Shown one piece after another: positions 1 through 64,000 of a stretch of 64,000 bases of DNA. The DNA is from an uncultured Gammaproteobacteria bacterium (GTDB lineage: Bacteria; Patescibacteriota; Microgenomatia; Levybacterales; UBA12049), in NCBI GenBank assembly GCA_965230895.1, contig OZ246394.1, positions 1,441,887 through 1,505,886 on the forward strand, given 5' to 3'. How positions within the stretch are numbered: the stretch's first letter is position 1; the number at the start of each line of letters is the position of its first letter. Under the pieces are notes generated by a model. The model ran no database searches and had not been told where the DNA came from. It worked only from the letters and a program-made list of their open reading frames with translations. Made by a program: the position numbers and the translations under genes.

Positions 1-2
1 TG

Positions 3-2402
3 GTTGGGTATGATGTCTTCGAACCAATGGGGCTGGATGGCTTTGGTATTCATTCAGAGAATCATGCGATTAAAACAAACTCACATCCTGTAGATCATGC
101 AAAGAGGACGGAAGAAAACTTTTATCGCCAATTGCATGCAACTGGTAATTCTTATGCCTGGGATAACAAGCTAGAAACCTACGACCCTCATTATTATCGC
201 TGGACACAATGGCTTTTTGTGCAACTTTTTAAATCAGGTTTGGCTTATAGGAAAAGCTCTCCGGTTAATTTCTGTCCTTCATGTATGACTGTACTTTCCG
301 ATGAACAGGTTATAGATGGGCACTGTGAGCGATGTGATTCCGTGGTTGAAAAGAAACAATTGGAGCAATGGTTCTTCAAAATTACCGACTATGCCGAGCG
401 TTTACTCAATAACATAGAACACATGGACTGGACTGACAAGGTTAGAGTTGCTCAAAGAAATTGGATTGGCCGAAGTGAAGGCGTGCGTCTTGAGTTCGAG
501 GTCAGCGGATTGCCTTCCTATAAAGACAAGATTGCTGTATTTACCACGGCTATTGATACTGTCTATGGAGTGACGTTCATGGTCATTTCACCAGAGCATC
601 CTTTAGTTAAAGAGATCCTGGAGAATACGAATGTTAAGGCTAGAAGGGATGAAATAGAGACTTATATTAAACAGGCTCAACACAAATCTGAAGTTGAACG
701 TACTGCAGAAGGTAAGGCTAAGACTGGCGTAGCAAGCGGGATTTCCGTCATCAACCCCTTGAATGGAGAATCCGTTCCATTGTGGATTGCGGATTATGTT
801 TTGATGGGATATGGAACTGGCGCTGTGATGGGAGTACCAGGACATGATGCAAGAGATCATGCATTTGCCAAAAAGTACAAATTAGAAATAAAAGCTGTCG
901 TGAAACCAAAAACGGGTACGAAAAATGCACACGTCCAAAAAGACGGTTTTTGGGATTATAAAGAAATTAAGACATTGTTCAAAAATGAGTCAGAAATGAT
1001 TAATTCCGAAAGACTTAACGGCCTTTCGAGCTCAGACGCAAAGGAAAAGCTTGTGCAATTAATAGCAGCAAAAGGTTACGGAAAGGCTGAAAAGACGTAC
1101 CATTTACGTGACTGGTTAATCTCTCGTCAGAGATATTGGGGACCGCCAATTCCAATGATTTATTGTGATACTTGTGCAACAAAAGGAAAATCATGGTTTA
1201 CGACCAAAGAAGGTTTGATGCAAAAGTTGGTTGACGGAAAAGATAGAAATGAGATGGCTGGCTGGTACCCAGAAGAAAATTTACCAGTAGAATTGCCATA
1301 TATTAAAGATTTCAAGCCAATGGGCACAGGGAAATCTCCTTTAGCAAATCATCCAAGTTTTTATGAAACGAAGTGTCCAGAATGTGGGGGCGATGCTCGA
1401 CGCGAAACTGATGTCTCCGATACTTTCTTGGATTCTGCATGGTACTTCTTACGATATTTAGCCACCGATTTAGAATATATTCCTTTCCCAATGAAAGAAG
1501 AAAAGGCAAAGCAATTCCCTGGAGCTACAAAAGAAGAAATTGAGAAAGCAGTCAAACGTCAATCATGGCTTCCAGTAACGATGTATATCGGTGGTGCTGA
1601 GCATTCTGTATTGCATTTGTTGTATGCGCGGTTTGTCACCATGGCACTTCATGATATGGGTTATTTAGATTTTGAAGAACCCTTTACAAGGTTTTATGCG
1701 CATGGATTGATCATCAAAGATGGAGCCAAAATGAGTAAGAGTAAAGGGAATGTCATCAACCCAGATGATTACATCCGCAAATATGGTGTGGATACGTTGC
1801 GGAGTTATCTTCTGTTCCTTGGTCCGTTTAATCAAGGTGGTGACTTCCGAGACACCGGAATTGAAGGTATGCATCGATTTATTAAGCGAGTTTGGGTCAT
1901 GTTTAAAGAGCAAGGCAAAGGCAGTGGAGAACCATCTGCTGAAGGTTTAAAGTTTATGCATGAAGCAGTCAAGGGTGTGACAGAGGATTTATATGAACTT
2001 CGATTCAATACAGCTATTGCAAAGCTCATGATCTGGTATAACTTCTTGGCAAAGCAAAAGACTATCAGCAAAGAAGAATTAGAAACATATCTGCAATTGT
2101 TTGCACCATTTGCTCCACATCTGACAGAAGAATTATGGCAGGAACTTGGCAATCCGTTCTCAATTCATACGAGTTCGTGGCCATCTTTTAATGAAAAGTA
2201 TTTAAAGCAAGATACGCTCATTGTTGCAGTTCAGGTAAATGGAAAGTTGCGTAGTACGCTTGAAATAGCAACTGCAGATAAGGATAAAAAAGACATGATT
2301 GAAAAGCTTGGGCGAGAGAAGGAAGAAGTCGCAAAGTTCTTGCAGGGAAGTGTTCGAAAAGTTATTTACGTACCCGGTAAAATCCTCAACTTTGTTGTCT
2401 AA
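3..2402 (+). CDS. leuS: Leucyl-tRNA synthetase, 5'-partial (continues upstream of window)
   Basis: Frame is open from the window start. GYDVFEPMGLDGFG follows the HIGH region and a KMSKS motif (GAKMSKSKGNV) is present. Length and domain order are typical of bacterial LeuRS. Confidence 0.9.
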   Translation, partial: VGYDVFEPMGLDGFGIHSENHAIKTNSHPVDHAKRTEENFYRQLHATGNSYAWDNKLETYDPHYYRWTQWLFVQLFKSGLAYRKSSPVNFCPSCMTVLSDEQVIDGHCERCDSVVEKKQLEQWFFKITDYAERLLNNIEHMDWTDKVRVAQRNWIGRSEGVRLEFEVSGLPSYKDKIAVFTTAIDTVYGVTFMVISPEHPLVKEILENTNVKARRDEIETYIKQAQHKSEVERTAEGKAKTGVASGISVINPLNGESVPLWIADYVLMGYGTGAVMGVPGHDARDHAFAKKYKLEIKAVVKPKTGTKNAHVQKDGFWDYKEIKTLFKNESEMINSERLNGLSSSDAKEKLVQLIAAKGYGKAEKTYHLRDWLISRQRYWGPPIPMIYCDTCATKGKSWFTTKEGLMQKLVDGKDRNEMAGWYPEENLPVELPYIKDFKPMGTGKSPLANHPSFYETKCPECGGDARRETDVSDTFLDSAWYFLRYLATDLEYIPFPMKEEKAKQFPGATKEEIEKAVKRQSWLPVTMYIGGAEHSVLHLLYARFVTMALHDMGYLDFEEPFTRFYAHGLIIKDGAKMSKSKGNVINPDDYIRKYGVDTLRSYLLFLGPFNQGGDFRDTGIEGMHRFIKRVWVMFKEQGKGSGEPSAEGLKFMHEAVKGVTEDLYELRFNTAIAKLMIWYNFLAKQKTISKEELETYLQLFAPFAPHLTEELWQELGNPFSIHTSSWPSFNEKYLKQDTLIVAVQVNGKLRSTLEIATADKDKKDMIEKLGREKEEVAKFLQGSVRKVIYVPGKILNFVV

Positions 2403-2457
2403 TATTCATAGGCTTTTCTCTCTTTACATTTTACTTTGAAGTTTGTAATCTATCATT

Positions 2458-3096
2458 ATGGACTTGCAAGAGCGACTCACAGAATTTATTAAAGAACATT
2501 TTGTGGCTCTTCTTATCGGCGGTGTCGGACTTACTTTTCTTGTCTATGGTTTTGTTAGCTTTTATTACGTGAGTGTTCCCAAAGAAGAAGTCCAATTCAA
2601 TGCGAGCGCTAAGCCTTCGACCACACTCAAGCAAAAAAACACCAAGGAAAAAAAGATTACTGTTGATGTCTCTGGTGCTGTAAATAAACCTGGTGTCTAT
2701 ATGCTTTCTCCTGAGAGTAGGGTGCAAGATGCGATTGTAGAAGCTGGTGGTCTGGCTGGAACTGTTGATCAACAGAAAGTCTCTCAAAGCCTCAATTTGG
2801 CAGCGCCACTTACTGATGGTGCAAAACTCTATATCCCAGTGCTTGGAGACCAAACTGTGACATCACAAGCGACATCTGGAAAGAGTTCAGGAACTGTACA
2901 ATCGGCTACCAGTTCTATCATCAATATTAATTCGGCGACCGAAGATGAGCTCGATGCTCTTCCTGGCGTTGGAGAGGTTACGGCAAGCAAGATTATTGAA
3001 AACCGTCCTTATACAGCACTTGAAGAATTAGTTGAAAAGAAAGCAGTAGGGCAGGCAACCTTTGAAAAGATTAAGGATCAAATCAGTGTGTACTAG
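2458..3096 (+). CDS. comEA: ComEA-like competence DNA-binding protein (N-terminal TM, SLBB-like domain, tandem helix-hairpin-helix)
   Basis: N-terminal hydrophobic helix. C-terminal INSATEDELDALPGVGEVTASKIIENRPY is a classic HhH motif pair. Sits immediately upstream of ComEC. Confidence 0.8.
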   Translation: MDLQERLTEFIKEHFVALLIGGVGLTFLVYGFVSFYYVSVPKEEVQFNASAKPSTTLKQKNTKEKKITVDVSGAVNKPGVYMLSPESRVQDAIVEAGGLAGTVDQQKVSQSLNLAAPLTDGAKLYIPVLGDQTVTSQATSGKSSGTVQSATSSIININSATEDELDALPGVGEVTASKIIENRPYTALEELVEKKAVGQATFEKIKDQISVY

Positions 3097-3101
3097 CCTC
3101 T

Positions 3102-4343
3102 ATGAAGATATTGTTTGCCTGCATCTTAATCGTTCTTTTGCTTTGGAGGTTTCATACCTACTTTCAGGAAAAACCGGCATACAAAGACGGACAGAATTTG
3201 CAAATACAAGTAACGTTGCAGGAGGAACCAGAGCTGAGTAACAAAGGACAAAAGTTTTCAGTAACTGATCCCTATAACCAAACGATTTACGTTACTGCTG
3301 CTGCATTTCCTAGGCTTCAGTATGGAGAAGTGATTGTTTTAAAAGGAATACTTTCAGAGCGTCTACTTGATGATGGCCGGATAACCTACAGTATTTATCA
3401 ACCTGAGGTTGCCGTACTTTTTCCAGCCCATGATCTTGTCTCTGGCTATGCAAAAGAAGTCCGGGAGCGATCGAAGTCTGTATTTGAAGCATCATTACCT
3501 CCGATATCTGCTAGCCTTCTTATGGGAATTGTCTTTGGGTCAAAGGAACATTTTCCTGAGGAAGTCTTCGATGCTTTACAAGCAACTGGGGTACTGCATG
3601 TTATCGCGGCTTCAGGAATGAATGTTACGTTCGTTTCCGCTGCATTGTTGTATGGATTTGGATATTTCATGCGAAGGCAATTTGCTTTAATTCTTGGTTG
3701 TTTTGGGATCATCTTTTATTTGTTTCTCGTCGGGTTTGAACCTTCAATCCTTCGTGCTTCAATCATGGGAATTCTCGCCTTTGGTGCTAGTCTTTTCGGA
3801 AGGCAACATGTGGCTGCGTACGCTGTGCTTGTAAGTGCTGCCTTTATGCTTCTTTGGCAGCCTGGATTTCTGTTTGATTTAGGATTTCAATTATCTTTCC
3901 TTGCAACACTTGGAATTATATTTGTTAAGCCCTTAATCACACTTCCACAGAATTTCTTTACAGAATCGATTACAACCACATTTGCGGCACAGGTGGGGAC
4001 ACTTCCGATTCTGCTTGGAGTTTTCGGACAATTTGGTCTGTTATCTTTACTTGTAAATGCACTCGTTCTTTGGACAATCCCAATTGTGATGCTCGTAGGA
4101 AGTGTCGCCGCAATTCTTGGGTTATTGATTCCGCAACTTGGTCAAGTAATCGTTTTGATTACACTTCCATTTTTGACATTTTTTGAGTTCGTAATTTTGT
4201 CATTTGGACAAAATTCATGGGTGTTGCAAATTCCTCACATGCCAATTGCGGTTTGGGTTGCATATTATCTGATACTGATTGTTATCGTGCTTCGGAAGAA
4301 ACCAAGCAGGGATGTAAAACCATCGCTGTTTTCTGATCTATGA
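3102..4343 (+). CDS. comEC: ComEC/Rec2 N-terminal and polytopic membrane channel portion (DUF4131 plus competence domain); lacks the metallo-beta-lactamase domain
   Basis: Multi-pass hydrophobic protein of 413 aa adjacent to comEA. The MBL domain is encoded by the next ORF. Confidence 0.75.
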   Translation: MKILFACILIVLLLWRFHTYFQEKPAYKDGQNLQIQVTLQEEPELSNKGQKFSVTDPYNQTIYVTAAAFPRLQYGEVIVLKGILSERLLDDGRITYSIYQPEVAVLFPAHDLVSGYAKEVRERSKSVFEASLPPISASLLMGIVFGSKEHFPEEVFDALQATGVLHVIAASGMNVTFVSAALLYGFGYFMRRQFALILGCFGIIFYLFLVGFEPSILRASIMGILAFGASLFGRQHVAAYAVLVSAAFMLLWQPGFLFDLGFQLSFLATLGIIFVKPLITLPQNFFTESITTTFAAQVGTLPILLGVFGQFGLLSLLVNALVLWTIPIVMLVGSVAAILGLLIPQLGQVIVLITLPFLTFFEFVILSFGQNSWVLQIPHMPIAVWVAYYLILIVIVLRKKPSRDVKPSLFSDL

Positions 4344-5200
4344 ATAAGATAACTTTTATTGTCGCTTTGACAATATTTAGCCTTGTATTTTTAACATTTT
4401 GGCAATATGTTAGCTTTAATGACGCAAAAATACATATTGTTTTTTGCGACGTAGGACAAGGTGATGCGATCTTGATTAAAACGTCAAATAACAAATATAT
4501 CCTCGTTGATGGAGGCCCAGATCGAAGCGTAATTAATTGTCTTTCAAAGCATATGCCGTTTTGGAATCGCAAGATTGATCTGATGCTGTTGACACATCCT
4601 CATGCTGATCATTTCTTTGGGATGTTCTATGTGCTTGAGCGGTATCAGGTTGGAGCTTTCGCGACGGAAGACTTAGTTAACAAAACTGCTGCGTATAACG
4701 AACTTATGAAGATGCTTGATGCGAAAGGTGTCAGCAGATCATATGTCTCATCAGGTGATCAATGGAGTATTGGAAATACTGAAGTTATAGTTGCTGGGCC
4801 TACCCAAGAATACCTTTTCCAAACCAGTCCGGGCGGGACAATCGGAGAGAGCAAAGAGTTTGCCTCACTCATTCTCAATATAATCTTTGGAGATTTTTCT
4901 GTACTCTTAACAGGGGATAGCCAAGTCAGTGGGATTGAGGATGCACAGAATCAATTAGAGCTTCCAATTGATATTCTCCATGTACCGCATCACGGATCTG
5001 GGACAGGACTCGATGAAGAGGTTTTAAAAGATCTGGAACCGACTCTTGCAGTAGTCTCTGTTGGCGCTGAGAATCGCTACAATCATCCTCATCCGCGGAT
5101 CATGAGTCTTTTGCAATCTCTGCAAATTGATGTCCTTAGAACGGATCAGAAAGGCACTATTGAAATTGTGAGTGATGGGACCGGGTTTGTTACGAAGTAG
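4340..5200 (+). CDS. ComEC-type metallo-beta-lactamase domain protein encoded as a separate ORF (overlaps the upstream ORF by 4 nt, ATGA)
   Basis: HPHADH metal-binding motif. Later HVPHHGS and NHPH motifs typical of the ComEC C-terminal MBL fold. Its own N-terminal TM helix. Confidence 0.75.
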   Translation: MNKITFIVALTIFSLVFLTFWQYVSFNDAKIHIVFCDVGQGDAILIKTSNNKYILVDGGPDRSVINCLSKHMPFWNRKIDLMLLTHPHADHFFGMFYVLERYQVGAFATEDLVNKTAAYNELMKMLDAKGVSRSYVSSGDQWSIGNTEVIVAGPTQEYLFQTSPGGTIGESKEFASLILNIIFGDFSVLLTGDSQVSGIEDAQNQLELPIDILHVPHHGSGTGLDEEVLKDLEPTLAVVSVGAENRYNHPHPRIMSLLQSLQIDVLRTDQKGTIEIVSDGTGFVTK

Positions 5201-5876
5201 GATTTTCTTCAAGAAGACTATCGATATCGTCGAGAAGCTGATTACTCCTGTCAGGCGTGAATTTTTTAACCGGGGGATCAACAGGCATATGCCATTCTAA
5301 GTTTGCGTCGGCTAATAATCCAGTAAAGTATTTTACTATTCGTAATCTATCATCGCGGGTGACACCATGGACTGTTTCTTCATGCGTTAAACCATATGAC
5401 GTGAGTTGAGCTTGCGCAGCTAATATCGCTGTTTGTCTTCTTGCTTCGGCAAGAGATGTCTCTTCTGTAATGCTATCCAGACGTCTAGCAAGCGCTAAGC
5501 TATATCGCACTTCAGCCGCAGAATCTGGATTTGGCCCTGCGTTTACAACTTCCTGTGGCTGCTCCTCATTTATTGTTGGTGGAATAAAGAAAGGGAAAAC
5601 TGGTTTTGGTTCAGGCTTTTTCGCTTTATTAACAGAATTTTGGAATGTTTTAATTCCTGCCAAAAGTTCACCATGATCTTTTGGAGCATAACCTAATGCG
5701 ACTCCAAAAACTACTGCATCGCGAAGATGCTGGTGGAACGATAACCAAGCATCAGGGATGCCGGCATATTTCGTTTCGCCTTCTTGTATAAGATTGTTCG
5801 CAATGAACTTTGATGCTGTAGAACTATTTTGATTTCTTCTTTCCTGCAAGGGAAGCCTGCCTAGCTGTTCTTTCAT
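5190..5876 (-). CDS. Hypothetical protein (228 aa), last gene of the minus-strand two-component operon
   Basis: Long ORF on the same strand, 21 nt downstream of the kinase gene. No recognisable motif. Confidence 0.5.
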   Translation of the reverse strand: MKEQLGRLPLQERRNQNSSTASKFIANNLIQEGETKYAGIPDAWLSFHQHLRDAVVFGVALGYAPKDHGELLAGIKTFQNSVNKAKKPEPKPVFPFFIPPTINEEQPQEVVNAGPNPDSAAEVRYSLALARRLDSITEETSLAEARRQTAILAAQAQLTSYGLTHEETVHGVTRDDRLRIVKYFTGLLADANLEWHMPVDPPVKKFTPDRSNQLLDDIDSLLEENPTS

Positions 5877-5897
5877 TGAACGGATTATACCACGTGG

Positions 5898-7634
5898 TTA
5901 ATTGACAAGTTTTTGTCCTTGAGTAGCTGCCACCGGAGCAGTTGCAGGTGTAGCTGCGTCAGTCTTTGCAGCTGAATCAAGTGGGAGGGAGAATGTAATT
6001 GTTGTTCCTCGACCTTCTTCTGATTCTAGCGAAACTTGACCTCCGTGTGCTTCCACAACTCCTTTAACGATATAGAGGCCCAAGCCTGTACCGACAACAC
6101 CATTTTGTGTTCCACCAAGTTGAGTGAACTTAGAGAAGAGCAAATGTTGTTTGTCTTTTGGAATACCAGCACCAGTATCAGATACTGAAACAACGACGCT
6201 TCCAATTGCTGGCTTTGCAGTAAGTTTGACAGTACCACCTGAAGAAGTAAACTTCAAAGAATTGGAGATAAGGTTGTTGACGACCTGGCCGATGTGAATG
6301 GGATCGAACTTAAAGGATGGAATTGATGGATCGATATCAACATCAAGATTAATAAATCGCTCGTGTGCCTGCGGAGCAAAGACAGCAATTCTTTCTTGAA
6401 TTAACTTCTTCATATCGCCAGGTATCTTGGATATCGTGAACAATCCTGCTTCGAGTTTCGCAGCATCAAGGATAAGAGAAACTTCATCAAGCATCTTTCG
6501 TGATTGCCCTGAGATAAGTCCAATGATCTTGTTCTTTTCCTCATCAGCAAGTGGGGCAGGTGGGTTCATCAAAAGTTCTGAACTTGCTTTGATTGCAGTC
6601 AATGGACTTCTGAGTTCGTGAACCATAATGTTTGTAAAGTCTTCCTTCATCTTTGCGACAGACTTTTCAAGCGTAATGTCATGGAGAAGTACTGATGCTC
6701 CGATAACTTTTCGTTCGGTGGTGATACTTTCATCAAAGACTGGTGTGATGAAAATCTGAAATACTTTCTCATCGATATTAACTTCTTTTTCTTCGATGAC
6801 ACGCTTATGGTTGATTGCTCGTTGGATCTTGGCACTAAAGTCATAAGTATTTGGAAGTGCGCTCAAAAGATCAATTGTGGTTGGATTCTCTTTTGGAATA
6901 TCGAGGAAGTCTTTTGCAGCGTCGTTGATGACATTCAATTGTCCATTTACATCGACCATGAAGAGACCATCGGCGAGACTTCCAATCATTGCCATAAGCT
7001 TTCCTTTTTCAAGCTGCAAGATGTTTTCTAGTCGGGACAATGTTTCTGATGCCATTGCTGCAATCTTGTACAGAGTAGTCATTTCCTCTTCACTGTAAAG
7101 ATTCTCTTTTGTAGAAGCGACATTCATCAACGCAACCACTCGGTCATTGATTATCAATGGGATATGGAAGAACGAAGAAGGTCCTGCGTGGTTCAAATCA
7201 TCCACTGCAACGCCGGAGATGTTTGGTTCAATCCGATCAGGAATACTATTGCCTTCCATTGCACGGAATGAATTTTGCATACTTGTTTTGATGTTCTCAA
7301 GATAATTTTTGCTGACACCTTCTTTAATGTGGGTTTTGAAAATGAATTTGTCATTATCCAAGATTAAAGCCGATACAGTAGAGTAGCTCAAAAGTGTATC
7401 GAGACTTCCTGTGATGACATCAACAACTTTTTCAACATTCAACGAATATCCAATACGATCTTGAACTTCCTTCAGCATGGTAATCTCGTAAAGTCGTTGT
7501 TTTTGTTTCTTCTCGTTCTCAACAAGTTTCTGAATAGCTTTCTCTTCCTTCATTGAAAAGAAGATTGCAACGACTCCAAATACTATTGTCGCGACAATTG
7601 CTACGCCTATGATTATGTACATTCCTAAATCCAT
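5898..7634 (-). CDS. Sensor histidine kinase (N-terminal TM, coiled coil, GAF, PAS, HisKA, HATPase_c)
   Basis: H-box MVHELRSPLTAIK. G1/G2 boxes DTGAGIP and GTGLGLYIV. PAS-like MAMIGSLADGLFMVD. Hydrophobic N-terminus. Confidence 0.85.
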   Translation of the reverse strand: MDLGMYIIIGVAIVATIVFGVVAIFFSMKEEKAIQKLVENEKKQKQRLYEITMLKEVQDRIGYSLNVEKVVDVITGSLDTLLSYSTVSALILDNDKFIFKTHIKEGVSKNYLENIKTSMQNSFRAMEGNSIPDRIEPNISGVAVDDLNHAGPSSFFHIPLIINDRVVALMNVASTKENLYSEEEMTTLYKIAAMASETLSRLENILQLEKGKLMAMIGSLADGLFMVDVNGQLNVINDAAKDFLDIPKENPTTIDLLSALPNTYDFSAKIQRAINHKRVIEEKEVNIDEKVFQIFITPVFDESITTERKVIGASVLLHDITLEKSVAKMKEDFTNIMVHELRSPLTAIKASSELLMNPPAPLADEEKNKIIGLISGQSRKMLDEVSLILDAAKLEAGLFTISKIPGDMKKLIQERIAVFAPQAHERFINLDVDIDPSIPSFKFDPIHIGQVVNNLISNSLKFTSSGGTVKLTAKPAIGSVVVSVSDTGAGIPKDKQHLLFSKFTQLGGTQNGVVGTGLGLYIVKGVVEAHGGQVSLESEEGRGTTITFSLPLDSAAKTDAATPATAPVAATQGQKLVN

Positions 7635-7639
7635 AATGG

Positions 7640-8137
7640 TTAATTTGCAGTAGACTGCTGTTCGTGTTCGGTTTTTACGCTATCTTTATTCTCTGAGGCT
7701 TCCTTGTGGTCCTCAGTATGTTCTTCTGGTGCATCTGTCTTTACCGCATCAGGAACTGCCGCCGGGGTTGGCTCTTCGTGATGTTCAGTTGAATGCTCAT
7801 TTTGGTTCAATTGTGGCTCTGCAGGTTTCATCTCTTGTGCATGTCCTTCTGAAGGTTGTACTCCCTCTGCAGTAGGGTATGCTGTAATAATTGCATTGAG
7901 AAGTGGACGCATCGTCTTTTTGACCATGAGCGGGGACAATTCACGGAATTGTTCAAGGAGTTTAATGCTCACTTCCTGGGGATTCCCATCGATACCTGTT
8001 ACTCGACCTTCATTATTTACATGAAGTCCTGAAACGTTTTTTGCTTTTGCAAGAGTGATCGCAGGACCCAGAATAACCATCTGGCTTTGCAGAGTATCAG
8101 TCAGTAATTGTTGGTAGTTCAGGGCAGAGTCACTCAT
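7640..8137 (-). CDS. Hypothetical protein (165 aa) with acidic His/Glu-rich tail, between the response regulator and the kinase
   Basis: ORF fills the gap between the RR and HK genes on the same strand. No known motif recognised. Confidence 0.5.
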   Translation of the reverse strand: MSDSALNYQQLLTDTLQSQMVILGPAITLAKAKNVSGLHVNNEGRVTGIDGNPQEVSIKLLEQFRELSPLMVKKTMRPLLNAIITAYPTAEGVQPSEGHAQEMKPAEPQLNQNEHSTEHHEEPTPAAVPDAVKTDAPEEHTEDHKEASENKDSVKTEHEQQSTAN

Positions 8138-8148
8138 GGTAGTATAGC

Positions 8149-8700
8149 CTACCCAGTGTTATTGTTTTGGGTAGGGTCAGCCGGTGGATTTGGTTGTGGG
8201 TTATTTGGCTGCTGTGGTTGAACAGGTGGCTGCGGTTGTGTTGGCGATGGTTGTTGTGGTTGTCCTTGAACTGGTGGCGCAGCGACTTGTGCATTTGGAT
8301 CAACTGGGGCTGCTGTTGCTGGAGCACTTCCTTGAAGATCTGTCAAAAGCGTCTTTACTTTTTCAACAAGGTCTTTGGTTTCTATCTGGTACTTGAGGAT
8401 GTAATCTACCGCACCTTTCTCAATAGCTTCTTTCATCATTTGATTTTCATTGTAATTTGAGATAAGCATGACTGGAATATTTGAAGTTGTTGGATCTGCT
8501 TTCAGAGCGGTGAGTACTGCATTTCCTAACATGTCCGGCATAATCTGATCAAGAAGGACCATGTCAGGCTTTTGCGTTTTCACTTGATTAATCCCATCAG
8601 TACCATTTGTTGCAGTGATTACTTCAAATCCAGCACTCTTTAAACCCATGGACCATGTAGCAGCTGTAAGTTGATCGTCATCGACGATAAGGACTTTCAT
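8149..8700 (-). CDS. Single-domain response regulator (CheY-like receiver) with a Pro/Gln-rich C-terminal tail
   Basis: MKVLIVDDD...LLDQIMPDM receiver signature with the acceptor Asp in LLD. No output domain. C-terminal PVQGQPQQPSPTQPQPP low-complexity tail. Confidence 0.8.
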   Translation of the reverse strand: MKVLIVDDDQLTAATWSMGLKSAGFEVITATNGTDGINQVKTQKPDMVLLDQIMPDMLGNAVLTALKADPTTSNIPVMLISNYNENQMMKEAIEKGAVDYILKYQIETKDLVEKVKTLLTDLQGSAPATAAPVDPNAQVAAPPVQGQPQQPSPTQPQPPVQPQQPNNPQPNPPADPTQNNNTG

Positions 8701-8854
8701 AGTTACTTTTCACGCTAGCAACATTTTCACAGAAATGCAAGCAGCAAATAGATATCATTACAAGGTTGTTACAAAAAATGTTGGATTACTTTGCACGCTC
8801 CGTGCAATCGGACTGAGGAGATAATAAAAAGAACTTACAGCTTATGACGGATTC

Positions 8855-8878
8855 TCGATAATTTGGTATACTGTCTTC
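8855..8878 (+). promoter_or_regulatory. Possible extended -10 promoter (TGGTATACT) ending about 7 nt before the argS ATG, implying a leaderless or very short-leader mRNA
   Basis: Sequence ttggtatactgtcttcATG. No obvious Shine-Dalgarno. Weak -35. Confidence 0.25.
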
Positions 8879-10576
8879 ATGATAAAGCAAGAGATCACGA
8901 AGCTCGTCCAAAAAGTCCTGGATAGCAGAGATATTCAGGATGTAAAAGTTATTATTGATTACCCAACGGATGCAAAACATGGAGACTATGCATCGAACGT
9001 TGCTCTCATTGCCGCAAAAAAGGTTGGGAAGAATCCAATGGATTTTGCAGAAGACTTGAAGACTGCATTAGAAGAAGAGGGAAAGGATCTCTTCGAAAAG
9101 ATTGAGGTCGCAAAACCTGGATTTATAAACTTCACTCTCAAGGTCGACGTACTTATTGCAGAAATTGAAAATGAGAGCCTTCCAGATGTCGGCAGAAATA
9201 GAAAAGTAGTTGTGGAATATTCTTCACCAAATATAGCAAAACCATTCACAATAGGTCATTTGCGCTCGACAATCATCGGAGATGCTGTAGCAAATCTCCT
9301 TTCTGCAACTGGTTGGGATGTAAAGCGTGACAATCATATCGGTGATTGGGGCACGCAATTTGGCAAACAAATTTATGCCATCAAAACCTGGGGAAATGAA
9401 ATAGAAATTGAACAAGCAGAGCGTCCTGTCAAAGAATTGGTTGCGCTTTATGTAAAGTTCCACGAAGAAGCAGAAAAAAATCCAGCACTCGAAGATGAAG
9501 CACGTGAATGGTTCAAGAAGCTTGAAGATGGAGATCAAGAAGCGCGAGCTTTGTGGCAAAAATGTATTGATTGGTCTTGGAAAGAATTTGATGTGATCTA
9601 TCAGCAGTTGGATGTTTCATTTACAGAAAACGATGGAAGGGGTTATGGTGAAGCGTTCTTTGAAGACAAAATGGATGCTGTTGTTGCTGAATTAAAGGAT
9701 AAAAATCTTCTCGCCAAAGGAAAAGAAGGTGCGCAGATTATTGAGTTTGAAGAGAGTACCAAATTGCCTCCGTTAATGATACTCAAAAAGGATGGAGCAT
9801 CACTTTATTCTACAAGAGATTTGGCGACTGATACGTTTCGTTTAGATCATTATGGTGATAAGGCTTTGCTGATTATTAATGAAGTAGGAGCGGAGCAAGC
9901 CTTGTATTTCAGACAACTTTACAAGCTTGAAGAGATGCTTGGCTGGGTAAAGTCTGGGCAGCGAGTGCATATCAAACATGGATTGTATCGATTCAAAGAA
10001 GGAAAGATGTCAACACGTAAAGGGAATGTCATTTGGTTGGAAGATGTGTTGGCCGAGGCGAAGAAGAGAGCAGAAGAGTTAGCGAAAGAAGCTGGAGAAG
10101 TATCCGACATTGTGGCCATCGGTGCTATCAAATGGAATGATTTGAAGCGAACACCAGAACAAGATATCGCTTTTGAATGGGATGAGGTTCTCAATATGCA
10201 AGGTAACTCCGGGCCATACATGCAATACACATATGTTCGTACAAAAAGCGTTCTAGACAAAGCAAAAGAGGCTGGAGTTTCTGGTTTTGAATTCTCTTAT
10301 GGTGGAGAGATCAATCCTGAAGAACGAGAATTACTTCGGTTGCTTGCGCGCTTTGATGAAGTTGTTTTGGAAGCTGCTGCGAAGTTCTCTCCAAGTACTA
10401 TAGCAACGTATCTTTTTGATTTAGCGCAGACTTTTAATTTGTTCTATCAGAAACATCCTATTCTTAAAGGTGATGAATCGCGTATGCAATTTCGCCTTAT
10501 GATTACGTCTTCTGTTGGAAAAACAATTAAACAAGGCCTTTCGCTTCTTGGCATTCAAGCTCCAGACAGGATGTAA
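8879..10576 (+). CDS. argS: Arginyl-tRNA synthetase
   Basis: 565 aa. N-terminal Arg_tRNA_synt_N-like region, class I core and C-terminal DALR anticodon-binding region. Size typical of ArgRS. Confidence 0.85.
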   Translation: MIKQEITKLVQKVLDSRDIQDVKVIIDYPTDAKHGDYASNVALIAAKKVGKNPMDFAEDLKTALEEEGKDLFEKIEVAKPGFINFTLKVDVLIAEIENESLPDVGRNRKVVVEYSSPNIAKPFTIGHLRSTIIGDAVANLLSATGWDVKRDNHIGDWGTQFGKQIYAIKTWGNEIEIEQAERPVKELVALYVKFHEEAEKNPALEDEAREWFKKLEDGDQEARALWQKCIDWSWKEFDVIYQQLDVSFTENDGRGYGEAFFEDKMDAVVAELKDKNLLAKGKEGAQIIEFEESTKLPPLMILKKDGASLYSTRDLATDTFRLDHYGDKALLIINEVGAEQALYFRQLYKLEEMLGWVKSGQRVHIKHGLYRFKEGKMSTRKGNVIWLEDVLAEAKKRAEELAKEAGEVSDIVAIGAIKWNDLKRTPEQDIAFEWDEVLNMQGNSGPYMQYTYVRTKSVLDKAKEAGVSGFEFSYGGEINPEERELLRLLARFDEVVLEAAAKFSPSTIATYLFDLAQTFNLFYQKHPILKGDESRMQFRLMITSSVGKTIKQGLSLLGIQAPDRM

Positions 10577-10590
10577 ATATCACTTTCTCC

Positions 10591-10625
10591 TTGACAGATC
10601 GTTTCAAAATTTGATGTACTAAAAT
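10591..10625 (+). promoter_or_regulatory. Conserved upstream element of the dockerin-protein paralogs: TTGACA-N5-TTCAAAATT-N7-ACTAAAAT
   Basis: The same pattern (TTGACA...TTCAAAATT...ACTAGAAAT) recurs upstream of 11957. Spacing to the A/T-rich hexamer is about 23 nt, atypical for sigma70. Confidence 0.4.
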
Positions 10626-10656
10626 CACTGATTCTTTTCACAGGGTCTTTTCTGCC

Positions 10657-11847
10657 ATGCATCCGTCAGAACATAAAAAGTTAACGCATTACTCACCGCT
10701 TGTCGTCATGAGTGTTTTTGGATTGATGATCGGATTGTATATTGCAATCATTGGTTCGCAAACAAGTCAAGAAAATAGAAGTCGTGCCGCCATTGTAAAC
10801 GGAACATATAATGGAACGCTCAATAGTAACAGCAATATTATCAATGGTGGAGTTACAGGAGACGTTATCGGGAGCAGCAATACCATCTCAGGAAATGTTG
10901 CGGGGTGCGTGAAGGGGAATAGCAACATTATCGGTGGAAGAGTTTCTGGGACAGTTACTGGTACAGGGAATATCGTCGCTCTGGGATCTGGTGGAGGCCC
11001 ATGCTTAAGTGCGACCCCAACGCTTGCTCCAACAGCTGTTCCTACCTCAGCACCAACTTCAGTTCCAACAGTGGCAAAGACTCCTACGCCATCCGCTACA
11101 AAAACTCCAACACCAACTCCGACAAAAACACCGACTCCTACTCAAGGTGTGACTCCAGGACTAACTTTGGTACCTACAACAGTTCCAACAGCTACCAAAG
11201 TCCCAACCCCTACGACATTCCTCACAACATTCCCAACGCTTACTGCTACGCCAACTCCAGTCCAGATTACAGCTACAATCGGGCCTACAGCTACTCCTGA
11301 ACCAAATAGTACTTTGGTTGCTGTGACATTATTCTTCCATGGGGTTGGAAAGGGTGGCGATAGTGTCAATCCTGATGCAGAAGGAAATATGAGCCCAGCA
11401 CATTCGAATAGAGTTATAAGCGTTGATGTTTACAATGATAACAATCAACTAGTTGGCAGCAAGCAAGGCACAGTAATCTTCAATGCTTCTGAAGGCAATT
11501 TCAAAGGCACTATCAGTCTTGGTACGACAATCACAACTGGTGCTCACACACTTCGAATTAAAGGAGAGCAGTATCTTCGAGGAATTGTCCCAGGTATTCA
11601 AATGCTTACTGCAGGGCAGACAAAGACACTTCCTGCTTTAACGTTAATTACTGGAGATGTGAACAATGATAATCAAATCAATATCGTTGACTACAATCTG
11701 CTTGTAGGTTGCTATAGTGATTTGCTTCCTCCAGTTAGTTGCAATGCAGGGGATAACGTCAGAACAGATCTTAATGATGATGGTAACGTCAACCAATTTG
11801 ATTACAATCTCTTCATTCGAGAATTAACCAACCTTGGTGGACAGTAA
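10657..11847 (+). CDS. Secreted/membrane-anchored protein with Pro/Thr linker, beta-sandwich domain and C-terminal dockerin-like double EF-hand repeat
   Basis: N-terminal TM/signal. PT-rich linker (TPTPTKTPTPT). C-terminal GDVNNDNQINIVDYNLL...DLNDDGNVNQFDYNLFIREL matches the dockerin type I repeat pattern. Its C-terminal ~150 aa are near-identical to 11957..13720. Confidence 0.7.
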   Translation: MHPSEHKKLTHYSPLVVMSVFGLMIGLYIAIIGSQTSQENRSRAAIVNGTYNGTLNSNSNIINGGVTGDVIGSSNTISGNVAGCVKGNSNIIGGRVSGTVTGTGNIVALGSGGGPCLSATPTLAPTAVPTSAPTSVPTVAKTPTPSATKTPTPTPTKTPTPTQGVTPGLTLVPTTVPTATKVPTPTTFLTTFPTLTATPTPVQITATIGPTATPEPNSTLVAVTLFFHGVGKGGDSVNPDAEGNMSPAHSNRVISVDVYNDNNQLVGSKQGTVIFNASEGNFKGTISLGTTITTGAHTLRIKGEQYLRGIVPGIQMLTAGQTKTLPALTLITGDVNNDNQINIVDYNLLVGCYSDLLPPVSCNAGDNVRTDLNDDGNVNQFDYNLFIRELTNLGGQ

Positions 11848-11885
11848 AAAGTTGTTCAATTACTTTTCATCACCACTTTTCACAG

Positions 11886-11921
11886 TTGACAAACTCTTCA
11901 AAATTCTGCTCTACTAGAAAT
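11886..11921 (+). promoter_or_regulatory. Second copy of the TTGACA...TTCAAAATT...ACTAGAAAT element upstream of the CBM-dockerin gene
   Basis: Alignment with 10591..10625. Confidence 0.4.
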
Positions 11922-11956
11922 AGGTCGTACTGCGACTGTAACTATCGAAAGCTAAT

Positions 11957-13720
11957 ATGGAAGAAAACCAACCAAAACCAGTTAACATCCAAGAAATTAA
12001 ACCAATAAATCCGAGGAAAAATTACCTCAAAATTTCACTTCCGCTTGTAGGGATGGTGCTTTTGGTAGGTGCAGGATATCTTGTCTTGAATACTGCTCAA
12101 CAACAGACAGACAATCGGAGTAAGGCTTCAACTGCTGGATTAAATTATGTTAAAAATCCAGGTTGTGAGTCTGGAACGACGAATTGGACTGCATATCAAG
12201 GGACAATGTCACGAGTCAGTGGAGTTGCTCATTCTGGTTCAGCTTCCTGTCGTATGGTTTATAGTTCTGGTGGCTATTATACAATCGATGATAATCCTTC
12301 AAGTGTTGTGAGTCCAAGACAAGGAGAGACTTTCACTGCTACAGCATGGGTCCGTACTGATAATGCTGTAGGGAAACAGGTTCAGCTCGCTTTGCGATTA
12401 CGCGGTGGCACAACAAAGCTTGTAACAGGTCCAACATATACATTAACAAGCGGTTGGCAGCAGATTCAAAATACAGTTACGATTGATACTGCAACACGAA
12501 CAGAACTTGAATTTTATATAGTCCAATTGAATGCTACTTCAGGGAACTCATTCTATGCTGACGACATGACACTCTATCTTGGAAACGGCGCAATTCCAAC
12601 TACGGTTCCTCCATCTCCTACGCTTGCTCCTACATTGACCAAGGCTCCAACTGCTACACCAACATTTCCTCCAACACCTGCGCCAACTGCAATTCCAACA
12701 ACAGTTCCAACTGCAACGAAGGCTCCAACTTCTGGACCAACACCAACCAATGGTCCAACGATCATGACCATTAACAAATCTTCATACGAACCTGGAGAAA
12801 ACGTGACTGTCTACTGGACAACGATCACTAATCCAACTGCGAAAGACTGGATTGGACTTTATACTCCAAGTGCTGCAAATGGAGATGAGATTGGTTGGAT
12901 TTACACCAACTGCACCCAGACGTCTACAACTCCTGTAGCGTCCGGAAGTTGCACATTCCCATTACCTCCAACTGCACCAACGAACTTCCTTGAACTTCGA
13001 TTGCATCCAAATGACACCAACAATGTCATAGCAAAAAGTCCTACATTTGCTGTGGTTGGTCCAACATCTACACCGACACCTGTTTTGATGACAGCAACAC
13101 CATTCCCGACAACTGTACCGACAGCAGTTCCAACCGTCATTGCTCAAACCCCAATGCCGACCGCTACAGTTGTTCCTGGAAATACATATGTTAACCTATC
13201 GCTGCTCCTTCATGGATTGGGCAAAGGTGGCGATTCTGTCAATGCCGGATCAATTGGCAACATGAGCCCATTGCACCCACAAAAGCCAGTGACAGTTGAT
13301 GTCTATGACGTACAAAATCAATTGGTAGTTTCAAAGACTGGCACAATCACATTTAATGCAACCAATGGTAACTTCACTGGCAACGTAGAACTTGGTTCAC
13401 AATTCGCAACTGGTATTTACACAGTTAAGATTAAGACTGAGCAAAATCTTCGTGGCTTGATCGCTGGTATCCAGACAATTACTCAAGGCCAAGTTACAAA
13501 CCTTCCAAGTGCAACTCTCGTTACCGGTGATATCAACAATGACAATCAAATCAATATCGTTGACTACAACATCATCGTTGGTTGCTACAGTGATTTGCTT
13601 CCAGCAGTTAGTTGCACTGATATCAATAAGCTCCGAGCTGACTTGACTGATGATGGTAAGGTAAACCAATTCGATTACAACCTCTTCATCCGTGAATTAA
13701 CAAACCTTGGAGGTCAATAA
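11957..13720 (+). CDS. Paralogous secreted protein with CBM_4_9-like carbohydrate-binding module, PT linkers and C-terminal dockerin-like repeat
   Basis: NPGCESGTTNWTAYQG...ASCRMVY resembles CBM_4_9 jelly-roll modules. The C-terminal ~150 aa are near-identical to 10657..11847, including DINNDNQINIVDYNIIVGCYSDLL. Confidence 0.7.
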   Translation: MEENQPKPVNIQEIKPINPRKNYLKISLPLVGMVLLVGAGYLVLNTAQQQTDNRSKASTAGLNYVKNPGCESGTTNWTAYQGTMSRVSGVAHSGSASCRMVYSSGGYYTIDDNPSSVVSPRQGETFTATAWVRTDNAVGKQVQLALRLRGGTTKLVTGPTYTLTSGWQQIQNTVTIDTATRTELEFYIVQLNATSGNSFYADDMTLYLGNGAIPTTVPPSPTLAPTLTKAPTATPTFPPTPAPTAIPTTVPTATKAPTSGPTPTNGPTIMTINKSSYEPGENVTVYWTTITNPTAKDWIGLYTPSAANGDEIGWIYTNCTQTSTTPVASGSCTFPLPPTAPTNFLELRLHPNDTNNVIAKSPTFAVVGPTSTPTPVLMTATPFPTTVPTAVPTVIAQTPMPTATVVPGNTYVNLSLLLHGLGKGGDSVNAGSIGNMSPLHPQKPVTVDVYDVQNQLVVSKTGTITFNATNGNFTGNVELGSQFATGIYTVKIKTEQNLRGLIAGIQTITQGQVTNLPSATLVTGDINNDNQINIVDYNIIVGCYSDLLPAVSCTDINKLRADLTDDGKVNQFDYNLFIRELTNLGGQ

Positions 13721-13723
13721 ACT

Positions 13724-15148
13724 ATGCCTGAAGGAGAATCACCTCAGTTACCACGCATTGATACAAATGCACAATTTGAACCACCAACTGAACCAATTCC
13801 AGTTGCTCAAGATCATCCAGTGAAGAATTGGAGGAGGAGAGTTGGGGCAGCAAGTCTCGTTGTTGGAGTAGCTGCAGCAGGAATGGGATTTGCTTCTCTC
13901 AGATCAGAATCCACTCCAGATGGGGAAGGAACTTCTATCGCTGGTCCCGTCGAACCTGGTCCTACCGAGCCATCTGCTGAAGCATTGCCTCCAAAAGATG
14001 ACGAAATACTCCAATTGAATCCAGATGCATTCGGATTGAAAGATAAATATTACGGATCAGGCTCAGATTTGTTAATTAAGTCCGATGTCCCAGCAGAGAG
14101 GCTAATTCAGGACGATCCTTCCACTGAAGTTATTCCACTGATTAAGATTAAACCTGGCACGGGTGAAATTTCTTTTCTTGATGTGTCCCCAACAGGTGTT
14201 GCTCCTGAGGTTATGGATTGGTTTCAAAACGGGCTTAAAGAATATCAACCATTTATAAAAGCAGCATTGGATTCGGGTACGCTCAAACAAGTAATAATTG
14301 GCACTCAATCAGGTGGGGCTTCAGCAGCTTCTGATGAAAGTATGTTTATCAATAACGGTAATTTATTGGTAGATATTCCTTTTACAGAAGGTACATACAA
14401 AAAAGAAACTTTAATAACTACAGTTGGCCATGAAGTCGGGCATGCATTGTTTGCTAACCGACCGATTTCTGATTTATCAACAGAACTTGCCGATCGTATG
14501 ACTGATGAACGGTTTCGTCAGGCATGCCAGGATGTGAGAAATATTGCAGTGGATCAGCTAGAAAAGCAGTTCACTGAGCAAGAGGCGTTAATAAAAGATT
14601 TGATGAGATATGATCCTTCATCAAAGCGCATTGATCAGCTGTTTTTGTCCAGAGTCCAAAGTGGAAATTTGAATTCTCTATACCCAACGAAGATAGGGGA
14701 GAAAAATGCATATACAGAAACTCCATCCTGTGAGTTTTCTCGGATAACAGCACTCATGGGAAGATTACGAGAAAAGGTTGGAGCAATTCGTAAAGATACC
14801 AATAGGGAATCAAGCCCGGAGGAGCGGCAAACTTTATTTGATCTCAATGACAAAACAAACGAATTTGCAAGGGAGGACTCTGTCTATAAAAACTTCACTG
14901 ATGAAACATATACAGGCGAAAGACTTGCTGGACATCCAGAAGATGACCTTGACGAAGCTGCAGCATCTTTATTTATGCTGACGACACATCTTCCAAATGA
15001 GTTTGGACGGAAGATAAGTGAACTTCCTGAAGATCAAGCAGCAGCTATAACTGAGTTGTGGGAGACTGTTATGGAGGAATACGCCGAAGTACCAGGTGTT
15101 CAAATAGCTTTAGCTCCAGGAATGAGTCAAGTGAAATCTCATATTTAA
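13724..15148 (+). CDS. Putative zinc metalloprotease (HEXXH) with N-terminal TM anchor
   Basis: TTVGHEVGHALF contains HEXXH. Hydrophobic segment VGAASLVVGVAAAGMGFA. Translationally coupled to the upstream dockerin gene (4-nt gap). Confidence 0.6.
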   Translation: MPEGESPQLPRIDTNAQFEPPTEPIPVAQDHPVKNWRRRVGAASLVVGVAAAGMGFASLRSESTPDGEGTSIAGPVEPGPTEPSAEALPPKDDEILQLNPDAFGLKDKYYGSGSDLLIKSDVPAERLIQDDPSTEVIPLIKIKPGTGEISFLDVSPTGVAPEVMDWFQNGLKEYQPFIKAALDSGTLKQVIIGTQSGGASAASDESMFINNGNLLVDIPFTEGTYKKETLITTVGHEVGHALFANRPISDLSTELADRMTDERFRQACQDVRNIAVDQLEKQFTEQEALIKDLMRYDPSSKRIDQLFLSRVQSGNLNSLYPTKIGEKNAYTETPSCEFSRITALMGRLREKVGAIRKDTNRESSPEERQTLFDLNDKTNEFAREDSVYKNFTDETYTGERLAGHPEDDLDEAAASLFMLTTHLPNEFGRKISELPEDQAAAITELWETVMEEYAEVPGVQIALAPGMSQVKSHI

Positions 15149-15149
15149 T

Positions 15150-15491
15150 ATGGCTGAAATAGCATCTGCACCTTCTGAGGCGAGACATGCTTTAACTGAG
15201 CGTCCTCGTGATCCAATCCCTCGTCCAGAGGTTCGTGGAAGACATCGGATGCAACCACCGAGACGAGAAGGTTTGCCGATAGCTCCTTCTTTGGTTGCTT
15301 TGGGAGTTCTTGCAAGTGGTGCACTGAGTGATGGAAGAGCTGAGGTTCAAATCGATATTGTTCCTCCCAAGTCACCGGTTGAATCTCCAATGCAAGGCTC
15401 AATCGAACCTGTGCCGATGGTTCCACAAGACCATGAATTGGAGAATCATTTTGATGCGGCAGCAGTTGTGGCCGAAGCATTAAAGCATTAG
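15150..15491 (+). CDS. Questionable small ORF (113 aa) in a GC-richer segment; an equally long ORF exists on the opposite strand
   Basis: Only ORF-level evidence. Arg/Pro-rich low-complexity translation. Strand chosen by operon direction. Confidence 0.25.
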   Translation: MAEIASAPSEARHALTERPRDPIPRPEVRGRHRMQPPRREGLPIAPSLVALGVLASGALSDGRAEVQIDIVPPKSPVESPMQGSIEPVPMVPQDHELENHFDAAAVVAEALKH

Positions 15492-15550
15492 GATTCTTCT
15501 AGGTCTTGTGATCTTAGATGAAGGTGCTAGAATAGGTTTTTATCTAGGTT

Positions 15551-16825
15551 ATGCAGTTCACCAGAAAAGTTTTACCAAACGGACTTCGAGTTCTCCTTAT
15601 CCCAATGCCAGCAATGGAAAGCGCAACAGTTCTTGTCATGGCTGGAGCAGGTTCACGCTATGAAACGACAAAGAATAGTGGAATATCTCATTTCCTCGAG
15701 CACATGGCATTTAAAGGGACAGAAAAACGACCTGATGCTATGGCTATTTCATCATTAATAGATGGCATGGGTGGTGAATTCAATGCCTTTACTGGCAAAG
15801 AAACCACAGGTTACTACATCAAATCCGCAAAGTCCCGTATCGAAACTTCAATCGATCTGCTCTCCGACATGTTGACGCATTCCAAGTTCGATCCAAAAGA
15901 AATTGAAAAAGAAAAAGGAGTCATCATCGAAGAGATTAATCTTTATGAAGATATGCCTGCACGAAAGATTGGAGATATCTATGAGCAATTACTTTACGGA
16001 GACACGCCAATGGGTTGGGATATTGCAGGCAATAAAGATGTAATCCGGGCTGTGACTCGAGATGATTTCGTCAATTACATGGCTGAACTTTATAGTGCAA
16101 GTAACTTAACGGTAGTAGTGGCAGGAGGAATTGATGAAGGGGAAACGTTTGCTTTGATTGAAAAGTATTTTGGTGGCATGAATACATTCGGGACAAAGAA
16201 GCATGAGAACGTTGTGGAATCACAAGAAAAGCCAGCTGTCTTGGTCAAACAAAAGCAGACAGAACAGATTCATATTGCTCTCGGAGTACGAACCGTTTCA
16301 GTTGGTTCTCCAAAACGTTATCCGCTTTCAGTTCTCTCAGCAATCCTTGGTGGAGGTATGTCTTCAAGACTTTTCCATGAAGTCCGAGAGAAGCGGGGAT
16401 TAGCATATTATGTCCGCACAAGTTCAGATGAATATGCTGATGTTGGATCACTTGTTTCAACTGCTGGAATTGATCCAAAACGAGTTCTCGAAGCAGTTGA
16501 AGTTATGGTTGCTGAATACGGTAAGATCTCTCGAGGAGAAATGGGATTAACGGATGAGGAGCTCTCAAAAGCGAAGGAATTTTTGAAAGGTCACTTAGTA
16601 TTGGATTTGGAAGATAGTCGGTCTGTAGCAGGATTCTACGCCCATCAGGAACTATTGGAAGATCATATCGAGAACCCATCTGACGTAATTACAGAAATTG
16701 ATAAAGTAACCAAAGAAGATATTGAAGCAGTTGGGAAAGAATTCTTTATCGAAAAGACATTGAACTTAGCATTGATTGGTAATTTTGAAGATGGACAGAA
16801 ATTAGAAGCTCTGTTAAAATTATAA
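15551..16825 (+). CDS. M16-family (pitrilysin/insulinase-like) zinc peptidase
   Basis: Inverted zinc-binding motif HFLEHMAFKGT (HxxEH). 424 aa with M16 N- and C-terminal halves. Confidence 0.85.
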   Translation: MQFTRKVLPNGLRVLLIPMPAMESATVLVMAGAGSRYETTKNSGISHFLEHMAFKGTEKRPDAMAISSLIDGMGGEFNAFTGKETTGYYIKSAKSRIETSIDLLSDMLTHSKFDPKEIEKEKGVIIEEINLYEDMPARKIGDIYEQLLYGDTPMGWDIAGNKDVIRAVTRDDFVNYMAELYSASNLTVVVAGGIDEGETFALIEKYFGGMNTFGTKKHENVVESQEKPAVLVKQKQTEQIHIALGVRTVSVGSPKRYPLSVLSAILGGGMSSRLFHEVREKRGLAYYVRTSSDEYADVGSLVSTAGIDPKRVLEAVEVMVAEYGKISRGEMGLTDEELSKAKEFLKGHLVLDLEDSRSVAGFYAHQELLEDHIENPSDVITEIDKVTKEDIEAVGKEFFIEKTLNLALIGNFEDGQKLEALLKL

Positions 16826-16833
16826 TCTAACTT

Positions 16834-17301
16834 ATGGAACAAACAGTTGTACTTGTAAAACCAGACGGCGTCCAAAGAGGACTTATCGGAGAAATCATCT
16901 CACGATTCGAGCGCAAAGGCTTGAAGCTTTCAGCTTTGAAAATGATTTCACTTAGCGATTCACTTCTTGAAGAGTGGTATGTGCACCACAAAGATAAGCC
17001 ATTCTTCCCAGGTTTGAAATCATACATGAAATCTTATCCAGTTGTCGCTATGCTTTGGGAAGGTATTGATGCTGCAACAACAGTACGTACAATGATTGGT
17101 ATTACAAAGGCTCGAGAGGCAGCTCCAGGAACAATCCGCGGAGATTTTGCAATGAGCCAGCAATATAATCTTATCCATGCTTCAGAGAGTCCAGAAGCTG
17201 CAGAAAGAGAACGTGCAATCATGTTTGATCCATCAGATCTTTTCGATTGGGAAAAAGTAGATAGCATCCACGTATACCTCGAAGAAGAGCGAAAGAAATA
17301 A
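16834..17301 (+). CDS. ndk: Nucleoside diphosphate kinase
   Basis: VVLVKPDGVQRGLIGEIISRFERKGLKL and NLIHASES (active-site His) are diagnostic NDK motifs. 155 aa. Confidence 0.9.
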   Translation: MEQTVVLVKPDGVQRGLIGEIISRFERKGLKLSALKMISLSDSLLEEWYVHHKDKPFFPGLKSYMKSYPVVAMLWEGIDAATTVRTMIGITKAREAAPGTIRGDFAMSQQYNLIHASESPEAAERERAIMFDPSDLFDWEKVDSIHVYLEEERKK

Positions 17302-17367
17302 CTTCGTCTTATTGGTTTTTATGTTTCCAGTAATCTTGTTGGTAATTGTCGTTGTTTTTTATTTGTT

Positions 17368-17616
17368 ATGACAGAAAGAAGACCACATACAGAAGAAGAG
17401 CCAAGCATTTCTACTCGTGATCATTTGCGAGGCGCAGTGGATAGTATCACCCGAGACATGACACGTGGTCCTGTCGGAACCTCAGTTTTAGGCCTGACTG
17501 TGGGAGCAGGGATTCTTGCTCGAGGCGGAGTTGAAGTTGGAAGACGTGTTGGTGAAACTGCAATTAATGCAGGACTTGGAACTGCAAAGATTATCTTCAG
17601 TCGAAACCGACGTTAA
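17368..17616 (+). CDS. Small hypothetical protein (82 aa)
   Basis: ORF only. Gly/Val-rich, possible membrane peptide. Confidence 0.3.
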   Translation: MTERRPHTEEEPSISTRDHLRGAVDSITRDMTRGPVGTSVLGLTVGAGILARGGVEVGRRVGETAINAGLGTAKIIFSRNRR

Positions 17617-18035
17617 CCTTGAGTCTTTTGTTGCTCTGATTGCTGGTCAGGAGGAGGAGCAGGTTTATTTTCCTCTTGATTGATGACGGTTGTCAAAAGA
17701 TCTATATAGCACTTCACACCACTATCTTTTACCTTCATAACACCATTTTTTAAGGGTATCACTTCTTCTGTCCCGTCCATTTTATGAAGCTTGATAGAAT
17801 CCTTGAGAACGGAGATAAAGTTTGAATGTTCTGGAAGCACATCAAAGAGTCCAGTGTCATTGATCGATGTAACTGCTTTGACGTCATCGTCAAAAAGTAC
17901 TTGTCTTCGATTCCTGACCATGACATGAATCCTATCTGCGACAATTTTTTGTATCGGAGCATCGGTGCTCGCAATTGGTGGAGGTGCAGGCTGAACCGGT
18001 TGCTGCGGCTCTTGTGGTTTGTTTGGATCTTCCAT
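17613..18035 (-). CDS. atpC: F-type ATP synthase epsilon subunit (atpC-like) with Pro/Gln-rich N-terminal extension
   Basis: Position directly after beta in the operon. 140 aa. Beta-sandwich-like core (IHVMVRN...LPEHSNFISVL). Confidence 0.6.
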   Translation of the reverse strand: MEDPNKPQEPQQPVQPAPPPIASTDAPIQKIVADRIHVMVRNRRQVLFDDDVKAVTSINDTGLFDVLPEHSNFISVLKDSIKLHKMDGTEEVIPLKNGVMKVKDSGVKCYIDLLTTVINQEENKPAPPPDQQSEQQKTQG

Positions 18036-18037
18036 AA

Positions 18038-19429
<1,392 letters not shown>

Positions 19430-19537
19430 TTATAAAATTGAAAGTTGAGAATGGAGAATTGATAAATATTCTTAACCTTTATTAGATTACTCAATTTGGT
19501 AAAAACTCTCAACTCGCAATTTTTAATTCGCAACTCT

Positions 19538-20425
19538 TTAGGCTAGCTTCCAAAGTGCTAGTCCATTTAATGCTTCAGTTTGCTTTTTATTCATCATACG
19601 GTGAGTGGCAAAACGTTTCTCAAGGTTAATTGTTTTGAGTTTGTTGCTGATGTTCTCTCGAGCGATATCCAAGGTTGTGATACGAGACGCATAACGTGCG
19701 AGTTCGGATTCTGTAACTGTCTGATGGATGATTCCAGCAAAGATTTCTCCTTCAAAGAAGGCGAGGATCTTCTCCAGAGAAGGTTCAAATAAATAATGGA
19801 CCATCAATGCGGATTCTCCAGCAGGTGCTTTCTCATGACCTGAAACATCAAGTGAAGCTACGGTTTGAGAAGCGAGACTCTCAAATCGAGGATAGAAAAT
19901 GATAACGTTTTCAAACTTTACTAATTCTTTTGTTACTTGTTCAAGACCGTGTTCGGTGGCTTCTTTTTCTGAAAAGGCGTAAAAGGTAAAAGTACGTCCA
20001 GGAAATTGATCAGTGAATAATTTCTTTCCAAATTCTCCAATGATGATTGGTTCTGCTGGATGCTCATCAAGATATTCGACAAATTCTTTGTAGGTCTTTT
20101 GCAAGATTTTACTAAAGAATCCGGAATTTGCCGAAAGGAACACACATGCAGTTTTTCCATTCCCTCGTTTAAGCGACATTGTGTCTGGTTTTGAGCCAGG
20201 AAGCATACCATGCTTTTCTGCCACGAGGTGCATGATTTGATTTTTATAAGAGATAGTTACTTCTCTGTAGATATCGGCAAGTTCAGCATTTAAGTCTCGA
20301 CTCTCCAACACTTGGCCTCGAATACTACGCATCTTCATACTAGCGATTTCTTCAGAGGCTCCCACGATTTCTTTGATACCTGTGAGATCTTCAATTTGTG
20401 TCAGAATGTTTTTGATATAGTTCAT
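19538..20425 (-). CDS. atpG: F-type ATP synthase gamma subunit (start taken at internal Met MNYIKNIL to avoid a 41-nt overlap with atpA)
   Basis: About 295 aa ORF between alpha and beta genes with a coiled N- and C-terminus. The ORF-track start at 20473 overlaps atpA. Confidence 0.7.
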   Translation of the reverse strand: MNYIKNILTQIEDLTGIKEIVGASEEIASMKMRSIRGQVLESRDLNAELADIYREVTISYKNQIMHLVAEKHGMLPGSKPDTMSLKRGNGKTACVFLSANSGFFSKILQKTYKEFVEYLDEHPAEPIIIGEFGKKLFTDQFPGRTFTFYAFSEKEATEHGLEQVTKELVKFENVIIFYPRFESLASQTVASLDVSGHEKAPAGESALMVHYLFEPSLEKILAFFEGEIFAGIIHQTVTESELARYASRITTLDIARENISNKLKTINLEKRFATHRMMNKKQTEALNGLALWKLA

Positions 20426-20432
20426 AGTGTAT

Positions 20433-21926
20433 TTATATATTAACGAGTGGTGTTCTCTGTACACCGAAGACATGAAGCAACTTTTCTTGACGACTTCTGA
20501 TATCTTGCAACATGTCGTTTAAGGTTTTTGCATTGTTCACAATTTCTTTTACGAGTGCTTGTGCCTCTATGTTGTTGTCGTATGTATGCGTGATGGTTTG
20601 GATATCTTGCTCCATCTTTGCGTGATCATCCCAATTCTCCATCCATAGGAGTCCGAATATTACGATCTGTAAGTCTAATGTCTTTACATCAGTTGCACCT
20701 TGCGTGAAGTAGGCAAAGATACGATCAGCAACAGCCATCGTCTTCTTGATACCTGCACCAGCTTCCGCTGTAAAGTGGCTGAAGTTCTCTAGGCGTTGAT
20801 GAAGCGTCAGGAAACTTATCAACTCACGGTGAATACTCAAACGCAGCGGAGTTTGCGTCTGACGGCCGACACGACTAACAGAAAGGAAAGGATTGATTGC
20901 TGGACGATTACCTTTGGTAAACATATCGACATCAAAGTAGATATGGCCATCAGTCATTGACATAAGATTGGTTTGAATGAAACCGGCAATATCTCCTTCG
21001 ACAGATTCAACGACAGGCAAACAAGTGATCGAGTGCTCACTTCCGTTTGCGAGGACAAAATTTCCTGCACGTTCAAGCAGGCGTGCATGAGTATAGAAGA
21101 TATCAGCAGGGTAGGCATTTCGTCCAGGGAAACGTCGTCCGATAAGCATGATTTCACGGTATACTTTTGCGTGGGTGAACAGATCATCAAGCACTAAGAG
21201 CACATCATGTCCTTCGTCTCTGTAATATTCAGCCAAAGTCATCGCTGCAAATGGAGTGAGGTATGTGATACCGGAAGGATCTTCTGAGCTTGATGCAATA
21301 ATGACTGTGTTGTCGATGATGCCTGCATTTTTGAAGTAGGTTTCAATCTTCTTAATATCCGTTTTCTTTCGACCGATACCTGCATAGATACAGATTGTTC
21401 CAAGTTTTGATTGCTTCAGAATTGTTTGAAAGAGGAAACTTGTCTTACCGGTCTTTCTGTTTCCAATAACAAGTTGTCTTTGGCCTTTTCCAAGTGGTAC
21501 AAGCAGGTCTACCATGGTGACGCCTGTCTCAAGTGGAGTCACAATACGCTTACGAGTATTGATACCGCTTGGATTGATATCTATTGGTCGTGAAATTTTG
21601 GGTTTCTCAATAGTTTTTCCTACCTCCAAAGGCCGTCCAAAAGGATCTACTGTTTGTCCAAGGAGTTCAAATCCGACAGGCATTTCCTGCCTTGCTCCAG
21701 TACGAGTGACTCGAGTTCCAGCTTTAATTGAGTATTTTGAAAAGAGGAGAATTTCTACCTGATCACGGCTCATCGACAAGATCATTCCGAACTCTCCAGT
21801 CTCAAACATCACAATTTCCTGAAGTGTTGCTTGTGGCAAACCGTTCACATACACAATCGATTGATTGGATGCCTCTACAAAACCTACTTCTTCACTTGTG
21901 CTTAGATAATGCTGAAATGTTTTCAT
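20433..21926 (-). CDS. atpA: F-type ATP synthase alpha subunit
   Basis: P-loop GNRKTGKT (alpha-type GDRQTGKT pattern). 497 aa. Confidence 0.9.
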   Translation of the reverse strand: MKTFQHYLSTSEEVGFVEASNQSIVYVNGLPQATLQEIVMFETGEFGMILSMSRDQVEILLFSKYSIKAGTRVTRTGARQEMPVGFELLGQTVDPFGRPLEVGKTIEKPKISRPIDINPSGINTRKRIVTPLETGVTMVDLLVPLGKGQRQLVIGNRKTGKTSFLFQTILKQSKLGTICIYAGIGRKKTDIKKIETYFKNAGIIDNTVIIASSSEDPSGITYLTPFAAMTLAEYYRDEGHDVLLVLDDLFTHAKVYREIMLIGRRFPGRNAYPADIFYTHARLLERAGNFVLANGSEHSITCLPVVESVEGDIAGFIQTNLMSMTDGHIYFDVDMFTKGNRPAINPFLSVSRVGRQTQTPLRLSIHRELISFLTLHQRLENFSHFTAEAGAGIKKTMAVADRIFAYFTQGATDVKTLDLQIVIFGLLWMENWDDHAKMEQDIQTITHTYDNNIEAQALVKEIVNNAKTLNDMLQDIRSRQEKLLHVFGVQRTPLVNI

Positions 21927-22426
21927 GTTAGAAGTCCCATTATTTCGTCACGCTGGATTTGGAACCGTCCAGCCAACTTTTTGCGTACTGAAAAATCTTT
22001 ATATTGACCACCAGAGATGATAAGTGCGCCACCAACGATCGTCTTATCAAATTGTAAATCAATGATTGCTGTGGGTCCTACATTCTTTTTCACCCATTCA
22101 GAAAATGTTGTGATAGCATCTTCATCTGGTTGGAAGGCGAGTGTTAGTTGGATGACATTAAGTTTACGCAGTTTATCTTTTAATTCCTCGAGCGATTTGG
22201 ATATTGGTCCATGGCTTTCATGCGTAACTTCCTGTTTAAGAAGGTTATCTTTGAGTACTTGTCCAAGATCGTGGGGGAGATTATCAAAAATCCGTTGTAA
22301 TTCAGTACTTCCTTTCGGTGCGAAGAAGTTGTTCGAGAACTCATCAAGACAGATAAGAACAGCTGTCATTTCTGACTTCAGTCGAAGCTTACTTGTAATT
22401 TGATCAAAAAGGGCAGTTGTATCCAT
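21923..22426 (-). CDS. atpH: F-type ATP synthase delta (OSCP) subunit
   Basis: 167 aa, overlaps atpA start by 4 nt. C-terminal GGALIISGGQYKDFSVRKKL resembles the OSCP C-terminal motif. Confidence 0.65.
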   Translation of the reverse strand: MDTTALFDQITSKLRLKSEMTAVLICLDEFSNNFFAPKGSTELQRIFDNLPHDLGQVLKDNLLKQEVTHESHGPISKSLEELKDKLRKLNVIQLTLAFQPDEDAITTFSEWVKKNVGPTAIIDLQFDKTIVGGALIISGGQYKDFSVRKKLAGRFQIQRDEIMGLLT

Positions 22427-22443
22427 AATGGTGTGATGCGTTT

Positions 22444-23157
22444 CTACTTAAATACTTGTTCTTTCTTTGCAGTTTCAAGTGCTTCAAGAACGAGTTGCTT
22501 GTGTGTATCAAAGGTAATGCCTTGGCTTAATACCATCTCTGAAACTCTATACAAAATTTTGTAAATGTCTTCATCCATCTTCTGATACTTTTGTTTCTTA
22601 TAATCCTGTAGTTCCTTTTCAATCATGAGATACTCTTCATCAATTTTCTCTTTCACAACTTTCTCACTGTTTATAGTTTCTTTCTCAAGTGTCTCTCTGA
22701 ATTCTTTAAAGTCGGCAAGTACGTCTGATTGGATATCCTTTGTCATCGACTTCAGTGAGTTAATGTCCTGCTCTTGAATTTGTGTCATCATGTCTTGATA
22801 TGCTGTTTTCATTTCTTCTGAAGCTTGATTGAAGACTTCAGCCTGTTCTTGCTCAAGCTGTGTCAGCTTCTCTTTGAGCACGCTATTTGAGTTATCTTCA
22901 TATGCCTTACTGCTGGCGAGAATATCATTGGCATGTTTGTTTGCTTGGTCAATAATTTCTTGTGCTTTTCCATGTGCTTCCTCAAGCAGCTTGATTGGCT
23001 TCTCAGACATTTGGTTTTGCAGGTGCCGATTGAGTTCTTCAGTTTGGTGAAGCTTTTGACCATTTCTTGTATAAGAAATAGCCAGGACAAGAAGTGCCGC
23101 AGCAAGTACAGCAATTGTCACAGCAAGAAAAATTAATGTAATTGGTTCAATAGTCAT
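22444..23157 (-). CDS. atpF: F-type ATP synthase b subunit-like (single N-terminal TM plus long charged coiled coil)
   Basis: N-terminal TM IFLAVTIAVLAAALLVLAISY followed by about 200 aa of Glu/Lys/Gln-rich helix. Operon position upstream of delta. Confidence 0.6.
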   Translation of the reverse strand: MTIEPITLIFLAVTIAVLAAALLVLAISYTRNGQKLHQTEELNRHLQNQMSEKPIKLLEEAHGKAQEIIDQANKHANDILASSKAYEDNSNSVLKEKLTQLEQEQAEVFNQASEEMKTAYQDMMTQIQEQDINSLKSMTKDIQSDVLADFKEFRETLEKETINSEKVVKEKIDEEYLMIEKELQDYKKQKYQKMDEDIYKILYRVSEMVLSQGITFDTHKQLVLEALETAKKEQVFK

Positions 23158-23161
23158 GGTT

Positions 23162-23932
23162 TTATAGTACTAGAATCAAATACGCGATAGCAACACCAAA
23201 GAACATAATTGCGATTGTAACCATACTATTGATGAAGACACTCAAAAGGATAGCTTGTTTTGCAAGTGGATTACGCCCGATTGCTTCAACACCACGATTA
23301 GATGATCGTGCAAAGAATCTAAATCCGAAGAAGAAGGAGAGTAAGGCGATACTTCCTGAGACAACATATCGAACAAAGCCCAATGGTGTTTCCATCGCAG
23401 CCACAAATCCCATTGTTGCTGTATTCCAAAGATTCCTTGTGATATCGTTTGATACTCTTGCGAAATGAGGATGGAGAGTTACTAAAATAGTTCCAACTTT
23501 AGTTTTGTCGTTGTTACTATAATCCTGATCTGCTGTTCCGATAACATAGCCATTGTCGGTAGCTTTTTGTCCAACACCTGGTGTCGTTGATGATGTTATG
23601 AAATCTCCGCGTTGGATATTTCCATTTTGTGAAGAGACTCTCACTCGAACTTGCCCGACACTGATAATTGGAAGGTCGGTTGGAGAAGTTGTATCACTCA
23701 AGTAGACTGCAGGTTTTTTACTGACAACACCAAAGACTTGCGGATCATAGGCTGATGCAGTCTTTTTGTATCCTTCCGATGTAGCACTGATGATATCTCC
23801 GTCCTGAACGTTTTTATCCTCAACCGTAATACCAATTGCAGTACCATTGGAGAGATCGGATGCAAACACAGGGGCAATAGCTGAACCAAACAGCAGGGCA
23901 ATCACTGTAGCAAGAATACTTTTTCTAAGCAT
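23162..23932 (-). CDS. Signal-peptide protein with about 170-aa extracytoplasmic domain and a C-terminal two-helix hairpin resembling an F-type ATPase c subunit (loop RNP in place of RQP; Asn where the ion-binding Asp/Glu is expected)
   Basis: Sits where atpE would be expected (immediately upstream of atpF). The C-terminal GVEAIGRNPLAKQAILLSVFINSMVTIAIMFFGV aligns loosely with the c-subunit loop/helix 2. No acidic residue in helix 2. Assignment tentative. Confidence 0.45.
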   Translation of the reverse strand: MLRKSILATVIALLFGSAIAPVFASDLSNGTAIGITVEDKNVQDGDIISATSEGYKKTASAYDPQVFGVVSKKPAVYLSDTTSPTDLPIISVGQVRVRVSSQNGNIQRGDFITSSTTPGVGQKATDNGYVIGTADQDYSNNDKTKVGTILVTLHPHFARVSNDITRNLWNTATMGFVAAMETPLGFVRYVVSGSIALLSFFFGFRFFARSSNRGVEAIGRNPLAKQAILLSVFINSMVTIAIMFFGVAIAYLILVL

Positions 23933-24034
23933 AGTTCCTCCTTATTCTATAGTACGCAGGAATTGGAAGGGATGTCAAGGTAACGAAGCGGTTCTTTGTG
24001 GTGCACGTTAAACGAATGAGAAATATATTTCAAA

Positions 24035-24994
24035 TTATATCCTAGTATATCTTACTGATCTACCTTTGCCTTGAGTAAAGAGCAATCCTAATGAGGTTAA
24101 TTTTGCTAAATCACGTGAAGCAGTAATTTGCGAAATATGGAAAATCTTTTGGACGGTGCGATTTGTGATGACAGTTTTGGGATCATCAAGTAATGTCATT
24201 ATTGTTTTTTGTCGTTCATTAAGTTCTCCAATCTTTTCTTGAACCGGCAATTTTTCAGTTTGGGATAATTGTGAATAAGTAAGCTCAAGACTTTGAGAAA
24301 GAGTCTTTACAAAATACTCAACCCAACTCGTTACATTAGGCTTTGCTACAGCTGTTTGATAATGACCCAGAAAAATCTTATGTTCTTCAGCCCAAGGCTT
24401 TTCTAGAACCATAAGCCCTCGACAATCTATACCACCTCTGTACAAAAAGAGATAACTGCAAAGAGTCGAGAACATATCTGCTTTTATCCCTGGAGGTAAA
24501 AGGCTTCTGTATAAAAGTTTTGCGATTGCACCTTGGACATATGGATTATCTGAACTTACTTGGAGATATGTAGTAATTTCCTGGAGATGTTTTTCGGTTG
24601 TTGCTGATTTTTCTCCACCAATATAATCATATATTTGCATAATGTTTTTTACGTGTACTGGATTAGGGTTTAAAGTCCAATCCCTTTTGATATAGTCAAG
24701 AGACTGTTTGTATCCTAAAACAGTATTTTGTATCAGATCTCTTTTCTGAGGATTTTTTTGCATTGCAAAAACAATTTGATTAGACAAAATTGATTTTATT
24801 TTTTCTCGCAGAACTGGGATTTCTGTTTCTGTTAATCCAAAATAAATGCGGTCCATTGTCGCTGCAAACTGGACGGTCAATTCCTTCTTTGGCTCCATAG
24901 GGTAGAGGATGATTTGTTTGCGTGCCACTTCAGCTTTTTCAAGAAAGCGAAGCATGTATGGTGAGATAGCATAGACGATATCGAGCATAAGCAA
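24035..24994 (-). CDS. Hypothetical cytoplasmic protein with C-terminal winged-helix DNA-binding domain (Fic-family-like architecture, canonical HPFx[DE]GNGR motif not recognisable)
   Basis: 319-aa ORF. C-terminal ITNRTVQKIFHISQITASRDLAKLTSLGLLFTQGKGRSVRY looks like a wHTH. Divergent from giant gene 1. Confidence 0.5.
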   Translation of the reverse strand: MLMLDIVYAISPYMLRFLEKAEVARKQIILYPMEPKKELTVQFAATMDRIYFGLTETEIPVLREKIKSILSNQIVFAMQKNPQKRDLIQNTVLGYKQSLDYIKRDWTLNPNPVHVKNIMQIYDYIGGEKSATTEKHLQEITTYLQVSSDNPYVQGAIAKLLYRSLLPPGIKADMFSTLCSYLFLYRGGIDCRGLMVLEKPWAEEHKIFLGHYQTAVAKPNVTSWVEYFVKTLSQSLELTYSQLSQTEKLPVQEKIGELNERQKTIMTLLDDPKTVITNRTVQKIFHISQITASRDLAKLTSLGLLFTQGKGRSVRYTRI

Positions 24995-25189
24995 AAAGTA
25001 CCAAAATCCACAAAAACCGTCAAGGTATCAGAACATTAAACAATTTTTTGTAAAGTGATATTGTGATATCGATTACATCAGTTGATTTTAAAAGATTTTT
25101 CACGGAGATTTTTGTCCTGCATAGGGACATTTTTTGTTTGCAAAACGACTCAGAAGACAAACTTATCCATTTGAAGCTAGATCAGTAAA

Positions 25190-25270
25190 TAATGATAAGA
25201 TTAAGATAAGATAATACTCAGCCTTGACAAGCCATATTAATATATGTAGTAATAAATATACTGGCAAAAG
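25190..25270 (+). promoter_or_regulatory. Conserved promoter/operator module, copy 1: GATAAGAT direct repeats, -35 TTGACA (25224-25229), invariant 18-mer ATTAATATATGTAGTAAT containing an extended -10-like TGTAGTAAT
   Basis: The same architecture and the identical 18-mer occur upstream of all three giant genes, 89-99 nt from TTGACA to ATG. Confidence 0.65.
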
Positions 25271-25318
25271 TTAAGCAAACCTATCCATTTGTGCGTGAAA
25301 ACTAGCCGGTGCTGCCCA

Positions 25319-28300
25319 ATGAACGAATCACTGCTCACAATACAGGAAGCTGCGAAGCTATTAGGAGTTTCTCCAACAACGCTTCGTCGCTGGGAAGAAC
25401 GAAAGGTTCTTCTTCCGTATCGAACTGCTGGAAACCAGCGAAGATATTCTCGAGAACAGCTTTTAGCCTTCAAAAAGAATGGTTACAGACCAGTCCAAAT
25501 GGCCTCCGTAGCTCCGTCTGATGCTCCAAAGGTGAATGAACCTATCGTTACTCCGATGCATCAAGCACAAGCTTCTGTTGACCAACTCATCACTCCTCAA
25601 TCTCCAGTCCAAACAACAGCTAATCCAATCTTAGTAACGCAGACTCAAAATGAGGCTAATGTCCAAGTTTCTGATATAGTTAGTCAAGCTCAAGAGAGGG
25701 TCGTTTCGGGGTACAAAATGCCATCCCGCTTGCCAAATGTCCGTGAGCTATCTCCAATGGCGGGTGTATTTGCTGCGCTTGTCGTCTTCGTTGGATTTGT
25801 CCTTGCAGCATCGTTAGCTCCTACATGGGGTGAAGATTTAGATAGGCTTGGTAAAGGATTCCCAAGAGATGGAGCAAGCGCTCAGCAAGTTCTGGCTGCA
25901 AATGACAATACGCCTTTATTTGTTTTGAAAGTTAATGTTCCGAGTGTCTTTGGAAAGAAAGCTTCATTCCTCGATAGCGTCGATATTAGCAAAGGCTTAA
26001 CCGTGGGAGGCGTTGCTACGATGAGTGGCGGGATCATTACCAACAATGCTGACATCAATGCTGGAACTGGTCGGTTAACTGCATCAAACGTAGTCTATTC
26101 AGTACTCGCAGGCAATAATATCTCGATTACTGGTGACCCTCAAAATCCTACCATTTCAGCTGACTTCGGTGGAGGAGTAGTGAGTTCATTCCAAGGGCAA
26201 AGTGGAGCGGTTTCTTTGCTTCAAGGCTCGGGAATTGGACTTGATGGTTTGACGATCACAAACACAGGCGTACTTTCCGTTCAAGGTCAATCCGGTGCAG
26301 TTAATTTCACTGGAGGAGCAGGAATTACGCTCAATAATCTTACTATAACAAACAGTGATCCAGGTTCAGCTCAAAAGATCTTCAGTACGTTCAACATAGA
26401 TGGCACTCCTGTGGCTGCTAGCTCTAATACTGATACCTTCAATTTCGCTGCTGGAAGCGGAATTACGCTCAGTACAAATACTACAGACAAAATTTTGACT
26501 ATCTCGGCGAACGGAGGAGCCACAAGTCAATGGACAACTACAGGATCAGATATATATTATAACTTGGGTAATGTAGGCATAGGAAATTCAGCTCCAGGTA
26601 CAACGTTGGATGTCACTGGAGATGGAAGGTTTTCTGGTACGCTTACCGTCTCAGGCTTAAGTACAGGAATTGTCAAAGCAGATGGATCAGGATTACTCTC
26701 AACAAGCGCATTGAATCTAGCTGGAGGAGCTTCAGAAATAACTGGAGTTTTGCCTGTAGCAAATGGAGGTACAGGTTTATCTTCAATTCCTACAAATGGT
26801 CAACTTCTTATAGGTAATGGAACTGACTACACATTGGGCAACCTAACAGGCACAGTCAATCAGATTACTATAAGCAATGGTGCTGGCTCAATTACTTTTT
26901 CAACTCCTCAAGATATTCATACTGCAGCCTCACCAACGTTTGCAACTATGAACTTAACCAACAGCACAAACCAGCTTGTATTTGGAACTGGAACAACTGG
27001 CACGATCAGTATGGATCCATTAACCACAAATCGTACCTATACATTCCCGGATGCAAGTGGAACTGTTTGTTTAACTTCGGGAAATTGTAGTGGTGGAGGT
27101 GGTGGAGGTATATCGGGTGCTGGGACAACGAACTATATCGCCAAGTTCACCAGCTCGAGCGGTATATCGGATTCTTCGATTTACGATAATGGAAAAGTTG
27201 GTATAGGAACTACAAGCCCGGAAGGGCTTTTAACTGTTTCTGGGGGACCTGCTGGCAAGGCTCTTGCAGTGTTTAATTACACTGGGTCAGGACAAAATAT
27301 TTTGACTGCTTCAGCCTCTGGAACCACAAGACTTACAATCAACAGTTCCGGGGACCTAAATATCATCGGTGGTGCGTATCAAATTAATGGCACTTCAGTT
27401 TTAACTAGTAACACGCTTGGTTCAGGGATAGTCAATTCTTCACTTACTTCAGTTGGTGCACTTGACTCAGGTTCAATCACTGCAGGTTTTGGCAACATTA
27501 ACGTGGGTATGGACAGTATCAGTGGAGGCGATATAACTTCAGTTGGTCCTGTAGGATTTGTCTCAACAGGAAATGGTGCAGGCTTATCGTTCTCAGGTAC
27601 TGGAAACCACGACATAACAGCATCTTCAGGTGTGCTTCGATTAGGCGCTGTGACATTAACTGGTGCGCTTACTGGGAATGGCCAAAATGTCACAGGCTTA
27701 AATAATCTTTCTGCTGGAGGTACCGTAACCTTTGGTGGGCTTGGAACGGGTATCGTTCAAAGTAATGGTTCAGGAGTACTTTCAAGTGGTGCTTTGAACT
27801 TGGCTGGAGGAGCTTCCTACGTAACTGGAGTTCTCCCTGTGACAAATGGTGGTACAGGATTGAATTCATTCAATACAGGGGACCTTATCTTTGCCTCTGC
27901 AAGTAATACATTGGCTGCATTGCCAATCGGTACTGAAGGCCAGGTCCTTGCTGTTTCTGGAGCGGGAACTCCTACATGGATTTCTACCGGAACACTTAAT
28001 TATTGGCAGCGAGCAAACGGTGCACTTGCTCCATTAAATATCTCTGATGATCTTCTTGTAGGGGGTGTCTCAACAGCTTCCGCGAAATTTCAGATCTTTG
28101 GAATCTCAGGTAATGCATCAACTTCCGGAACCTTCACGTTTAATACTGCAGGCGTGATTCAAAGTACCAATAACCATGGTATTACAATTGGAGGTTCGAC
28201 AACAGGAAATATTACCTTGTCTCCACAAAATGGTTCTGGGACAGTCACTTCAACAGGGAATCTTAATCTTCTTTCGGGTAAGGTATATCAGATTAATGGA

Positions 28301-31300
28301 TCAAATGTCTTAACCTCATCAACACTTGGTTCTAGTGTCACTGCATCTTCATTGACATCGGTTGGTACATTGACTGGTGGTTCAATTGCCTCAGGATTTG
28401 GTACTATCGCTACTGCCAACACCATCACTGGTACAACGTTGAATGGCACAACTGGGATCAATACAGGTGCAGGTGGTGGAACGCAAAGAATTGACACTTC
28501 TGGTAACCTTACAAATATCGGAACAACCCAATTGAATGGCATCACTTATACATGGCCAGGTTCAGCGGGAGGAAGCAACAATGTTCTAACTTCTGATGGC
28601 AGTGGTGGTTTGAGTTGGAATGATGTAACTACATTACCAGGCGTAGGTGATATAACAGCAATTGGAGATGTTCTTTCTGGCCCTGCATTCACTGCTGGTG
28701 GTACGCAAGGAACCTCTTTGTACTTCTATGATGCAGATGGACGGGGACAACTTACTATAGCGAACCTAACTGCTGCTCGAACATATACATTACCTGATGC
28801 TTCCGGCACAATCTGCCTTGATTCTGGGAACTGTGCAGGATCAGGTGGTGGGATTGTTGGTACAGGTACAGCGGGTCAATTAGCTTTCTTTAATGGTACA
28901 GGTACAATAACATCTGAGACTTCAGGCTTTGCATGGGATGCAACAAATAAAAAGCTTGGCATTGGTACGGATACTCCAACAGGCAAGCTTACAGTTTCTG
29001 GTGCAGCTGCTGGGAAAGCGTTAGCTATATTTGATGAGCTTGGTGATCAGGACATATTCTCAGCTTCAGCTTCAGGAATTACACAATTGAGATTAGCTCG
29101 AAATGGTGACTTGGCAATTGAAGGAATGCTTTCTGATCTTACGCAAAATGCATTAACAGTGAATGACAACTTGAATTTAGTCTCAGGCAACGCATTCCAG
29201 ATAAATGGCACAAATGTTTTGAGCTCATCGACACTTGGCTCAGGGGTTGTTAGCTCCTCATTGACTTCCGTTGGAGCTCTTTCATCGGGTTCAATTGCAA
29301 ATGGGTTTGGCAGTATCTTTACTTCAAATACTATTCAAGGTAGTGACATCACTGCTTCTGGAACAACAGGATTTACTGCTTCCGGCAATGGTGCTGGTTT
29401 AACCTTCTCAGGCACGGGTAATCATAGCATAAGTGCATCATCCGGAACCCTCCAGATCGGAGCCGCGACGTTGACTGGTGACTTAACTGGTAACAGCCAA
29501 AGTATCGTCGGAGTAAACAATTTGTCTGCGAGTGGCACAATTACTTTTGGAGGTTTGTCGACAGGGATTGTAAAGAGTAACGGCTCTGGTATCCTTTCTT
29601 CAAGCGCAGTCAACCTAGCTTCAGGTGATATCACTGGTACGCTTGGAGTTGCAAATGGTGGTACAGGTATAACTTCAGTTGGTGGTGCTGGTGGAGTAGC
29701 TTACTCCAATGGATCAACCTTTGCCTTCACAGCAGCAGGATTAAGTGGTCAGGTGTTAGTTTCAAATGGTACAGGCGCACCTTCATGGACTGACCCATCA
29801 ACGCTCGGAACAAATTATTGGCAACGAAATTCAGGTTTGCTTGCACCTCTTAATATAGCTGATGATTTGGCTGTTGGTGGATCAAGTACAGGATCAGCGA
29901 AGTTCCAGATCTTTGGCGGGACAGGTAATGCTTCAACTTCAGGTACGCTAACGTTCAATACTGCAGGCACTATCCAGACAACCAATAATCAAACCTTAAC
30001 CTTCGGAGGCGCGAGTACCGGCAATATCGTCTTCTCACCATTAAATGGTGCGGGTACTGTATTAGTTAATGGTAGTATGAATCTTTCTTCAGGTAATACA
30101 TATCAGATTAATGGAACAACTGTGTTATCTGCAACAACTCTTGGGACGGGAGTTGTCAATTCTTCGCTTACAAATGTCGGAATTTTGACTGGAGGCTCTA
30201 TTGCTTCCGGATTTGGAACAATCGCTACTGCCAATACAATTACCGGTACTACTATAAATGGAACGACTGGAATTAATACCGGTGCAGGAGCTGGTACACA
30301 ACGAATTACTAATAATGGTAATTTGGTTAATATCGGAACAACCCAATTAAATGGTGTAACGTATACCTGGCCAAGTGCAGATGGATCATCTGATTATGTG
30401 CTGACAACTGACAGCAGTGGTGGATTAACATGGAAGAATGTAACATCTGTCGGTGGAGCAGGTGATATAACAGCGATTGGAGATGTCACTTCAGGAGCGG
30501 CATTTACAGCTGCTGGTACACAAGGAACCTCTTTGTATTTCTATGATACAGATGGACGTGGTCAAGTAACCATTGCAAACCTCACAGCGCCTCGAACATA
30601 CACATTGCCTGATGCTTCCGGCACCGTTTGTCTCGATTCCGGTAACTGTGCTGGATCTGGTGGTGGTTTGACGGGAAGTGGAACTGCGGGACAAGTTGCA
30701 TTCTTCAATGGGACTGGTACTTTGACATCTGAAACATCAGGATTTGCTTGGGATGCAACAAATAAGAAGCTTGGTATTGGTACAAATACTCCAACCGGTA
30801 AATTGACGGTTTCTGGAGGTGCGACAGGAAAAGCACTTGCAGTCTTCGATGAAACAGGTGATCAGGATATCATTACTGCGTCTGCGTCAGGTACAACACA
30901 GTTTGTTCTTAACCGAAATGGTAATCTCGCAATTGAAGGTCAGCTTTCCGATCTCTCTCAGAATACACTTACTGTTAATGACAATTTGAACCTCACAACC
31001 GGAAATGAGTTCCAAATCAACAGCGCAAGCATCTTGAGTGCTTCAACTCTTGGTTCAAGTGTCATCAATTCATCTTTGACGTCAGTTGGAGCTTTGACGA
31101 GTGGCTCTATTGCTTCAGGCTTTGGTACTATATTAACAACTAATACCATCCAGGGTTCAGATATTACCGCATCAGGAGCTACAGGGTTTACCGCTTCTGG
31201 TAATGGAGCTGGATTGACGTTCTCAGGCACGGGTAATCATATCGTAAGTGCATCATCTGGAACACTCCAATTTGGTGCAGCCACATTGACTGGTGCAATC

Positions 31301-34300
31301 ACTGGAAATGGCCAAAATGTCACTGGCTTGAACAATCTTTCAGCTGGTGGAACGATCACATTTGGTGGACTTTCTACAGGAGTCGTCAAGAGCAACGGTT
31401 CAGGCGTTCTTTCATCAAGTGCGATTGGCTTAAATACAGGCGATGTTACGGGAACACTTCCAGTTGGCAATGGTGGAACTGGCCAAACAAGCTTCACAAC
31501 CAACGGAGTAGTATATGGTAATGGTTCAAGTGCGTTGTCCGTAACATCCGCACCAACTGGTGGACAAGTACTTCTCGGGAACAACTCCGGAGTTCCAACA
31601 TTCACCACTATTTCAGGTGGTGTAACTATTAGTAATACTGGTGTTGCAACGATTGCATTATCATCTTCAGGCGATACCGGTAATACAAGTTCAAACTCAG
31701 GATTGGAATTCAATACAACTGATGGATTATCACTCCTTAGAGGTTGTGCAAATGACGAAATCCTTAAATGGAATGATTCCTCAAAGACATGGGTATGTGC
31801 GACTGATGCTGGTGGTTCTGGATCTGCTGGTACTATTAATGTTCAGAATAATGAAGTTGGGATTGGATCCAATGTCGATACAATTGACTTTGGTACAGAC
31901 TTTACTGTCGCAGCATCTCCATCAAATGAAGCAAATGTCTCAATCGCTGATGATGTCTTGGATTTCTCAGAATTCATCGACAACATGACATTGGATGCAA
32001 ATACAAGCATTGCTACAGCGAACTTTAACTTAACACTCGGAACAAACGCTGGGACAGGCGGAGTCGTTGTTTCTCCAAATGCAGGTGGTAATGCAGCCTT
32101 GATCGTTAACAAGCAGGGAACAGGTGATATCTTCACGGCTTCTGCTTCAGGTACAACCCGATTGACCTTGAGCAATTCTGGTAACTTAAATATTGTTGGT
32201 GGTAGTTATCAAATTGGTGGTACAAATGTTTTGAGTAGTAGCACCCTTGGATCAGGTGTCATAGCTTCTTCTTTGACAAGTGTTGGGGCATTGAACTCCG
32301 GTTCAATAACTTCAGGCTTTGGAGCAATTGATACAGGAACTGATGCTATCTCTGGTGGAGACATCACTGCAACTGGAACGACTGGCTTTACCGCTTCTGG
32401 TAACGGCGCAGGTCTCACATTCTCAGGAACAGGTAACCATTCAATTTCAGCTTCAGCTGGAACCTTGCAGTTGGGCGCAACCACATTGACCGGAGCAATC
32501 ACAGGAAATGGTCAAAATGTTACAGGTTTGAACAATTTCTCAGCTGGCGGAACGGTAACCTTTGGAGGATTTACAACCGATGGCGGCTTACTCTACACAA
32601 ATGGTTCAGGCGTTCTCGCTCAGACATCTGCGGGGACAGGCGGACAATGTTTGGTCTCCAACGGTGGTGGCGCACCAACATGGGGAGCATGTGCTGGTGG
32701 TTTGGCTAATTATTGGAATTTAGCAAATGGTGTTATTACACCACAGAATTCAACTGTTGATTTCTTAATTGGTGGCCAAGCTACAAGTTCAGCAAAGTTC
32801 GCTGTCTTAAATGTTAATTCAGGAACACCAACAGCATCTGTCTCAGCTGGAGCGACAGGTGGTCTTTCAATCGCAGCAGATGGCACAATTGGCACAACAA
32901 ATCGACAATCATTAACTCTTGGTAACAGTTCAACAGGTAATATCGTCTTGAATGGATTTGGAGCTGGTATCGTTAAGACCACTGCTTCAGGTGTACTCTC
33001 AAGTTCAGCACTTAATTTAGCTTCAGCAGAAGTTACTGGTACACTTGGTGTCGGCAATGGTGGAACTGGCCAAACAAGCTTCACAACAAATGGCGTTGTC
33101 TACGGAAATGGTTCAAGTGCGTTGTCTGTAACCTCTGCGCCAACTGGCGGCCAAATCTTGATGGGCAATAACTCTGGAGTTCCTACATTCACAACCGTTT
33201 CAGGTGGCCTTACCTTGAGTGATACAGGCGTTGCTTCAATTGTCTTAACTTCATCAAACGATACTGCGAACACGAGCTCTAATTCAGGACTGGAGTTCAG
33301 TACAGCAAATGGCTTGTCATTGCTTCGGGGATGCAACAATGGCCAGATCTTGAAATGGAATGAAACTTCAAAGCTTTGGGAATGTGGTTCTGACGCTGGT
33401 GGAACCGGTGGCCCTGCAGGTGTTGTCAATGTTGAGAACAATGACTCAGGTGTTGGTACAGATGTTGATACCATTGATTTCAGTTCAGATTTCTTGGTCA
33501 CAGCATCTCCATCAACAGAAGCAAATGTTTCAATTGCTGATGATGTTATTGACTTCACAGAACTTGCTGATAGCTTGAGCCTTGATGCTGCAACACAAAT
33601 TGCCTTAAATAACTTCAACCTCACACTCGGAACAAACGCTGGTACAGGTGGAGTTATTGTTGCTCCAAATGCTGGCGGCAATGCTGCATTAATCATCAAC
33701 AAGCAGGGGACAGGCGACATCTTTACAGCTTCAGCTTCAGGTACCACTCGATTGGCTTTGACAAATAGTGGAGACTTGAACATCATCGGTGGCGCATATC
33801 AGATTGGTGGTACAAGTGTCTTGAGTAGTAACACGCTTGGTTCAGGTGTAGTTAATTCATCTTTGACAAGTGTTGGTGCATTGAACTCCGGTTCAATAAC
33901 TTCAGGCTTTGGAGCAATTGATACAGGTACAGATAATATCTCCGGAGGCAATCTCACTGCTACAGGAACGACTGGTTTCATCGCTTCAGGCAATGGTGCA
34001 GGTTTGACATTCTCAGGCACAGGCAATCATGACATCACAGCATCTGGTGGTACACTCCGATTGGGTGCAGCGACATTGACTGGGGCAATCACAGGAAACG
34101 GTCAAAATGTCACTGGTATTGCGAACCTGGGTGCAACCGGAACTGTAACCTTTGGCAGCTTCACAACAGATGGTGGTTTGCTCTACACAAATGGTTCAGG
34201 CGTAGTCGCACAAACTGCACAAGGCACAGCTGGTCAATGTCTTCTCTCAAATGCAGGTGGCGCACCAACATGGGGTTCATGTACTGGCGGCTTAGCTAAT

Positions 34301-37300
34301 TATTGGAACCAAAATAACGGTGCATTGTCTGCAATGAATTCTACCGTTGATTTGCTTGTCGGTGGACAATCATCCGCTTCAGCAAAGTTTGCTGTCTTGA
34401 ATGTTAACTCAGGAACACCAACAGCATCTGTATCAGCTGGAGCAACTGGTGGTATCTCAATTGCAGCGGATGGAACAATCGGTACAACAGCCCGCCAATC
34501 ACTTACACTTGGCAATAGCACCACAGGCAACATTGTCTTAAATGGATTTGGAGCTGGCATAGTGAAGACCAGTGCTTCAGGCGTTCTTTCATCAAGTGCG
34601 ATCGGTTTGAATACAGCGGATGTCACTGGTACCTTGCCAGTTGGTAATGGTGGTACTGGAGCAACATCGTTTACAGCCGGTGGTGTCCTTTATGGAAATG
34701 GTTCAAGTGCAGTAGCAGCTTCTTCTCAAGGAACAGCTGGCCAAGCATTACTCTCCGGCGGTACTGGCGCACCAACATGGACAACTGGGACACTTTCACT
34801 CGCTGGTAATTTCACAACGGCAGGTGCAAATGCTTTGACACTTACCACAACTGGCGCAACAAATGTCACGCTTCCAACCACCGGAACGCTTGCCACATTG
34901 GCTGGTACTGAGACGCTCAGTGGTAAGACACTCACTGCTCCACGAATTGCAAATGGTGGATTCATCGCTGACGCCAATGGTAATGAACAATTGATCTTCA
35001 ATACAACAGCATCAGCAATCAACGAATTAACGCTCACCAATGCAGCGGCAAGTGGTGTCGTTACCCTCGCTGCAACAGGCGGTGACACTAATATTCCATT
35101 TGCAATCGATGCAAAGGGGACGGGAGAACTTAGATTGAATGGAACCGGAACTGGTAACATATTGCTTGGTGGTGGATTCGGATCAACAGGTTGTACGCTT
35201 ACAAATTCATCTGGAGCATTTGCATGTAACGGCGCAATCACAGGTTCAAATATCTCTGGTTCAACTTCAGGAACCAACACTGGTGATCAGACAATTACCT
35301 TGACTGGTGATGTCACGGGAAGTGGTACAGGTTCATTTGCGACAACAATCGCGGACAATTCAGTCGATGGTACAGATATTGCACTAGGCTCAGATACTGC
35401 GGGTGATTTAATGTACTACAACGGAACTGATTGGGTCCGATTAGCTGCAGGTACTGGAAACCAAGTGTTGCATTCCGGTTCAACACCATCTTGGGGTGCA
35501 CTTGATTTGACGACTCAAGTGACAGGAACTCTTCCAATTGCCAATGGCGGTACAAATTCAACTGCGACACCAACCAATGGTGGTATCGCATATGGTACTG
35601 GCACAGCATTTGCCTTTACTTCTGCCGGAACCGGTGGACAATGTCTCCAATCAAATGGAGCCGCTGCACCGACATGGGGAACTTGTACAGGAGGATTGGC
35701 TAACTACTGGAATCTCTCAAATGGTACTTTGGCCCCAGTAAATACAACACTTGATCTTTTGGTAGGTGGGACAAGTTCATCTTCAGCGAAATTTGCAGTT
35801 TTGAATGTTAATTCAGGAACACCAACAGCGTCAGTCTCAGCTGGTTCAGCTGGCGCAGCATACTTAACAGCAGCTGGTGCATTGCAAACGACTGCAAATC
35901 AAACACTCTCTCTTGGTGGTAACACAACTGGCAACATAGTCTTGAATGGTGATGGCAGTGATCGAGTCGGTGTTGGTGTTTCAACTCCAGTTGCTATGTT
36001 TAATATTGGTGAATACTCAGATTCTGTTGTTTCTCTTGCTCTTGGAAACGATGCAAATGCAGCTAATTATGGTTTAGCTGCGTTCAATAATAACTTAAAG
36101 CTTGTTGCTCCTTCAGGATTTAGATTTATGACAGGCACACCAGGTGGAACTGAAGTAATGACTATCACTGGAGGTAATTTGGGTGTTGGAGTAACTTCTC
36201 CAACCGCAAAGCTTGATGTTAACGGAGCAGCATCCGTCTCAGGTTCATTAACCTTCCGAACTGGAGCAGGCACAATTCAAACGACTGCAAATAACACATT
36301 AACGCTTGGTGGTAATACAACAGGAAACATCGTCTTCAACCCATTGAACGGAGCAGGCACAGTCCGAATCACATCGTTGGCTAACTGTAACACGATTGAT
36401 ACTGACGCAAATGGTGTTCTCTCCTGTGGAACTGATGAGAGTGGTGGAGTTCAGAACTACTGGAATCTTTCAAATGGAGCACTCTCTCCAGTCAATAGTA
36501 CCGCTGATCTTTTAGTTGGTGGGGCAGCTTCATCATCAGCAAAGTTTGCAGTTCTGAATGTGAACTCAGGTACACCAACAGCATCTGTATCAGCTGGTTC
36601 AGCAGGCGGTGCATCATTAACAGCAACCGGTGTCCTGGGGACAACAGCGCGCCAATCCTTAACGTTGGGTAACAGTACAACCGGTAACATCGTCTTGAAT
36701 GGATTCACGACTGGCGTGGTAAAGAGCAATGCTTCAGGCGTTCTTTCATCAAGTGCAATCGGTTTGAATACAGCGGATGTCACTGGTACCTTGCCAGTTG
36801 GTAATGGTGGTACTGGAGCAACATCGTTTACAGCCGGTGGTGTCCTTTATGGAAATGGTTCAAGTGCAGTAGCAGCTTCAACACAAGGTACAAGTGGGCA
36901 AGTGCTTCTTTCCGGAGGGACAGGCGCTCCAACATGGACAACTGGTACATTGACCTTGGCGGGCAATTTCAGTACATCAGGTGCAAATGCATTGACGCTT
37001 ACAACAACAGGTGCAACTAATGTGACTTTGCCTACAACTGGTACATTGGCAACGCTTGCTGGTACAGAAACACTCAGTGGTAAGACACTCACAGCGCCAC
37101 GATTTGTAAATGGTGGATTCATCGCTGATGCCAATGGCAATGAACAATTAATCTTTAATACGACAGCATCAGCAATCAATGAATTGACGTTAACGAATGC
37201 CGCTGCTAGTGGAGTTGTCACTTTGGCAGCAACAGGTGGAGACACCAACATTCCATTCGCAATTGATGCAAAGGGGACGGGAGAACTCCGATTGAATGGA

Positions 37301-39358
37301 ACAGGAACCGGTAATATCTTGCTTGGTGGTGGATTCGGCTCAACAGGGTGTACGCTTACAAATTCATCTGGAGCATTTGCATGTAATGGAGCGATCACAG
37401 GTTCAAACATTTCTGGTTCAACTTCTGGAACAAATACTGGCGACCAGACGATCACGTTAACAGGAGACGTTACTGGATCAGGCACAGGATCTTTTGGTAC
37501 AACCATTGCAGATAATGCTGTTGATGGTACAGACATCTCACTTGCTTCTGAGGCACAAGGCAATATCATGTACTTCGATGGAACTGATTGGGTACGATTG
37601 GCAAATGGTACAGGCAATCAAGTGCTTCACTCCGGTACAACTCCATCATGGGGAGCAGTGGATCTCACAACTCAAGTTACTGGGACACTTCCAATCGCAA
37701 ATGGTGGTACAAATTCAACAGCAACTCCAACCAATGGCGGAATCGCTTATGGAACTGGAACTGCATTTGCATTCACAAGTGCAGGAAGCGGTGGACAATG
37801 TCTCCAATCAAATGGAGCAGCAGCTCCAACATGGGGATCATGTGGCGGTGGTATTTCAAATTACTGGAATATCAACCAAGGCACAATTGCTCCTGTAAAT
37901 ACAACACTCGACTTGTTGGTTGGTGGCACAAGTTCATCATCAGCGAAGTTTGCAGTATTGGGCATAAATTCAGGCACACCAACAGCATCTGTTTCAGCAA
38001 CAGCTTCAGGCAATGGACTCTCACTTGGTGGCGATGCAGTGATCCAGTCACTTCGAAATAACACATTAACTATCGGTGGAAATACGACTGGCAACATCAC
38101 ATTGTCACCTTTGAATGGAAGTGGTACAGTCACTTCAACTGGCGATCTTAACCTCGCTACTGGTAAAGTATTCCAGATTAATGGAGCATCAGTTCTCTCA
38201 TCAACAACCCTTGGTACAAGTGTCGTATCATCATCTCTTACAACAGTTGGAGCTTTGAATGCAGGTTCAATTACATCCGGATTTGGAGCAATTGATGTCG
38301 GCTCAGATAACATTGCTGGAGGAGACATCACTGCAAGTGGAACTACTGGTTACATCGCTTCAGGCAACGGTGCTGGCTTAAACTTCTCAGGAGCAAGTAC
38401 CCATACAATTCAAGCGTCAGCAGGTACATTGCAGATCAACGCTTTCACCATGGGTGGAGCAATTACAGGGGGAGGAAATAACATCACTGGCCTTGGGCAG
38501 CTTACTGTTGATAACTTAAGACTTGATGGAAACACATTAGATACAACTTCTGGTGATCTTACAATTGCAGCAAGTGGTGGTGATATCATCTTCTCAGATA
38601 CAAATACACTTAATATTGGTGGCAATGTTTCAGACGTTGCATACAATATCATTGGCGACACTATCTCAGGTGCAAATGGAAATATGAATTCAGACGATGA
38701 TTTGTTCGTCGAAGGAGATTTGCAAGTTGCTGGTACACTCTTTGCGAATGTCACAACAGGTTTGGCTGCAAATTCACTCGTCTTCACTGGAACCAATGGT
38801 GTGCTTTCTGTTGATAGCTCTAACTTCTCAGTGAATAACACAACCAAGAGAATTGGTATTGGTACAAATTCACCTTTGGCATCGCTTGATGTTCGAGCAA
38901 CTTCTGGTACTGTGCCAGCAGCATCAGTTTCAGGTACAACTGCAATGGCAGCAATGATCGTCGATAATAATGGTGTAGGTGATCTCTTCACAGCAAGTAA
39001 GTCTGGTGCAACGAAGTTCGTAGTCACAAATGCAGGGAGAGTTGGTATTGGGACAGGGACACCATCAACGACTGCATTACTTGATGTTGAAGGACAGATT
39101 CAATCAAGTGAATTACAACTGACATCAGGAGGAGTAATCGGATGGAATTATTACAATAATGGACTTGATCGATACCTCGCAACAGGAGAAGCATTCCAAT
39201 GGTGGCAGAATGGAGCAAACCTTAACCTTATGTCAGCAGGGAGTGGAGCAGCAAACAGTCAGATCGTCTTCAAGACAGCAATGACTATCAATGCAAGCGG
39301 CAATGTCGTCGTAAACAATGATGGTAACGCACAGGATTTCCAGGTTAAAAGGAGATAA
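25319..39358 (+). CDS. Giant surface protein 1, part 1: N-terminal MerR-type HTH, one TM helix, about 4,500 aa of nested tandem G/T/S/N-rich repeats. The ORF-track start at 25289 is a TTG; the ATG at 25319 matches the start context of paralog 2.
   Basis: LTIQEAAKLLGVSPTTLRRWEERKVLLPYRTAGNQRRYSREQL fits the MerR HTH pattern (TLRxWE..G.L.P.R...G.R.Y). TM LSPMAGVFAALVVFVGFVLAASLAP. Long uninterrupted frame. Paralogous to 45391.. and 54607.. Confidence 0.85.
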   Translation: MNESLLTIQEAAKLLGVSPTTLRRWEERKVLLPYRTAGNQRRYSREQLLAFKKNGYRPVQMASVAPSDAPKVNEPIVTPMHQAQASVDQLITPQSPVQTTANPILVTQTQNEANVQVSDIVSQAQERVVSGYKMPSRLPNVRELSPMAGVFAALVVFVGFVLAASLAPTWGEDLDRLGKGFPRDGASAQQVLAANDNTPLFVLKVNVPSVFGKKASFLDSVDISKGLTVGGVATMSGGIITNNADINAGTGRLTASNVVYSVLAGNNISITGDPQNPTISADFGGGVVSSFQGQSGAVSLLQGSGIGLDGLTITNTGVLSVQGQSGAVNFTGGAGITLNNLTITNSDPGSAQKIFSTFNIDGTPVAASSNTDTFNFAAGSGITLSTNTTDKILTISANGGATSQWTTTGSDIYYNLGNVGIGNSAPGTTLDVTGDGRFSGTLTVSGLSTGIVKADGSGLLSTSALNLAGGASEITGVLPVANGGTGLSSIPTNGQLLIGNGTDYTLGNLTGTVNQITISNGAGSITFSTPQDIHTAASPTFATMNLTNSTNQLVFGTGTTGTISMDPLTTNRTYTFPDASGTVCLTSGNCSGGGGGGISGAGTTNYIAKFTSSSGISDSSIYDNGKVGIGTTSPEGLLTVSGGPAGKALAVFNYTGSGQNILTASASGTTRLTINSSGDLNIIGGAYQINGTSVLTSNTLGSGIVNSSLTSVGALDSGSITAGFGNINVGMDSISGGDITSVGPVGFVSTGNGAGLSFSGTGNHDITASSGVLRLGAVTLTGALTGNGQNVTGLNNLSAGGTVTFGGLGTGIVQSNGSGVLSSGALNLAGGASYVTGVLPVTNGGTGLNSFNTGDLIFASASNTLAALPIGTEGQVLAVSGAGTPTWISTGTLNYWQRANGALAPLNISDDLLVGGVSTASAKFQIFGISGNASTSGTFTFNTAGVIQSTNNHGITIGGSTTGNITLSPQNGSGTVTSTGNLNLLSGKVYQINGSNVLTSSTLGSSVTASSLTSVGTLTGGSIASGFGTIATANTITGTTLNGTTGINTGAGGGTQRIDTSGNLTNIGTTQLNGITYTWPGSAGGSNNVLTSDGSGGLSWNDVTTLPGVGDITAIGDVLSGPAFTAGGTQGTSLYFYDADGRGQLTIANLTAARTYTLPDASGTICLDSGNCAGSGGGIVGTGTAGQLAFFNGTGTITSETSGFAWDATNKKLGIGTDTPTGKLTVSGAAAGKALAIFDELGDQDIFSASASGITQLRLARNGDLAIEGMLSDLTQNALTVNDNLNLVSGNAFQINGTNVLSSSTLGSGVVSSSLTSVGALSSGSIANGFGSIFTSNTIQGSDITASGTTGFTASGNGAGLTFSGTGNHSISASSGTLQIGAATLTGDLTGNSQSIVGVNNLSASGTITFGGLSTGIVKSNGSGILSSSAVNLASGDITGTLGVANGGTGITSVGGAGGVAYSNGSTFAFTAAGLSGQVLVSNGTGAPSWTDPSTLGTNYWQRNSGLLAPLNIADDLAVGGSSTGSAKFQIFGGTGNASTSGTLTFNTAGTIQTTNNQTLTFGGASTGNIVFSPLNGAGTVLVNGSMNLSSGNTYQINGTTVLSATTLGTGVVNSSLTNVGILTGGSIASGFGTIATANTITGTTINGTTGINTGAGAGTQRITNNGNLVNIGTTQLNGVTYTWPSADGSSDYVLTTDSSGGLTWKNVTSVGGAGDITAIGDVTSGAAFTAAGTQGTSLYFYDTDGRGQVTIANLTAPRTYTLPDASGTVCLDSGNCAGSGGGLTGSGTAGQVAFFNGTGTLTSETSGFAWDATNKKLGIGTNTPTGKLTVSGGATGKALAVFDETGDQDIITASASGTTQFVLNRNGNLAIEGQLSDLSQNTLTVNDNLNLTTGNEFQINSASILSASTLGSSVINSSLTSVGALTSGSIASGFGTILTTNTIQGSDITASGATGFTASGNGAGLTFSGTGNHIVSASSGTLQFGAATLTGAITGNGQNVTGLNNLSAGGTITFGGLSTGVVKSNGSGVLSSSAIGLNTGDVTGTLPVGNGGTGQTSFTTNGVVYGNGSSALSVTSAPTGGQVLLGNNSGVPTFTTISGGVTISNTGVATIALSSSGDTGNTSSNSGLEFNTTDGLSLLRGCANDEILKWNDSSKTWVCATDAGGSGSAGTINVQNNEVGIGSNVDTIDFGTDFTVAASPSNEANVSIADDVLDFSEFIDNMTLDANTSIATANFNLTLGTNAGTGGVVVSPNAGGNAALIVNKQGTGDIFTASASGTTRLTLSNSGNLNIVGGSYQIGGTNVLSSSTLGSGVIASSLTSVGALNSGSITSGFGAIDTGTDAISGGDITATGTTGFTASGNGAGLTFSGTGNHSISASAGTLQLGATTLTGAITGNGQNVTGLNNFSAGGTVTFGGFTTDGGLLYTNGSGVLAQTSAGTGGQCLVSNGGGAPTWGACAGGLANYWNLANGVITPQNSTVDFLIGGQATSSAKFAVLNVNSGTPTASVSAGATGGLSIAADGTIGTTNRQSLTLGNSSTGNIVLNGFGAGIVKTTASGVLSSSALNLASAEVTGTLGVGNGGTGQTSFTTNGVVYGNGSSALSVTSAPTGGQILMGNNSGVPTFTTVSGGLTLSDTGVASIVLTSSNDTANTSSNSGLEFSTANGLSLLRGCNNGQILKWNETSKLWECGSDAGGTGGPAGVVNVENNDSGVGTDVDTIDFSSDFLVTASPSTEANVSIADDVIDFTELADSLSLDAATQIALNNFNLTLGTNAGTGGVIVAPNAGGNAALIINKQGTGDIFTASASGTTRLALTNSGDLNIIGGAYQIGGTSVLSSNTLGSGVVNSSLTSVGALNSGSITSGFGAIDTGTDNISGGNLTATGTTGFIASGNGAGLTFSGTGNHDITASGGTLRLGAATLTGAITGNGQNVTGIANLGATGTVTFGSFTTDGGLLYTNGSGVVAQTAQGTAGQCLLSNAGGAPTWGSCTGGLANYWNQNNGALSAMNSTVDLLVGGQSSASAKFAVLNVNSGTPTASVSAGATGGISIAADGTIGTTARQSLTLGNSTTGNIVLNGFGAGIVKTSASGVLSSSAIGLNTADVTGTLPVGNGGTGATSFTAGGVLYGNGSSAVAASSQGTAGQALLSGGTGAPTWTTGTLSLAGNFTTAGANALTLTTTGATNVTLPTTGTLATLAGTETLSGKTLTAPRIANGGFIADANGNEQLIFNTTASAINELTLTNAAASGVVTLAATGGDTNIPFAIDAKGTGELRLNGTGTGNILLGGGFGSTGCTLTNSSGAFACNGAITGSNISGSTSGTNTGDQTITLTGDVTGSGTGSFATTIADNSVDGTDIALGSDTAGDLMYYNGTDWVRLAAGTGNQVLHSGSTPSWGALDLTTQVTGTLPIANGGTNSTATPTNGGIAYGTGTAFAFTSAGTGGQCLQSNGAAAPTWGTCTGGLANYWNLSNGTLAPVNTTLDLLVGGTSSSSAKFAVLNVNSGTPTASVSAGSAGAAYLTAAGALQTTANQTLSLGGNTTGNIVLNGDGSDRVGVGVSTPVAMFNIGEYSDSVVSLALGNDANAANYGLAAFNNNLKLVAPSGFRFMTGTPGGTEVMTITGGNLGVGVTSPTAKLDVNGAASVSGSLTFRTGAGTIQTTANNTLTLGGNTTGNIVFNPLNGAGTVRITSLANCNTIDTDANGVLSCGTDESGGVQNYWNLSNGALSPVNSTADLLVGGAASSSAKFAVLNVNSGTPTASVSAGSAGGASLTATGVLGTTARQSLTLGNSTTGNIVLNGFTTGVVKSNASGVLSSSAIGLNTADVTGTLPVGNGGTGATSFTAGGVLYGNGSSAVAASTQGTSGQVLLSGGTGAPTWTTGTLTLAGNFSTSGANALTLTTTGATNVTLPTTGTLATLAGTETLSGKTLTAPRFVNGGFIADANGNEQLIFNTTASAINELTLTNAAASGVVTLAATGGDTNIPFAIDAKGTGELRLNGTGTGNILLGGGFGSTGCTLTNSSGAFACNGAITGSNISGSTSGTNTGDQTITLTGDVTGSGTGSFGTTIADNAVDGTDISLASEAQGNIMYFDGTDWVRLANGTGNQVLHSGTTPSWGAVDLTTQVTGTLPIANGGTNSTATPTNGGIAYGTGTAFAFTSAGSGGQCLQSNGAAAPTWGSCGGGISNYWNINQGTIAPVNTTLDLLVGGTSSSSAKFAVLGINSGTPTASVSATASGNGLSLGGDAVIQSLRNNTLTIGGNTTGNITLSPLNGSGTVTSTGDLNLATGKVFQINGASVLSSTTLGTSVVSSSLTTVGALNAGSITSGFGAIDVGSDNIAGGDITASGTTGYIASGNGAGLNFSGASTHTIQASAGTLQINAFTMGGAITGGGNNITGLGQLTVDNLRLDGNTLDTTSGDLTIAASGGDIIFSDTNTLNIGGNVSDVAYNIIGDTISGANGNMNSDDDLFVEGDLQVAGTLFANVTTGLAANSLVFTGTNGVLSVDSSNFSVNNTTKRIGIGTNSPLASLDVRATSGTVPAASVSGTTAMAAMIVDNNGVGDLFTASKSGATKFVVTNAGRVGIGTGTPSTTALLDVEGQIQSSELQLTSGGVIGWNYYNNGLDRYLATGEAFQWWQNGANLNLMSAGSGAANSQIVFKTAMTINASGNVVVNNDGNAQDFQVKRR
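25328..25480 (+). other. MerR-type helix-turn-helix domain at the cytoplasmic N-terminus of giant protein 1 (equivalents at about 45400-45550 and about 54616-54760)
   Basis: TIQEAAKLLGVSPTTLRRWEERKVLLPYRTAGNQRRYSREQLL fits the MerR/HTH_17 pattern. Conserved in all three paralogs and immediately followed by about 100 aa of linker and one TM helix. Confidence 0.7.
34589..35840 (+). repeat. Near-identical 1.25-kb segment, copy A (pairs with 36746..37995; offset 2157 nt, 719 codons)
   Basis: Long runs of identical nucleotides, e.g. tcatcaagtgc.atcggtttgaatacagcggatgtcactggtaccttgccagttggtaatggtggtactggagcaacatcgtttacagccggtggtgtcctttatggaaatggttcaagtgcagtagcagcttc in both copies. Confidence 0.85.
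36746..37995 (+). repeat. Near-identical 1.25-kb segment, copy B
   Basis: See copy A. Protein identity is above 95% over about 415 aa. Confidence 0.85.
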
Positions 39359-41111
39359 TGATGCCAATCTGTTATTCACCCAGGGATCAACAGATAGAGT
39401 TGGTATCGGGACAAATACTCCGTTAGCAAAACTTGATATCCGTGGAACACTTGGTACAACGACAGTAGCATCAGTTTCAGGAAATACTTCGAGAGCAGCA
39501 TTCCTCGTTGATAATAATGGAGTTGGTGATTTGTTTACTGCAAGTAAATCTGGTGCACGAAAGTTTGTTATCAATAATCAAGGATATCTTGGCTTGGGAG
39601 GCGCAAATGCTGATACAACAAATTATATTAGTGCCGCTAACTTTGCAGTCCAAAATGATGGGCAAGTTTACACAACAGGTCTTAATAATTACAGCTCAGG
39701 GAATAATGCTTACATCAACTTGGCTTTAACAGGTACAACTATCCAACGTAACGTTGCTGATGCCAATGCAGCATTGATTGTCCAACAGCTTAATGCTTCA
39801 AGTACAGGAGATATCCTTCAATTAGCAAACAGTGCTGGTACAGTTTTGAAAGTCACAAGAGGTGGTTCACTTGGTCTTGGTGCAACAACACCACTTGCAA
39901 CCTTTGATGTTCGGGGTAATTCTGGTACCACACCAGTTGCTTCAGTATCAGGGCTTACCTCAATGGCAGCATTGGTTGTAAATAACAATGGTGTTGGTGA
40001 TCTCTTTACAGCTTCTAAGTCTGGTTTGCCTAAGTTTACAATTAAAAATAACGGAAGAGTAGAAATCGGACAACAGGTAACCAATCCAAGTTCAAATGAT
40101 ACGCTGACGATAAAGAACATCGCAGGTTCAAATACAGACTTCTCTATGGAAGATGGAAATGGTGTAAATCGATGGACATGGTTCGCAAATACAAGTGGCG
40201 TTACTGGTTTCTATGACGCATCAAATGCATTGACGCCATTCTATATTGAAGAGGGTGCAGGCAATAACTCAATTACAATTGATTCTACTGGCAATGTCGG
40301 TATTGGTGTAGCAAATGCTACGCAGGCGCTTGAACTTTCTTCCGGAAAGATTATCCAAATGAATTCAGGTCAAATTCAGGATTATGGTGATATCACTATG
40401 AAGTTGGATGCTGATAACAATGGCTCAAATGACTTCGAGATCTTGAACGGTGGTAGCACTTCCGTCTTCAAGGTAACAGAAGCTGGTGTTGTAACTATCA
40501 CTGATGGAAGTGGGAATGGATTCAGCTTCGATCCAGCAACTGGTCCAACATATTCAGGTACAGCAAGACCACCAAGAAAGGTTACACTAAGTGCAGAATA
40601 TCCAGGAGCTATCCTAACAGCATCTGGTTCAGCGACAACAAATGGACTTATGACATCTGATGCTTCTCCATCTGCAGCAACTCTAGCAAGATTTATGAAC
40701 TACTATGAATGGAATTCCAGCCAGACATCATATCAAGATTATACAGTTGCGGTTAAAGTAACATTACCTGATGATTTTGTAGCCTGGGAAACATCAAATG
40801 CAATTCAGATTTATTACAACACTGAAGCTGGCACAAACACAAGTAATAAGCTAGACGTTCGAATTCAGAATGCTGATATCGGCCTAACGCTTGCAGAATA
40901 CTCGACTCCAGTGGCATTACGTACAAATCAAAATACGTCATCAAAGGCATGGACTGCAATTTCTATTGATGACTCAGAAATTGATAGAGGAGTGAATCAG
41001 GATCTTGATATCGCTGGGGATACAGCAATTATTTTCTTGAAGATGTATTCTAAGGATAATAACTATGTCCAAGTTGGAGATATAATCCTCAATTACAGAT
41101 CGAATAAGTGA
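39318..41111 (+). CDS. Giant surface protein 1, part 2 (same repeat family continues in the +1 frame; unique about 230-aa C-terminal domain). Probably one gene with 25319..39358, interrupted by a frameshift near 39346.
   Basis: The translation continues the LDxRGxxGTTxVASVSG...NNGVGDLFTASKSGxxKF repeat units seen upstream. The 41-nt overlap of the two frames lies at an A4 homopolymer (gttaaaaggag). Confidence 0.7.
   Translation: MMVTHRISRLKGDNDANLLFTQGSTDRVGIGTNTPLAKLDIRGTLGTTTVASVSGNTSRAAFLVDNNGVGDLFTASKSGARKFVINNQGYLGLGGANADTTNYISAANFAVQNDGQVYTTGLNNYSSGNNAYINLALTGTTIQRNVADANAALIVQQLNASSTGDILQLANSAGTVLKVTRGGSLGLGATTPLATFDVRGNSGTTPVASVSGLTSMAALVVNNNGVGDLFTASKSGLPKFTIKNNGRVEIGQQVTNPSSNDTLTIKNIAGSNTDFSMEDGNGVNRWTWFANTSGVTGFYDASNALTPFYIEEGAGNNSITIDSTGNVGIGVANATQALELSSGKIIQMNSGQIQDYGDITMKLDADNNGSNDFEILNGGSTSVFKVTEAGVVTITDGSGNGFSFDPATGPTYSGTARPPRKVTLSAEYPGAILTASGSATTNGLMTSDASPSAATLARFMNYYEWNSSQTSYQDYTVAVKVTLPDDFVAWETSNAIQIYYNTEAGTNTSNKLDVRIQNADIGLTLAEYSTPVALRTNQNTSSKAWTAISIDDSEIDRGVNQDLDIAGDTAIIFLKMYSKDNNYVQVGDIILNYRSNK
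39340..39356 (+). other. Putative +1 frameshift site in giant gene 1 at an A4 run (ccaggttaaaaggagataa)
   Basis: Deleting one A converts ...DFQVKRR* into ...DFQVKGDNDANLLFTQGS..., continuous with ORF 39318..41111. Confidence 0.6.
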
Positions 41112-41245
41112 TAAAGGGGAGTGTTGTACCTGATTTATAGTTGAATTTTGCTTCAGTCTATACTTGTCCGCATCGTTTGCAACTGTACAAAAATTGATCT
41201 AGTATAAAGAAGGAGTACTGCCGATTTTTTCGGGTACCTTTTGCT

Positions 41246-44200
41246 ATGCATACTGCCTTATTAATGCAAGAATCACGCCTCAATCATCTCAAACGTATCG
41301 TGGCGGTCGTGAATATCATGACACTTGCTTTGGGACATTTTGCTTTGCCTGTTCATGCAGCAGTTGGTGCAAGTACTTCTGCCCAACCAACAGCTTCTCA
41401 AACAAAAGCTCCCGTCAAAAAGGTTGCAGGAATATCTAATGAAATCAACCGATTGACGTTGGCTGATGATGCTTACTCCAATATCTCTGCGAAACCCCCA
41501 ATCCCGGTAACTGTGGATGTAATGGAAAAAGAAGATTACAAAGCCGATGAACCAGTCACTGTCACAGTGAACAATCCGGATCGGGATGCATTTACGGCCA
41601 AAGTTGTTAATGCAAAAGGTGAAGAAATTCCTGTTGAAAAAAGAATTGTGGACCGGGGAAGTGAAGCCGAAGTGCTTTTGGCGAGTACCAATCAATTTGT
41701 TCCCGGCAAATTTACCATTGAGGTTACTGATGCCAAAGGCAATATATCCAAACAGGATTTCACCTGGGGAGTCCTGGCTTTGAATACAGATAAGGCAACG
41801 TACAAACCGCAGGAAACCGCAGCAATTTCCATGGCTGTTCTTGATGACAAAGGAGAAATGGTTTGTAATGCGGATGTCACGCTCAAAATTACCAACGAGC
41901 AAACCTATATGCAAACGACTTTGTCTACCGAAAACGGTAAGATCGAAATAAATAAAGAATGCTCGACTAAAATCCTGACAACTGTCCCTGATTATGAAGC
42001 CACATATGTCGTTGGCGACGAAGGTAAATATGCGATGGAGCTGCAGGCAAAAACAGAAAAGGGAAGTTACACAATCCATGATGAATTCAATGTCAAAGCG
42101 CAAACACCTTTCGAGATCCGACGAACAAGTGCAACCCGTTTGTATCCACCTCTTACATATCCGATGAATATTGAAGTCACTGCAAGTGAAGATTTTGAGG
42201 GAACTGTCACAGAAACTGTGCCTGATAGTTTTACCATTACACCAGTCGATCAACAATCATCCTATGATGGATTAAAGACTGTGTATTTGGATGGCAAAGA
42301 TCCTGAGAAAAGGATTGAGCAAAATGTCCTGGGTGCAAGTATGTCCGCATTGCAAATGCCTTTTGACGGAAGCTATGCTATCACCCAAGGTTTTGGAGGG
42401 TATATGACCGATGGGGAATTGCGTAATTTCTACTCACAATATGGTCTCTCTGGACATGATGGAGTGGATTTCGCTTTGCCGATGGGAACGCCTCTTTATG
42501 CTGTGGACGATGGCAATGTCGTTTTCTCTGGCCCTGGAGATTATGGTATCACCATCATCATCCAACATGCCTGGGGGAAATCCTATTACGGCCATTTAAG
42601 TAAGGCAGAGGCTCCAAAGGAATCCTCTGTAAAAAAAGGCTCGCTCATCGGATACTCAGGAAATACAGGTGAATCAACCGGACCCCATTTACATTTCGGG
42701 ATGAAGCCAGAGAATCCTGACATGAATAATGGCTATTCTGGGAAAATCGATCCACTTCCATATCTCAATCTTACCGGCAATGGCATCAGACCTCCAGCTT
42801 TGGAACAGGCAATCAATTCATCAGGAGTTCTGTCTGCAACAACTTCGGCTGAAAGTGAAGCAACACATTCCGCAGACAAACCAAACCTGACCGAACCTGT
42901 CGCTCCAAGTGCTTCAGCATCAGCAACGCCTGAGCAGACGAAGGCACTCAATGAAGAAAAGGCTGCACCGTTTACTGTCTTGAGTCAGGAAATAGCAAAT
43001 GAAGTCGCAGATTCTGAGACGAGTGTGACTGAAAAAGTAAAAGTCCTGAAGTGGAAGGTCTCTTTGAAGAAGGGCGAGAAGACGACATTGAGTTACGCAT
43101 ATAAAGCACCTGAAGTAAGTCCACAATTTTATCTTTTAGGTTCTGTAAAAATTTTTAACAAGGATGAGCAGCTTGTCTTCGATGATGTGCGTAAATGGCA
43201 GCTTGCAGGCGACGCAATCGGTGCAAAGTGGTACGACTACAATTGGTTATATCGCAAGGAGATCTCAATTGATAGCTCTCAGGTTCCTTCTACACAGACT
43301 AATTTCCCTGTCTTAGTTAGTTTGACAAGTGATAGTAATCTCTCTACCAGTTCACAAGCTGATGGAGACGATATTCTCTTTACCGATGGAACTGGTATAA
43401 CGAAGCTTTCGCACGAAATCGAAAGCTATAGCTCAGGTACGTTGGTTGCTTGGGTGGAAGTGCCAAGTGTTTCCTCTTCATCGAACACAAGTATTTATAT
43501 GTACTACGGCAATGCAACAGTATCTAGCCAACAAGATGTAGCAAATACTTGGAATAATGGTTCTAATCAGTTTAGATTCGTACAGCATTTAAATGATGGT
43601 AACGTAAGCACAGTTGTTGATTCGACAACAAACGGGAATAATGGTACGAAAATAGTTTCTGCTTCGCAGCCATCTAATTATGCGAGTGGCAAAATAGGAG
43701 CAGCAATGGATTTCGCAGGAAATTCAGCGGGTGCTACAGGTATCACAATCTCTGGCTCACCAGCCAATATTCTTGACGTTACAGATAGTGACTATACATT
43801 CAGCGGATGGTTTAATCCTGATACAATACCCGCTGCCACAGGATTGAGAGATTACGCAGTTGTAGGAAGAAGAGGAAATTTCAGTGGATTAAGTTACGCT
43901 GCGAATCCTGATTTCTTTGCTACCCTTCGCACGACGAGTGCCTTTAACGCCAATACTGCTTCTAATGTCTATGCTACGGGCAGCTGGCATTACGTTGTCC
44001 AGACCGTTAATAATACTTCTAAAGTTCTTTCAATTTATGTTAATGGTTCATTAGTAGATTCTACTTCCTATACCGGAACTTTGCGCAACTATTCAAGTAC
44101 TGAGCCTTATATGATTGGAAGAGCAGATCCAAATGGTACATGTAATACAGATTATGTTTGGTGTGCTGATGGGAAGATCGATGAGGCAAGGCTTTCCAAT

Positions 44201-44371
44201 GTCGCTAGATCAGCGGATTGGATAGCAACCGAGTATAACAATCAAAATTCTCCTGGAACCTTCTACACAGTCGGTTCTGAAGAAACAAAAGTGTATGCGC
44301 CATTGCCTGCTGAGCTTATGCGTCATGGGAAATTCTTTGATACTAGGGGAGAGCAGCCATTCGTTTTCTAG
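41246..44371 (+). CDS. Secreted multidomain protein: N-terminal anchor/signal, Ig-like beta domains, M23 (LytM-type) metallopeptidase domain, DUF2341-like domain and C-terminal LamG/concanavalin-A-like lectin domain
   Basis: M23 motifs GHDGVDFALPMGTPLYAVDDG and GYSGNTGESTGPHLHFGM (HxxxD, HxH). WYDYNWLYRKEISID...NFPVLVSL resembles DUF2341. C-terminal DGKIDEARLSNVARSADWI is a typical LamG_3 ending. Confidence 0.8.
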   Translation: MHTALLMQESRLNHLKRIVAVVNIMTLALGHFALPVHAAVGASTSAQPTASQTKAPVKKVAGISNEINRLTLADDAYSNISAKPPIPVTVDVMEKEDYKADEPVTVTVNNPDRDAFTAKVVNAKGEEIPVEKRIVDRGSEAEVLLASTNQFVPGKFTIEVTDAKGNISKQDFTWGVLALNTDKATYKPQETAAISMAVLDDKGEMVCNADVTLKITNEQTYMQTTLSTENGKIEINKECSTKILTTVPDYEATYVVGDEGKYAMELQAKTEKGSYTIHDEFNVKAQTPFEIRRTSATRLYPPLTYPMNIEVTASEDFEGTVTETVPDSFTITPVDQQSSYDGLKTVYLDGKDPEKRIEQNVLGASMSALQMPFDGSYAITQGFGGYMTDGELRNFYSQYGLSGHDGVDFALPMGTPLYAVDDGNVVFSGPGDYGITIIIQHAWGKSYYGHLSKAEAPKESSVKKGSLIGYSGNTGESTGPHLHFGMKPENPDMNNGYSGKIDPLPYLNLTGNGIRPPALEQAINSSGVLSATTSAESEATHSADKPNLTEPVAPSASASATPEQTKALNEEKAAPFTVLSQEIANEVADSETSVTEKVKVLKWKVSLKKGEKTTLSYAYKAPEVSPQFYLLGSVKIFNKDEQLVFDDVRKWQLAGDAIGAKWYDYNWLYRKEISIDSSQVPSTQTNFPVLVSLTSDSNLSTSSQADGDDILFTDGTGITKLSHEIESYSSGTLVAWVEVPSVSSSSNTSIYMYYGNATVSSQQDVANTWNNGSNQFRFVQHLNDGNVSTVVDSTTNGNNGTKIVSASQPSNYASGKIGAAMDFAGNSAGATGITISGSPANILDVTDSDYTFSGWFNPDTIPAATGLRDYAVVGRRGNFSGLSYAANPDFFATLRTTSAFNANTASNVYATGSWHYVVQTVNNTSKVLSIYVNGSLVDSTSYTGTLRNYSSTEPYMIGRADPNGTCNTDYVWCADGKIDEARLSNVARSADWIATEYNNQNSPGTFYTVGSEETKVYAPLPAELMRHGKFFDTRGEQPFVF

Positions 44372-44476
44372 ACAGAACTTTTGGCATATCGCCAAAGGTC
44401 ATCAAATGCGAAATGACAAATGGTAACGCGTCTTGATGAGTCTTTAGATTTCTTTACATTTTAGTCGCTTTATTCT

Positions 44477-45004
44477 ATGCTGAGTGCCATGCAAAAAGTA
44501 AAAACCTTTCATAAAAAACACCCAGTTGCTTCCACACTGATTGCAGTAGGATTAGTCGGTGTTCTCATTGGTGGTGGATATGGTGGCTTTCGTTACTGGC
44601 AGTATACAATGAGCCCTGAGGGCATCTTCCAGAAAGAAGCAAAGCAATACGAATCTGATTGGAATGCGATGATGAAAAACGCTGGAGAGCAGATAAATCT
44701 TCCGAAAGATGAAGTCCCAGTGCTCGCAACAGTTACTGACAAGTCTGCTCTCGATAAACAAAAGTTTTTTGCAAATGCACAGGAGGGAGATAAAATTATC
44801 ATGTATAAAAAACACAAAATTGCGTATCTTTATCGTCCTTCAGTTGGGAAGGTCATTACCAAAGCAACGTTGAACTTGGTTGCTCCAACAGCAATTCCTT
44901 TTGAATCTGCTTCTGTTGCAGGGACATCTTCCTCAGAACTTGAGAAAGGGCCAGTGATAGAAGCTTCAAAAGAAGGAACCCTCGATAAACTCATACCGCA
45001 ATAA
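44477..45004 (+). CDS. Small membrane-anchored hypothetical protein (175 aa)
   Basis: One TM helix LIAVGLVGVLIGGGYGGF, then a soluble domain. Located between the M23 protein and giant gene 2. Confidence 0.5.
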   Translation: MLSAMQKVKTFHKKHPVASTLIAVGLVGVLIGGGYGGFRYWQYTMSPEGIFQKEAKQYESDWNAMMKNAGEQINLPKDEVPVLATVTDKSALDKQKFFANAQEGDKIIMYKKHKIAYLYRPSVGKVITKATLNLVAPTAIPFESASVAGTSSSELEKGPVIEASKEGTLDKLIPQ

Positions 45005-45254
45005 TTCTGAGCATCAAATTGATTTATTAATTTACCTTTTGATATATTTTGACTTCTTTGTTGAATAAAGAAAATTATACGAGGAAAGTTTCTCAAAATT
45101 AACTTATTATAAGACTTCAGAAGAATAAAAATCCGACTAATAAAATTTGCAACGAAAGTTTGCAATAAAGGCGTATAACCAAATGAGAAATCTACATCTC
45201 TTTTGCCCTAAAAGATCCCCGAGATTTTTCACGAAATATCTGAGCACAATCGGT

Positions 45255-45340
45255 AAATGATGATAAGTATATGATAAGATTATTCTCATCCTTGACAGCC
45301 TTATTAATATATGTAGTAATTATATTATGTGAAAATATTG
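45255..45340 (+). promoter_or_regulatory. Conserved promoter/operator module, copy 2 (TTGACA 45292-45297; 18-mer 45303-45320)
   Basis: Sequence identity to copy 1 and copy 3. Upstream GATAAGTATATGATAAGAT repeats. Confidence 0.65.
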
Positions 45341-45390
45341 GACAAAGTGTGACAAAGTCTAGTATTTGAGCTCAAATTCATTACTGCCCA

Positions 45391-48300
45391 ATGAACAACG
45401 AGTATCTAACAATTCAAGAAGCTGCAACTTTTTTCCGCGTTTCGACAAGGACGCTCAGACGCTGGGAAGAAAAAGGTTACCTTACGTCTCACCGGACGTT
45501 TGGGAACCAAAGACGCTACAGTAAAGCGCAGCTATCCCAATTGCTGGGTGCTGCCGCAGCAGCGGGTGAGGCTGATGTCCAAGTTTCTGAGCAGACAAAT
45601 ACCGCAAAGCCATTTGGATTTCAATCCCAGCCGCAGTATGTCCCTCAAAAAGCCTCAATAGCACATCCAAACCCGATTCCAGTTCATTCGATTCACAAGC
45701 AAATTCAGCCTGAACCTACTCATATCCAAACACTCAAACCTGAGCATAGATTCCATAAGCCTCAATCTGCCATGACATTTGGTGCTGTGATTGCAATAAT
45801 TCTTTTGTCGACGATTGCAGTTATAGGATTTTCGAATGCGCAAACGATTGATGAAAAAAGTCAAGCATTTATCTCATTTCTGAAACCAGGAGAAACGGTC
45901 GAGCAAGTAGGTGGACAAAGTGTTCTTGCTGCAGAAGATAGAATCTCTTCTTTGCAGTTGCAAGTTGATGTGCCAGCTGTATTCGCAAAAAAAGTGACCT
46001 TTCTCGATGCATTTGAGATCAAGAATAGTTTGACAGTGAACAGTGCTTCAAACCTCTTTGGTGGAATTAAAACAAACAACAAAGATATCGATGCAGGAAC
46101 TGGCCAACTGACTGCATCAAACGTGGTCTATTCAGTTCTTTCCGGTACAAATATTTCCATTACCGGTGATCCTCAAAACCCAGTAATCTCCGCACAAGGT
46201 GGAGTAAATTCTGTACAAGGTTTAACTGGCACAATTGCCTTTACCTCAGGAAATGGAATTGATCTTGATGGGTTGGAGATTGTGAACACTGGTGTGCTTT
46301 CATTGCAAGGAGAAAGCGGCGATGTAGCATTTACAGGTGGAACTGGAATCGGCGTGAATGGTCTCACCATCACCAATACTGATCCAGGTTCTGCTCAAAA
46401 AATCTTTGGAACGATTCGCGTTGGATCAACAAATATTTCAGCTGGGTCAAATACAGATACGTTCACAATTTCAGCCGGTGCAGGGATAACATTGGCTCCA
46501 GATGCTGGGAACAAGACATTGACCATCACGAGCAATGCAGCTGGAGTATTGAGTGGCATGACGACAAACGGAGTCTTGTACGCAACCTCTGCAACGACAG
46601 CAACTTCAACTGGGGAAGCTCCAAATGGCTTTATCCTCAAATCAATGGGGCCAGGAAATGCACCACAATGGGTTGCTCCAGGAACAGTTCTTGGATATCT
46701 GCCGTTTGATTTCCTTACGGATGGAACCAATACCACTGCCAACATGATCGTTGGGACCGGAGCAAGTCTTGGGTACACAGGAAGTGGGACGATTAATGCT
46801 TCCTCTTTACAAAATGCGACTTGGGTTGCTCCAGGTGCAATCGGTTCATCAACGCCAAATACCGGTGCATTCACTGCTCTTACAGCAACGACGTTGAATG
46901 GTTTGACTGTCACAGCAAACGGTGCTAATACTCTCAACATAGCTACAGGGAAGACAATTACACTTAACAACTCTCTCTCACTTTCAGGAACAGATGGGAC
47001 TGTCTTCACATTCCCATCAGCAAACGACACACTTGTTGGCCGAAATAGTACAGATACCTTGACCAACAAAACTATTGCTGCGGGATCAAATACCATAACC
47101 GGTTTGACAAATTCCAATCTTTCAGGATCCGCAGGGATTACCAATGCAAATCTCCAAAATTCATCACTTACCGTGACTGCAGGGAGTGGCTTGTCTGGTG
47201 GAGGATTGGTAAGTCTCGGAGGATCGGTTTCACTCCAAAATGCCGGTGTTACATCCGCAACCGCAGGGACTGGAATTTCAATCAACGTTGCGACAGGGGA
47301 TATCACTGTCACCAACAATGGCGTGACATCTGCAGTTGCTGGAACAGGTATCGGCGTCAGTGGTCCGACTGGAGCGATTACGTTTACAAACAACGGAGTG
47401 ACTTCATTGACAGGGACCGCAAACCAAGTAAATGTTTCAGGAAGTACTGGAGGCATTACGTTGAGTTTGCCTCAGAACATTCATACAGCAGCGACTCCAA
47501 CATTTGCAGGATTGACGCTTTCAAATCTCACGGCAAATGGCGGGATCTTATACACCAACGGCACAGGAACTGTTGCACAAACTTCTGTGGGATCGCCTGG
47601 TCAATGTCTCACTTCTAATGGAGGCGGTGCTCCATCCTGGAGTACTTGTGCAGGATCAAGCTATTGGAATCTTTCCAATGGAACACTCTCTCCAGTGAAC
47701 AATACATTGGATCTTTTAGTTGGCGGCACAAGTTCGAACTCCGCAAAATTTGCAGTTCTGAATGTTAATTCTGGAACACCTGTTGCATCAATATCAGCAG
47801 GATCTGCTGGAGCCGCTTATTTAACAGCAACTGGTACATTGCAAACCACTGCAAACCAAACACTCTCGCTTGGCGGCAATACAACTGGCAACATCATCTT
47901 GAATGGTGATGGGAGTAATAACGTTGGGATCGGCACTTTAAATCCAACGTTTGGTTTGGATGTAGCTACGGTAAATGGTGCACGGATACTCTTTGACGAT
48001 GGCTTGGGAGACCCTCGCATTCACTTCAGTCAAGTAGGAGATAATCCAACCCAAGATTTCTACCGATGGACAGGTTCTGGAAGTAATTATTTCGCTTCAC
48101 GATTTAATGTGAGTCCCGGAACAGGTGATGGGATTTTTAACATTCAGGGTGCAAATGATACAAACATGGGCTCGCATACTTTCTCTGATCTTTTGAGTAT
48201 CGTGCTGGGCGGACCAAATCAAGGAAACGTAGGTCTTGGTAACTCTGCTCCTTCACAATTTCTTGATATGGTTCGAAACCAGAACGAATCAACAATGGTA

Positions 48301-51300
48301 AGTTTGGCAAATACAGATAGTGGTGCATTTGCTTACACCATGTACCGAGTTGCTAACGATACTGGCAATGGGGAATTTGGTATTGGTTCATCGGGTAATA
48401 ATGACTTTGCATTTGCGAATAGAGCATATCTTTACGCAAGTTCAGCGACAAATGGTTTAACTTTAGCTGCTGATGGAAGTGGGGATGATATACGGTTTTA
48501 CACAGGAGGTTATGCTCCAACAGATGAACGAATGCGGATTGATAGTGCGGGAAATGTTGGAATCGGAGCAAGTCTTCCACTTGCTACGCTTGATGTTCGA
48601 GGCAATTCGGGAACAACTCCTGTTACATCAGTCTCAGGTATCACGGCACAAGCTACATTGCTCGTCGATAATAACGGAGTGGGTGATCTCTTCACCGCAA
48701 GTAAATCTGGTGCTACTCGGTTTAGTATAGCTAACAATGGAAATCTTATTGCAACGGGCACCTTAACTGGCTTAACGGGTTTGACTACTTCGGGAACAGT
48801 AACGTTGTCATCACTCACAACTGATGGAGGAATCATGTTCACAAATGGTTCCGGAACAATTAGTCAAACGTCTGCAGGAGGTCTTGGTCAATGTCTGATG
48901 TCTAGTGGTGGAGGTGTTCCAACTTGGGGAACATGTGCAGGTGGCACAAATCTTTGGCAATCAAACAATGGAACAATCTCACCATTCTCAAGTGCGCTTG
49001 ACCTCTTGGTCGGTGGTACAAGTACTGCTTCTGCAAAATTCAGATTTATCAATGCGAATTCAGGAACCCCAACAGCATCAATCTCAGCAAACTCAGGCAA
49101 CAATGCCGCATACTTAAGTGGCACTGGAATCTTGTCCACGACAAATGCTCAAACATTAACTCTTGGAAGCGCAACCACAGGAAATGTCGTGGTTGATTCA
49201 GGATCTGGATTGATTACACTTTCAGACAACACAACTGTTGCAGGTAATCTCAATCTCCAAACAGGAAATGCATTCCAGATCAATGGCACCAATGTTTTGA
49301 CTAATAATACGCTTGGATCTGGTGTGACGACATCTTCTTTGACAACCGTTGGCGCCTTAGCAAATGGATCCATAGCCAATGGATTTGGCACGATCTTTAC
49401 CTCGAATACGATTCAGGGAAGTAATATTACCGCAAGTGGGACAACCGGATTTACAGCTTCAGGAAATGGTGCTGGACTCACATTCTCTGGCACAGGGAAC
49501 CATGACATCACAGCATCCAGTGGTACGCTTAGAATGGGTGATGTTACCTTTAACGGCGTTATCACAACCGGTCTCACTGGCAACAACGCTGCACTGTACG
49601 CTGTTTCAGGGACAGGAACATTAGCAGGTGCAACAACAAATACACAAAACCTCTGTCTCTTGTCTGGGGTATCAGCTCCTGCCTGGGGAAGTTGTCCGAT
49701 TGGGGCAAATTACTGGAATCAAAATAATGGCGCGTTATCTCCAATGAACTCCACTGTCGATTTCCTTTTGGGCGGCCAAGCTTCAAGCTCCGCGAAGTTT
49801 GCAGTACTCGGTATGAACTCAGGAACTCCAACAGCATCAGTTTCAGCAACAAGCACTGGAAACGGATTATCATTGGCTGGCGATGGCACGATTCAAACGC
49901 TCCGAAATAATACACTCACATTAGGCGGAAGTACCACCGGAAACATTCTCCTTATGCCTACCAATGGAAGCGGGCGAGTAGGGATTGGGACTGCAACGCC
50001 GCAGAGTACATTGGATGTAAATGGGACAGTAAGGTTTACCAATCAATTGAATTTTACTGATGCAGTCTTTGGGCAAATCCAAACGCTTGTAGGAAATGCG
50101 TATCTTGATTTCAAGACAGCAGCTGGAACTGGTGCAATTACCTTTACACCAAATGCAACAGAAGCAATGAGAATTTCACCAAATGGTATGGTCGGAATTG
50201 GTACAAATGGATTGCTTACACCATTTGCAACATTGGATGTTCGCGGCCGATCAGGAACTTCACCAATTGCCTCATTGTCTGGTGCAACATCGCAGGCATC
50301 TTTGGTTATTGATCAGTCTGGTGTTGGGGATCTCTTTACTGCAAGTAAATCAGGCCTCACAAGATTTGTTATCGATAATGCTGGCAACGTAAAGGTTGGG
50401 ACACAAACATCCGGTGCGAGTTTGCAAGTGACAGGTATGAGTGGCTATGGAGTTATGATTGGCGGCGGCGCTGGTGGAGGAAATACAATTGATGGAACTT
50501 TGAATGGTGTAATGAATCAGCCATTGTGGCTTAACTCTGCATCTGCGCAAGATGTCTATATTGCTCCAAACGGTGGAAGTGTTGGTATAGGTACAAGTGC
50601 TCCTGCAGGAGCACTTGATGTCAGAGGTAATTCAGGAACTGCACCAGCTGCTTCATTCTCGGGACAAACATCTCGAGCAGCAATGGTTGTCGACAACAAT
50701 GGCACCGGAGACATCTTTACAGCTTCAAAATCAGGTGCATCAAAGTTCACGATCTTGAATAACGGAAACCTTCAAGTAAATAATTACACGACAAATGGAG
50801 GAGTCCTTTATACAAATGCGTCAGGAGTTGTTGGCCAAACAGCAGCTGGTTCAGGTGGACAATGTTTGCAATCTAATGGTGGAGGCGCACCAACATGGGG
50901 TTCATGTACTGGAGGTATGGTTAATTACTGGCAGCAAAACAATGGCGCTGTCTCTCCAGCAAATAGCACCAATGACTTCATTATTGGAGGTACTGCAACT
51001 TCATCAGCACGATTCTCTGTAACAGGAATGAGTTACACACTTGGAGGCGTGAGCTCTTTTAACTCTGCTAATGCACTTCCATCAGGGAGAACATTTAATG
51101 GCGTAGTCTCAGCAAATGGATATATCTATTCAATCGGTGGATACAATGGTGGTGGTCAATCAACTGTTTACTATGCATCATTGAATGCAGACGGTTCAGT
51201 GGGAGACTGGAGAACGACATCAGCTTTGCCTACAAGTTTGAGTAATGCGACTGCAGTTGTCTACAACGGCTACGTATATGTGGCTGGTGGACAGGTTTCT

Positions 51301-53958
51301 GTAACGTTGCAGAATAAAGTCTATTACGCTCGTCTTAATACCGATGGAACACTTGGTTCATGGCAGACTGGTACAAATCTTCCTCAAGCGATCCAATCAC
51401 AATCTTCAGTGGTTGCAAATGGTTATTTGTACATGCTTGGAGGATCAAATAACGTTATCAACAACAACATCAATACTATTTATTACACAAAGATCAATGC
51501 GGATGGTTCGATCGGAGCGTGGGTAACAAATGGAACAAACCTTCCTGCTGCTACTCGCGGTCATACATCTGTTGTCGCAAATGGATATGTTTATATGATT
51601 GGTGGTAATGCAAGTGGTGGAACGACAAATGTTTACTATGCAAAGCTCAACGGTGACGGTTCGGTAGGATCATGGACTTCAACCAATGGGCTCCCAGCAG
51701 CAAGAGTTGGTCATTCTTCGATGGTCGCAAATGGTTTTGTCTATGCTGTCGGTGGAGACGATACAAGTAATGCGCAAGATGAAGTGTATTATGCGAAATT
51801 AAATGATAATGGATCTCTTGGGACATGGTCAACCAATCAATATCTGCTTCCGGGAGTTCGTGGCAATATTTCGAAGAATGGTGTTATCGAAAATGGTTAT
51901 ATGTACGTTCTCGGCGGATCTACGACGACAAGTGGTACAAGCGGTATCCAAAGTACTGTGTACTACGCAAGTACCGCCAGAATTTCAATGAATGCGAACT
52001 TGGATTTGATTGGATTGTCCGGAGGAAATATCGCTTCAGCATCAGGTATGGTAGGCAACGGATCAGTTGGCGGAAGTATCTATGCTGGAAATATCTTTAG
52101 TAATGGTAGTCTTACTGTCGCAGGAAGTGCTCAATTATGGAATGGACTTTCAGTCAATGGTAATCAGACATTGAATGGTTCATTGAATATCTTTGGTTCA
52201 AATGGCACAACGCCTGCTGCTTCAGTGTCGGCTAGTACTGCAGGTGCGGCGATGGTAGTCGATAACACTGGCGTGGGAGATCTCTTTACAGCCTCTAAAT
52301 CCGGTGCGACAAAATTTGTTATCAAAAACAACGGAAATGTCGGTATTGGGACTGATAATCCTACGTTCCCATTGCAAGTTGAAGGAATATCTTCACTTAA
52401 TTATGTTACGAATCCAAATATCTATGGTGTGAATATCGGTGGAGGTATCTTGTTCTCTCAATACAATACAGGTACAGCGGAAAATGTATACCTTAAAGTT
52501 TGGGAAGCAAACGCTGGATTCGTATTTGAAAATAACGGTGCAGCGACAAATGAAATCGCGAGACTTACAGGTACTGGATCATTTGGACTTGGAACAAGTA
52601 ACTTTACCAACTTGCCAGACGGCTCGCTTCACCTTGGGAATGGTGCAATCTGTGTTGACGATGGAGGTAGTAATTGTGACGATGCATCGAGAGTTGCGGG
52701 CAGAATCTACGCAGAATCAAGTACTGTTACTGCAATTGATTTGGCTGAAAACTATCCTTCAAAAGACAACACAATGGAACCTGGAGACGTAGTAATTGCT
52801 GATCCAAACAATACTGAATATGTGAAGCGCTCTGAAGGTTCGTATCAGGGAAGTGTGATCGGTATTATTTCTACTAAGCCTGGTATCCTTCTTGGAGGAT
52901 TTGGTGATGAAGAAAAACGATTTGGTAATGACAAGAAGTATCCAATCGCTCTTGCCGGAAGAATCCCTACAAAAGTAAGTACAGAAAATGGTCCAATCAA
53001 ACCTGGAGATTATCTTACCTCAAGTAGCATCCCAGGTGTCGCTATGAAGGCAACCCAAGCGGGTACAACCATTGCAAAAGCTGTTGAAGCATACGATAAC
53101 TCTGATCCTCGAGTTGTCGGCAAAGTTGTCGCTTTGGTCAACCCATCCTGGTATGACCCACGAGCAAGTTTGAATAGTGATGGCAATATCACTGTTGATG
53201 GTAAGCAGTTCAATCCACAACTTGCACAAGATCAGAACACTGCAATGTCTGATTACTCATTCAATGCAAGGACAGCGACCTCTTCAGCTTTGACTGATGT
53301 GACGAATAAGACAAATGTCCTGCAACAGATGCTATCTGTATTGACGCAACGAGTGGATACGTTAGAAACCAATGCAAGTAGCTCTGCATTTATGACAAGT
53401 GCTCCTGGTGGATTTGTATCATCATCGGCTGCAGAATTAGACCTCGAAAAGCTTGATGTCAACAAACTTACAGTCACTGATACATTGGCTGTTGTAGGGC
53501 GTACAACGCTTGCTGACGTAGGTGTTACTGGAAAGGTGAATATTGGGCTACTCAGCATTGAAGGACTTGATGATGAGGGTTCTGCAGCGATCAATACATC
53601 AGTTGGAACGTTGCGTTTGCAATCAAATGGCTTGAATGGCATTGACATACTCAATGGCAAGATGACAATTGATGCCAAAGGTAACCTTAAGACCGTAGGG
53701 GAGATAACAGCAAAGAAAGTTAATATCGATACAGAAGAAGTAGCGAGTGCTTCTCTTGGTGAGGTCATCCTCAAGTCAGGTCAGACGAAGGTGACCGTTA
53801 AGACAACAGCGCTCTCTGAGAAGTCCAAGATCTTTGTTCAAGCTGAGGAAGTGCCTGTTACGACGGCGGTAAAGAAAGTCTCTAAGGATACCTTTGAGAT
53901 TAGAGTTCGATCTGCTGAAGACTCAGACGTCAGCTTAAGCTGGTGGATTGTTAACTAG
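45391..53958 (+). CDS. Giant surface protein 2 (2,855 aa): N-terminal MerR-type HTH, TM helix, G/T/S/N-rich repeats, six-blade Kelch propeller, unique C-terminal domain
   Basis: N-terminus LTIQEAATFFRVSTRTLRRWEEKGYLTSHRTFGNQRRYSKAQL. TM MTFGAVIAIILLSTIAVIGF. Repeats share the GQCLxSNGGGAP(T/S)WGxC and LDVRGNSGTxP motifs with gene 1. Kelch blades at about 51055..51975. Confidence 0.85.
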   Translation: MNNEYLTIQEAATFFRVSTRTLRRWEEKGYLTSHRTFGNQRRYSKAQLSQLLGAAAAAGEADVQVSEQTNTAKPFGFQSQPQYVPQKASIAHPNPIPVHSIHKQIQPEPTHIQTLKPEHRFHKPQSAMTFGAVIAIILLSTIAVIGFSNAQTIDEKSQAFISFLKPGETVEQVGGQSVLAAEDRISSLQLQVDVPAVFAKKVTFLDAFEIKNSLTVNSASNLFGGIKTNNKDIDAGTGQLTASNVVYSVLSGTNISITGDPQNPVISAQGGVNSVQGLTGTIAFTSGNGIDLDGLEIVNTGVLSLQGESGDVAFTGGTGIGVNGLTITNTDPGSAQKIFGTIRVGSTNISAGSNTDTFTISAGAGITLAPDAGNKTLTITSNAAGVLSGMTTNGVLYATSATTATSTGEAPNGFILKSMGPGNAPQWVAPGTVLGYLPFDFLTDGTNTTANMIVGTGASLGYTGSGTINASSLQNATWVAPGAIGSSTPNTGAFTALTATTLNGLTVTANGANTLNIATGKTITLNNSLSLSGTDGTVFTFPSANDTLVGRNSTDTLTNKTIAAGSNTITGLTNSNLSGSAGITNANLQNSSLTVTAGSGLSGGGLVSLGGSVSLQNAGVTSATAGTGISINVATGDITVTNNGVTSAVAGTGIGVSGPTGAITFTNNGVTSLTGTANQVNVSGSTGGITLSLPQNIHTAATPTFAGLTLSNLTANGGILYTNGTGTVAQTSVGSPGQCLTSNGGGAPSWSTCAGSSYWNLSNGTLSPVNNTLDLLVGGTSSNSAKFAVLNVNSGTPVASISAGSAGAAYLTATGTLQTTANQTLSLGGNTTGNIILNGDGSNNVGIGTLNPTFGLDVATVNGARILFDDGLGDPRIHFSQVGDNPTQDFYRWTGSGSNYFASRFNVSPGTGDGIFNIQGANDTNMGSHTFSDLLSIVLGGPNQGNVGLGNSAPSQFLDMVRNQNESTMVSLANTDSGAFAYTMYRVANDTGNGEFGIGSSGNNDFAFANRAYLYASSATNGLTLAADGSGDDIRFYTGGYAPTDERMRIDSAGNVGIGASLPLATLDVRGNSGTTPVTSVSGITAQATLLVDNNGVGDLFTASKSGATRFSIANNGNLIATGTLTGLTGLTTSGTVTLSSLTTDGGIMFTNGSGTISQTSAGGLGQCLMSSGGGVPTWGTCAGGTNLWQSNNGTISPFSSALDLLVGGTSTASAKFRFINANSGTPTASISANSGNNAAYLSGTGILSTTNAQTLTLGSATTGNVVVDSGSGLITLSDNTTVAGNLNLQTGNAFQINGTNVLTNNTLGSGVTTSSLTTVGALANGSIANGFGTIFTSNTIQGSNITASGTTGFTASGNGAGLTFSGTGNHDITASSGTLRMGDVTFNGVITTGLTGNNAALYAVSGTGTLAGATTNTQNLCLLSGVSAPAWGSCPIGANYWNQNNGALSPMNSTVDFLLGGQASSSAKFAVLGMNSGTPTASVSATSTGNGLSLAGDGTIQTLRNNTLTLGGSTTGNILLMPTNGSGRVGIGTATPQSTLDVNGTVRFTNQLNFTDAVFGQIQTLVGNAYLDFKTAAGTGAITFTPNATEAMRISPNGMVGIGTNGLLTPFATLDVRGRSGTSPIASLSGATSQASLVIDQSGVGDLFTASKSGLTRFVIDNAGNVKVGTQTSGASLQVTGMSGYGVMIGGGAGGGNTIDGTLNGVMNQPLWLNSASAQDVYIAPNGGSVGIGTSAPAGALDVRGNSGTAPAASFSGQTSRAAMVVDNNGTGDIFTASKSGASKFTILNNGNLQVNNYTTNGGVLYTNASGVVGQTAAGSGGQCLQSNGGGAPTWGSCTGGMVNYWQQNNGAVSPANSTNDFIIGGTATSSARFSVTGMSYTLGGVSSFNSANALPSGRTFNGVVSANGYIYSIGGYNGGGQSTVYYASLNADGSVGDWRTTSALPTSLSNATAVVYNGYVYVAGGQVSVTLQNKVYYARLNTDGTLGSWQTGTNLPQAIQSQSSVVANGYLYMLGGSNNVINNNINTIYYTKINADGSIGAWVTNGTNLPAATRGHTSVVANGYVYMIGGNASGGTTNVYYAKLNGDGSVGSWTSTNGLPAARVGHSSMVANGFVYAVGGDDTSNAQDEVYYAKLNDNGSLGTWSTNQYLLPGVRGNISKNGVIENGYMYVLGGSTTTSGTSGIQSTVYYASTARISMNANLDLIGLSGGNIASASGMVGNGSVGGSIYAGNIFSNGSLTVAGSAQLWNGLSVNGNQTLNGSLNIFGSNGTTPAASVSASTAGAAMVVDNTGVGDLFTASKSGATKFVIKNNGNVGIGTDNPTFPLQVEGISSLNYVTNPNIYGVNIGGGILFSQYNTGTAENVYLKVWEANAGFVFENNGAATNEIARLTGTGSFGLGTSNFTNLPDGSLHLGNGAICVDDGGSNCDDASRVAGRIYAESSTVTAIDLAENYPSKDNTMEPGDVVIADPNNTEYVKRSEGSYQGSVIGIISTKPGILLGGFGDEEKRFGNDKKYPIALAGRIPTKVSTENGPIKPGDYLTSSSIPGVAMKATQAGTTIAKAVEAYDNSDPRVVGKVVALVNPSWYDPRASLNSDGNITVDGKQFNPQLAQDQNTAMSDYSFNARTATSSALTDVTNKTNVLQQMLSVLTQRVDTLETNASSSAFMTSAPGGFVSSSAAELDLEKLDVNKLTVTDTLAVVGRTTLADVGVTGKVNIGLLSIEGLDDEGSAAINTSVGTLRLQSNGLNGIDILNGKMTIDAKGNLKTVGEITAKKVNIDTEEVASASLGEVILKSGQTKVTVKTTALSEKSKIFVQAEEVPVTTAVKKVSKDTFEIRVRSAEDSDVSLSWWIVN
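51055..51975 (+). other. Six-blade Kelch-type beta-propeller module inside giant protein 2
   Basis: Six repeats of the pattern NGY(I/V/L/M)Y..GG....(T/N).VYYA.LN.DGS.G.W.....LP.....(S/T).VV. Confidence 0.75.
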
Positions 53959-54486
53959 GTAGATTACTTGCTATAGCAATAATTGAAACTTATTCATTAA
54001 AGCTAAATATAGTTGTATTAGCATACTATATGAAAAATTCATTCTTTTAGAAATTTAAGATGAGGAATTGCTCTTTTTCTCAGATCTTCACACTGCTTCT
54101 TAGTTATTCTTTGGAGTAATAATTATTCGTTATTGAAAGTACTGAGAAACATCAAGAACATTAAATTATCTCCAAGGTTTTGGTGATAACATTATTTACC
54201 TTTTGATACAGATAGTCATATTGCTTTTTTCTCTACATTGAATTGGCTTTTCTCTCGTATTTTTCTTCAAAGCTAAATATCTATCTTCCAAAATTCCATC
54301 AAAAGTAGAGAAGTCTTATCTCAACAATAAGTGGTACAAAAATATGTTAAATGTATCAAAGTGGGTAGTAAATTTTTCGTGAAAAAAAACTTGAGTTTTG
54401 AAGCTGTGAAAAAACTCTATATTCTTACAAAACTTCATCTTTATAAAAACTTGGACATTGAGGATATTGAGGCTAATAACGAGAAT

Positions 54487-54575
54487 TTGATGAGATTAAG
54501 ATAAGATTAATTTGTGCTTGACAGGCTTAATTAATATATGTAGTAATATATATACTAGCAAAAGTTGGACATTAG
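54487..54575 (+). promoter_or_regulatory. Conserved promoter/operator module, copy 3 (TTGACA 54518-54523; 18-mer 54530-54547)
   Basis: Sequence identity to copies 1 and 2. Upstream GAGATTAAGATAAGATTA repeats. Confidence 0.65.
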
Positions 54576-54606
54576 GCAGGGTGTCCAAGTTCCTAGAAGA
54601 CCTGCC

Positions 54607-57600
54607 ATGAAGGATCAAACTCTAACAATTCAAGAAGCTGCAAAATTCCTTGGAGTAGCTACCAAGACTCTCCGCCGATGGGACGAGAGTGGGCGATTAA
54701 AGCCTGAGCGAACAGTTGGGAACCAACGTCGCTACTCACTCTCAGAACTTGAAGCATTCCAACAAACTAAGCCCCAATTTCCAGTTATTTCCGATCCTGC
54801 TTCTGAAGCTCCTCTACCTTCCCATATTGCTGTCGCACAAGAGGCTGTAGATTTACAAGCAAAAAATGCAGTTAATGAACAGCCACAATTCTCTGGAGTT
54901 GTTGATGCTCAAGTTTCCAAGACGGAAGTAAAAGAAGAAGTTTCGAAGCCACAGCCTTTTGGTTTGGGAACTGTACCAATGCAAAGTTCACTTGAGAGAA
55001 AGGAATCAAATGATAACTCTAACGAATCAAAAGGCATCAAGATTGGTTTCTTTTCTCATCCTCATTATGCGATGGCTCTGGCTGGCGCTTTAGCTCTGCT
55101 TCTCCTTTTCTTCACCTTTGGCTTCATTAATGCTCAGAATGCAAATGACACTGATCTCGCTTTCCAGAATAAGGCTGTTCTTGCTGCAGGGGATAAGACG
55201 CCGTTGATTGTGCTTCGGGTGAACGTTCCAAGTGTCTTTGGAAAACAAGCAACCTTCCTCGACAGTGTAAATATCCAGAAGGGTCTTACGGTTGGTGGCG
55301 TGGCTACATTGAGTGGAGGTGTGGTCACAAATAACGCAGATATCAATGCTGGAACTGGTCGACTGACTGCATCAAATGTAATCTATTCATTGCTTGCTGG
55401 ATCAAATATCTCAATCACCGGTGATCCTCAAAATCCTACAATCGCTGCAGATTTTGGGAGTGGCTTGGTTTCATCCTTCCAAGGTGAAACCGGTGCTGTC
55501 ACATTGCTTCAGGGTTCAGGTATTGGGCTTGACGGATTAACGATAACAAACACTGGTGTACTCTCTGTTCAAGGCCAAACAGGGTCTGTTACCTTCACTG
55601 GCGGCAATGGAGTAAGTGTCTCAGGCACCACGATCAACAATACTGATCCTGGATCTGCACAAAATATCTTCAAGAGTATTATTGCTGGCTCAACGACTAT
55701 AGACGCAAATTCAAATAATGATTCAGTCACATTTGCAGCTGGTTCAGGCATTACTATAACAGGTAATGCGGGTAGTAAGACTGTGACAATTACGAGCAAT
55801 GCTAGTGGTACATTATCAGGTTTAACCACAAATGGCGTACTCTACGCAACCGATCCAAACAATGCTTCAAGTACAACAGCTGGTACAACTGGCACAGTGC
55901 TCAAAGGTGTTACCGCTGGAGCGCCTATCTTTGGAGCAGTAGATTTATCAGCTGATGTGACAGGCCTTCTGGCTGTTAATCGGGGCGGTACAGGTTTGAC
56001 TACAACACCAACCAATGGCCAACTTCTTATCGGCAATGGTGCTGGTTACAGTCTTGGAACAATCACTGCTGGAGCAGGAATCGGTGTCAGCAATGGTGCA
56101 GGCACAATTTCACTTACGAACAACGGCGTTTTGTCTATAACGGGCACAGCGAATCAGATAACCACTTCAGGAAGTACTGGTGCGATTACTCTTTCATTGC
56201 CTCAAGATATTGCAACAAGTTCAAATCCGATCTTTTCATCGCTCAGTCTGACGGCCAATACCAATCAACTGACTTTGGGTACTGGGAACACTGGAGTTTT
56301 GACACTTAGCGCCTTGTCCGGCAATCGAACTTATACATTGCCTGATGCGTCTGGAGAAATCTGTCTCTCGATTGGTAATTGTCCGGGAGGTGGAGGAGGA
56401 ACCATTGGAGGATCGGGAACGACGAATTACCTCCCGCGCTTTACTAGCGCAACCAATCTGGGCAACTCGCTCATTTACGATACCGGAACGAAGATTGGTA
56501 TAGGCACAACCAGCCCGCAAGGGCTTTTTTCCGTTGTTGGGGGTGCTGCTGGACAAGCCTTAGTTAGCCTCGACGAAACAGGTGATCAAAATATCTTGGT
56601 CGGGTCAGCCTCTGGCACAACACGCTTTGTCTTCGATCGAGCAGGCAATCTCAACATCAATGGCGGTTCGTATCAGATTGGAGGTTCAAATGTTTTGACC
56701 TCAACGACATTGGGGTCAAGTGTCACTGGATCCTCTTTGACGAGTGTCAGTACGCTTAATGCTGGCTCAATAGCTTCAGGCTTTGGTTCAATTGACGTGG
56801 GAGCAGATTCGATTTCTGGTGGAGACATCACTGCAACCGGTTCAACTGGAATTACTATAACAGGCAATGGAGCTGGATTGACCTTTTCAGGCACGGGTAA
56901 TCATGTCATAAATGCATCATCTGGAGTACTTCAATTTGGGGCAGCTACGTTGACCGGTGCAATCACGGGTAATAATCAAAATATCACTGGACTTTCCAAT
57001 TTATCAGCTGCTGGAACGATCACATTTAGTGGACTATCAACAGGAGTAGTGAAAAGCAATGGTTCGGGTGTCCTTTCATCAAGTGCGGTTGGCTTGAACA
57101 CAAGTGATGTCACCGGAATTCTTGGTCCAACAAATGGTGGTACTGGCTTGAACAGTTACAATGCAGGAGATCTCATTTACGCATCAGGATCAAATACACT
57201 AGCTGCACGGGCAATTGGAACAAATGGACAAATTTTGACTGTTTCCGGTGGCGTACCAGTCTGGGCTGATGCTGGCGGACTTATCAATTTCTGGCAAAGA
57301 GCAAATGGTGCAATTTCACCGCTTAACATCACAGACGATTTCCTCATCGGTGGAACTGCGACATCATCAGCTCGATTCCAAATTTCTGGAACAACCGGTG
57401 ATGCTTCAACTTCCGGTAGCATAACTTTCAGAAATGGCGGATCAATCCAGACAACTTCTAATCAATCATTTACGATTGGTGGTAGTACAACAGGCAACAT
57501 TACACTTGCTCCGTTAAATGGCAATGGTGTCGTCACTGTCAATGGAGACCTCAATCTTGCTTCAGGAAAGGCTTTGCAGATTAACGGATCAAGTGTCCTC

Positions 57601-60600
57601 ACTGCAAGTACATTGGGTTCAAGTGTCATTAATTCCTCACTGACTTCAGTTGGGGCGTTAACAGGTGGATCAATCGCTTCAGGTTTTGGAACGATCACAA
57701 CAACCAATACCATCACCGGCACGACATTAAACGGGACAACAGGTATCAATACTGGCGCATCAGCTGGAACACAGCGAATCGATGCATCAGGCAACTTGGT
57801 TAATATAGGAAACATTACCGCGAGCGGGACAATTACCTTTAGTGGCTTATCAACGAACAATGGCTTGCTTTACACCAATGGTTCAGGAGTTGTTTCTCAA
57901 GCAGCAGCTGGAACATCAGGCCAACTCCTTGTTGCAAATGGTTCTGGTGTCCCAACATTTGTGACACTTTCAAGTGATGCAACATTGGCTGCAAATGGTA
58001 CGTTAACAATCGGTGCTGATGCTGTAGCGTTGGGAACGGATACTACCGGAAATTATGTCGCGACATTATCTTCAGGAAATGGTATCTCAGCGGCAGCAAC
58101 GGGAGAAGGTTCCACTCCGACGATTGCGCTTGCAGCATTGACAGCTGATTGGAATCAGACAGGTGGATTTGACATCGTCTTGGGAAATGCTTCAAGTGAG
58201 CTTCGAATCATGGAATCATCAGGAGCTACATATTACGGAACAATTGATGTCGGAGATCTGACCAATAATCAAACATATACGTTCCCAGATGCATCTGGTA
58301 CCGTTTGTCTGCTTGAAGCTGCAAATTGTACAGGTGGAGCAAGCAGTTCTAAGTGGCAGAGAAATGGTACAGTGCTTGCACCATTAACAGCCTCAGATCA
58401 AGTTGTTCTCGGTGGTAATACTACGACTGACTTCCAATTTGAAGTAAATGGATATCGAGTCGGTAAAGCATTGGTTTCATTTAATCAGACAGGTGATCAA
58501 AACATACTTACTGCAAGTTCATCAGGTGTGACAAAGTTCAACCTTACGAACACCGGCAATATAGAATTCGCAGGCAATACAAGTTTCCTTAATACACTTA
58601 CCTCAGTGGCGACTGCAAATAGAACATACACATTGCCTGATGCTGATGGCACAATTTGTTTGACGACAGGTAATTGTGCTGGTGTCGGTGGAGGACTTAC
58701 TGGTGCAGGAACTTCAGGACAAATTGCATTCTTCAATGGCACAGGAACTTTGACTTCTGAGACTTCAGGATTTGCCTGGGATGCAACCAACAATAAATTA
58801 GGTATCGGCAATGACACGCCGACAGGTAAATTGGATGTTACTGGCGCAAATCTTGGAAAAGCGCTTGTCATCTTCAATGAAACAGGCGATCAAGATATTC
58901 TAGTTGGATCTGCTTCTGGAACAACACGATTTGTCTTTGACCGAACAGGTAACTTAAATCTTAATGGTGGAGCGTATCAAATCGGAGGGGCAACCGTGCT
59001 TAGTTCTACAACGCTTGGATCAAGTGTTGTTTCATCTTCACTGACATCCGTTGGTGCATTAACTGGCGGATCAATTGCATCTGGATTTGGGACAATCGCA
59101 ACAAATAACACCATTACCGGTACTACTATAAATGGTACGACAGGAATTAATACTGGAGCAGGTGCTGGTACACAGCGAATTGATAACAATGGTAATCTCT
59201 CAAATATCGGAACGATTAATGCTTCAGGTGCTTTGACCTTTGGCAACTACACAACCAACGGTGGACTCTTATATACAAATGGTTCTGGAGTCGTTGGTCA
59301 AACTGGTGCAGGAACATCAGGACAAGTGCTCCAATCCAATGCAGGTGGTGCTCCAACATGGGTTGATGCAGCAACACTCGGCACGAATTATTGGCAGCGA
59401 ATTGCTGGTACAGTAAGTCCACTCAATATTACTGATGATCTTTTGATCGGTGGAACTGCGACAAGTTCTGCAAAGTTCCAAGTATTTGCAAATACAGGAA
59501 ATGCAACAACATCAGGTAATCTAACATTCAATGCAGCAAGTGCAATTCAGACGACACGAAATCAATCACTCACAATCGGAGGCGACACAACAGGCAATAT
59601 CACACTTTCACCTTTGAATGGTAACGGTACCGTGACTTCAACTGGAGACTTGAATCTTGCAACGGGTAAAGGTTACCAAATCAATGGAGCAAATGTTTTG
59701 ACTGCAACAGCACTTGGATCAAGTGTGGTTTCATCATCGCTTACATCGGTTGGTGCGTTAACTGGCGGATCAATTGGATCTGGATTTGGAACAATCGCAA
59801 CAAGTAACACAATCACTGGTACAACATTGAATGGTACGACAGGAATTAATACAGGAGCAGGAGCGGGAATACTCCGAATAGATAATAATGGCAATCTTTC
59901 TAACATCGGTACAATCGATTCCACATACTTGGATGCTACTGGTAATAATGTTAACTTGGCTGCATCAACCAATTTGCAATTCAATGGAACAACCGTTATT
60001 AATAGTTCACGAGAACTTAGTAACTTGACTGGATTGTCTACAAGTCTTAATCCGACTGCAGCAAATACGTATGCACTTGGTACAGGAACTGGCAATCAAT
60101 TCTCAACAATTTATGGACAGGCTTTGTATCAAAATGGCAATCAAGTTTGTGATACTTCAGGTAACTGTTCTGGATTGTCAGTTAATTATTGGGATCAGGC
60201 AAATGGTGTTATCAATCCAAAGAATGCAACGCTCGATTTCTTGGTAGGTGGCAACGCTACTGCTTCAGCTAAATTTGCAGTTTTGAACATTAACTCTGGC
60301 ATTCCAACAGCATCTGTTTCAGCAGGGACAAATGGTGCTGCTTATTTGACTGCAGCTGGAACGTTGCAAACTACGGCAAATCAGACTTTGACTATCGGAG
60401 GAAATTCAACTGGAAATATTATTCTTTCACCACTTGGTGGTTCAGGTACGGTTACTTCAACAGGCGATTTGAATTTGGCAAGTGGTAAGCAATTCCTTAT
60501 TAATGGTGCATCTGTTTTGACATCAACAGCACTTGGTACAGGAGTTGTTTCATCATCCCTCACAAGTGTCGGCGCATTAACTGGAGGATCAATCGGATCA

Positions 60601-63600
60601 GGTTTCGGTACGATCGCAACTGCAAATACCATCACTGGTACAACAGTAAATGGTACGACAGGAATTAATACTGGAGCAGGTGCTGGAACACTCCGAATCG
60701 ATAACAATGGTAACCTTTCAAACATTGGCACAATCAATGCAAGTGGTGCGATTACCTTTAGCAACTTGGGTGCGGGTATCGTGAAATCAACAGGTGGTGG
60801 ACTGCTTTCATCTTCTGCATTGAATTTGGCAAGTGGTACAGAAGTTACTGGAACGCTCGGAGCAGGAAATGGTGGTACAGGATTCAATTCTTATGCAACT
60901 GGTGATCTCCTGGTTGGAAATGGTTCAAGTACATTGAGTAAGTTGGCTATTGGCACAGACGGGCAAATTCTCTCAATAGCTGGTGGAACTCCTTCATGGA
61001 TTTCAAGTTCATCAATTAATTATTGGCAGCGAGCAAATGGATCACTTGCTCCGTTAAATATTACTGATGATCTTTTGATCGGTGGCACTGCGACAAGTTC
61101 AGCGAAGTTCCATGTCTATGGTTTGACAGGGAATGCTTCAACATCTGGTACATTAACTTTTGATACCGTAGGCAATATCCAAACGACTCGAAATCAAGCA
61201 TTAACCATCGGTGGAAATGCAACAGGAAATATTGCTTTGATGCCACAAAACGGTGCAGGTATGGTCGGTATAGGTACAACAACTCCAACCAATTCACTCA
61301 CTATTGGTGATGGTGGTATTACTATTAATAGAACAGGCGGTTTGGATCCAAATCTTGTCTTCAGTACAAGTGGAACAGCTCAAGCACAGATCCGTGGTGC
61401 AACTGATGGATCACTTTCATTTACCAATGGAAATGCTGGTACAACATGGGGCATCTTTAATTCAGTTGGAAGCTTTGGACTTGGTACTGGTTCAACGCCA
61501 CTTGCACGACTTGATGTAAGGGGTAATTCAGGGACAACTCCAGTTGCATCATTCTCTGGCAACACATCAAGAGCTGCGATGCTCGTTGATAATAATGGAG
61601 TAGGCGACTTGTTCACCGCTTCAAAGAGTGGCGCTACCAAGTTTGTCATCGCAAACAATGGTAACGTCGGCATCGGTACACCAACTCCAAATTCTGCATT
61701 GAGTATCGTCAATCCGATTGCAGCACAAACAGGATTAACGATCCGCGCGAATGCCTCACAAAGTACAAATACATTTGTTATTGAAGATAGTGGTGGTACT
61801 CCACAGTTCACTATTGATCAATATGGTGGCATCTATGGCTCAAATGGATTAACAATTGATCGATATGCTGGTATCGGTACAGGTGGAAGTTCTGGAACGC
61901 AACTCCGAATTCAGACAATTACAGTCAACGATGTTGGTTTTGATACCACTGGTATGAATGGGCAAATCGCAAATCTTGCAAACTTCAATCCAGTCTTTGG
62001 TTATACAGGTGCATGGTTTGATGAATCCGCAAACTTACGTATCGGCAATGGAGCTCCTGATACAGGTAAATTAAATGTAACGGGTGCATATACAGGAAAG
62101 GCATTGGCAATTTTTAATGAGATAGGCAACCAAGATATCTTTACCGCATCAAGTGCTGGAACGACACGATTCACAATCGCAAATAATGGCACACTTACAG
62201 CATCTGCCTACACAACAGCAGGCGGACTCTTATACACAAATGGTACAGGAACAGTCGCCCAAACAGGTGCTGGCACATCCGGTCAATGTCTTTTCGGTGG
62301 TGCAACTCCTTCATGGGGAACTTGTGCAGTGGGTACGAATTATTGGAATGTTTCAAATGGTGCACTTTCTCCTGTTAATAATACCCTTGATCTGTTGATT
62401 GGAGGAACAGCTTCATCATCAGCAAAGTTTGCGTTCCTTAATGCGAATTCAGGAACTCCAACAGCAAGTATCTCTGCTAATTCTGGTGGAAATGCAACAT
62501 ACTTAACAGGAGATGGCACACTTTCTACAACATTAAATAGAACATTAAGCTTGAATCCAAACGGCGGAAATGTAGGAATCGGCACAACAAATGCTACACA
62601 AAAGCTTACGGTAAACGGAAGAATCAGAACCGATGGAGGAATGGTCTTCAATCAAGGATTGGCGCCAACAGCTAACTTCATTTATGTCGGAGGAGATACC
62701 GCGGGTGCTACCGATCAACAGTTCGGATTTGTTCTTGCAGGTGTTGGTTCTACAACTGCCGCACAAGGAGGATACTTTGTCGGTAGAGGAAATAACTTCA
62801 GTGACATTTCAAATCAAAAAGGAAATATGTATTTTGCTGCTGGGAATCCAGGTGGAGCAGGAGCACTTGAAGGATCTCTCAATTTCTTAACGGGAAACGA
62901 AGTGAATCGAATGATGATTACAAATGCCGGTACCATCGGTGTTGGCACAACAAGTCCACTTGCAACATTGGATGTCCGAGGACAAGTTGGTACCAATCCA
63001 ATTGCTTCATTCTCAGGATCAACTTCAAGAGCAGGATTGATTGTTGATAATAGCGGAACAGGGGATCTTTTCTCAGCTTCATCATCAGGACTTAATCGAT
63101 TTGTTGTGAAGCAAGATGGTAATGTGGGTATCGGTACAGCCACTCCAAATTCAAAGCTTGAGGTAGCGGGTCAAGTACGTACAAGTGGGGCATCCGGAGG
63201 ATACAGATTGGAGGCACAAGATAATGGTGGATCCTTCTATACATTATATAGTGCTTCAGGGGAATTAACATTTTATGGAGGGCTTAATGTTCGTGCAATC
63301 TTAACAGCAAGCGGCTTATTTGGCTTAGGAACAAATGTTTATGATCCACAAGCACAAATGGATATCCGAAGTACACTTGGGACGCAACCGATAGCATCAC
63401 TCTCAGGTACTACTTCACGAGCAGGTTTTGTTGTTGACAACAATGGAGTTGGAGACCTTTTCACAGCATCAAAGAGCGGCGCAACGAAGTTTACAATCTT
63501 GAACAATGGAAACATTTCAATGAACAACTACAACAACTGTGGTATGTTGACGACAGTTGGAACGGTGCTCACATGTAGCTCTGCGCCAGCAGGAAGTACA

Positions 63601-64000
63601 AATTATTGGAATCTTGCGAATGGTACATTGGCTCCAGTAAATACTACACTTGATCTGTTGGTTGGTGGTACTTCTTCATCATCAGCAAAGTTTGCAGTCT
63701 TGAATGTTAATTCCGGTACGCCAACTGCGTCCATATCTGCAACAGGTACAGGAAACGGCTTGGCTTTAGCAGGGGATGGTACTATCCAATCGCTCAGAAA
63801 GAATACATTAACGCTTGGAGGATCGACGACAGGTGATATCTTGTTCAAGCCAAATAATTCTTCAAGTAGTTTATACCTAGGATCAAATGGAAGTGTAGGT
63901 CTCGGTACGACAGATACCTCAGCTGGAAAGTTTACAGTTTCGGGAACATATACTGATCCAGCTGATGGTTATGCAGGCCTTGCTATTAGTCCAACATTTA
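54607..64000 (+). CDS. Giant surface protein 3, 3'-partial (more than 3,130 aa, no stop within window), same HTH-TM-repeat architecture. Absent from the ORF track because the frame never closes.
   Basis: Manual translation from ATG 54607 gives MKDQTLTIQEAAKFLGVATKTLRRWDESGRLKPERTVGNQRRYSLSELEAF, then TM ALAGALALLLLFFTFGF, then LIVLRVNVPSVFGKQATFLDSVNIQKGLTVGGVATLSGG, near-identical to gene 1 residues about 200-260. Only short antisense ORFs are reported for 54.6-64 kb. Confidence 0.8.
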   Translation, partial: MKDQTLTIQEAAKFLGVATKTLRRWDESGRLKPERTVGNQRRYSLSELEAFQQTKPQFPVISDPASEAPLPSHIAVAQEAVDLQAKNAVNEQPQFSGVVDAQVSKTEVKEEVSKPQPFGLGTVPMQSSLERKESNDNSNESKGIKIGFFSHPHYAMALAGALALLLLFFTFGFINAQNANDTDLAFQNKAVLAAGDKTPLIVLRVNVPSVFGKQATFLDSVNIQKGLTVGGVATLSGGVVTNNADINAGTGRLTASNVIYSLLAGSNISITGDPQNPTIAADFGSGLVSSFQGETGAVTLLQGSGIGLDGLTITNTGVLSVQGQTGSVTFTGGNGVSVSGTTINNTDPGSAQNIFKSIIAGSTTIDANSNNDSVTFAAGSGITITGNAGSKTVTITSNASGTLSGLTTNGVLYATDPNNASSTTAGTTGTVLKGVTAGAPIFGAVDLSADVTGLLAVNRGGTGLTTTPTNGQLLIGNGAGYSLGTITAGAGIGVSNGAGTISLTNNGVLSITGTANQITTSGSTGAITLSLPQDIATSSNPIFSSLSLTANTNQLTLGTGNTGVLTLSALSGNRTYTLPDASGEICLSIGNCPGGGGGTIGGSGTTNYLPRFTSATNLGNSLIYDTGTKIGIGTTSPQGLFSVVGGAAGQALVSLDETGDQNILVGSASGTTRFVFDRAGNLNINGGSYQIGGSNVLTSTTLGSSVTGSSLTSVSTLNAGSIASGFGSIDVGADSISGGDITATGSTGITITGNGAGLTFSGTGNHVINASSGVLQFGAATLTGAITGNNQNITGLSNLSAAGTITFSGLSTGVVKSNGSGVLSSSAVGLNTSDVTGILGPTNGGTGLNSYNAGDLIYASGSNTLAARAIGTNGQILTVSGGVPVWADAGGLINFWQRANGAISPLNITDDFLIGGTATSSARFQISGTTGDASTSGSITFRNGGSIQTTSNQSFTIGGSTTGNITLAPLNGNGVVTVNGDLNLASGKALQINGSSVLTASTLGSSVINSSLTSVGALTGGSIASGFGTITTTNTITGTTLNGTTGINTGASAGTQRIDASGNLVNIGNITASGTITFSGLSTNNGLLYTNGSGVVSQAAAGTSGQLLVANGSGVPTFVTLSSDATLAANGTLTIGADAVALGTDTTGNYVATLSSGNGISAAATGEGSTPTIALAALTADWNQTGGFDIVLGNASSELRIMESSGATYYGTIDVGDLTNNQTYTFPDASGTVCLLEAANCTGGASSSKWQRNGTVLAPLTASDQVVLGGNTTTDFQFEVNGYRVGKALVSFNQTGDQNILTASSSGVTKFNLTNTGNIEFAGNTSFLNTLTSVATANRTYTLPDADGTICLTTGNCAGVGGGLTGAGTSGQIAFFNGTGTLTSETSGFAWDATNNKLGIGNDTPTGKLDVTGANLGKALVIFNETGDQDILVGSASGTTRFVFDRTGNLNLNGGAYQIGGATVLSSTTLGSSVVSSSLTSVGALTGGSIASGFGTIATNNTITGTTINGTTGINTGAGAGTQRIDNNGNLSNIGTINASGALTFGNYTTNGGLLYTNGSGVVGQTGAGTSGQVLQSNAGGAPTWVDAATLGTNYWQRIAGTVSPLNITDDLLIGGTATSSAKFQVFANTGNATTSGNLTFNAASAIQTTRNQSLTIGGDTTGNITLSPLNGNGTVTSTGDLNLATGKGYQINGANVLTATALGSSVVSSSLTSVGALTGGSIGSGFGTIATSNTITGTTLNGTTGINTGAGAGILRIDNNGNLSNIGTIDSTYLDATGNNVNLAASTNLQFNGTTVINSSRELSNLTGLSTSLNPTAANTYALGTGTGNQFSTIYGQALYQNGNQVCDTSGNCSGLSVNYWDQANGVINPKNATLDFLVGGNATASAKFAVLNINSGIPTASVSAGTNGAAYLTAAGTLQTTANQTLTIGGNSTGNIILSPLGGSGTVTSTGDLNLASGKQFLINGASVLTSTALGTGVVSSSLTSVGALTGGSIGSGFGTIATANTITGTTVNGTTGINTGAGAGTLRIDNNGNLSNIGTINASGAITFSNLGAGIVKSTGGGLLSSSALNLASGTEVTGTLGAGNGGTGFNSYATGDLLVGNGSSTLSKLAIGTDGQILSIAGGTPSWISSSSINYWQRANGSLAPLNITDDLLIGGTATSSAKFHVYGLTGNASTSGTLTFDTVGNIQTTRNQALTIGGNATGNIALMPQNGAGMVGIGTTTPTNSLTIGDGGITINRTGGLDPNLVFSTSGTAQAQIRGATDGSLSFTNGNAGTTWGIFNSVGSFGLGTGSTPLARLDVRGNSGTTPVASFSGNTSRAAMLVDNNGVGDLFTASKSGATKFVIANNGNVGIGTPTPNSALSIVNPIAAQTGLTIRANASQSTNTFVIEDSGGTPQFTIDQYGGIYGSNGLTIDRYAGIGTGGSSGTQLRIQTITVNDVGFDTTGMNGQIANLANFNPVFGYTGAWFDESANLRIGNGAPDTGKLNVTGAYTGKALAIFNEIGNQDIFTASSAGTTRFTIANNGTLTASAYTTAGGLLYTNGTGTVAQTGAGTSGQCLFGGATPSWGTCAVGTNYWNVSNGALSPVNNTLDLLIGGTASSSAKFAFLNANSGTPTASISANSGGNATYLTGDGTLSTTLNRTLSLNPNGGNVGIGTTNATQKLTVNGRIRTDGGMVFNQGLAPTANFIYVGGDTAGATDQQFGFVLAGVGSTTAAQGGYFVGRGNNFSDISNQKGNMYFAAGNPGGAGALEGSLNFLTGNEVNRMMITNAGTIGVGTTSPLATLDVRGQVGTNPIASFSGSTSRAGLIVDNSGTGDLFSASSSGLNRFVVKQDGNVGIGTATPNSKLEVAGQVRTSGASGGYRLEAQDNGGSFYTLYSASGELTFYGGLNVRAILTASGLFGLGTNVYDPQAQMDIRSTLGTQPIASLSGTTSRAGFVVDNNGVGDLFTASKSGATKFTILNNGNISMNNYNNCGMLTTVGTVLTCSSAPAGSTNYWNLANGTLAPVNTTLDLLVGGTSSSSAKFAVLNVNSGTPTASISATGTGNGLALAGDGTIQSLRKNTLTLGGSTTGDILFKPNNSSSSLYLGSNGSVGLGTTDTSAGKFTVSGTYTDPADGYAGLAISPTF

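Follow-up and report, generated by a model that had tools for sequence, protein, structure and literature searches.

Introduction

BldC is a small MerR-like winged helix-turn-helix (wHTH) protein whose molecules line up head to tail on direct repeats and form multimers there; its optimal site is CAATTCGGACAATTCGGACA, in which Lys26 contacts GG, Arg30 contacts the C-G/YpG step, and the wing contacts the AT-rich part (PMC5859096). Proteins that combine an HTH with a membrane anchor are on record as well, and MerR and HTH_17 types are catalogued in a survey of transmembrane transcription regulators (TTRs) (PMC10269533); the entries of these two types that we sampled measure 113 to 414 aa. Giant proteins of another kind are known from ultra-small predatory or episymbiotic bacteria: the archaeovorins and dockerin-type proteins of Omnitrophota, which are longer than 30,000 aa, combine many transmembrane (TM) regions with SecA-DEAD domains and peptidases of the C39/S8 types, and the paper that describes them makes no mention of an HTH (bioRxiv 10.1101/2023.11.21.568195).

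Here, we analyze a stretch of 64,000 nucleotides (the window) in which three paralogous + strand genes, A, E, and F, share a common plan: a wHTH, a linker, one TM helix, and a mosaic-repeat ectodomain. This head-to-tail plan, proposed in a first-pass annotation, was borne out by Pfam, hydrophobicity, and internal-repeat comparison. The same annotation considered the architecture undescribed. This holds for the fusion to a giant fiber, which we did not find in the literature on Patescibacteria giant proteins, CPR giant genes, or Microgenomates transmembrane MerR proteins; it does not hold for HTH plus TM, as such proteins are already catalogued as TTRs (PMC10269533). What is new here is therefore limited to a BldC-type HTH-TM module fused to a giant fiber.

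Results

Gene layout and integrity of the reading frames

The genes of the locus are as follows, in window coordinates.

23162-23932, - strand: 256-aa membrane protein with an extracytoplasmic gp12-like domain, adjoining the 319-aa gene in many loci
24035-24994, - strand: 319-aa gene, divergent from gene A, with a weak C-terminal wHTH (Pfam HTH_DeoR, E 1e-3)
25319-39358, + strand: gene A, 4679 aa as present; wHTH aa 5-54 (25331-25480); TM aa 146-170 (25754-25828), then a conserved juxtamembrane domain and a mosaic-repeat ectodomain with 12 Cys pairs
39318-41111, + strand: ORF B, 597 aa, final repeats and distal C-terminal domain of the ancestral A+B protein
39343-39353, + strand: frameshift site GTTAAAAGGAG between A and its C-terminal continuation B
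41246-44371, + strand: gene C, 1041 aa; M23 peptidase, DUF2341, and LamG (Laminin_G_3) by Pfam, behind a hydrophobic anchor at the N-terminus
44477-45004, + strand: gene D, single-TM protein of 175 aa with a conserved place between C and the E-type giant gene
45391-53958, + strand: gene E, 2855 aa, complete; wHTH aa 5-52 (45403-45546); TM aa 127-149 (45769-45837); Kelch propeller aa 1885-2072 (51043-51606); phi29-gp12-like beta domain aa 2451-2600 (52741-53190), then a long helix and a C-terminal beta sandwich
54607 to beyond 64000, + strand: gene F, >3131 aa, extending past the window end; wHTH aa 6-54 (54622-54768); TM aa 156-178 (55072-55140), then a repeat ectodomain

Uninterrupted + strand frames run from 25256 to 39355, 39315 to 41108, 45370 to 53955, and 54559 to 63999, and F is 39% identical to A across ~3000 aa. 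The first gene had been read as encoding a protein of about 5,270 aa. In the window it is present as two ORFs, A and B, which lie in different frames and share 41 nt, whereas intact relatives have a single chain; a 1-nt shift in the A4 run within GTTAAAAGGAG joins the two into 5263 aa. Because a single HSP of the F-like ORF of locus L004 spans the A/B junction and the full-length 5762-aa relative P0208 carries the HTH and the B-type C-terminal domain on one chain, the single A+B gene is, by sequence comparison, the ancestral state, interrupted in the window sequence. ORF B resembles the repeats of A, E, and F, and its C-terminal domain is kept at the termini of giant ORFs in L003, L006, and P0208. 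The identical frameshift is found in the independent Logan assembly SRR14271365, and the frameshifted gene A may be defective.

The first-pass annotation would have withdrawn its proposal had the long frames been assembly chimeras, and the frameshift in A, together with a homologue broken into four ORFs in a closed long-read Levybacteria genome (L009), could be read in favor of such an artifact, be it collapsed repeats or a separate small HTH gene wrongly fused. Collapsed-repeat chimeras are unlikely, however, because the repeat copies have diverged to a DNA identity of just 60 to 88% and the whole 2855-aa E gene was recovered on a contig of another run, SRR14271372. With the A/B junction reproduced in SRR14271365 and HTH, TM, and ectodomain unbroken in >30 loci from many samples, an artifact of either kind is largely refuted, and we give it hardly any credence. 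The L009 chromosome was itself set aside as an intact reference, since long-read indel errors may have split the gene.

The N-terminal domain, linker, and membrane anchor

Pfam MerR, HTH_17, and MerR_1 match aa 5 to 54 of A, E, and F above the Pfam cut-offs (E 8e-12 to 1e-7; MerR-superfamily scores of 43 to 45 bits versus a cut-off of 28.2). The NCBIfam matches are excisionase and BldC models, with HTH_BldC scores of 24.6 bits (A) and 42.4 bits (E) that stay below the cut-off of 77, and the PDB sequence matches include the BldC-DNA complexes 6ama and 6amk. The earlier label of a MerR-type HTH thus stands at the level of the superfamily, but not in the sense of a full MerR protein, the domain being of the minimal BldC/excisionase type: no further MerR-related Pfam match indicates the canonical coiled coil and effector domain, and a Q/P/V/S-rich linker and the TM segment follow instead.

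A phmmer alignment to 6ama, onto which we mapped the residue roles reported for BldC (PMC5859096), shows that L11, E16, V23, T27, R30, W31, R41, T42, G44, R47, R48, and Y49 of BldC are kept, and gene E additionally keeps F21 and R22. Among 14 family members, the equivalents of the contact and interface residues Arg30, Trp31, Gly44, Arg47, and Arg48 are invariant or nearly so. Judged by these comparisons, BldC is the closest relative of the HTH.

A, E, and F each contain a single strongly hydrophobic stretch, preceded by K/R and followed by D/E residues; it resembles a signal anchor and agrees with the one TM helix postulated before. A DNA-binding domain and a TM segment thus reside on one polypeptide in A, E, and F, as in ToxR-like TTRs. 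The linkers between them (71 to 100 aa) are unconserved and probably disordered. Some family members have two HTHs in tandem, and P0210 has eight, followed by a TM helix.

Control regions

A conserved block upstream of A, E, and F, noted previously, was confirmed by sequence comparison, and exact copies of one candidate operator word lie inside genes A and E.

25158-25318, + strand: control region of gene A; class-specific repeats CAAACyTATCCATTTG (25158-25173 and 25276-25291), tandem GATAAGATTA (25194-25214), TTGACA (25224-25229), TATGTAGTAAT (25243-25253), and CTGCCCA (25312-25318) abutting the ATG
45262-45390, + strand: control region of gene E; tandem GATAAG (45262-45282), TTGACA (45292-45297), TATGTAGTAAT (45310-45320), cores ATTGGACA and GTGTGACA (45335-45354), and CTGCCCA before the ATG
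54446-54606, + strand: control region of gene F; AAACTTGGACA (54447-54457), tandem GATrAGATTA (54489-54509), TTGACA (54518-54523), TATGTAGTAAT (54537-54547), inverted pair AAGTTGGACA / TGTCCAAGTT (54562-54591), and CTGCC before the ATG
25660-25670, - strand: exact F-class candidate operator word AAACTTGGACA in the linker-coding part of gene A
45576-45586, - strand: second intragenic copy of AAACTTGGACA, within gene E

The 35 non-identical upstream regions of the family have in common a TTGACA-N17-TAGTAAT-like block and repeated cores, which are AAAsTTGGACA-like and mostly arrayed at a spacing of 10 to 12 nt. K/R-class cores (see below) cluster between -100 and 0 from the ATG, where the + strand carries 45 and the - strand 10, compared to 0 to 7 in other 100-nt bins. 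Neighboring cores of the same strand are most often 10 nt (16 cases), 12 nt (8), or 22 nt (5) apart. Core copies also occur upstream of the -35 element, and some flank the promoter-like block. Independent of class are the tandem GATAAGATTA abutting the -35 element, GTGAAAA, and CTGCCC at the ATG. The spacer between -35 and -10 measures ~17 nt and contains an ATATTAATAT palindrome, which is not class-specific; the class-specific repeats lie outside the spacer and are mostly direct, unlike canonical MerR operators, which are palindromes within an over-long spacer of 19 to 20 bp.

We take the TTGACA-N17-TAGTAAT block to be a presumed promoter, a cautious wording because a strict sigma-70 scan missed it on the + strand (its -10 lacks A2/T6 in either register) and gave weak - strand matches instead. 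An Rfam gathering scan of the window returned 0 matches. In F, the repeats make up an inverted repeat of 10 bp with the potential to fold as RNA; as a general account of the repeats, RNA hairpins were rejected because direct copies outnumber inverted ones 45 to 10. All four exact copies of AAACTTGGACA in the 64 kb are at the 5' ends of A, E, and F, and the intragenic ones in A and E are possible cross-regulation sites. The lack of a Shine-Dalgarno sequence is no peculiarity of the giant genes, since just 2 of the 27 genes in the window possess it.

Covariation of the HTH and the repeat core

The repeat core varies in step with the residue at the position of BldC Lys26, while its CA is constant. 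With K or R in this position (xK/xR before TLRRW), the core TT[GAT]GACA was present at 25 of 25 loci, versus 0 of 10 other loci, the cores having been defined from the same loci. The other pairs are PT with yTATCCA, PM and SQ with TTATACA, and KD with TATGCA; the core copies of these non-K classes number 3 to 6 against a background of 0.04 to 0.08, an association inflated by shared ancestry because the classes comprise only 2, 2, and 3 loci, partly orthologous. Within one locus, all core copies change together with the fused HTH, and paralogues of the same genome carry different HTH-core pairs (A versus E/F in the window; L005, L006, and L007 in MAG_784).

Direct-repeat arrays of an AT-rich part, 4 bp, and C are present and covary with the Lys26-position residue; head-to-tail binding at one-turn spacing is a candidate mode. 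The fused HTH, predicted to bind DNA, appears to recognize the repeats in the promoter region of its own gene. Of the two roles previously suggested for it, autoregulation through the upstream operator is favored by this covariation, and a RodZ-like protein anchor finds no comparable support.

The ectodomain

The ectodomain had been described as a G/T/S/N-rich repeat region of low charge with Cys pairs, and both composition and internal-repeat analysis agree. The protein of gene A contains 17% G, 15% T, 11% S, and 8.5% N, compared to ~7% D+E+K+R, and Cys occurs solely as pairs, 6 to 17 residues apart. Internal repeats have DNA periods of 1815, 1590, 1404, and 753 nt (605, 530, 468, and 251 aa), and the units are shuffled assemblies of smaller modules.

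Pfam, PHROG, NCBIfam, and PDB sequence searches of the ectodomains, the 605-aa unit included, and of ORF B gave nothing except Kelch in E. An AlphaFold2 model of the 605-aa unit (24-row alignment) was poor (pLDDT 52, pTM 0.26) and was excluded from the fold search. The model of the E C-terminal region (pLDDT 80.5) gave 47 matches in BFVD and has the predicted fold of a C-terminal autochaperone of the phi29 gp12 type. The 256-aa - strand membrane protein is homologous to E aa 2458 to 2587 (tblastn, 32% identity, E 1.6e-15). Peptidase_G2 and Peptidase_S74 have no Pfam match in A, B, E, or F, and PF11962 or PF13884 is found on some homologues only. On the basis of this one C-terminal domain of E and of domain co-occurrence in homologues, we infer an extended, phage-tail-fiber-like surface fiber, probably homotrimeric. 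Surface exposure and functions as a fiber, in adhesion, or in attack would be in keeping with it.

Neighboring genes, family, and organism

The 319-aa gene is conserved upstream of A-type HTH-giant genes, being divergent and adjacent in 12 related loci (31 to 59% identity, tblastn). Gene C is the M23 peptidase/LamG neighbor pointed out earlier, now with DUF2341 added by Pfam, and its synteny extends to L003, L004, L023, L024, and L026-L028. Gene D has no Pfam family match, and no free BldC-like ORF was found within the 64-kb window.

At E<=1e-30, the family comprises 83 clusters (50% identity), with members of 5762, 5468, and 3363 aa. Named family records, drawn in part from a genome scan with a 5-row alignment, are from Levybacteria and other Patescibacteria, and the source is a Levybacteria-like CPR bacterium, so that the small-genome type of organism presumed in the first pass is upheld by its relatives. 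The label "uncultured Gammaproteobacteria" on related MAG contigs was dismissed as a placeholder, given their gene content and named neighbors (Levybacteria/Patescibacteria). Contig-truncated fragments of the family are labeled "MerR family transcriptional regulator, partial" at NCBI, which masks that each is the tip of a protein of 3,000 to 5,800 aa.

Discussion

CPR bacteria (Patescibacteria) are thought to depend on other cells, and to our knowledge almost nothing has been reported on how their attachment structures are built and controlled. The reading that we favor, and consider fairly probable from the sequence comparisons, is a self-regulating TTR fused to a giant surface fiber. Each gene would encode a type II (N-in, C-out) membrane protein with an ectodomain of 2,700 to 5,700 aa forming the extended, probably homotrimeric fiber and with a cytoplasmic tip, the 50-aa BldC-type wHTH, on a flexible tether of 70 to 100 aa. 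The wHTH would bind arrays of ~11-bp direct repeats (AAAsTT-xxx-CA), mainly between the -10 element and its own start codon and with further copies upstream. As the HTH seems to read the repeats of its own promoter, the fiber may control its own production from the membrane, in the style of ToxR and CadC. Specificity would be private to each paralogue, the Lys26-position residue choosing those bases of the core that vary and the equivalent of BldC Arg30, an invariant Arg, reading the constant CA. The M23 peptidase/LamG and 175-aa membrane proteins would be accessory factors that may remodel the cell wall for the fiber or act on a partner cell. The position of the sites suggests repression as the sign of regulation; since most repeats fall within what is presumably the transcribed leader, they may instead act at the level of RNA or be read by a separate regulator.

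Alternatively, the HTH might work after release, the fiber serving as a contact or tension sensor whose engagement, shedding, or failed assembly triggers proteolysis in the linker or TM and frees a BldC-like domain to bind the arrays, including the cross-sites in paralogues. The long, unconserved, probably disordered linker, the exact F-class words in A and E (hinting at action in trans), and the nature of BldC itself as a free 68-aa protein (PMC5859096) would fit. We nevertheless regard release as unlikely: inspection revealed neither a protease gene nor a conserved cleavage motif in the linker, ToxR and CadC act while resident in the membrane (PMC10269533), and in tiny CPR cells a tether of 70 to 100 aa plausibly reaches the DNA. 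Even less probable, in our view, is a purely architectural role, in which the HTH, like RacA, tethers DNA, here the locus that encodes it, to the membrane at the fiber base, possibly coupling transcription, translation, and export of a 9- to 17-kb gene, and leaves promoter activity uncontrolled. RacA and Xis do provide precedents of MerR-like wHTH proteins with non-transcriptional roles (PMC5859096), and the sites lie in cis beside the start of a very long gene with presumed co-translational export; yet their concentration between the -10-like element and the ATG, with some flanking the promoter, is typical of operators, and simple tethering needs no private specificity.

A comparably low probability attaches to the idea that another factor, or the RNA itself, uses the repeats and that the fused HTH is a RodZ-like protein-interaction module or a vestige. 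Additional regulators are to be expected because of the class-independent motifs (tandem GATAAGATTA, GTGAAAA, CTGCCC); moreover, the F repeats could fold, and the conserved divergent 319-aa gene carries a wHTH of its own. Against this stand the family-wide conservation of the DNA-contact residues of BldC, the mostly direct orientation of sites that also occur upstream of -35, and the window's lack of a free BldC-like ORF. Furthermore, the copies covary with the fused HTH, so that each paralogue in a genome would need its own extra factor.

A more speculative extension of membrane-bound autoregulation, which we rate as rather doubtful, is a feedback device coupled to assembly or contact. The HTH would leave the ribosome first, beside its own operator, while the 9- to 17-kb gene is still being transcribed, and would act in cis; trimerization of the exported fiber, nucleated from the C-terminal chaperone-like domain, would gather three HTHs at the membrane for cooperative head-to-tail binding to the array. 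The gene would thereby count finished or engaged fibers, with the locus held at the export site. If true, one polypeptide would contain a surface-appendage checkpoint, and the paralogues would stay independent through their orthogonal HTH-operator pairs.

The family, with at least 83 clusters, mostly from Levybacteria and other Microgenomates-type CPR, joins a phage-fiber-like giant to a DNA-binding domain whose recognition code is well understood. It offers a directly testable connection between gene control and a structure of the cell surface, in organisms that possess very few regulators, as well as natural orthogonal pairs of BldC-type HTHs and operators in which one residue would correspond to two or three bases. 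Its definition also corrects the NCBI labeling practice for truncated fiber fragments.

Comparison with known systems

Phage tailspikes and fibers (phi29 gp12; Peptidase_G2/S74) share the G/T/S/N-rich, poorly charged repeat stalk, and homologues of the A/E/F repeats bear S74, G2, or C1q ends. Unlike them, A, E, and F are cellular, membrane anchored, and encoded in the chromosome amid housekeeping genes; in E, a helix and further domains follow the gp12-like domain, and the window proteins have no Pfam S74/G2 match. Like the Omnitrophota giants, they are very large, mostly extracellular proteins of a small-celled, host-dependent lineage, with attachment or wall degradation as the proposed function, but each has one hydrophobic segment and no Pfam SecA match, which sets them apart from that group. 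RodZ (HTH-TM-periplasmic domain) has the same N-in HTH-TM topology, yet its XRE-type HTH binds MreB rather than DNA and it has no fiber. RacA, likewise fiberless, also joins DNA to the envelope (the pole) through a MerR-like wHTH, but is a soluble, symmetric dimer on GC-rich sites.

With the TTRs ToxR, TcpP, and CadC, the three proteins have in common an N-terminal cytoplasmic DNA-binding domain, a single TM, an extracytoplasmic C-terminal part, and predicted membrane-bound regulation. They differ in that the HTH is of the BldC type instead of the OmpR type, the extracytoplasmic part is a giant fiber instead of a small sensor domain, and the apparent target is their own gene. The fiber HTHs, in turn, resemble Streptomyces BldC (6ama/6amk) in being a wHTH of ~50 aa that lacks both the coiled coil and the effector domain of MerR, in the conserved equivalents of Arg30, Trp31, Gly44, and the wing residues Arg47/Arg48, and in the candidate AT-rich + 4 bp + C repeats with a spacing of one helical turn, close to BldC AATTCGGACA. 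Whereas BldC is a free protein of 68 aa, the fiber HTH forms the N-terminal tip of a membrane protein of 2,800 to 5,800 aa, scores below the NCBIfam BldC cut-off, mostly has a wing Gln in place of His46, and seemingly serves its own gene instead of a regulon.

Protein plan of the giant genes

Long frames on the + strand fill the window from 25.2 kb to its end. Three of them (A, E and F) encode clear paralogues, A and F sharing 39% identity across about 3,000 aa. The genes of this region and the two divergent genes beside A are as follows.

23162-23932, - strand: 256-aa membrane protein with a signal-like N terminus and C-terminal TM helices, adjoining the next gene
24035-24994, - strand: 319-aa protein with a weak C-terminal DeoR-like wHTH, divergent and next to A-type genes in 12 loci
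25319-39358, + strand: gene A, 4679 aa
39318-41111, + strand: ORF B, 597 aa, sharing 41 nt with A in a different frame
41246-44371, + strand: gene C, 1041 aa (M23 peptidase, DUF2341, LamG)
44477-45004, + strand: gene D, 175-aa TM protein
45391-53958, + strand: gene E, 2855 aa
54607 to beyond 64000, + strand: gene F, >3131 aa

The first-pass annotation had proposed a MerR-type HTH followed by a single TM helix for all three giants, and this plan is borne out. A MerR/HTH_17/MerR_1 domain occupies aa 5 to 54 of each protein (E values of 8e-12 to 1e-7, exceeding the Pfam cut-offs), and each has one strongly hydrophobic stretch (A 146-170, E 127-149, F 156-178), flanked by K/R on its N side and by acidic residues on its C side. 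Since no signal peptide precedes the HTH, these flanking charges predict an N-in/C-out signal anchor. The linkers, of 71 to 100 aa, are rich in Q, P, V and S and unconserved.

At least seven loci have C and D conserved directly ahead of an E-type gene. By sequence, the 319-aa protein looks like a degenerate Fic-type protein, and no Fic model matched it. The middle domain of the 256-aa protein is homologous to E aa 2458-2587, a phi29-gp12-like domain.

Integrity of the long frames

A single gene of about 5,270 aa had been proposed at the head of the row. This describes the ancestor, but here the gene is interrupted and A and B are separate ORFs. Joining them requires a 1-nt shift in GTTAAAAGGAG (39343-39353), an A4 run, and would give a product of 5263 aa. 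The repeat pattern of A is carried on in B, an intact F-like ORF in a related locus (L004) aligns over the junction as one HSP, and a 5762-aa relative (P0208) combines the N-terminal HTH with a B-type domain at its C terminus; A and B were therefore once a single gene. An independent Logan assembly (run SRR14271365) has the identical base run at the frameshift. The shift could be a genuine truncation that left a pseudogene, a case of phase variation, or an error common to both assemblies. In a closed Levybacteria chromosome (OY970292.1, locus L009), a homologous giant gene at 9839-20333 is divided over four overlapping ORFs; it has the promoter and operator of the window genes and a 55-aa N-terminal extension ahead of the HTH.

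Chimeras of collapsed repeats, which the first-pass annotation had named as a possible source of the giant frames, are unlikely because the repeat copies are just 60 to 88% identical at the DNA level and the entire E gene was recovered again on a contig from a second run (SRR14271372).

Host and family

The genes flanking the giants include leuS and argS, an F-type ATP synthase operon, comEA/comEC and one for a sensor kinase, a content that identifies a bacterial chromosome. NCBI records place the giant proteins on a contig of 1.61 Mb. ATP synthase alpha, beta and gamma (18038-22426, - strand) score under the NCBIfam equivalog cut-offs (e.g., atpD, 449 versus 462.85 bits), which points to a divergent lineage. 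The DNA-uptake machinery at 2458-5200 (+ strand) comprises ComEA (SLBB and HhH) and then ComEC, with separate Competence-domain and metallo-beta-lactamase ORFs.

Relatives of the N-terminal 350 to 500 aa occur in Levybacteria, Amesbacteria, Daviesbacteria and "Patescibacteria group" MAGs, where they bear the NCBI name "MerR family DNA-binding transcriptional regulator, partial", the proteins being cut off at contig ends; from the same start, ORFs of related loci extend to >3,600 aa. HMMER, run exhaustively over 1.84 billion representatives, placed 83 clusters in the family at E<=1e-30, and members matching at residues 1 to 370 include proteins of 5762, 5468, 3363 and 3220 aa.

A BldC-like HTH

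The HTH matched an NCBIfam excisionase domain model and, under its cut-off, the BldC model. Searches of PDB sequences returned the CarA N-terminal domain, the BldC-DNA complexes 6ama and 6amk, SoxR and CarH. Neither a coiled coil nor an effector domain follows the wHTH, which is thus of the minimal BldC/Xis type. With residue roles taken from BldC (PMC5859096), D24-P25-K26-T27-V28-T29-R30-W31 aligns to S-(T/P)-x-T-L-R-R-W of the giants and the wing G44-G45-H46-R47-R48-Y49 to G-N-Q-R-R-Y, and the equivalents of Arg30, Trp31, Gly44, Arg47 and Arg48 show no or almost no variation across the family. On its optimal site, CAATTCGGACAATTCGGACA, Lys26 of BldC contacts the GG, Arg30 reads C-G and its 5' pyrimidine step (CA on the top strand), the wing lies in the AT-rich part, and protomers are arranged head to tail at one-turn intervals (PMC5859096). 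Some family members have two tandem HTHs, and a 623-aa relative (P0210) is a membrane-anchored array in which eight wHTH copies, of two types that alternate, stand in tandem before a TM helix; both would fit array binding.

Control regions

Upstream of A, E and F, tandem GATAAGATTA repeats abut a perfect TTGACA, which is followed by a 17-nt spacer and TATGTAGTAAT; the same layout is found again at homologues in genome and metagenome loci. The promoter and transcription start of the giant genes are inferred. The recurring features in the window are as follows.

25194-25214, 45262-45282 and 54489-54509: tandem 11-nt repeats GATAAGATTA(A/T), two copies at the -35 hexamer
25312-25318, 45384-45390 and 54602-54606: CTGCC(C) before the ATG, also in L002-L044 (L009, 9828-9834)
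25660-25670, - strand: AAACTTGGACA, inverted, in the linker-coding part of A
45576-45586, - strand: AAACTTGGACA, inverted, in the linker-coding part of E

In relatives, the repeats abutting the -35 hexamer read GATATGATTA or GATATGTTTA, in two or three copies. Their sequence is independent of HTH class (defined by the two residues directly before TLRRW), which suggests binding by a second regulator common to the genes, perhaps a response regulator. The sensor kinase gene of the window lies at 5898-7634. (C)CTGCC(C) stands 0 to 3 nt ahead of the ATG in almost every HTH-giant gene of all classes, with no Shine-Dalgarno sequence present, and the motif could be a translation signal or a portion of a binding site. 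CTGCC-ATG also occurs at one unrelated window gene (10657, a dockerin protein). A terminator-like hairpin with a T-run lies at 25113-25139 (+ strand), upstream of the A promoter, where no + strand gene ends.

The control regions also contain repeats of a word about 11 nt long, AAAsTTnnnCA, whose class-specific core is the candidate operator. For the class with K or R directly before TLRRW, 45 cores on the + strand and 10 on the - strand fall within 100 nt before the ATG, compared with 0 to 7 per 100-nt bin elsewhere from -400 to +1400. Neighboring same-strand copies are spaced by 10 nt (n=16), 12 nt (n=8) or 22 nt (n=5), which is helical phasing. Additional cores lie about 60 to 100 nt upstream of the -35 hexamer. 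The F operator word, AAACTTGGACA, has four exact copies in the window, two of them in the F control region; among related loci, cores on the minus strand are also concentrated between +100 and +500, with none beyond +500. The copies inside A and E and these minus-strand cores hint at downstream sites or cross-regulation between paralogues.

Covariation of HTH and core

The core varies between loci, all copies within one locus changing together, and it tracks the residue at the position of BldC Lys26.

Residues before TLRRW, core and loci
xK or xR: TT[GAT]GACA; 25 of 25 loci, 0 of 10 others
PT: yTATCCA; window A, L007
PM and SQ: TTATACA; L006, L010
KD: TATGCA, 3-6 copies; L013, L018, L020

Backgrounds were 0.04 to 0.22 per 260 nt; the loci that served to define the cores also served to test them, and the minority classes comprise few loci, in part orthologous. 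The motifs had been derived before the comparison with the BldC structure. Paralogues of one genome have different residue/core pairs (window A versus E/F; L005, L006 and L007 of MAG_784). Every core is closed by CA. Following the BldC contacts, the variable residue corresponds to the variable bases and the invariant Arg to the invariant CA.

A probable phage-fiber-like ectodomain

G, T, S and N make up 45 to 50% of the ectodomains and charged residues about 7%, and Cys occurs only as pairs whose partners are 6 to 17 residues apart. Internal repeats have DNA periods of 1815, 1590, 1404 and 753 nt, and an HMM built on one 605-aa unit resolves the units as mosaics of shuffled smaller modules. 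The repeats had no match in Pfam, PHROGs, NCBIfam or PDB sequence searches, and a single unit modeled poorly as a monomer (pLDDT 52). Repeat homologues sometimes terminate in Peptidase_S74, Peptidase_G2 or C1q, which are trimeric fiber ends. E contains a Kelch propeller (aa 1885-2072), and its last 405 aa gave a confident model (pLDDT 80.5), in which a beta domain (E 2451-2600) precedes a 50-residue helix, an extended segment and, at the end, a beta sandwich. Structural matches of this model include trimeric phage decoration proteins, the phi29 head-fiber base and tailspikes, Foldseek concurs on phage-type matches, and a viral library gave 47 at E<=1e-3. The model supports a phage-fiber-like, probably trimeric, stalk.

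Interpretation and comparison with known systems

Most economically, the giants can be read as transmembrane transcription regulators, each with a giant surface fiber as its "sensor"; the fused HTH of each paralogue would act on the repeats of its own gene, making each self-regulating. The predicted sites lie between the -10-like element and the ATG, a position that suggests repression. Alternatively, the HTH may be freed by proteolysis or may be a purely architectural DNA tether, and the upstream repeats may be recognized by some other factor.

Two adjacent secreted-looking proteins of the window (10657-13720, + strand) have type I dockerin ends, one with CBM_4_9 also; in Omnitrophota, by comparison, dockerins are a feature of giant proteins. 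The architecture of the giants had been put forward as not described. That holds for a BldC-type HTH on a giant fiber, which is absent from the literature searched, but regulators combining an HTH with a TM helix are already a recognized class: a survey lists 386 MerR, 350 MerR_1 and 151 HTH_17 examples (PMC10269533), and its sampled MerR/HTH_17 entries are 113 to 414 aa long.

Follow-up and report, generated by a model that had tools for sequence, protein, structure and literature searches.

Within the window, a 64,000-nt stretch of contig OZ246394.1, three giant genes are each preceded by the same 18 nucleotides, ATTAATATATGTAGTAAT, and every copy stands 5-6 nt downstream of a perfect TTGACA. 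This arrangement raises the question of why so long a sequence is held constant upstream of these genes, and whether it is read by RNA polymerase alone or by a dedicated DNA-binding protein as well. The first-pass annotation had interpreted it as a promoter with an overlapping operator, conceivably bound by MerR-type domains of the giant proteins themselves. In the attached, symbiotic lifestyle of CPR bacteria, giant surface proteins are considered to play a central part. How CPR/Patescibacteria control transcription is, to our knowledge, almost uncharted.

The 18-mer matched the window at exactly three sites, all on the plus strand (chance expectation, 0.04; at least three matches in 0 of 100 shuffles), and no further copy was found there with up to three mismatches allowed. 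When the three upstream regions were aligned, as had been proposed, their mean identity was 69%, with an island of identity spanning the -35 to the -10. The linkers between the -35 and the 18-mer (6, 5 and 6 nt; agccat, gcctt and ggctta in copies 1-3) were not conserved. TTGACA begins 95, 99 and 89 nt before the start codons at 25319, 45391 and 54607, respectively, in agreement with the 89-99 nt given earlier, and the downstream block noted for copies 1 and 3 is present as CTGGCAAAAGTT and CTAGCAAAAGTT, respectively. The elements of the three copies, with the -10 candidates as predicted, are as follows.

25194-25215, plus strand: two 11-bp direct repeats of copy 1, GATAAGATTAA and GATAAGATAAT, ending 8 nt before the -35
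25224-25229, plus strand: -35 hexamer TTGACA of copy 1
25236-25253, plus strand: invariant 18-mer of copy 1, comprising the 3' part of the spacer, the TRTG motif and the -10 region
25250-25255, plus strand: TAATAA, -10 candidate of copy 1 in the long-spacer register (N20)
25245-25253, plus strand: alternative -10 register of copy 1, TG-T-AGTAAT (N18)
25256-25318, plus strand: leader of copy 1, the downstream block followed by CTGCCCA (25312-25318) abutting the ATG, with no Shine-Dalgarno sequence
45262-45283, plus strand: direct repeats of copy 2, GATAAGTATAT and GATAAGATTAT
45292-45297, plus strand: -35 TTGACA of copy 2
45303-45320, plus strand: 18-mer of copy 2, with TAATTA (45317-45322) 19 nt past the -35
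45323-45390, plus strand: leader of copy 2, with TTGGACA (45338-45344), the palindrome TTTGAGCTCAAA (45365-45376) and CTGCCCA (45384-45390)
54489-54510, plus strand: direct repeats of copy 3, GATGAGATTAA and GATAAGATTAA
54518-54523, plus strand: -35 TTGACA of copy 3
54530-54547, plus strand: 18-mer of copy 3, with TAATAT (54544-54549) 20 nt past the -35
54550-54606, plus strand: leader of copy 3, with the hairpin AAGTTGGACA / TGTCCAAGTT (54562-54591)
54575-54580, plus strand: hairpin loop GGCAGG of copy 3, which can pair with CCTGCC (54601-54606) abutting the ATG

Three other features of these regions were considered and dismissed: a sigma54-like TGGCA-N10-GCA in copy 1, which is not conserved in copies 2 and 3; a small upstream ORF from ATGGACA, which is not conserved across family members; and an invertible promoter, for which no inverted repeat common to the three copies was found.

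In a cross-genome scan restricted to one genome per species, TTGACA followed by the 18-mer was found at 15 loci on 12 contigs of other Levybacteria-type genomes. All 15 were followed, 43-140 nt downstream, by a gene starting with the M..LLTIQEAA HTH and homologous to the giant genes (from > 250 to > 1900 aa). In contrast, none of the 59 other genomic matches and none of the 22 viral matches to the 18-mer had a TTGACA context. The 18-mer is thus not a generic or low-complexity element, a possibility that would have counted against the module; copies elsewhere are chance matches, and TTGACA-linked copies occur solely upstream of family genes. Against the orthologues on contig CAZDOJ010000003.1, identity peaked at 93%-100% over the module, versus 23%-60% in flanking intergenic DNA. 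The 18-mer remained constant between species while the adjacent linker and flanks varied freely, supporting conservation far beyond what neutral drift allows. Recent duplication or gene conversion was ruled out as the source of identity, since orthologues in at least 10 other genomes retain the 18-mer although linkers, flanks and paralogue-specific leaders have diverged; the retention of these leaders between species likewise gives no sign of gene conversion. No paper on this giant-gene family or its cassette was found.

A protein-anchored survey extended the comparison to 77 unique metagenome loci of the family. TTGACA was present at 65 of these, TTGACA-N19/20-TAxTAx at 54, at least two TTRGACA/TGTCYAA motifs at 52 and CTGYC at the ATG at 51. 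Units resembling GATAAGATT gave 83 matches in 71 family promoters, at -30 to -11 relative to TTGACA, and CTGYCC peaked at +80 to +99 from the same hexamer. The family shares the core AnATRTGTMGTAAT, corresponding to the last 12-14 nt of the 18-mer (conservation upstream of TAAT, in percent: A87 n A85 T91 R T90 G90 T83 M G80), and the first 6 nt vary by lineage as ATTAAT, TCACAT or YGTGAA. In 520 kb of related DNA, the core preceded family genes 50 times and occurred at one other site; the corresponding counts were 43 versus 5 for tandem GATWWGATT and 22 versus 4 for tandem TTRGACA. The cassette may thus be described, from its 5' end, as often two GATAAGATT direct repeats with a period of 11 bp, 7-8 nt, TTGACA, a free 5-6 nt linker, a lineage-specific hexamer (ATTAAT here), the family-wide ATRTGTMGTAAT, an A/T block, TTRGACA repeats with an inverted copy (a putative hairpin) and CTGCC directly before the ATG.

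The perfect TTGACA, the conserved core and the specificity for giant genes uphold the promoter call made for this module, and its geometry is unusual. A scan for consensus sigma70 promoters called a plus-strand site in none of the three copies. Two -10 registers are possible for the transcription start that we infer. In the N17/18 register, the hexamer is MGTAAT, preceded by a TRTG-type extended -10, and the place of the consensus A at -11 is taken by a G conserved at 80%; in the N19/20 register, it is TAATWW, with TA at -12/-11 and mostly A instead of the consensus T at -7. Among 56 promoters, TAAT started at N19 in 30 and at N20 in 16 (46/56 together), and relatives at N19 carried TACTAT (L075, L118) or TATAAT (L141). 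Candidate leaderless promoters at the same loci had their -35 at N17 in nine cases, versus approximately one at other spacings. This leaderless subset defined the lineage norm of N17; spacer-length surveys of all TTGACA sites or of intergenic near-consensus pairs were discarded as too noisy. These likely housekeeping promoters use 17-nt spacing, against which the giant-gene promoter looks off-consensus by design, and the long-spacer argument of the first-pass annotation emerges stronger than first stated. The non-canonical geometry suggests that the cassette needs a dedicated DNA-binding factor. Our preferred reading, to which we assign a probability of roughly 0.55, is that the 18-mer represents the downstream spacer and -10 region of a dedicated, likely factor-dependent promoter cassette of the giant-gene family. 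Such a promoter would not be free-running; its use would require, or be controlled by, a sequence-specific protein occupying the spacer/-10, the flanking repeats or both.

The first-ranked candidate for this factor is encoded by the giant genes themselves, whose predicted features are listed below.

25319-39358, plus strand: giant gene 1 (4679 aa), with a BldC-like winged helix, linker, transmembrane (TM) helix and giant extracytoplasmic part
25331-25480, plus strand: BldC-like winged helix of giant gene 1 (aa 5-54)
25757-25813, plus strand: TM helix of giant gene 1 (aa 147-165), after a disordered linker
45391-53958, plus strand: giant gene 2 (2855 aa), with a BldC-like HTH, TM helix and Kelch repeats (aa 1885-2072)
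54607-64000, plus strand: giant gene 3 (> 3131 aa), with the architecture of genes 1 and 2, running off the window

All three ORFs start with a MerR/HTH_17 domain (matches to Pfam MerR, MerR_1 and HTH_17), and the HTH profile matched BldC (6AMK, 6AMA) with E = 2.6e-12. In the AlphaFold model, residues 1-55 had a pLDDT of 84-97, and the top Foldseek matches of the HTH were again BldC (rmsd 1.6-2.1 Å, 34%-39% identity, target-normalised TM-score 0.71-0.81). Past the wing, the model contained one short helix (45-54), approximately 90 disordered residues and the TM helix (147-165); the coiled-coil dimerisation helix of classical MerR was absent from this N-terminal model. R24 is invariant in the family and aligns with the base-contacting Arg30 of BldC, and K/R20 aligns with Lys26; the position of BldC His46 is occupied by Gln in most members and by His in L039. 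By sequence and model, the N-terminal domain is BldC-like, namely a MerR-type winged helix with a one-TM-helix membrane tether and no dimerisation helix, and the family comprises predicted giant type-II membrane proteins of Levybacteria/Microgenomates (CPR) with a cytoplasmic BldC-like N-terminus.

These features did not favour the classical MerR mechanism envisaged at first. In that scheme, the proteins' own domains would dimerise on a dyad operator in the long spacer and untwist the DNA, thereby aligning the -35 and -10. The family-wide TAAT-register spacer of 19-20 nt against the lineage norm of 17, the Pfam matches and the 7/9 self-complementarity of the 18-mer are consistent with it. However, the model shows disorder from the short helix up to the membrane rather than a coiled coil, and BldC, the closest relative and best match in both sequence and fold, binds direct repeats as head-to-tail multimers, not dyads (PMC5859096). 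Moreover, no consistent dyad operator was found in the spacer, since partial palindromes, of the kind expected in A/T-alternating sequence, are centred differently in spacer variants a, b and c; the dyad of the 18-mer itself is off-centre. We thus regard a classical MerR mechanism as improbable. That the MerR-type domain of the giant proteins themselves contacts the 18-mer is still a plausible idea, though unproven. The recognition helix, STKTLRRW, is invariant across lineages with differing spacer hexamers, so that covariation between HTH residues and spacer variants was uninformative and was dropped as a line of evidence. For the same reason, the BldC-like domain alone cannot explain the lineage-specific first 6 nt.

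Part of this constraint might arise on the opposite strand, where a promoter-like site overlaps the 18-mer of copy 1.

25239-25267, minus strand: canonical sigma70-like site TTGCCA-N17-TATATT, whose -10 is the reverse complement of 18-mer positions 4-9

Analogous minus-strand sites, likewise with their -10 within the 18-mer, are present in copies 2 and 3, and an antisense -35 with at least 4/6 matches was found in 17 of the 21 exact-18-mer modules, against 15% expected. A minus-strand promoter could explain the conservation of positions 4-9. Extended further, this would dispense with a dedicated operator altogether: the TRTG extended -10/-10 would overlap a back-to-back antisense -10, TATATT, and selection on two promoters would freeze the 18-mer. 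TRTG-n-nnTAAT at N17/18 corresponds to an extended -10 of the Gram-positive type, its 80%-90% conservation fits this explanation, and a divergent upstream ORF is present at 55 of 68 family promoters. Nevertheless, copies 2 and 3 have no minus-strand gene to drive, and spacer variants b and c lack the antisense -10, yet are conserved themselves. Positions 1-3 of the 18-mer and the conserved G at the would-be -11 are also left unexplained, and the antisense -35 falls on GGACAA, a conserved motif of the leader, of which it may be a by-product. Polymerase contacts as the sole cause of conservation therefore appear rather unlikely.

The divergent neighbour of giant gene 1 provides the main alternative to the BldC-like domain as the dedicated factor, and the gene 1 cassette lies in the control region between the two genes.

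24035-24988, minus strand: gene for a 317-aa pseudo-Fic protein with a C-terminal winged helix
24995-25023, minus strand: candidate own promoter of this gene, TTGACG-N17-TACTTT, 6 nt before the ATG (leaderless type)

This promoter candidate is weak by consensus and was missed by the sigma70-like consensus scan. The gene is the first toward the ATP synthase operon. The model of its product (pLDDT 87) contains a Fic fold and a winged helix, with Foldseek matches to SoFic and Coxiella Fic2, the top two, and to FICD (E = 3e-8 to 1e-3), and PF02661 was detected on some homologues. The catalytic motif HxFx(D/E)GNGRxxR is absent from both the window protein and the family consensus. Full-length homologues (29%-93% identity) lie divergently upstream of a family gene at 41 loci covering all spacer variants, and their C-terminal winged helix is highly conserved, with an invariant ISQITASRDL.

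This protein might bind the shared intergenic region, at the GATAAGATT units and possibly the spacer. From there it would control either its own gene or the operon on the atp side, and it would act in trans on every giant-gene copy bearing the same site. One regulator acting on three identical sites would be a simple reason for the common 18-mer. At least two GATAAGATT repeats were present at 34 of 39 loci with the divergent winged-helix gene versus 6 of 32 loci without it (Fisher p = 7e-9, confounded by phylogeny), which points to the pseudo-Fic protein, rather than the BldC-like domain, as the likelier reader of these repeats. In the b/c spacer lineages, a GATAAGATT unit lies within the spacer of the pseudo-Fic gene's own promoter (TTGACT/TTGCTA-N17) at 27 of 39 loci, although no such unit occurs in the proximal promoter of the window's own copy. 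The wing residue also tracks the spacer, with R accompanying ATTAAT (including the distant L039) and Y accompanying TCACAT/YGTGAA, with the exception of L091. On the other hand, the core AnATRTGTMGTAAT persists at loci without the adjacent gene (L090, L107, L121, L123, L134, L150 and L153), and distant homologues occur in other gene contexts. The adjacency is one element of a more extensive conserved block, which also takes in the ATP synthase operon, so that plain gene-order conservation may account for it. We consider control of the whole cassette by the pseudo-Fic protein a minority possibility and rather unlikely.

The leaders raise the further possibility that selection acts after transcription or on DNA rearrangement, through a structured or processive-antitermination leader required by transcripts of 9-14 kb or a recombination site between paralogues. 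They carry conserved TTRGACA/TGTCYAA inverted repeats that fold as hairpins, and in the copy-3 subgroup GGCAGG pairs with CCUGCC beside the AUG in 4/4 sequences, in one of them via G-U changes. However, these elements are downstream of the 18-mer, which is itself A/U-rich and unstructured. The hairpin stem consists essentially of the conserved 7-mer paired with its inverted copy; the arms showed nine G-U versus six A-C combinations, and flank positions were complementary at only 17 of 27 (approximately 45% expected). Since both combinations occur, an RNA hairpin and a protein site are inseparable here, and covariation was dropped as proof of RNA structure. Rfam 15 gave no match on the three leaders at gathering thresholds or at E <= 1, ruling out a known RNA element. 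Recombination is opposed by the stability of paralogue-specific leaders between species and by the absence of flanking inverted repeats common to the three copies. A post-transcriptional or rearrangement role is thus highly improbable.

Returning to the factor-dependent promoter, if the membrane-tethered BldC-like domain is the factor, the three paralogues with their identical site would be subject to auto- and cross-regulation. On their bottom strand, the upstream repeats have the sequence AATCTTATC-tt-AATCTTATC, which, in a post hoc comparison, fits the BldC site rule AATTnnnnC, with a period of 11 bp versus 9 bp in the whiI site, which contains AATC (PMC5859096). A more specific and decidedly speculative version is that the nascent domain binds its own cassette in cis while membrane-tethered, during the expression and export of the product of a 9-14 kb gene; we think it improbable in this form. 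The domain would leave the ribosome first, when RNA polymerase is still a few hundred bp from the promoter, and one template and one nascent chain could then form a feedback that blocks or paces re-initiation. Such tethering might also hold the gene at the membrane, allowing co-transcriptional secretion in an ultra-small cell, with the identical 18-mer as the common docking site of the three paralogues.

What the locus provides is a sharply defined cis-element, family-exclusive and conserved across species, together with two candidate DNA-binding proteins, both accessible in vitro without culturing the organism. A parallel among surface proteins is the vsp/vlp families of Mycoplasma, in which variable surface-protein genes have conserved 5' cassettes. 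Here too, paralogous surface-protein genes each have a near-identical upstream block and a conserved N-terminus. In contrast to those families, the giant-gene copies yielded no invertible element, no homopolymer or long repeat tract and no recombinase site, and the leaders are paralogue-specific and stable between species.

MerR-dependent promoters such as those of merT, copA, zntA and bmr have a 19-20 bp spacer containing a dyad operator. The giant-gene cassette resembles them in its consensus -35, a register in which the -10 stands 19-20 nt from it, a conserved spacer sequence and a MerR-type HTH encoded by the gene behind the promoter. It differs in lacking a consistent dyad, in having a second, canonical register of 17-18 nt with a TRTG motif, and in the predicted absence of a dimerisation helix from the giant protein. 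Whichever protein binds, the off-register promoter (19-20 nt versus the 17-nt lineage norm) offers a testable instance of a promoter that would require assistance by design.

Divergently transcribed regulator/target pairs sharing a control region are known from LysR-type and MerR-type operons. Likewise, giant gene 1 lies back to back with a winged-helix protein gene, and one repeat unit occurs in both promoters in many lineages. Unlike in those pairs, the regulator candidate is a catalytically dead Fic fold, and the ATP synthase operon block could alone explain the adjacency. Binding by the pseudo-Fic protein would exemplify the recruitment of a dead Fic enzyme to the role of transcription factor.

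The BldC-like domain shares with BldC a MerR-type winged helix without a coiled-coil or effector domain and the base-contacting Arg, and the direct repeats of the cassette are rich in A/T and have a G/C at a distance of four base pairs. BldC is the founding member of the BldC family of MerR-like regulators in Streptomyces (PDB 6AMA, 6AMK; PMC5859096, PMC6428758), distorts DNA and can act as a repressor or activator. Whereas it is a free 68-residue cytoplasmic protein, the domain described here begins a membrane protein of 2,800-4,700 aa. The candidate sites in the cassette are two GATAAGATT units, with a period of 11 rather than 9 bp, and two TTRGACA. In its predicted topology, with a cytoplasmic N-terminal DNA-binding domain, one TM helix and an extracytoplasmic C-terminal part, the giant protein also resembles the transmembrane transcription regulators of the ToxR, TcpP and CadC class (PMC10269533). 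Known members use OmpR-type and other domains, with sensor domains of a few hundred residues, in contrast to the multi-thousand-residue surface protein here, for which regulation is putative. If the BldC-like domain does bind the cassette, both the BldC family and the transmembrane-regulator class would be extended to giant structural proteins that report their own abundance.

The 18-mer ATTAATATATGTAGTAAT occurred exactly three times in the whole window, each time on the + strand and upstream of a giant gene of the HTH-starting family:

25236, + strand: 18-mer of copy 1, upstream of giant gene 1 (ATG at 25319, ORF of 4679 aa)
45303, + strand: 18-mer of copy 2, upstream of giant gene 2 (ATG at 45391, ORF of 2855 aa)
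54530, + strand: 18-mer of copy 3, upstream of giant gene 3 (ATG at 54607, ORF of > 3131 aa)

No fourth site was present in the window even with up to three mismatches; shuffled sequences gave a mean of 0.04 matches, and none reached three. All three copies have a perfect TTGACA, followed by an unconserved linker of 5–6 nt and then the 18-mer, with 89–99 nt from TTGACA to the ATG; an A/T block comes next, with GCAAAAGTT in copies 1 and 3. The module described in the first-pass annotation was thus confirmed in every detail, and its anatomy and conservation well support the assignment of the + strand site as a putative promoter. A decayed 18-mer region (75% identity) was also found at 54099–54126, 427 nt upstream of copy 3.

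An exact scan of genomes, one per species, returned 74 loci with the 18-mer. TTGACA lay 5–6 nt upstream in 15 of them, which came from 12 contigs labelled Levyibacteriota or belonging to MAGs with other, probably unreliable taxon labels. In 15/15, a gene beginning M..LLTIQEAA..TLRRW..GNQRRY and extending over hundreds to thousands of codons started 43–140 nt later. The other 59 matches were isolated, in A/T-rich genomes and without TTGACA; 22 matches in viral contigs were likewise isolated and without TTGACA. The refuting condition set in the first-pass annotation, a widespread, generic element, was therefore not borne out, and TTGACA with the 18-mer is specific to the giant HTH gene family. 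CAZDOJ010000003.1, a contig closely related to the window, has all three copies; the three pairwise alignments between orthologs showed 93–100% identity in the module against 23–60% in the intergenic DNA farther upstream. The linker differed in nearly every genome while the 18-mer did not, which argues that the identity of the 18-mer is kept by selection. Recent duplication as its source was ruled out by the linker divergence and by the difference between flanks and module. Conservation beyond the needs of a core promoter, as proposed earlier, is supported.

Because the genome scan finds identical copies only, a second search was anchored on the protein. Alignment of the 55-residue HTH against metagenome contigs gave 499 relatives, 80 of them retained (77 unique loci). 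Among these 77, TTGACA was found upstream in 65, TTGACA-N19/20-TAxTAx in 54, at least two TTRGACA/TGTCYAA motifs in 52, CTGYC adjoining the ATG in 51 and at least two GATAAGATT-like units in 31. The exact 18-mer was present in five loci and forms with 1–2 mismatches in three; the other module-bearing loci carried different spacer variants, the differences being confined to the first six positions:

Variant a (window): ATTAAT
Variant b: TCACAT
Variant c: YGTGAA or GTGAAA

Beyond these positions the variants agree; aligned on TAAT, the core reads AnATRTGTMGTAAT, with frequencies upstream of TAAT of A 87%, A 85%, T 91%, T 90%, G 90%, T 83% and G 80% at the fixed positions. Positional histograms of 71 unique promoters placed the other elements as follows, relative to TTGACA:

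−30 to −11: GATAAGATT units
+30 to +59: TTRGACA
+60 to +79: inverted TGTCYAA
+80 to +99: CTGYCC

In 520 kb of related DNA, the core occurred 50 times in family promoters and once elsewhere, tandem GATWWGATT 43 versus 5 times and tandem TTRGACA 22 versus 4 times, so that very few copies lie outside family promoters. The 18-mer is the lineage-specific form of the spacer/−10 core in a promoter cassette exclusive to the family; the initial finding holds, and it reaches further than could be seen at first reading. A further motif, TTTTCAC/GTGAAAA, recurs beside promoters of the window (8701–8878, 10577–10656, 11848–11956, 25095–25105, 45225–45235, 45326–45335 and 54375–54390) and, in lineages with variants b and c, within the spacer of the giant genes, where both orientations occur; another factor may bind there.

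The + strand promoter can be read in two registers. In TTGACA-N17/18-MGTAAT after TRTG-n, the spacing is canonical and the 90% conservation of TRTG speaks for this register, but a conserved G occupies −11. TRTG-n before the −10 is the Gram-positive type of extended −10, and sigma70 needs A at −11. In TTGACA-N19/20-TAATWW, TA stands at −12/−11, but the spacer exceeds the usual length by 2–3 bp and A predominates at −7; this register is favoured by relatives in which the sole good hexamer lies at N19 (TACTAT at two loci, L075 and L118; TATAAT at L141). A consensus promoter scan left the + strand site uncalled in all three copies. Most window genes lack a Shine-Dalgarno sequence (clear in only 2/27), and many have TAnnnT 5–8 nt before the ATG (starts at 5876, 8137, 8879, 16834 and 23157, for example), which suggests that their mRNAs are probably leaderless. 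The giant genes, with leaders of 60–70 nt, are exceptions. Among 117 candidate leaderless promoters, the −35 peaked at a 17-nt spacer (9 cases versus ca. 1 at other spacings), pointing to canonical spacing as the norm of the lineage. We infer that the giant-gene promoter is off-consensus by design and would need help or gating. Two dockerin-domain genes have TTGACA-N20-TACTAA/TACTAG promoters sharing the spacer motif TTCAAAATT:

10591–10656, + strand: promoter of the first dockerin gene, which also has a CTGCC-ATG start context
11886–11956, + strand: promoter of the other dockerin gene

The long-spacer design may hence extend to other exported proteins. A TTGCAA-N17-TAGTAT site of its own precedes the M23 peptidase/LamG gene that starts at 41246.

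The same scan called a canonical minus-strand promoter in every copy, its −10 (TATATT) being the reverse complement of 18-mer positions 4–9:

Copy 1, − strand: −35 TTGCCA-N17
Copy 2, − strand: −35 TTCACA-N16
Copy 3, − strand: −35 TTGCTA-N17

An antisense −35 of at least 4/6 was present in 17 of 21 unique exact-18-mer modules against 15% expected. These sites keep alive a reading in which the 18-mer lies within a bidirectional promoter and polymerase alone accounts for it, although no minus-strand gene is there to be served at copies 2 and 3 and TATATT is absent from the variants other than a. The minus-strand promoter may help to keep the 5′ half of the 18-mer conserved in the window's lineage.

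Between the −10 and the ATG, a TTRGACA direct repeat is followed by an inverted copy, giving a hairpin in single-sequence folds; the conserved 7-mer makes up nearly all of its arms. Complementarity of the flanking pair held in 17/27 cases, and the R/Y position gave G-U in nine and A-C in six; with such a pattern, the leader sequences fit an RNA hairpin and a group of protein-binding sites equally well. In the copy-3 subgroup (54575–54606, + strand, with L009, L018 and L049), the loop GGCAGG could pair with CCUGCC abutting the AUG in a pseudoknot-like arrangement in 4/4 sequences, one of them via two G-U changes and with no double compensations. An Rfam search of the leaders matched no family. 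A leader-like motif is repeated ca. 115 nt upstream, flanking each promoter, and a separate terminator-like hairpin is present near gene 1:

25158–25173 and 25276–25291: direct pair, copy 1
45226–45239 and 45322–45335: inverted pair, copy 2
54446–54459 and 54560–54573: direct pair, copy 3
25113–25139, + strand: terminator-like hairpin TGTCCTGCATAGGGACA with T run, divergent intergenic region of gene 1

This last hairpin is composed of TGTCC/GGACA, a motif shared with the leaders, and no upstream + strand gene needs a terminator there.

All three giant products carry a MerR/HTH_17 domain at residues 5–54 and hardly any other Pfam match, Kelch repeats in gene 2 being the exception. A Pro/Gln/Ala-rich stretch of ca. 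90 residues follows, then basic residues and, directly after them, one hydrophobic helix, the conserved module VLAA...NVPS.F...LTASNV.YS..AG and thousands more residues. AlphaFold gave pLDDT values of 84–97 at residues 1–55 and ca. 49 at 56–145, with a confident helix at 147–165, a pattern that predicts membrane proteins of type II, the DNA-binding domain lying in the cytoplasm and the giant remainder outside. Database homologues, from Levybacteria, Shapirobacteria or Patescibacteria, are named "MerR family DNA-binding transcriptional regulator, partial", and a literature search brought up no publication on the family. Among its members, L127 has two tandem HTH domains, and short proteins (130–225 aa) with an HTH and a transmembrane part are encoded at L147 and L152, L147 without the cassette; L135, an HTH fused to a serine recombinase, is of a different family. 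A 597-aa ORF begins 41 nt before the stop of giant gene 1 (39318–39358) and has no cassette, and is therefore probably co-transcribed with it. The window is a chromosome segment of a small genome and also encodes LeuRS, ComEA/ComEC, ArgRS, dockerin proteins and, as an operon, an F-type ATPase.

The gene 1 cassette forms one side of a divergent control region, facing these genes:

24035–24988, − strand: 317-aa pseudo-Fic/winged-helix protein
23162–23932, − strand: 256-aa protein with signal peptide, giant-gene-2-like domain and C-terminal hairpin resembling ATP synthase subunit c

The 317-aa model (pLDDT 87) matched SoFic and Coxiella Fic2 (Fic with a C-terminal winged helix; E down to 3e-8), and the catalytic motif HxFx(D/E)GNGRxxR is absent from it. 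Of its 317 database homologues, a few bear the name Fic or DeoR regulator. In 41 loci covering all spacer variants, a full-length homologue is the divergent upstream neighbour of a family gene, and the winged helix is nearly invariant (ISQITASRDL...GKGRSVRYT). At least two GATAAGATT units accompany the gene in 34/39 loci versus 6/32 without it (Fisher p = 7e-9), and in lineages b and c its own TTGACT/TTGCTA-N17 promoter has a GATAAGATT unit in the spacer (27/39 loci). Together, these observations make the protein a candidate regulator to be taken seriously, at the least where the GATAAGATT repeats are concerned. Against this rival, the adjacency is part of a bigger conserved block including the ATP synthase operon: the genes downstream (256 aa and 237 aa) are divergent neighbours of family genes in ca. 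60 and ca. 40 loci, respectively, some without the Fic gene. The core AnATRTGTMGTAAT also persists without an adjacent pseudo-Fic gene, and distant homologues occur in other arrangements. The 256-aa protein, whose middle domain shares 32% identity with a stretch of giant gene 2 (52762–53151, + strand), heads the ATPase operon together with the 237-aa b-like protein.

The best solved relative of the giant-protein HTH was BldC, by sequence profile (E = 2.6e-12 to 6AMK and 6AMA) as well as by fold (rmsd 1.6–2.1 Å, 34–39% identity), and R24, aligned with its base-contacting Arg30, is invariant in the family. BldC is a MerR-like winged helix without dimerisation helix that binds direct AATTnnnnC repeats head-to-tail (PMC5859096), distorts DNA and can act as repressor or activator (PMC5859096, PMC6428758). 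The recognition helix STKTLRRW is unchanged across variants a, b and c while the hexamer varies, so the HTH, if it binds, should read the invariant parts (TTGACA, core, TTRGACA or repeats) and not the hexamer, which is specific to the lineage. Read on the bottom strand, the repeats (AATCTTATC-tt-AATCTTATC) conform to the AATTnnnnC rule, and the positions variable among relatives lie within its nnnn part, although the period is 11 bp versus 9 for BldC and the resemblance is post hoc. A BldC-style interaction of the giant proteins' own domain with the cassette remains our first choice among several options.

An off-consensus, long-spacer promoter in need of help follows the logic of MerR-type promoters. 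Classical MerR action of the genes' own domains on the 18-mer is not supported, as the modelled HTH lacks a dimerisation helix and no dyad has a consistent centre across the spacer variants. The giant proteins would belong to the general class of membrane-bound one-component regulators (PMC10269533). We see in the system a variation on two known themes, long-spacer promoters that depend on a factor and regulators tethered to the membrane.

What the first reader, a model, noticed from the sequence alone, without database searches (positions are those of the whole stretch)
27999..34650. Nested in-frame tandem duplications of 1.8-kb and 1.59-kb coding units inside giant gene 1
The landmark NYWQRANGALAPLNISDDLLVGG... 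recurs at about 27999 and about 29813, a unit of about 604 aa. The landmark GTGQTSFTTNGVVYGNGSSALSVTSAPTGGQ recurs at 31481 and 33068, an offset of exactly 1587 nt or 529 codons, with about 85-90% amino-acid identity between units. The ectodomain has therefore grown by whole-module duplication at several scales. This is a hallmark of rapidly evolving surface fibres or adhesins and a substrate for length variation by unequal recombination.
Basis: seen in the sequence. Interest (0 to 1): 0.6.

Follow-up and report, generated by a model that had tools for sequence, protein, structure and literature searches.

The report
Ancient super-repeats in giant surface gene
A 14-kb gene of an uncultured Levybacteria bacterium, probably encoding a membrane-anchored surface fibre, really does contain large in-frame tandem duplications, but they are old, conserved copies reshuffled by recombination, which is the usual way giant repetitive surface proteins evolve.

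Summary
ORF 25289/25319..39358 (4,689 aa) holds three serial, in-frame tandem arrays. A has a 605-codon unit (about 2.3 copies, 75% aa identity). B has a 529/530-codon unit (about 2.2 copies, 76%, not 85-90%). Chance identity is 10%.

The arrays lie side by side rather than nested. Each is built from older modules shared among the arrays (43-48% identity).

The copies are ancient (dS about 1-1.7) and under purifying selection (dN/dS 0.12-0.18). A sister-species ortholog (L003, 5,632 aa) has them too.

That ortholog carries 611 and 270 extra in-frame residues, with crossover points inside repeated modules. A roughly 150-nt tract is 99% identical between C1 and C2 in the window only. Unequal recombination and gene conversion are therefore supported; "rapidly evolving" is not.

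The protein has a cytoplasmic MerR-type HTH, one TM helix and about 4,500 aa with no known domain. This architecture recurs in Patescibacteria.

A 1-nt frameshift at 39346-39349 cuts off 597 further codons that end in a carbohydrate-binding-module-like tip.

This is a new member of a known kind, of moderate interest.

The parts
25319..39358 (+). Giant gene 1, as an open frame of 4,689 aa counted from the TTG at 25289. The likely real start is the ATG at 25319 (MNESLLTIQEAAKLL...).
   Evidence: the ORF listing. Translation. The ortholog L003 has the same N-terminus.
25331..25480 (+). N-terminal MerR/excisionase-type helix-turn-helix, aa 15-64.
   Evidence: Pfam PF00376, 43.3 bits against a cutoff of 28.2; PF12728, 42.5 bits against 27. 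NCBIfam TIGR01764.
25757..25822 (+). The only predicted transmembrane helix, aa 157-178 (MAGVFAALVVFVGFVLAASLAP).
   Evidence: Kyte-Doolittle 19-aa scan. It is the only segment above 1.6 in the 4,689 aa.
27467..31591 (+). Array A, unit of 605 codons (1815 nt), about 2.3 copies. Partial A0 is 27467-27907, A1 is 27908-29722 and A2 is 29723-31537. Module order is b-c-d-l-k-e-d-f.
   Evidence: Diagonal scan. A1/A2 are 75% aa and 69% nt identical, dS 1.70, dN/dS 0.12. The repeat finder families D7, D11 and D15.
31310..34825 (+). Array B, unit of 529/530 codons (1587/1590 nt), about 2.2 copies. B1 is 31310-32896 and B2 is 32897-34486. Module order is a-h-e-d-f-b-c.
   Evidence: B1/B2 are 76% aa and 73% nt identical, dS 1.04, dN/dS 0.18.
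34223..38095 (+). Array C, offset of 719 codons (2157 nt). C1 is 34223-35938, a 147-aa non-repeated spacer is 35939-36379, and C2 is 36380-38095.
   Evidence: C1/C2 are 84% aa and 76% nt identical, dS 0.98, dN/dS 0.135.
34573..34722 (+). Gene-conversion tract, with its partner at 36730-36879. It includes a 122-nt exact repeat at 34601/36758.
   Evidence: Exact-repeat list. Identity is 97-100% between the window's copies but about 75% to both L003 orthologs.
32576..32608 (+). Approximate crossover zone 1 relative to ortholog L003, which carries 611 extra aa here.
   Evidence: The sliding identity switches from offset +6 to offset +617 at aa about 2430-2440.
34016..34048 (+). Approximate crossover zone 2 relative to ortholog L003, which carries 270 extra aa here.
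   Evidence: The sliding identity switches from offset +617 to offset +887 at aa about 2910-2920.
39346..39358 (+). Frameshift site: an A4 run at 39346-39349 followed by the stop codon at 39356-39358. Removing one A joins ...DFQVK to GDNDANLLFTQGSTDRVGIGT... of the next ORF.
   Evidence: Sequence. Three-frame translation. An uninterrupted equivalent motif exists in L020. The same shift is present in two independent Logan assemblies.
39318..41111 (+). A 597-aa ORF in the +1 frame, the detached 3' part of giant gene 1. It shares modules with the end of the giant ORF (repeat finder family D8).
   Evidence: Its last 210 aa are 72% identical to the C-terminus of the uninterrupted L003 giant protein. 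D8 repeats.
40380..41108 (+). C-terminal 'tip' domain, an all-beta sandwich of about 243 aa.
   Evidence: AF2 pLDDT 86 and pTM 0.80. Foldseek best hits are CBM61, CBM11, gingipain adhesin domains and tailspike lectin domains, E 1e-5 to 1e-4. There are 1,855 cluster representatives; in every full-length hit among the best 150 listed the match ends at the C-terminus.

Best explanation
Giant gene 1 belongs to a chromosomal cluster of three paralogous giant genes in a Candidatus Levybacteria (Patescibacteria/CPR) genome.

Architecture. It encodes a membrane-anchored protein with the N-terminus inside the cell: a cytoplasmic MerR/excisionase-type HTH, one TM helix, then about 4,500 residues (about 5,100 if the frameshifted 3' ORF is counted). 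This long region is Gly/Thr/Ser/Asn-rich and matches no known domain. It ends in a carbohydrate-binding-module-like beta-sandwich. It is most likely a long extracellular fibre that presents a glycan-binding tip.

How it grew. About three quarters of the protein consists of three serial super-repeat arrays with units of 605, 529/530 and 719 codons. Each arose by in-frame tandem duplication of a block of 5-8 smaller modules of about 50-100 aa. These modules are themselves older repeats shared by all three arrays.

Age and turnover. The duplications predate the split from the sister species and have been kept under purifying selection. The modules still recombine with each other. Unequal crossing-over between non-allelic modules has removed or added in-frame blocks of 611 and 270 aa between the two species. 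A roughly 150-nt gene-conversion tract has recently homogenised C1 and C2.

Shown: the repeats, their age and selection, the ortholog differences with crossover points, the conversion tract, the HTH, the TM helix and the tip fold.

Inferred: the extracellular location, the fibre shape, the adhesin function, and that fibre length is the property being varied.
For: Repeats:
- ORF and translation.
- Three long diagonals at offsets 605, 529/530 and 719 aa with 72-82% gapless identity, also seen at nt level.
- Far above chance: 10% expected, at most 33% in shuffles.

Age and selection:
- Codon-position identities are second position 87-92% and third position 43-53%. dS is 0.98-1.70 and dN/dS 0.12-0.18.

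Module structure:
- The module string is k g e d f | bcdlkedf x2 | ahedfbc x2 | aijbc g bc aijbc | d f g e g.
- Inter-array identity is 43-48%.

Ortholog comparison:
- L003 is syntenic on both flanks and about 79% nt identical. Its gene is 5,632 aa, has the same A, B and C duplications, and has 611 and 270 extra aa.
- The crossover points lie inside repeats.
- The conversion tract is specific to the window lineage.
- C1/C2 within each genome have lower dS (0.90-0.98) than orthologs (1.14-1.30) or cross-paralogs (1.39-1.50), as expected for concerted evolution.

Architecture:
- HTH.
- A single TM helix.
- No Pfam, NCBIfam, PHROG or PDB sequence hit for the rest.
- Tip fold. The tip family's match reaches the C-terminus in every full-length hit among the best 150 listed.

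Family and organism:
- 36 ORFs with the N-terminal HTH, up to 5,988 aa, in Patescibacteria loci.
- Many have their own large tandem duplications, for example L031 (464 aa, 89%) and L029 (730 aa, 80%).
- The ATP synthase beta subunit (AtpD) falls in a 90% cluster with a Candidatus Levybacteria protein. The source contig is 1.61 Mb.
Against: - No experimental or structural evidence shows that the repeat region is extracellular or fibrous. The AF2 monomer model of unit B1 was poor (pLDDT 58.8), so the fold of the repeats is unknown.
- The tip's resemblance to CBMs is modest: TM-score 0.4-0.6, about 10% identity.
- In this genome the tip is separated from the anchored part by a frameshift seen in three assemblies. 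The full fibre-plus-tip protein may not be made here.
- The direction of the 611-aa and 270-aa events (loss here or gain in L003) rests only on paralog divergence (60-69% against 80-86% for orthologs). No outgroup was available.
- dS values are near saturation, so the relative dating is rough.
Confidence: 0.8

Rival explanations
1. Assembly artefact: the tandem units were created, or their number distorted, by misassembly of a repetitive region.
For: Short-read assemblies do break here. Both Logan contigs start at window 37357, inside the 38-nt exact repeat at 35192/37349. Most database homologs are fragments on short contigs.
Against: - The copies are only 69-76% identical at nt level, with four exact repeats longer than 31 nt (the longest 122 nt). 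They cannot be collapsed or falsely duplicated copies.
- The frame stays open over 14 kb.
- An independently assembled sister-species contig has the same A, B and C duplications.
- The source contig is 1.61 Mb.
Confidence: 0.03
2. Only compositional, low-complexity similarity in a Gly/Thr/Ser/Asn-rich protein, with no true positional repeats.
For: The composition is strongly biased: G 17.6%, T 15%, S 11%, A 10%.
Against: Expected identity is 10% and the shuffled maximum is 33% per 60 aa. The observed identity is 72-84% over 490-620 aa on single diagonals with at most 6 gap residues.
Confidence: 0.01
3. A fast contingency locus: recent duplications whose copy number varies between strains, or within a population, to vary fibre length or antigenicity. 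This is what the first reader implied.
For: Module-scale indels separate the two species. There is a recent conversion tract. Relatives carry younger duplications, for example L031 at 89% over 524 aa.
Against: - dS is at least 1 between copies, and all three duplications are shared with the sister species.
- dN/dS is 0.12-0.18, so there is no sign of diversifying selection.
- There are few long exact matches to drive frequent RecA-dependent slippage.
- The Logan contigs from two runs are 100% identical to the window where they overlap.
Confidence: 0.1
4. The protein is mainly a membrane-tethered transcription factor or DNA tether (a ToxR/CadC-like one-component system). The repeat region would be a sensor or spacer rather than an adhesin, and the duplications would tune reach or ligand valency.
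For: The N-terminal HTH scores above the Pfam cutoffs. It is conserved in 36 giant ORFs of the family, sometimes in two copies, and in all three giant genes of the window.
Against: Only the HTH part of MerR is present (profile positions 2-47 of 69 in PF13411), with no effector or dimerisation domain. No DNA target is known. An ectodomain of 4,500 aa is far larger than in any known sensor of this type (own knowledge). This reading is compatible with the fibre model rather than exclusive of it.
Confidence: 0.2

Closest known systems
Giant repetitive bacterial surface adhesins such as Staphylococcus Ebh, Marinomonas MpIBP, the LapA/SiiE RTX adhesins and the Bap/Aap/SasG repeat proteins. (The comparison is from established knowledge; MpIBP is described in PMC5550230.)
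   Same: - Multi-thousand-residue cell-surface protein.
- Most of the length consists of tandem repeats that act as an extender.
- A ligand-binding domain sits at the end far from the anchor.
- Repeat number changes by unequal recombination.
   Different: - The repeat unit here is a super-repeat of 530-720 aa made of 5-8 different modules, not a single Ig-like domain of about 100 aa.
- Copies are 75-84% identical, not near-identical.
- There is no match to BIg, FIVAR, G5 or RTX domains.
- The anchor is an N-terminal TM helix preceded by a cytoplasmic HTH, not a signal peptide with LPXTG, a C-terminal TM helix or T1SS retention.
Titin/obscurin-type super-repeats. (From established knowledge.)
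   Same: Hierarchical growth: blocks of several different modules were duplicated as a unit, giving long-period repeats on top of short-period ones.
   Different: Titin is a eukaryotic, intracellular protein of Ig and Fn3 domains. There is no homology, so the resemblance is analogy only.
Phage tail fibres and tailspikes.
   Same: - Gly/Thr/Ser/Asn-rich beta-type sequence with short recurring motifs.
- The monomer prediction fails, as is usual for obligate trimers.
- The C-terminal beta-sandwich resembles lectin-like domains of tailspikes (CBA120 TSP4, K2-2 TSP) and BFVD tail-fibre models.
- A few distant homologs carry Peptidase_S74 (PF13884).
   Different: - No PHROG hit outside the HTH.
- Only one weak tblastn hit in 50,697 phage records.
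- The gene is chromosomal, between the ATP synthase operon and an M23 peptidase gene, with conserved synteny.
- It is membrane-anchored.
Membrane-tethered one-component regulators such as ToxR, CadC and TcpP. (From established knowledge.)
   Same: The topology is a cytoplasmic N-terminal DNA-binding domain, a single TM helix and an extracytoplasmic C-terminal region.
   Different: - The HTH is MerR/excisionase-type, not OmpR-type winged helix.
- The outer region is 20-50 times larger and repetitive.
- No regulatory role has been shown.
Giant genes of Omnitrophota (bioRxiv 10.1101/2023.11.21.568195).
   Same: Very large genes of uncultured ultra-small bacteria, predicted to be surface-exposed. 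[quoted passage not shown]
   Different: A different phylum and different domains (dockerins, thrombospondin and others). That paper mentions neither MerR nor helix-turn-helix.

Membership tests
In-frame tandem (super-repeat) duplication within a coding gene | Adjacent copies on one diagonal, with the offset a multiple of 3 and the frame kept open. | tested here: met
   Offsets are 1815, 1587/1590 and 2157 nt. There is one open frame of 14,070 nt.
In-frame tandem (super-repeat) duplication within a coding gene | Similarity exceeds what composition alone gives. | tested here: met
   72-84% identity, against 10% expected and at most 33% in shuffles.
In-frame tandem (super-repeat) duplication within a coding gene | Copy number is supported independently of this assembly. 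| tested here: inconclusive
   The sister-species ortholog has the same three duplications, and Logan contigs match the 3' part. No long reads or second assembly of this strain span arrays A to C.
MerR-family transcriptional regulator | N-terminal MerR-type HTH. | tested here: met
   PF00376 at 43.3 bits (cutoff 28.2) and PF13411 at 39.8 bits (cutoff 21.6).
MerR-family transcriptional regulator | A coiled-coil dimerisation helix and a C-terminal effector-binding domain follow the HTH. | tested here: not met
   The PF13411 match covers only profile positions 2-47 of 69. The HTH is followed by a low-complexity linker and a TM helix. NCBIfam full-length MerR-type models (SoxR, HspR) score far below their cutoffs.
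RTX/T1SS giant adhesins (LapA, MpIBP, SiiE) | BIg-type repeats, C-terminal RTX nonapeptide repeats and a T1SS signal. | tested here: not met
   There are no Pfam or NCBIfam hits to such domains anywhere in the 4,689 + 597 aa.
Phage tail fibre / tailspike | Sequence membership in a phage tail-fibre family, or location in a prophage. | tested here: not met
   PHROGs hits are to the HTH only. There is one weak phage tblastn hit. The flanks are housekeeping genes.
Phage tail fibre / tailspike | Trimeric beta-helical or fibrous fold. | not testable with these tools
   Only monomer AF2 was available, and the model of unit B1 had pLDDT 58.8.
Carbohydrate-binding module-like beta-sandwich (C-terminal tip) | Beta-sandwich/jelly-roll fold similar to solved CBMs. 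| tested here: met
   The model has pLDDT 86. Foldseek against TmCBM61 gives E 1.2e-5 and a target-normalised TM-score of 0.59. CBM11, CBM30 and the gingipain adhesin domains also match.
Carbohydrate-binding module-like beta-sandwich (C-terminal tip) | Sequence membership in a CAZy/Pfam CBM family, or conserved sugar-binding residues. | tested here: not met
   There is no Pfam hit for ORF 39318-41108. Identity to CBM structures is about 10%. Ligand binding was not tested.
Patescibacterial HTH-TM giant protein family (unnamed) | N-terminal HTH, a single TM helix and a multi-thousand-residue repeat region sharing the NYW/SAKF, YQING and NGGTG modules. | tested here: met
   Homologs are labelled Patescibacteria or Levybacteria 'MerR family ... 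partial'. 36 HTH-bearing ORFs up to 5,988 aa occur in related loci.

The most novel reading that the evidence does not exclude
The gene represents an undescribed, widespread Patescibacteria-specific class of giant proteins. A cytoplasmic MerR/excisionase-type DNA-binding domain would be physically coupled, through one TM helix, to an extracellular fibre of 2,000-6,000 residues with a lectin-like tip. Contact of the fibre with a host cell would then be transmitted directly to the chromosome or to transcription, or the chromosome would be tethered at the host-contact site. The number of super-repeats would set the reach. The frameshift at AAA-AGG could be a +1 recoding site that controls whether the tip is attached.
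Probability: 0.12. Interest if true: 0.75.

Novelty: new member of a known kind. Interest (0 to 1): 0.38.

Why it matters
Intragenic duplication of modules is the textbook route by which giant surface proteins lengthen, so the finding is ordinary in kind.

Its value lies in three points.
1. It gives a clean example with an ortholog control. Super-repeats of 0.5-0.7 kilo-residues have been kept for a long time under purifying selection while unequal crossing-over and gene conversion still edit them.
2. It shows why such genes are fragmented and mis-annotated in MAGs, for example as 'MerR family transcriptional regulator, partial'.
3. It draws attention to an uncharacterised HTH-TM-giant-fibre architecture and to a C-terminal tip domain family with no Pfam hit (1,855 cluster representatives). 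In Patescibacteria, host-attachment molecules are largely unknown apart from type IV pili (PMC11623550).

Tried and rejected
- A homolog search with the whole 4,689-aa protein timed out. I used unit B1 instead.
- Self-BLASTP returned only the identity hit. I replaced it with an explicit diagonal scan.
- Pfam, NCBIfam, PHROGs and PDB sequence and profile searches found nothing beyond the HTH.
- Rfam and tRNA scans of the window were empty.
- The AF2 monomer of unit B1 had pLDDT 58.8 and was not used for fold search.
A phage tblastn gave one weak hit.
- The metagenome scan gave 57 distant loci (at most 62% identity) and no conspecific strain, so strain-level copy number could not be compared.
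- Literature searches found no description of an HTH-TM-giant architecture in CPR.
- I considered that splitting of these giant genes by frameshifts or stops might be recurrent, because 7 relatives have a second large ORF directly downstream. I rejected this: those ORFs start with their own Met and signal- or TM-like N-termini, and the upstream ORFs end in conserved C-terminal motifs.
- I considered that the 122-nt exact repeat might be a conserved nucleotide element. I rejected this because the L003 orthologs are only about 75% identical there.

Full report

The window contains one open frame, 25289..39358 (+), of 4,689 aa. The likely start is the ATG at 25319.

- NYWQR... lies at aa 904 and 1509, i.e. 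nt 27998 and 29813. The offset is 1815 nt = 605 codons.
- The 31-residue string GTGQTSFTTNGVVYGNGSSALSVTSAPTGGQ lies at aa 2063 and 2592, i.e. nt 31475 and 33062. The offset is 1587 nt = 529 codons.

A full diagonal scan of the protein against itself found three long diagonals.

| Array | Offset (aa) | Segments compared (aa) | Gapless identity |
|---|---|---|---|
| A | 605 | 874-1496 vs 1479-2101 | 72% (a weaker extension runs back to aa 727) |
| B | 529/530 | 2008-2649 vs 2537-3179 | 62-74% |
| C | 719 | 2979-3550 vs 3698-4269 | 82% |

The nucleotide repeat finder shows the same periods: 1815, 1587/1590 and 2157 nt.

Gapped alignments give these values.

| Pair | aa identity | nt identity |
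|---|---|---|
| A1/A2 | 75% | 69% |
| B1/B2 | 76% | 73% |
| C1/C2 | 84% | 76% |

The protein is compositionally biased, yet composition predicts only 10% identity. Five shuffles never exceeded 33% in a 60-aa window.

Four corrections follow.
- The 529-aa units are 76% identical, not 85-90%.
- The arrays are serial, not nested in one another.
- The three arrays together cover aa 727-4269, about three quarters of the ORF.

**2. Anatomy of the repeats**

I marked recurrent motifs as modules. The protein then reads k g e d f | b c d l k e d f (x2) | a h e d f b c (x2) | a i j b c - g - b c a i j b c | d f g e g.

Each large unit is therefore a block of 5-8 different modules of about 50-100 aa. The three kinds of unit share some modules (e-d-f, b-c, a). 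The older relationships are still measurable: the two halves of A1 are 43% identical over 244 aa, A vs B 48% over 399 aa, and B vs C 45% over 450 aa. Duplication at several scales is thus correct in a hierarchical sense.

**3. Age and selection**

Second codon positions are 87-92% identical and third positions only 43-53%. Nei-Gojobori estimates are given below.

| Pair | dS | dN |
|---|---|---|
| A1/A2 | 1.70 | 0.20 |
| B1/B2 | 1.04 | 0.19 |
| C1/C2 | 0.98 | 0.13 |

dN/dS is 0.12-0.18 for these pairs. The duplications are old and every copy is maintained by purifying selection. Only four exact nucleotide repeats longer than 31 nt exist in the whole gene: 122, 50, 38 and 35 nt.

**4. Comparison with a sister species**

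A scan of GTDB species genomes with unit B1 returned 46 loci. The best is L003 (CAZDOJ010000003.1). It is syntenic on both sides and about 79% identical at nt level over window 20793-32859. Its ATP synthase alpha subunit falls in the same 90% cluster.

Its giant gene is uninterrupted and 5,632 aa long, and it contains the same A, B and C duplications. The collinear path is as follows.

| Window (aa) | L003 (aa) | Identity |
|---|---|---|
| 103-2564 | 109-2570 | 86% |
| 2405-3091 | 3022-3708 | 80% |
| 2823-3436 | 3710-4323 | 84% |
| 3671-4205 | 4532-5066 | 81% |

L003 therefore has 611 and 270 additional in-frame residues. At each junction the window sequence matches one L003 copy up to a point and the next copy after it. 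The switches fall at aa about 2430-2440 and about 2910-2920, inside repeated modules. This is the signature of unequal homologous recombination.

The extra L003 blocks are only 60-69% identical to their nearest paralogs, less than the 80-86% seen between orthologs. They therefore probably predate the species split and were deleted in the window's lineage. This direction is an inference, because no outgroup was available.

**5. Ongoing gene conversion**

Window 34573-34722 and 36730-36879 are 97-100% identical, including the 122-nt exact run. The orthologous L003 segments are only about 75% identical to them.

Within-genome C1/C2 dS is 0.98 here and 0.90 in L003. That is lower than for orthologs (1.14-1.30) or cross-paralogs (1.39-1.50). 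Both results point to concerted evolution between C1 and C2.

**6. What the gene encodes**

- Residues 15-64 match MerR/HTH_17/excisionase HTH models above their curated cutoffs.
- Residues 157-178 form the only hydrophobic helix in the protein.
- The remaining roughly 4,500 residues have no Pfam, NCBIfam, PHROG or PDB match, by single sequence or by profile.
- An AF2 monomer model of unit B1 was poor (pLDDT 58.8). This is usual for obligate-oligomer fibres but proves nothing.

The ORF stops just after an A4 run at 39346-39349. Removing one A joins ...NDGNAQDFQVK to GDNDANLLFTQGSTDRVGIGT... of the +1-frame ORF 39318..41111, which is 597 aa. A relative, L020, has the same motif uninterrupted...DFRVEGDTNANLFFTDASADRVGIGTNTP. 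The last 210 aa of the 597-aa ORF are 72% identical to the C-terminus of the uninterrupted L003 protein.

The shifted configuration occurs in two Logan assemblies from different runs, each 100% identical to the window over its whole length. It is therefore not a one-off assembly error. Whether it is a real truncation, a polymorphism or a +1 recoding site (AAA-AGG; AGG makes up 10% of Arg codons) remains open.

The C-terminal 243 aa fold with confidence (pLDDT 86) into a beta-sandwich. It resembles carbohydrate-binding modules (CBM61, CBM11, CBM30), gingipain adhesin domains and the lectin-like domains of phage tailspikes. The scores are modest: E 1e-5 to 1e-4 and TM-score 0.4-0.6. This domain defines a family of 1,855 cluster representatives. 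In every full-length hit among the best 150 listed, the match ends at the very C-terminus, in proteins of up to 5,838 aa.

**7. Context and family**

The flanking genes are housekeeping: LeuRS, ComEA, ComEC, ArgRS, NDK and the ATP synthase operon upstream, and an M23 peptidase downstream. The ATP synthase beta subunit clusters at 90% identity with a Candidatus Levybacteria protein, and the source contig is 1.61 Mb.

The window holds three paralogous giant genes, each starting with the same HTH. They are gene 1, gene 2 (45391..53958, with Kelch repeats) and gene 3 (from about 54.6 kb to beyond the end of the window). Gene 3 is 55% identical to gene 1 over the first 1,100 aa.

Homologs are almost all fragments from Patescibacteria MAGs, often named 'MerR family transcriptional regulator, partial'. 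Across the fetched loci, 36 ORFs carry the N-terminal HTH, some of them twice, with lengths up to 5,988 aa. Many have their own large tandem duplications, for example 464 aa at 89% identity in L031 and 730 aa at 80% in L029.

I found no paper describing this architecture in the held library. Very large surface-targeted proteins with adhesion domains have been noted in other Patescibacteria (PMC13059738). Elongation of giant genes by domain duplication has been suggested for Omnitrophota (bioRxiv 10.1101/2023.11.21.568195).

**8. Mechanism and verdict**

The best-supported reading is a membrane-anchored giant fibre with its N-terminus in the cytoplasm. Its shaft grew by tandem duplication of multi-module blocks. 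Its length is still edited, on evolutionary time scales, by unequal crossing-over and gene conversion between modules. Its far end carries a lectin-like domain suited to binding a surface glycan.

- Shown: the repeats, their age and constraint, the differences from the ortholog with their crossover points, the conversion tract, the HTH, the TM helix and the tip fold.
- Inferred: the extracellular location, the fibre shape, the adhesin role and the role of the HTH.

Its recombination-substrate idea is supported.

In kind this is well known: giant repetitive surface proteins evolve in this way. The particular family is uncharacterised. I rate the finding as a new member of a known kind, of moderate interest.

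Noticed in passing
window 39346-39358 and 39318-41111: A one-base frameshift (an A4 run just before the stop) splits giant gene 1 from a 597-aa continuation that carries the conserved C-terminal tip domain. The same shift is present in two independent Logan assemblies (SRR14271365 and SRR14271372). The ortholog L003 is uninterrupted. The site reads AAA-AGG, so a +1 slip of tRNA-Lys would restore the frame. Whether this is a real truncation, a polymorphism or recoding is undecided.
   Followed up: partly
window 25319-39358, 45391-53958 and about 54604 to beyond 64000: Three consecutive giant genes on the + strand each begin with a MerR/excisionase-type HTH. Gene 3 runs off the end of the window (more than 3,100 aa) and is 55% identical to gene 1 over its first 1,100 aa. 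Gene 2 contains Kelch repeats.
   Followed up: partly
window 40380-41108: The C-terminal beta-sandwich domain has no Pfam, NCBIfam or PHROG hit. It defines a large family: 1,855 representatives at 50% clustering, 421 of them at E < 1e-30. In every full-length hit among the best 150 listed, the match ends at the protein's C-terminus. It is a candidate for a new domain family.
   Followed up: partly
window 37349-37386 (and its copy at 35192-35229): Both Logan short-read contigs end exactly inside this 38-nt exact intragenic repeat. This illustrates why this gene family appears in databases almost only as fragments labelled 'MerR family regulator, partial'.
   Followed up: yes
L003 (CAZDOJ010000003.1) and about 20 other loci: Many MAGs carrying clear Patescibacteria/Levybacteria-type giant genes and synteny are titled 'uncultured Gammaproteobacteria' or 'Pseudomonadales'. 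One 1.41-Mb contig is titled 'Vitreimonas sp.'. The record titles look taxonomically unreliable.
   Followed up: no
window 10657-13720: Two adjacent genes encode proteins with C-terminal type I dockerin domains, one of them also with a CBM_4_9 module (for 10657-11847, for 11957-13720). This is unusual for a genome without an obvious cellulosome context.
   Followed up: no
window 41246-44371: Immediately downstream of giant gene 1 lies a 1,041-aa protein combining Peptidase_M23, DUF2341 and a Laminin_G_3/ConA-like lectin domain. It is syntenic in L003. It is a possible cell-wall-degrading partner of the fibre.
   Followed up: no
L004, L023, L031 and L047 (ends of the giant ORFs): Several relatives' giant proteins end in a different conserved C-terminal motif (...NFNWWIVN*...VVFNWWIIN*...KFNFLIIN*) rather than the ...GDIILNYRSNK* tip. 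This suggests at least two alternative C-terminal domain types in the family.
   Followed up: no

Follow-up and report, generated by a model that had tools for sequence, protein, structure and literature searches.

How can a single giant gene come to be read in one frame before a run of four A's and in another frame behind it? In the window, that is, the whole stretch of 64,000 nucleotides analysed here, a very long open reading frame (ORF A) stops within a conserved motif, and an overlapping frame of 597 codons (ORF B, 39318..41111) continues in the +1 frame. A preliminary description of the locus had listed four possible causes, an indel error, phase variation, a programmed frameshift and a recent truncation or pseudogenisation, without choosing among them. 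A real frameshift with truncation or pseudogenisation fits the available evidence best, and the other three do not hold up as well.

One ancestral gene in two frames

Coordinates of the features discussed below are collected in Table 1. ORF A starts at TTG 25289 or ATG 25319, its C-terminus reads ...NDGNAQDFQVKRR*, and gene calls on the 1.61-Mb NCBI contig include an identical product (P0116). Its final codons are GTT AAA AGG AGA TAA, while with three A's at 39347-39350 the reading would be GTT AAA GGA GAT AAT. Deletion of one A from the run yields a single protein of 5,263 aa (from the ATG) or 5,273 aa (from the TTG), close to the "about 5,270 aa" estimated earlier. Homology places the frame change at the A-run exactly, between a Val codon (39344-46) and a Gly codon (39351-53). 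ORF B, whose N-terminus is MMVTHRISRLKGDNDANLLFTQGSTDRVGIGT, does have the 597 codons that had been assigned to the part beyond the frameshift, but 11 of them belong to the overlap and only 586 lie downstream of the junction. Since these 586 codons contain no stop in the frame of ORF B against 31 and 58 stops in the other two frames, ORF B is not a chance reading frame.

Table 1. Features of the split gene (positions in the window)
Feature	Position	Strand	Remarks
ORF A, 5' part of the giant gene	25319..39358	+	4,679 aa; ends DFQVKRR* inside the conserved motif
MerR/HTH_17 helix-turn-helix, N-terminal	25331..25480	+	aa 5-54; PF00376 3.9e-12, PF12728 9.4e-12
Single hydrophobic helix, presumed membrane anchor	25757..25822	+	aa 147-168, MAGVFAALVVFVGFVLAASLAP; read directly from the translation
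Conserved fibre motif	39299..39446	+	GNVVVNNDGNAQDFQVK / GDNDANLLFTQGSTDRVGIGTNTPLAKLDIRG; reads through only with one base skipped
Overlap of ORF A end and first ATG of ORF B	39318..39358	+	41 nt; same overlap from gene callers on Logan contigs
A4 run, frame-change site	39347..39350	+	context GTT AAA AGG AGA TAA
3' part of the gene, +1 frame	39351..41111	+	586 codons and stop; two VGDLFTASKSG repeat units, then C-terminal domain
C-terminal beta-sandwich domain	40464..41108	+	about 215 aa; resembles carbohydrate-binding module or receptor-binding tip; absent from the frame-0 product

The motif in which the break falls is about 45 aa long (consensus DFRVEGDTDANLLFVDASTDRVGIGTNTP) and occurs uninterrupted 46 times in 34 homologues, always in one frame. 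At the junction it is complete only in the fused reading, which agrees with the consensus at 33 of 49 positions; a match to the phage-protein profile phrog_5906 also spans the junction (E=3.5e-5), and P0072 carries a near-identical sequence (DFQVKGDNEANLIYADAGTDRIGIGTNTP; DFQVKGDNEANLIY...). Alignments cross the junction in 75 of 118 related proteins. It had been proposed beforehand to ask whether paralogues normally end at the equivalent position, and this expectation failed: none of the 118 ends there except ORF A. A fused variant was sought among 5.8 billion protein clusters and was not found. Motif, profile match and junction-spanning relatives together bear out the original proposal that a +1 frameshift at the A4 run split the gene, and there is strong support for the descent of ORF A and ORF B from one ancestral gene, with the exact site of the break located.

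The architecture of the two pieces is complementary. The presumed anchor is present in ORF A only and the conserved C-terminal domain in ORF B only; ORF B begins in the middle of the motif and no signal sequence was found in it. Both elements occur together in seven complete homologues (P0014, P0010, P0012, P0018, P0020, P0023 and P0085): each has a signal or anchor at the N-terminus and the conserved domain at the other end. Proteins of the family normally finish with the domain that ORF B carries. This complementarity supports a single ancestral gene. The repeat LDxRGxxGTxPxASVSGxTxxAAxVVDNNGVGDLFTASKSG is present in three copies in ORF A (fused aa 2267, 2797 and 4552) and in two in ORF B (fused aa 4734 and 4891), so that the repeat family does continue in the new frame as first described, but the last approximately 215 aa form a distinct domain. 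That domain had been noticed as unique, and it is distinct indeed; it is conserved in the family, however, and in 17 homologues 2-3 aa separate it from the C-terminus (E 1e-28 to 1e-68). Its AF2 model has a pLDDT of 82, and Foldseek searches with the model gave CBM61, CBM6, CBM4, a tailspike and a gingipain adhesin (E 1e-5 to 1e-3, TM 0.35-0.56). Judging from these structural similarities, the domain lost from ORF A may be a binding tip.

Is the additional base an error or a switch?

If the true genome had three A's, the locus would hold a single intact gene of 5,263 codons and the break would be an artefact. Homopolymer indels are the commonest assembly error, the frame downstream of the A4 run is perfectly intact, and giant repetitive genes are often shattered in long-read metagenome assemblies; the syntenic locus L010, from a noisy long-read assembly, lies in many pieces. 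Nevertheless, the Logan assemblies of runs SRR14271365 (11,277 bp) and SRR14271372 (5,868 bp) show 0 mismatches to the window along their 11.3 kb and 5.9 kb, A4 included. They are separate run-level de Bruijn assemblies and agree on A4 also with the 1.61-Mb NCBI contig, so that three assemblies, built from two read sets or more, concur, although the two runs probably come from the project of the NCBI genome and are thus independent assemblies rather than independent populations. One clonal sequence was found in four runs. A run of 4 nt is not of an error-prone length for accurate short reads, and besides the A4 site no frame break occurs across >13,000 codons of giant genes and 21 housekeeping ORFs, the giant ORFs of the window being otherwise unbroken (4,679, 2,855 and >3,130 codons). 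Because independent assemblies agree on A4 and the window has no other frame break, an indel error is improbable; the base call is reproducible across assemblies and the break is present in the DNA. Could it then be a switch, in which an A gained and lost reversibly by strand slippage turns the fibre tip on and off in the population? Surface adhesins are typically phase-variable, the indel does fall in a homopolymer, and two intact paralogous giant genes adjoin. But contingency loci have runs of about 7 nt or more and the run here has only 4; the gene holds 19 A4 and 20 T4 runs, none longer than 5 nt, so that the A4 site is not special. A4 is the sole allele in the consensus assemblies of the two runs, which may hide a minority A3 allele, and a search of JGI metagenomes for A3 to A5 variants found none. 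Phase variation is therefore very improbable.

Fission of the gene or recoding of its message?

Two further explanations accept the base as real and let the 3' part be expressed. ORF B might be translated alone as a separate subunit from ATG 39318 or 39321. An in-frame ATG-ATG does lie 29 nt upstream of the junction, gene callers predict ORF B, and the missing ribosome-binding site is not decisive in a genome that hardly uses Shine-Dalgarno (SD) sequences (only 2 of 26 genes have an SD-like motif in front). However, a functional subunit would then begin partway into a conserved structural motif, without the signal peptide or TM segment of the complete homologues; no promoter-like signal stands above background between A and B, and no homologue starts at the position of ORF B except the window's own copies. 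No terminator was found between the two ORFs. Functional fission is hence scarcely to be expected. Somewhat better stands a programmed or selected +1 frameshift. Here tRNA-Lys would move from the AAA at 39347-49 onto the AAA at 39348-50 during the wait for the rare AGG; if true, fibres without the tip (4,679 aa) and with it (5,263 aa) would be made in a fixed ratio. Re-pairing after such a slip would be perfect, among Arg codons AGG comes last or last but one in frequency (6-9% of them), the 0-frame stop follows two codons downstream and ORF B is intact; E. coli can suppress +1-nt indels spontaneously at shift-prone heptamers, at 0.1-5% (PMC7022156), and a class of "corrective" frameshifting is recognised (PMC5009743). 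A slippery P-site codon before a slow A-site codon is indeed present as A_AAA_AGG, but it follows automatically from the insertion, as does every "feature" of the site when one A enters GTT AAA GGA GAT AAT. Folding of the 100 nt behind the site is no stronger than that of shuffled sequences (z=-0.58), there is no SD-like stimulator upstream at the spacing of prfB (3 nt), and the AGGAG that is present sits downstream and consists of the K-G-D codons displaced by one base. AAA_AGG is not avoided either, with two further in-frame cases in ordinary genes of the window, and all 34 motif-bearing homologues keep the motif in one frame. No orthologue sharing the shift was found, which is a weak test of conservation as the next-best relative is only 36% identical. 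Programmed frameshifting is accordingly unlikely. In its particular form, A4 would be kept by selection as a low-efficiency recoding site that relies on rare-codon pausing and yields mostly the tip-less protein with a fixed minority bearing the CBM-like tip; this we regard as more unlikely still. If true, it would mean that an episymbiont of the Patescibacteria type sets the stoichiometry of an adhesin at translation, and it would be the first case of recoding in a giant gene of such kind.

A probable recent truncating insertion

The locus is probably best explained by a genuine and evolutionarily recent 1-nt insertion that truncates a giant fibre gene. The ancestral gene would have encoded a membrane-anchored, tail-fibre-like surface protein of about 5,263 aa, with a proposed layout of a MerR-type helix-turn-helix in the cytoplasm, a single TM helix, a giant stalk of repeats outside the cell and, as the tip, a CBM-like beta-sandwich at the C-terminus. 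The population would carry a genuine change from A3 to A4, after which triplet decoding would stop three codons on, at AGG AGA TAA, and the product would end 586 residues early, without the putative binding tip. As the downstream frame is intact, the lesion would be young or the 3' part still under selection: 3.8% of the possible substitutions in the 586 codons of ORF B would create a stop, and by about 4.4% neutral divergence a nonsense mutation was computed to be more than 95% likely. The insertion does not appear to be programmed, and the truncated protein is likely to be the main product. For a gene so large and repetitive, a break of this kind is nothing unusual.

Some full-length protein might still arise, from a small fraction of ribosomes at most, if tRNA-Lys slips by +1 on A_AAA_A in an unprogrammed way while the A site holds the comparatively rare AGG codon. 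Such low-level read-through is plausible because AAA can re-pair with AAA, AGG makes up only 6-9% of Arg codons and the stop comes two codons later, and it could be biologically relevant. The trans-frame product would include the peptide ...DFQVKGDNDANLLF....

Comparison with known systems

Giant repetitive surface-protein genes split by a frameshift are known from BAP and BLP2 of Acinetobacter and the BAP pseudogene of Salmonella LT2 (PMC4647330). As in BAP/BLP2, one frameshift divides a very large adhesin-like gene into N- and C-terminal ORFs, intact relatives are found elsewhere, and the choice between error, real truncation and compensatory frameshifting is similarly uncertain. Unlike those proteins with their Ig-like repeats, the protein here belongs to an unrelated tail-fibre-like motif family with an HTH-TM N-terminus, and its host is an uncultured bacterium, probably of the Patescibacteria. 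The possible slippage resembles that in an E. coli rpoB frameshift mutant (PMC7022156; reviewed in PMC5009743), where a 1-nt insertion likewise precedes a stretch that lets the P-site tRNA re-pair in the +1 frame before a slow A-site codon, but the gene here is non-essential and its suppression conjectural. With prfB (RF2) it shares the need for a +1 shift and a nearby 0-frame stop. In prfB, however, the A site holds the stop itself and the shift is stimulated by an SD-like element lying 3 nt upstream, while here the stop is two codons away with no SD upstream and the site is not conserved in homologues.

A further likeness is to phage tail-fibre and tailspike-like proteins with the DFRVEGDTDANLLFVDASTDRVGIG motif, which share the motif cut by the frameshift, the repetitive stalk and a distal beta-sandwich domain; the motif of this family (DFRVEGDxDxNLLF...RVGIGT) is contiguous only in the fused reading of the window protein. 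Several of the phage tail-fibre-like matches also carry Peptidase_S74 or Mtd_N domains. In contrast to phage fibres, the protein of the window is chromosomal, roughly 5-10 times longer and HTH-TM-anchored, and it ends in a different, CBM-like domain rather than in an S74 intramolecular chaperone domain.

Giant gene 1 as a single gene

Do ORF A and ORF B, the 5′ and 3′ parts of giant gene 1, represent one gene or two? ORF A ends with ...NNDGNAQDFQVKRR*, its last codons being GTT AAA AGG AGA TAA, and if one A of the A4 run at the junction is deleted, the two parts become a single protein of 5,263 aa counted from the ATG, so that the arrangement of the ORFs and the split in the A4 run proposed in the preliminary description are upheld. 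The trans-frame peptide of this fused reading is ...NAQDFQVKGDNDANLLFTQGSTDR, and the frame-0 end is ...DFQVKRR. 3′ of the junction, the frame of ORF B contains zero stops in 586 codons and the other two frames of the same DNA contain 31 and 58; therefore, ORF B is considered to be real coding sequence. The repeat family also continues past the break as described before: ORF A contains three copies of the unit ...ASVSGxTxxAAxVVDNNGVGDLFTASKSG... and ORF B two, and the unit is also present in both neighbouring giant genes.

Positions of the features in the window (aa, residue numbers)
Feature	Position	Strand	Remarks
Giant gene 1	25319..41111		5,263 aa if fused
Giant gene 2	45391..53958		2,855 aa
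Giant gene 3	54607..>63999		>3,130 aa
ORF A	ATG 25319 to 39358	+	upstream TTG 25289 also open
A4 run	39347-39350		
ORF B	39318..41111	+	597 codons, +1 frame, 41-nt overlap with ORF A
MerR/HTH_17 domain	aa 5-54		in ORF A
Hydrophobic helix	aa 147-168		in ORF A, after HTH
CTTGACA-(8-9 nt)-TTAATATATGTAGTAAT block	25224-25268, 45292-45336, 54518-54562		~90-100 nt 5′ of each giant-gene start codon
Peptidase_M23 + DUF2341 + Laminin_G_3 protein	41246..44371		1,041 aa; directly downstream of the frameshifted gene
Two adjacent type I dockerin proteins	10657..13720		one also with CBM_4_9 and Fn3-like domain

When the fused, junction-centred protein was searched against a collection of 5.8 billion protein clusters, 115 relatives were returned, whose source names include Patescibacteria group, Saccharibacteria, and Saccharimonadales; judging by these names, the organism of the window is probably one of the Patescibacteria. 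A motif with the consensus G..VFNEAGADVDFRVEGDTDANLLFVDASTDRVGIGTNTP..KLDV.G is contiguous in 34 of the 115 (46 instances in total), and in the window it is divided between frame 0 (GNVVVNNDGNAQDFQVK) and frame +1 (GDNDANLLFTQGSTDRVGIGTNTPLAKLDIRG). Of the 49 positions of the joined window motif, 33 agree with the consensus; the homologue P0072 carries DFQVKGDNEANLIYADAGTDRIGIGTNTP. Homology of this motif places the frame change between the Val and Gly codons, namely at the A run. The PHROG profile phrog_5906 spans the junction (E=3.5e-5), and BLAST alignments that extend 15 aa or more to both sides cross it in 75 of 118 related sequences, among which only ORF A of the window itself terminates there. 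The contiguous motif and the junction-crossing alignments thus bear out the earlier one-gene interpretation, and it is confirmed with high confidence that ORF A and ORF B are a single gene.

Pfam scans of the junction and ORF B matched no family, and a scan of genome contigs with ORF B gave no orthologous locus and only distant relatives (locus L003 with 43% for a part of the query, L004 with 25%). Gene D was considered as a paralogue ending at the equivalent point and was rejected, as it has repeat units but lacks both the junction motif and the C-terminal domain. Homologues that start in the middle of a repeat on long contigs (P0021, P0016, and P0028) were also examined for a recurrent split and gave no clear sign of one; locus L010 is a noisy assembly. 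It is to be noted that a perfect AAGGAG at 39349 is followed after 4 nt by ATGATG, overlapping the stop codon of ORF A (39349..39426). As a restart signal, AAGGAG-N5-ATG (39349-39360) is disfavoured because its ATG lies in the third frame and opens an ORF of only 22 codons, and because SD sequences are seldom used in this genome; most likely, it is a coincidence of K-G-D-N-D codons.

Complete members of the family (P0014, P0010, P0012, P0018, P0020, P0023, and P0085) have an N-terminal signal or anchor and, 2-3 residues from the C-terminal end, a conserved domain of ~210 aa, which was matched in 17 proteins with E-values of 1e-28 to 1e-68. Within the window, ORF A alone has the anchor and ORF B alone this domain; ORF B has no signal sequence, and its start falls inside the motif. 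Modelled by AlphaFold2 from 18 aligned sequences, the domain is an all-beta sandwich (mean pLDDT 82, pTM 0.79). Foldseek against PDB matched it to carbohydrate-binding modules (CBM61, CBM6, CBM4, CBM11, and CBM86), to gingipain adhesin domains, and to phage tailspike and baseplate receptor-binding domains, with E-values of 1e-5 to 1e-3 and modest TM-scores of 0.35-0.56. We infer that the domain may form the distal binding tip of the fibre.

Possible origins of the extra A

Is the additional A genuine? Two contigs, assembled independently from the single runs SRR14271365 (11,277 bp) and SRR14271372 (5,868 bp), encode exactly the protein of ORF B; in both, the 41-nt overlap is the same and every base is identical to the window, A4 included. 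The organism is one clonal sequence across four runs of this series, and an apparent strain difference 3′ of argS in SRR14271359 was traced to an artefact of gene calling, the DNA being identical. No fused A3-type variant was found among the 5.8 billion protein clusters, and none of the junction variants with A3, A4, or A5 in JGI metagenome contigs. The rest of the window is clean, its 21 housekeeping ORFs being intact and its giant ORFs (4,679, 2,855, and >3,130 codons) showing no further break, unlike L010, a syntenic locus in a noisy long-read assembly, whose many short overlapping ORFs are a picture of error-driven fragmentation. Because of the concordant assemblies, the missing A3 variant, and the otherwise clean window, sequencing error is quite improbable.

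Programmed or selected +1 frameshifting at A4 is slightly less improbable, and still unlikely. tRNA-Lys could slip from AAA (39347-49) to AAA (39348-50), AGG, which comes next in frame 0, ranks last or second to last in frequency among the Arg codons (6-9%), and a 0-frame stop comes two codons further on; however, all of these arise automatically from one A inserted into GTT AAA GGA GAT AAT. Moreover, the 100 nt downstream fold like shuffled sequence (z=-0.58), AGGAG is found 3′ of the slip site with no SD-like element 5′ of that site at a prfB-like spacing, SD-like tetramers precede few genes anyway, AAA_AGG appears in frame twice more in ordinary window genes, and the shift is absent from all homologues found. 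Tracts at contingency loci are much longer than 4 nt, and phase variation is very hard to credit here, where the gene has 39 A4/T4 runs, this one among them, and none longer than 5. Functional fission with separate expression of ORF B is equally remote: neither a promoter-like signal above background nor a terminator lies between the ORFs, and a fragment without a signal, starting in the middle of the motif, would be unlikely to be exported.

Thus, a genuine 1-nt insertion is the remaining and simplest reading and the most likely one, and the cause is probably a frameshift mutation that is real and recent and truncates the protein. Insertion of one A into the codons for the conserved V-K-G-D-N would yield the frame-0 product, which does not have the C-terminal domain. 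Since 3.8% of possible substitutions in ORF B create stops, a stop would very probably have arisen in an untranslated ORF B by ~4% neutral divergence; that it is still stop-free means that the lesion is recent or that some selection persists. Spontaneous suppression at shift-prone heptamers in E. coli can reach 0.1-5% (PMC7022156; PMC5009743), and by analogy a trickle of full-length protein through +1 slippage is plausible.

Comparison with other giant adhesin genes

Split giant repetitive adhesin genes are well documented, such as Acinetobacter BAP and BLP2 and the Salmonella LT2 BAP pseudogene, for which error, truncation, and compensatory frameshifting have been debated as here (PMC4647330). 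The present case is a further instance of the same kind of split, although in an unrelated protein family. The annotation should treat both CDSs as parts of one gene, joined and marked as frameshifted, and ORF B should not stand as a free-standing 597-aa 'hypothetical protein'. Three giant HTH-anchored surface fibres are encoded in tandem, and in this population one of them would be without its putative sugar-binding tip; on/off variation of this kind between strains is expected of host- or substrate-attachment structures of reduced-genome bacteria. The frameshift as such is ordinary, and would become interesting only if reads were heterogeneous or a trans-frame product were detected; its value lies mainly in setting the annotation right, and it points to variation at strain level in a striking giant surface-fibre gene cluster.

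Neighbourhood of the giant genes

All three tandem giant genes, the third of which runs beyond the window edge so that its length is a lower bound, have a MerR/HTH_17 DNA-binding domain at the N-terminus. In gene 1, a single hydrophobic helix follows the HTH ~90 aa later and precedes the giant repetitive region. It is unusual for a giant extracellular fibre to be tethered to a cytoplasmic HTH, and this architecture recurs at the syntenic locus L010 (6096..10019) in a metagenome. The conserved CTTGACA block, the same in front of all three giant genes, looks like a common promoter or operator, and perhaps it is a target of the giant genes' own HTH domains. The start context CTGCCCAATGAAC is common to giant genes 1 and 2. 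An SD-like tetramer lies within 20 nt of the start codon in only 2 of 26 window genes (13724 and 23162), and a TATAAT-like hexamer is found 7-13 nt 5′ of several starts (such as 5876(-), 16834, and 23157(-)). This pattern suggests that many mRNAs are leaderless or SD-independent.

The set of Peptidase_M23, DUF2341, and Laminin_G_3 also adjoins MerR-HTH giant genes on an unrelated metagenome contig (L010 810..3972 and 19281..22844), suggesting that a cell-wall hydrolase and a giant fibre form a conserved neighbourhood. The dockerin proteins are unexpected for a small-genome, Patescibacteria-like organism if a cohesin partner is absent. At another locus, L009 (5941..8988; ENA ERZ25039549 contig_10310), the interval between two giant genes is occupied by three 1,254-bp repeat units in tandem, on which gene callers give only small minus-strand ORFs, and P0021 starts mid-repeat just downstream; this stretch is perhaps a further case of an interrupted giant gene, or else an artefact of gene calling.
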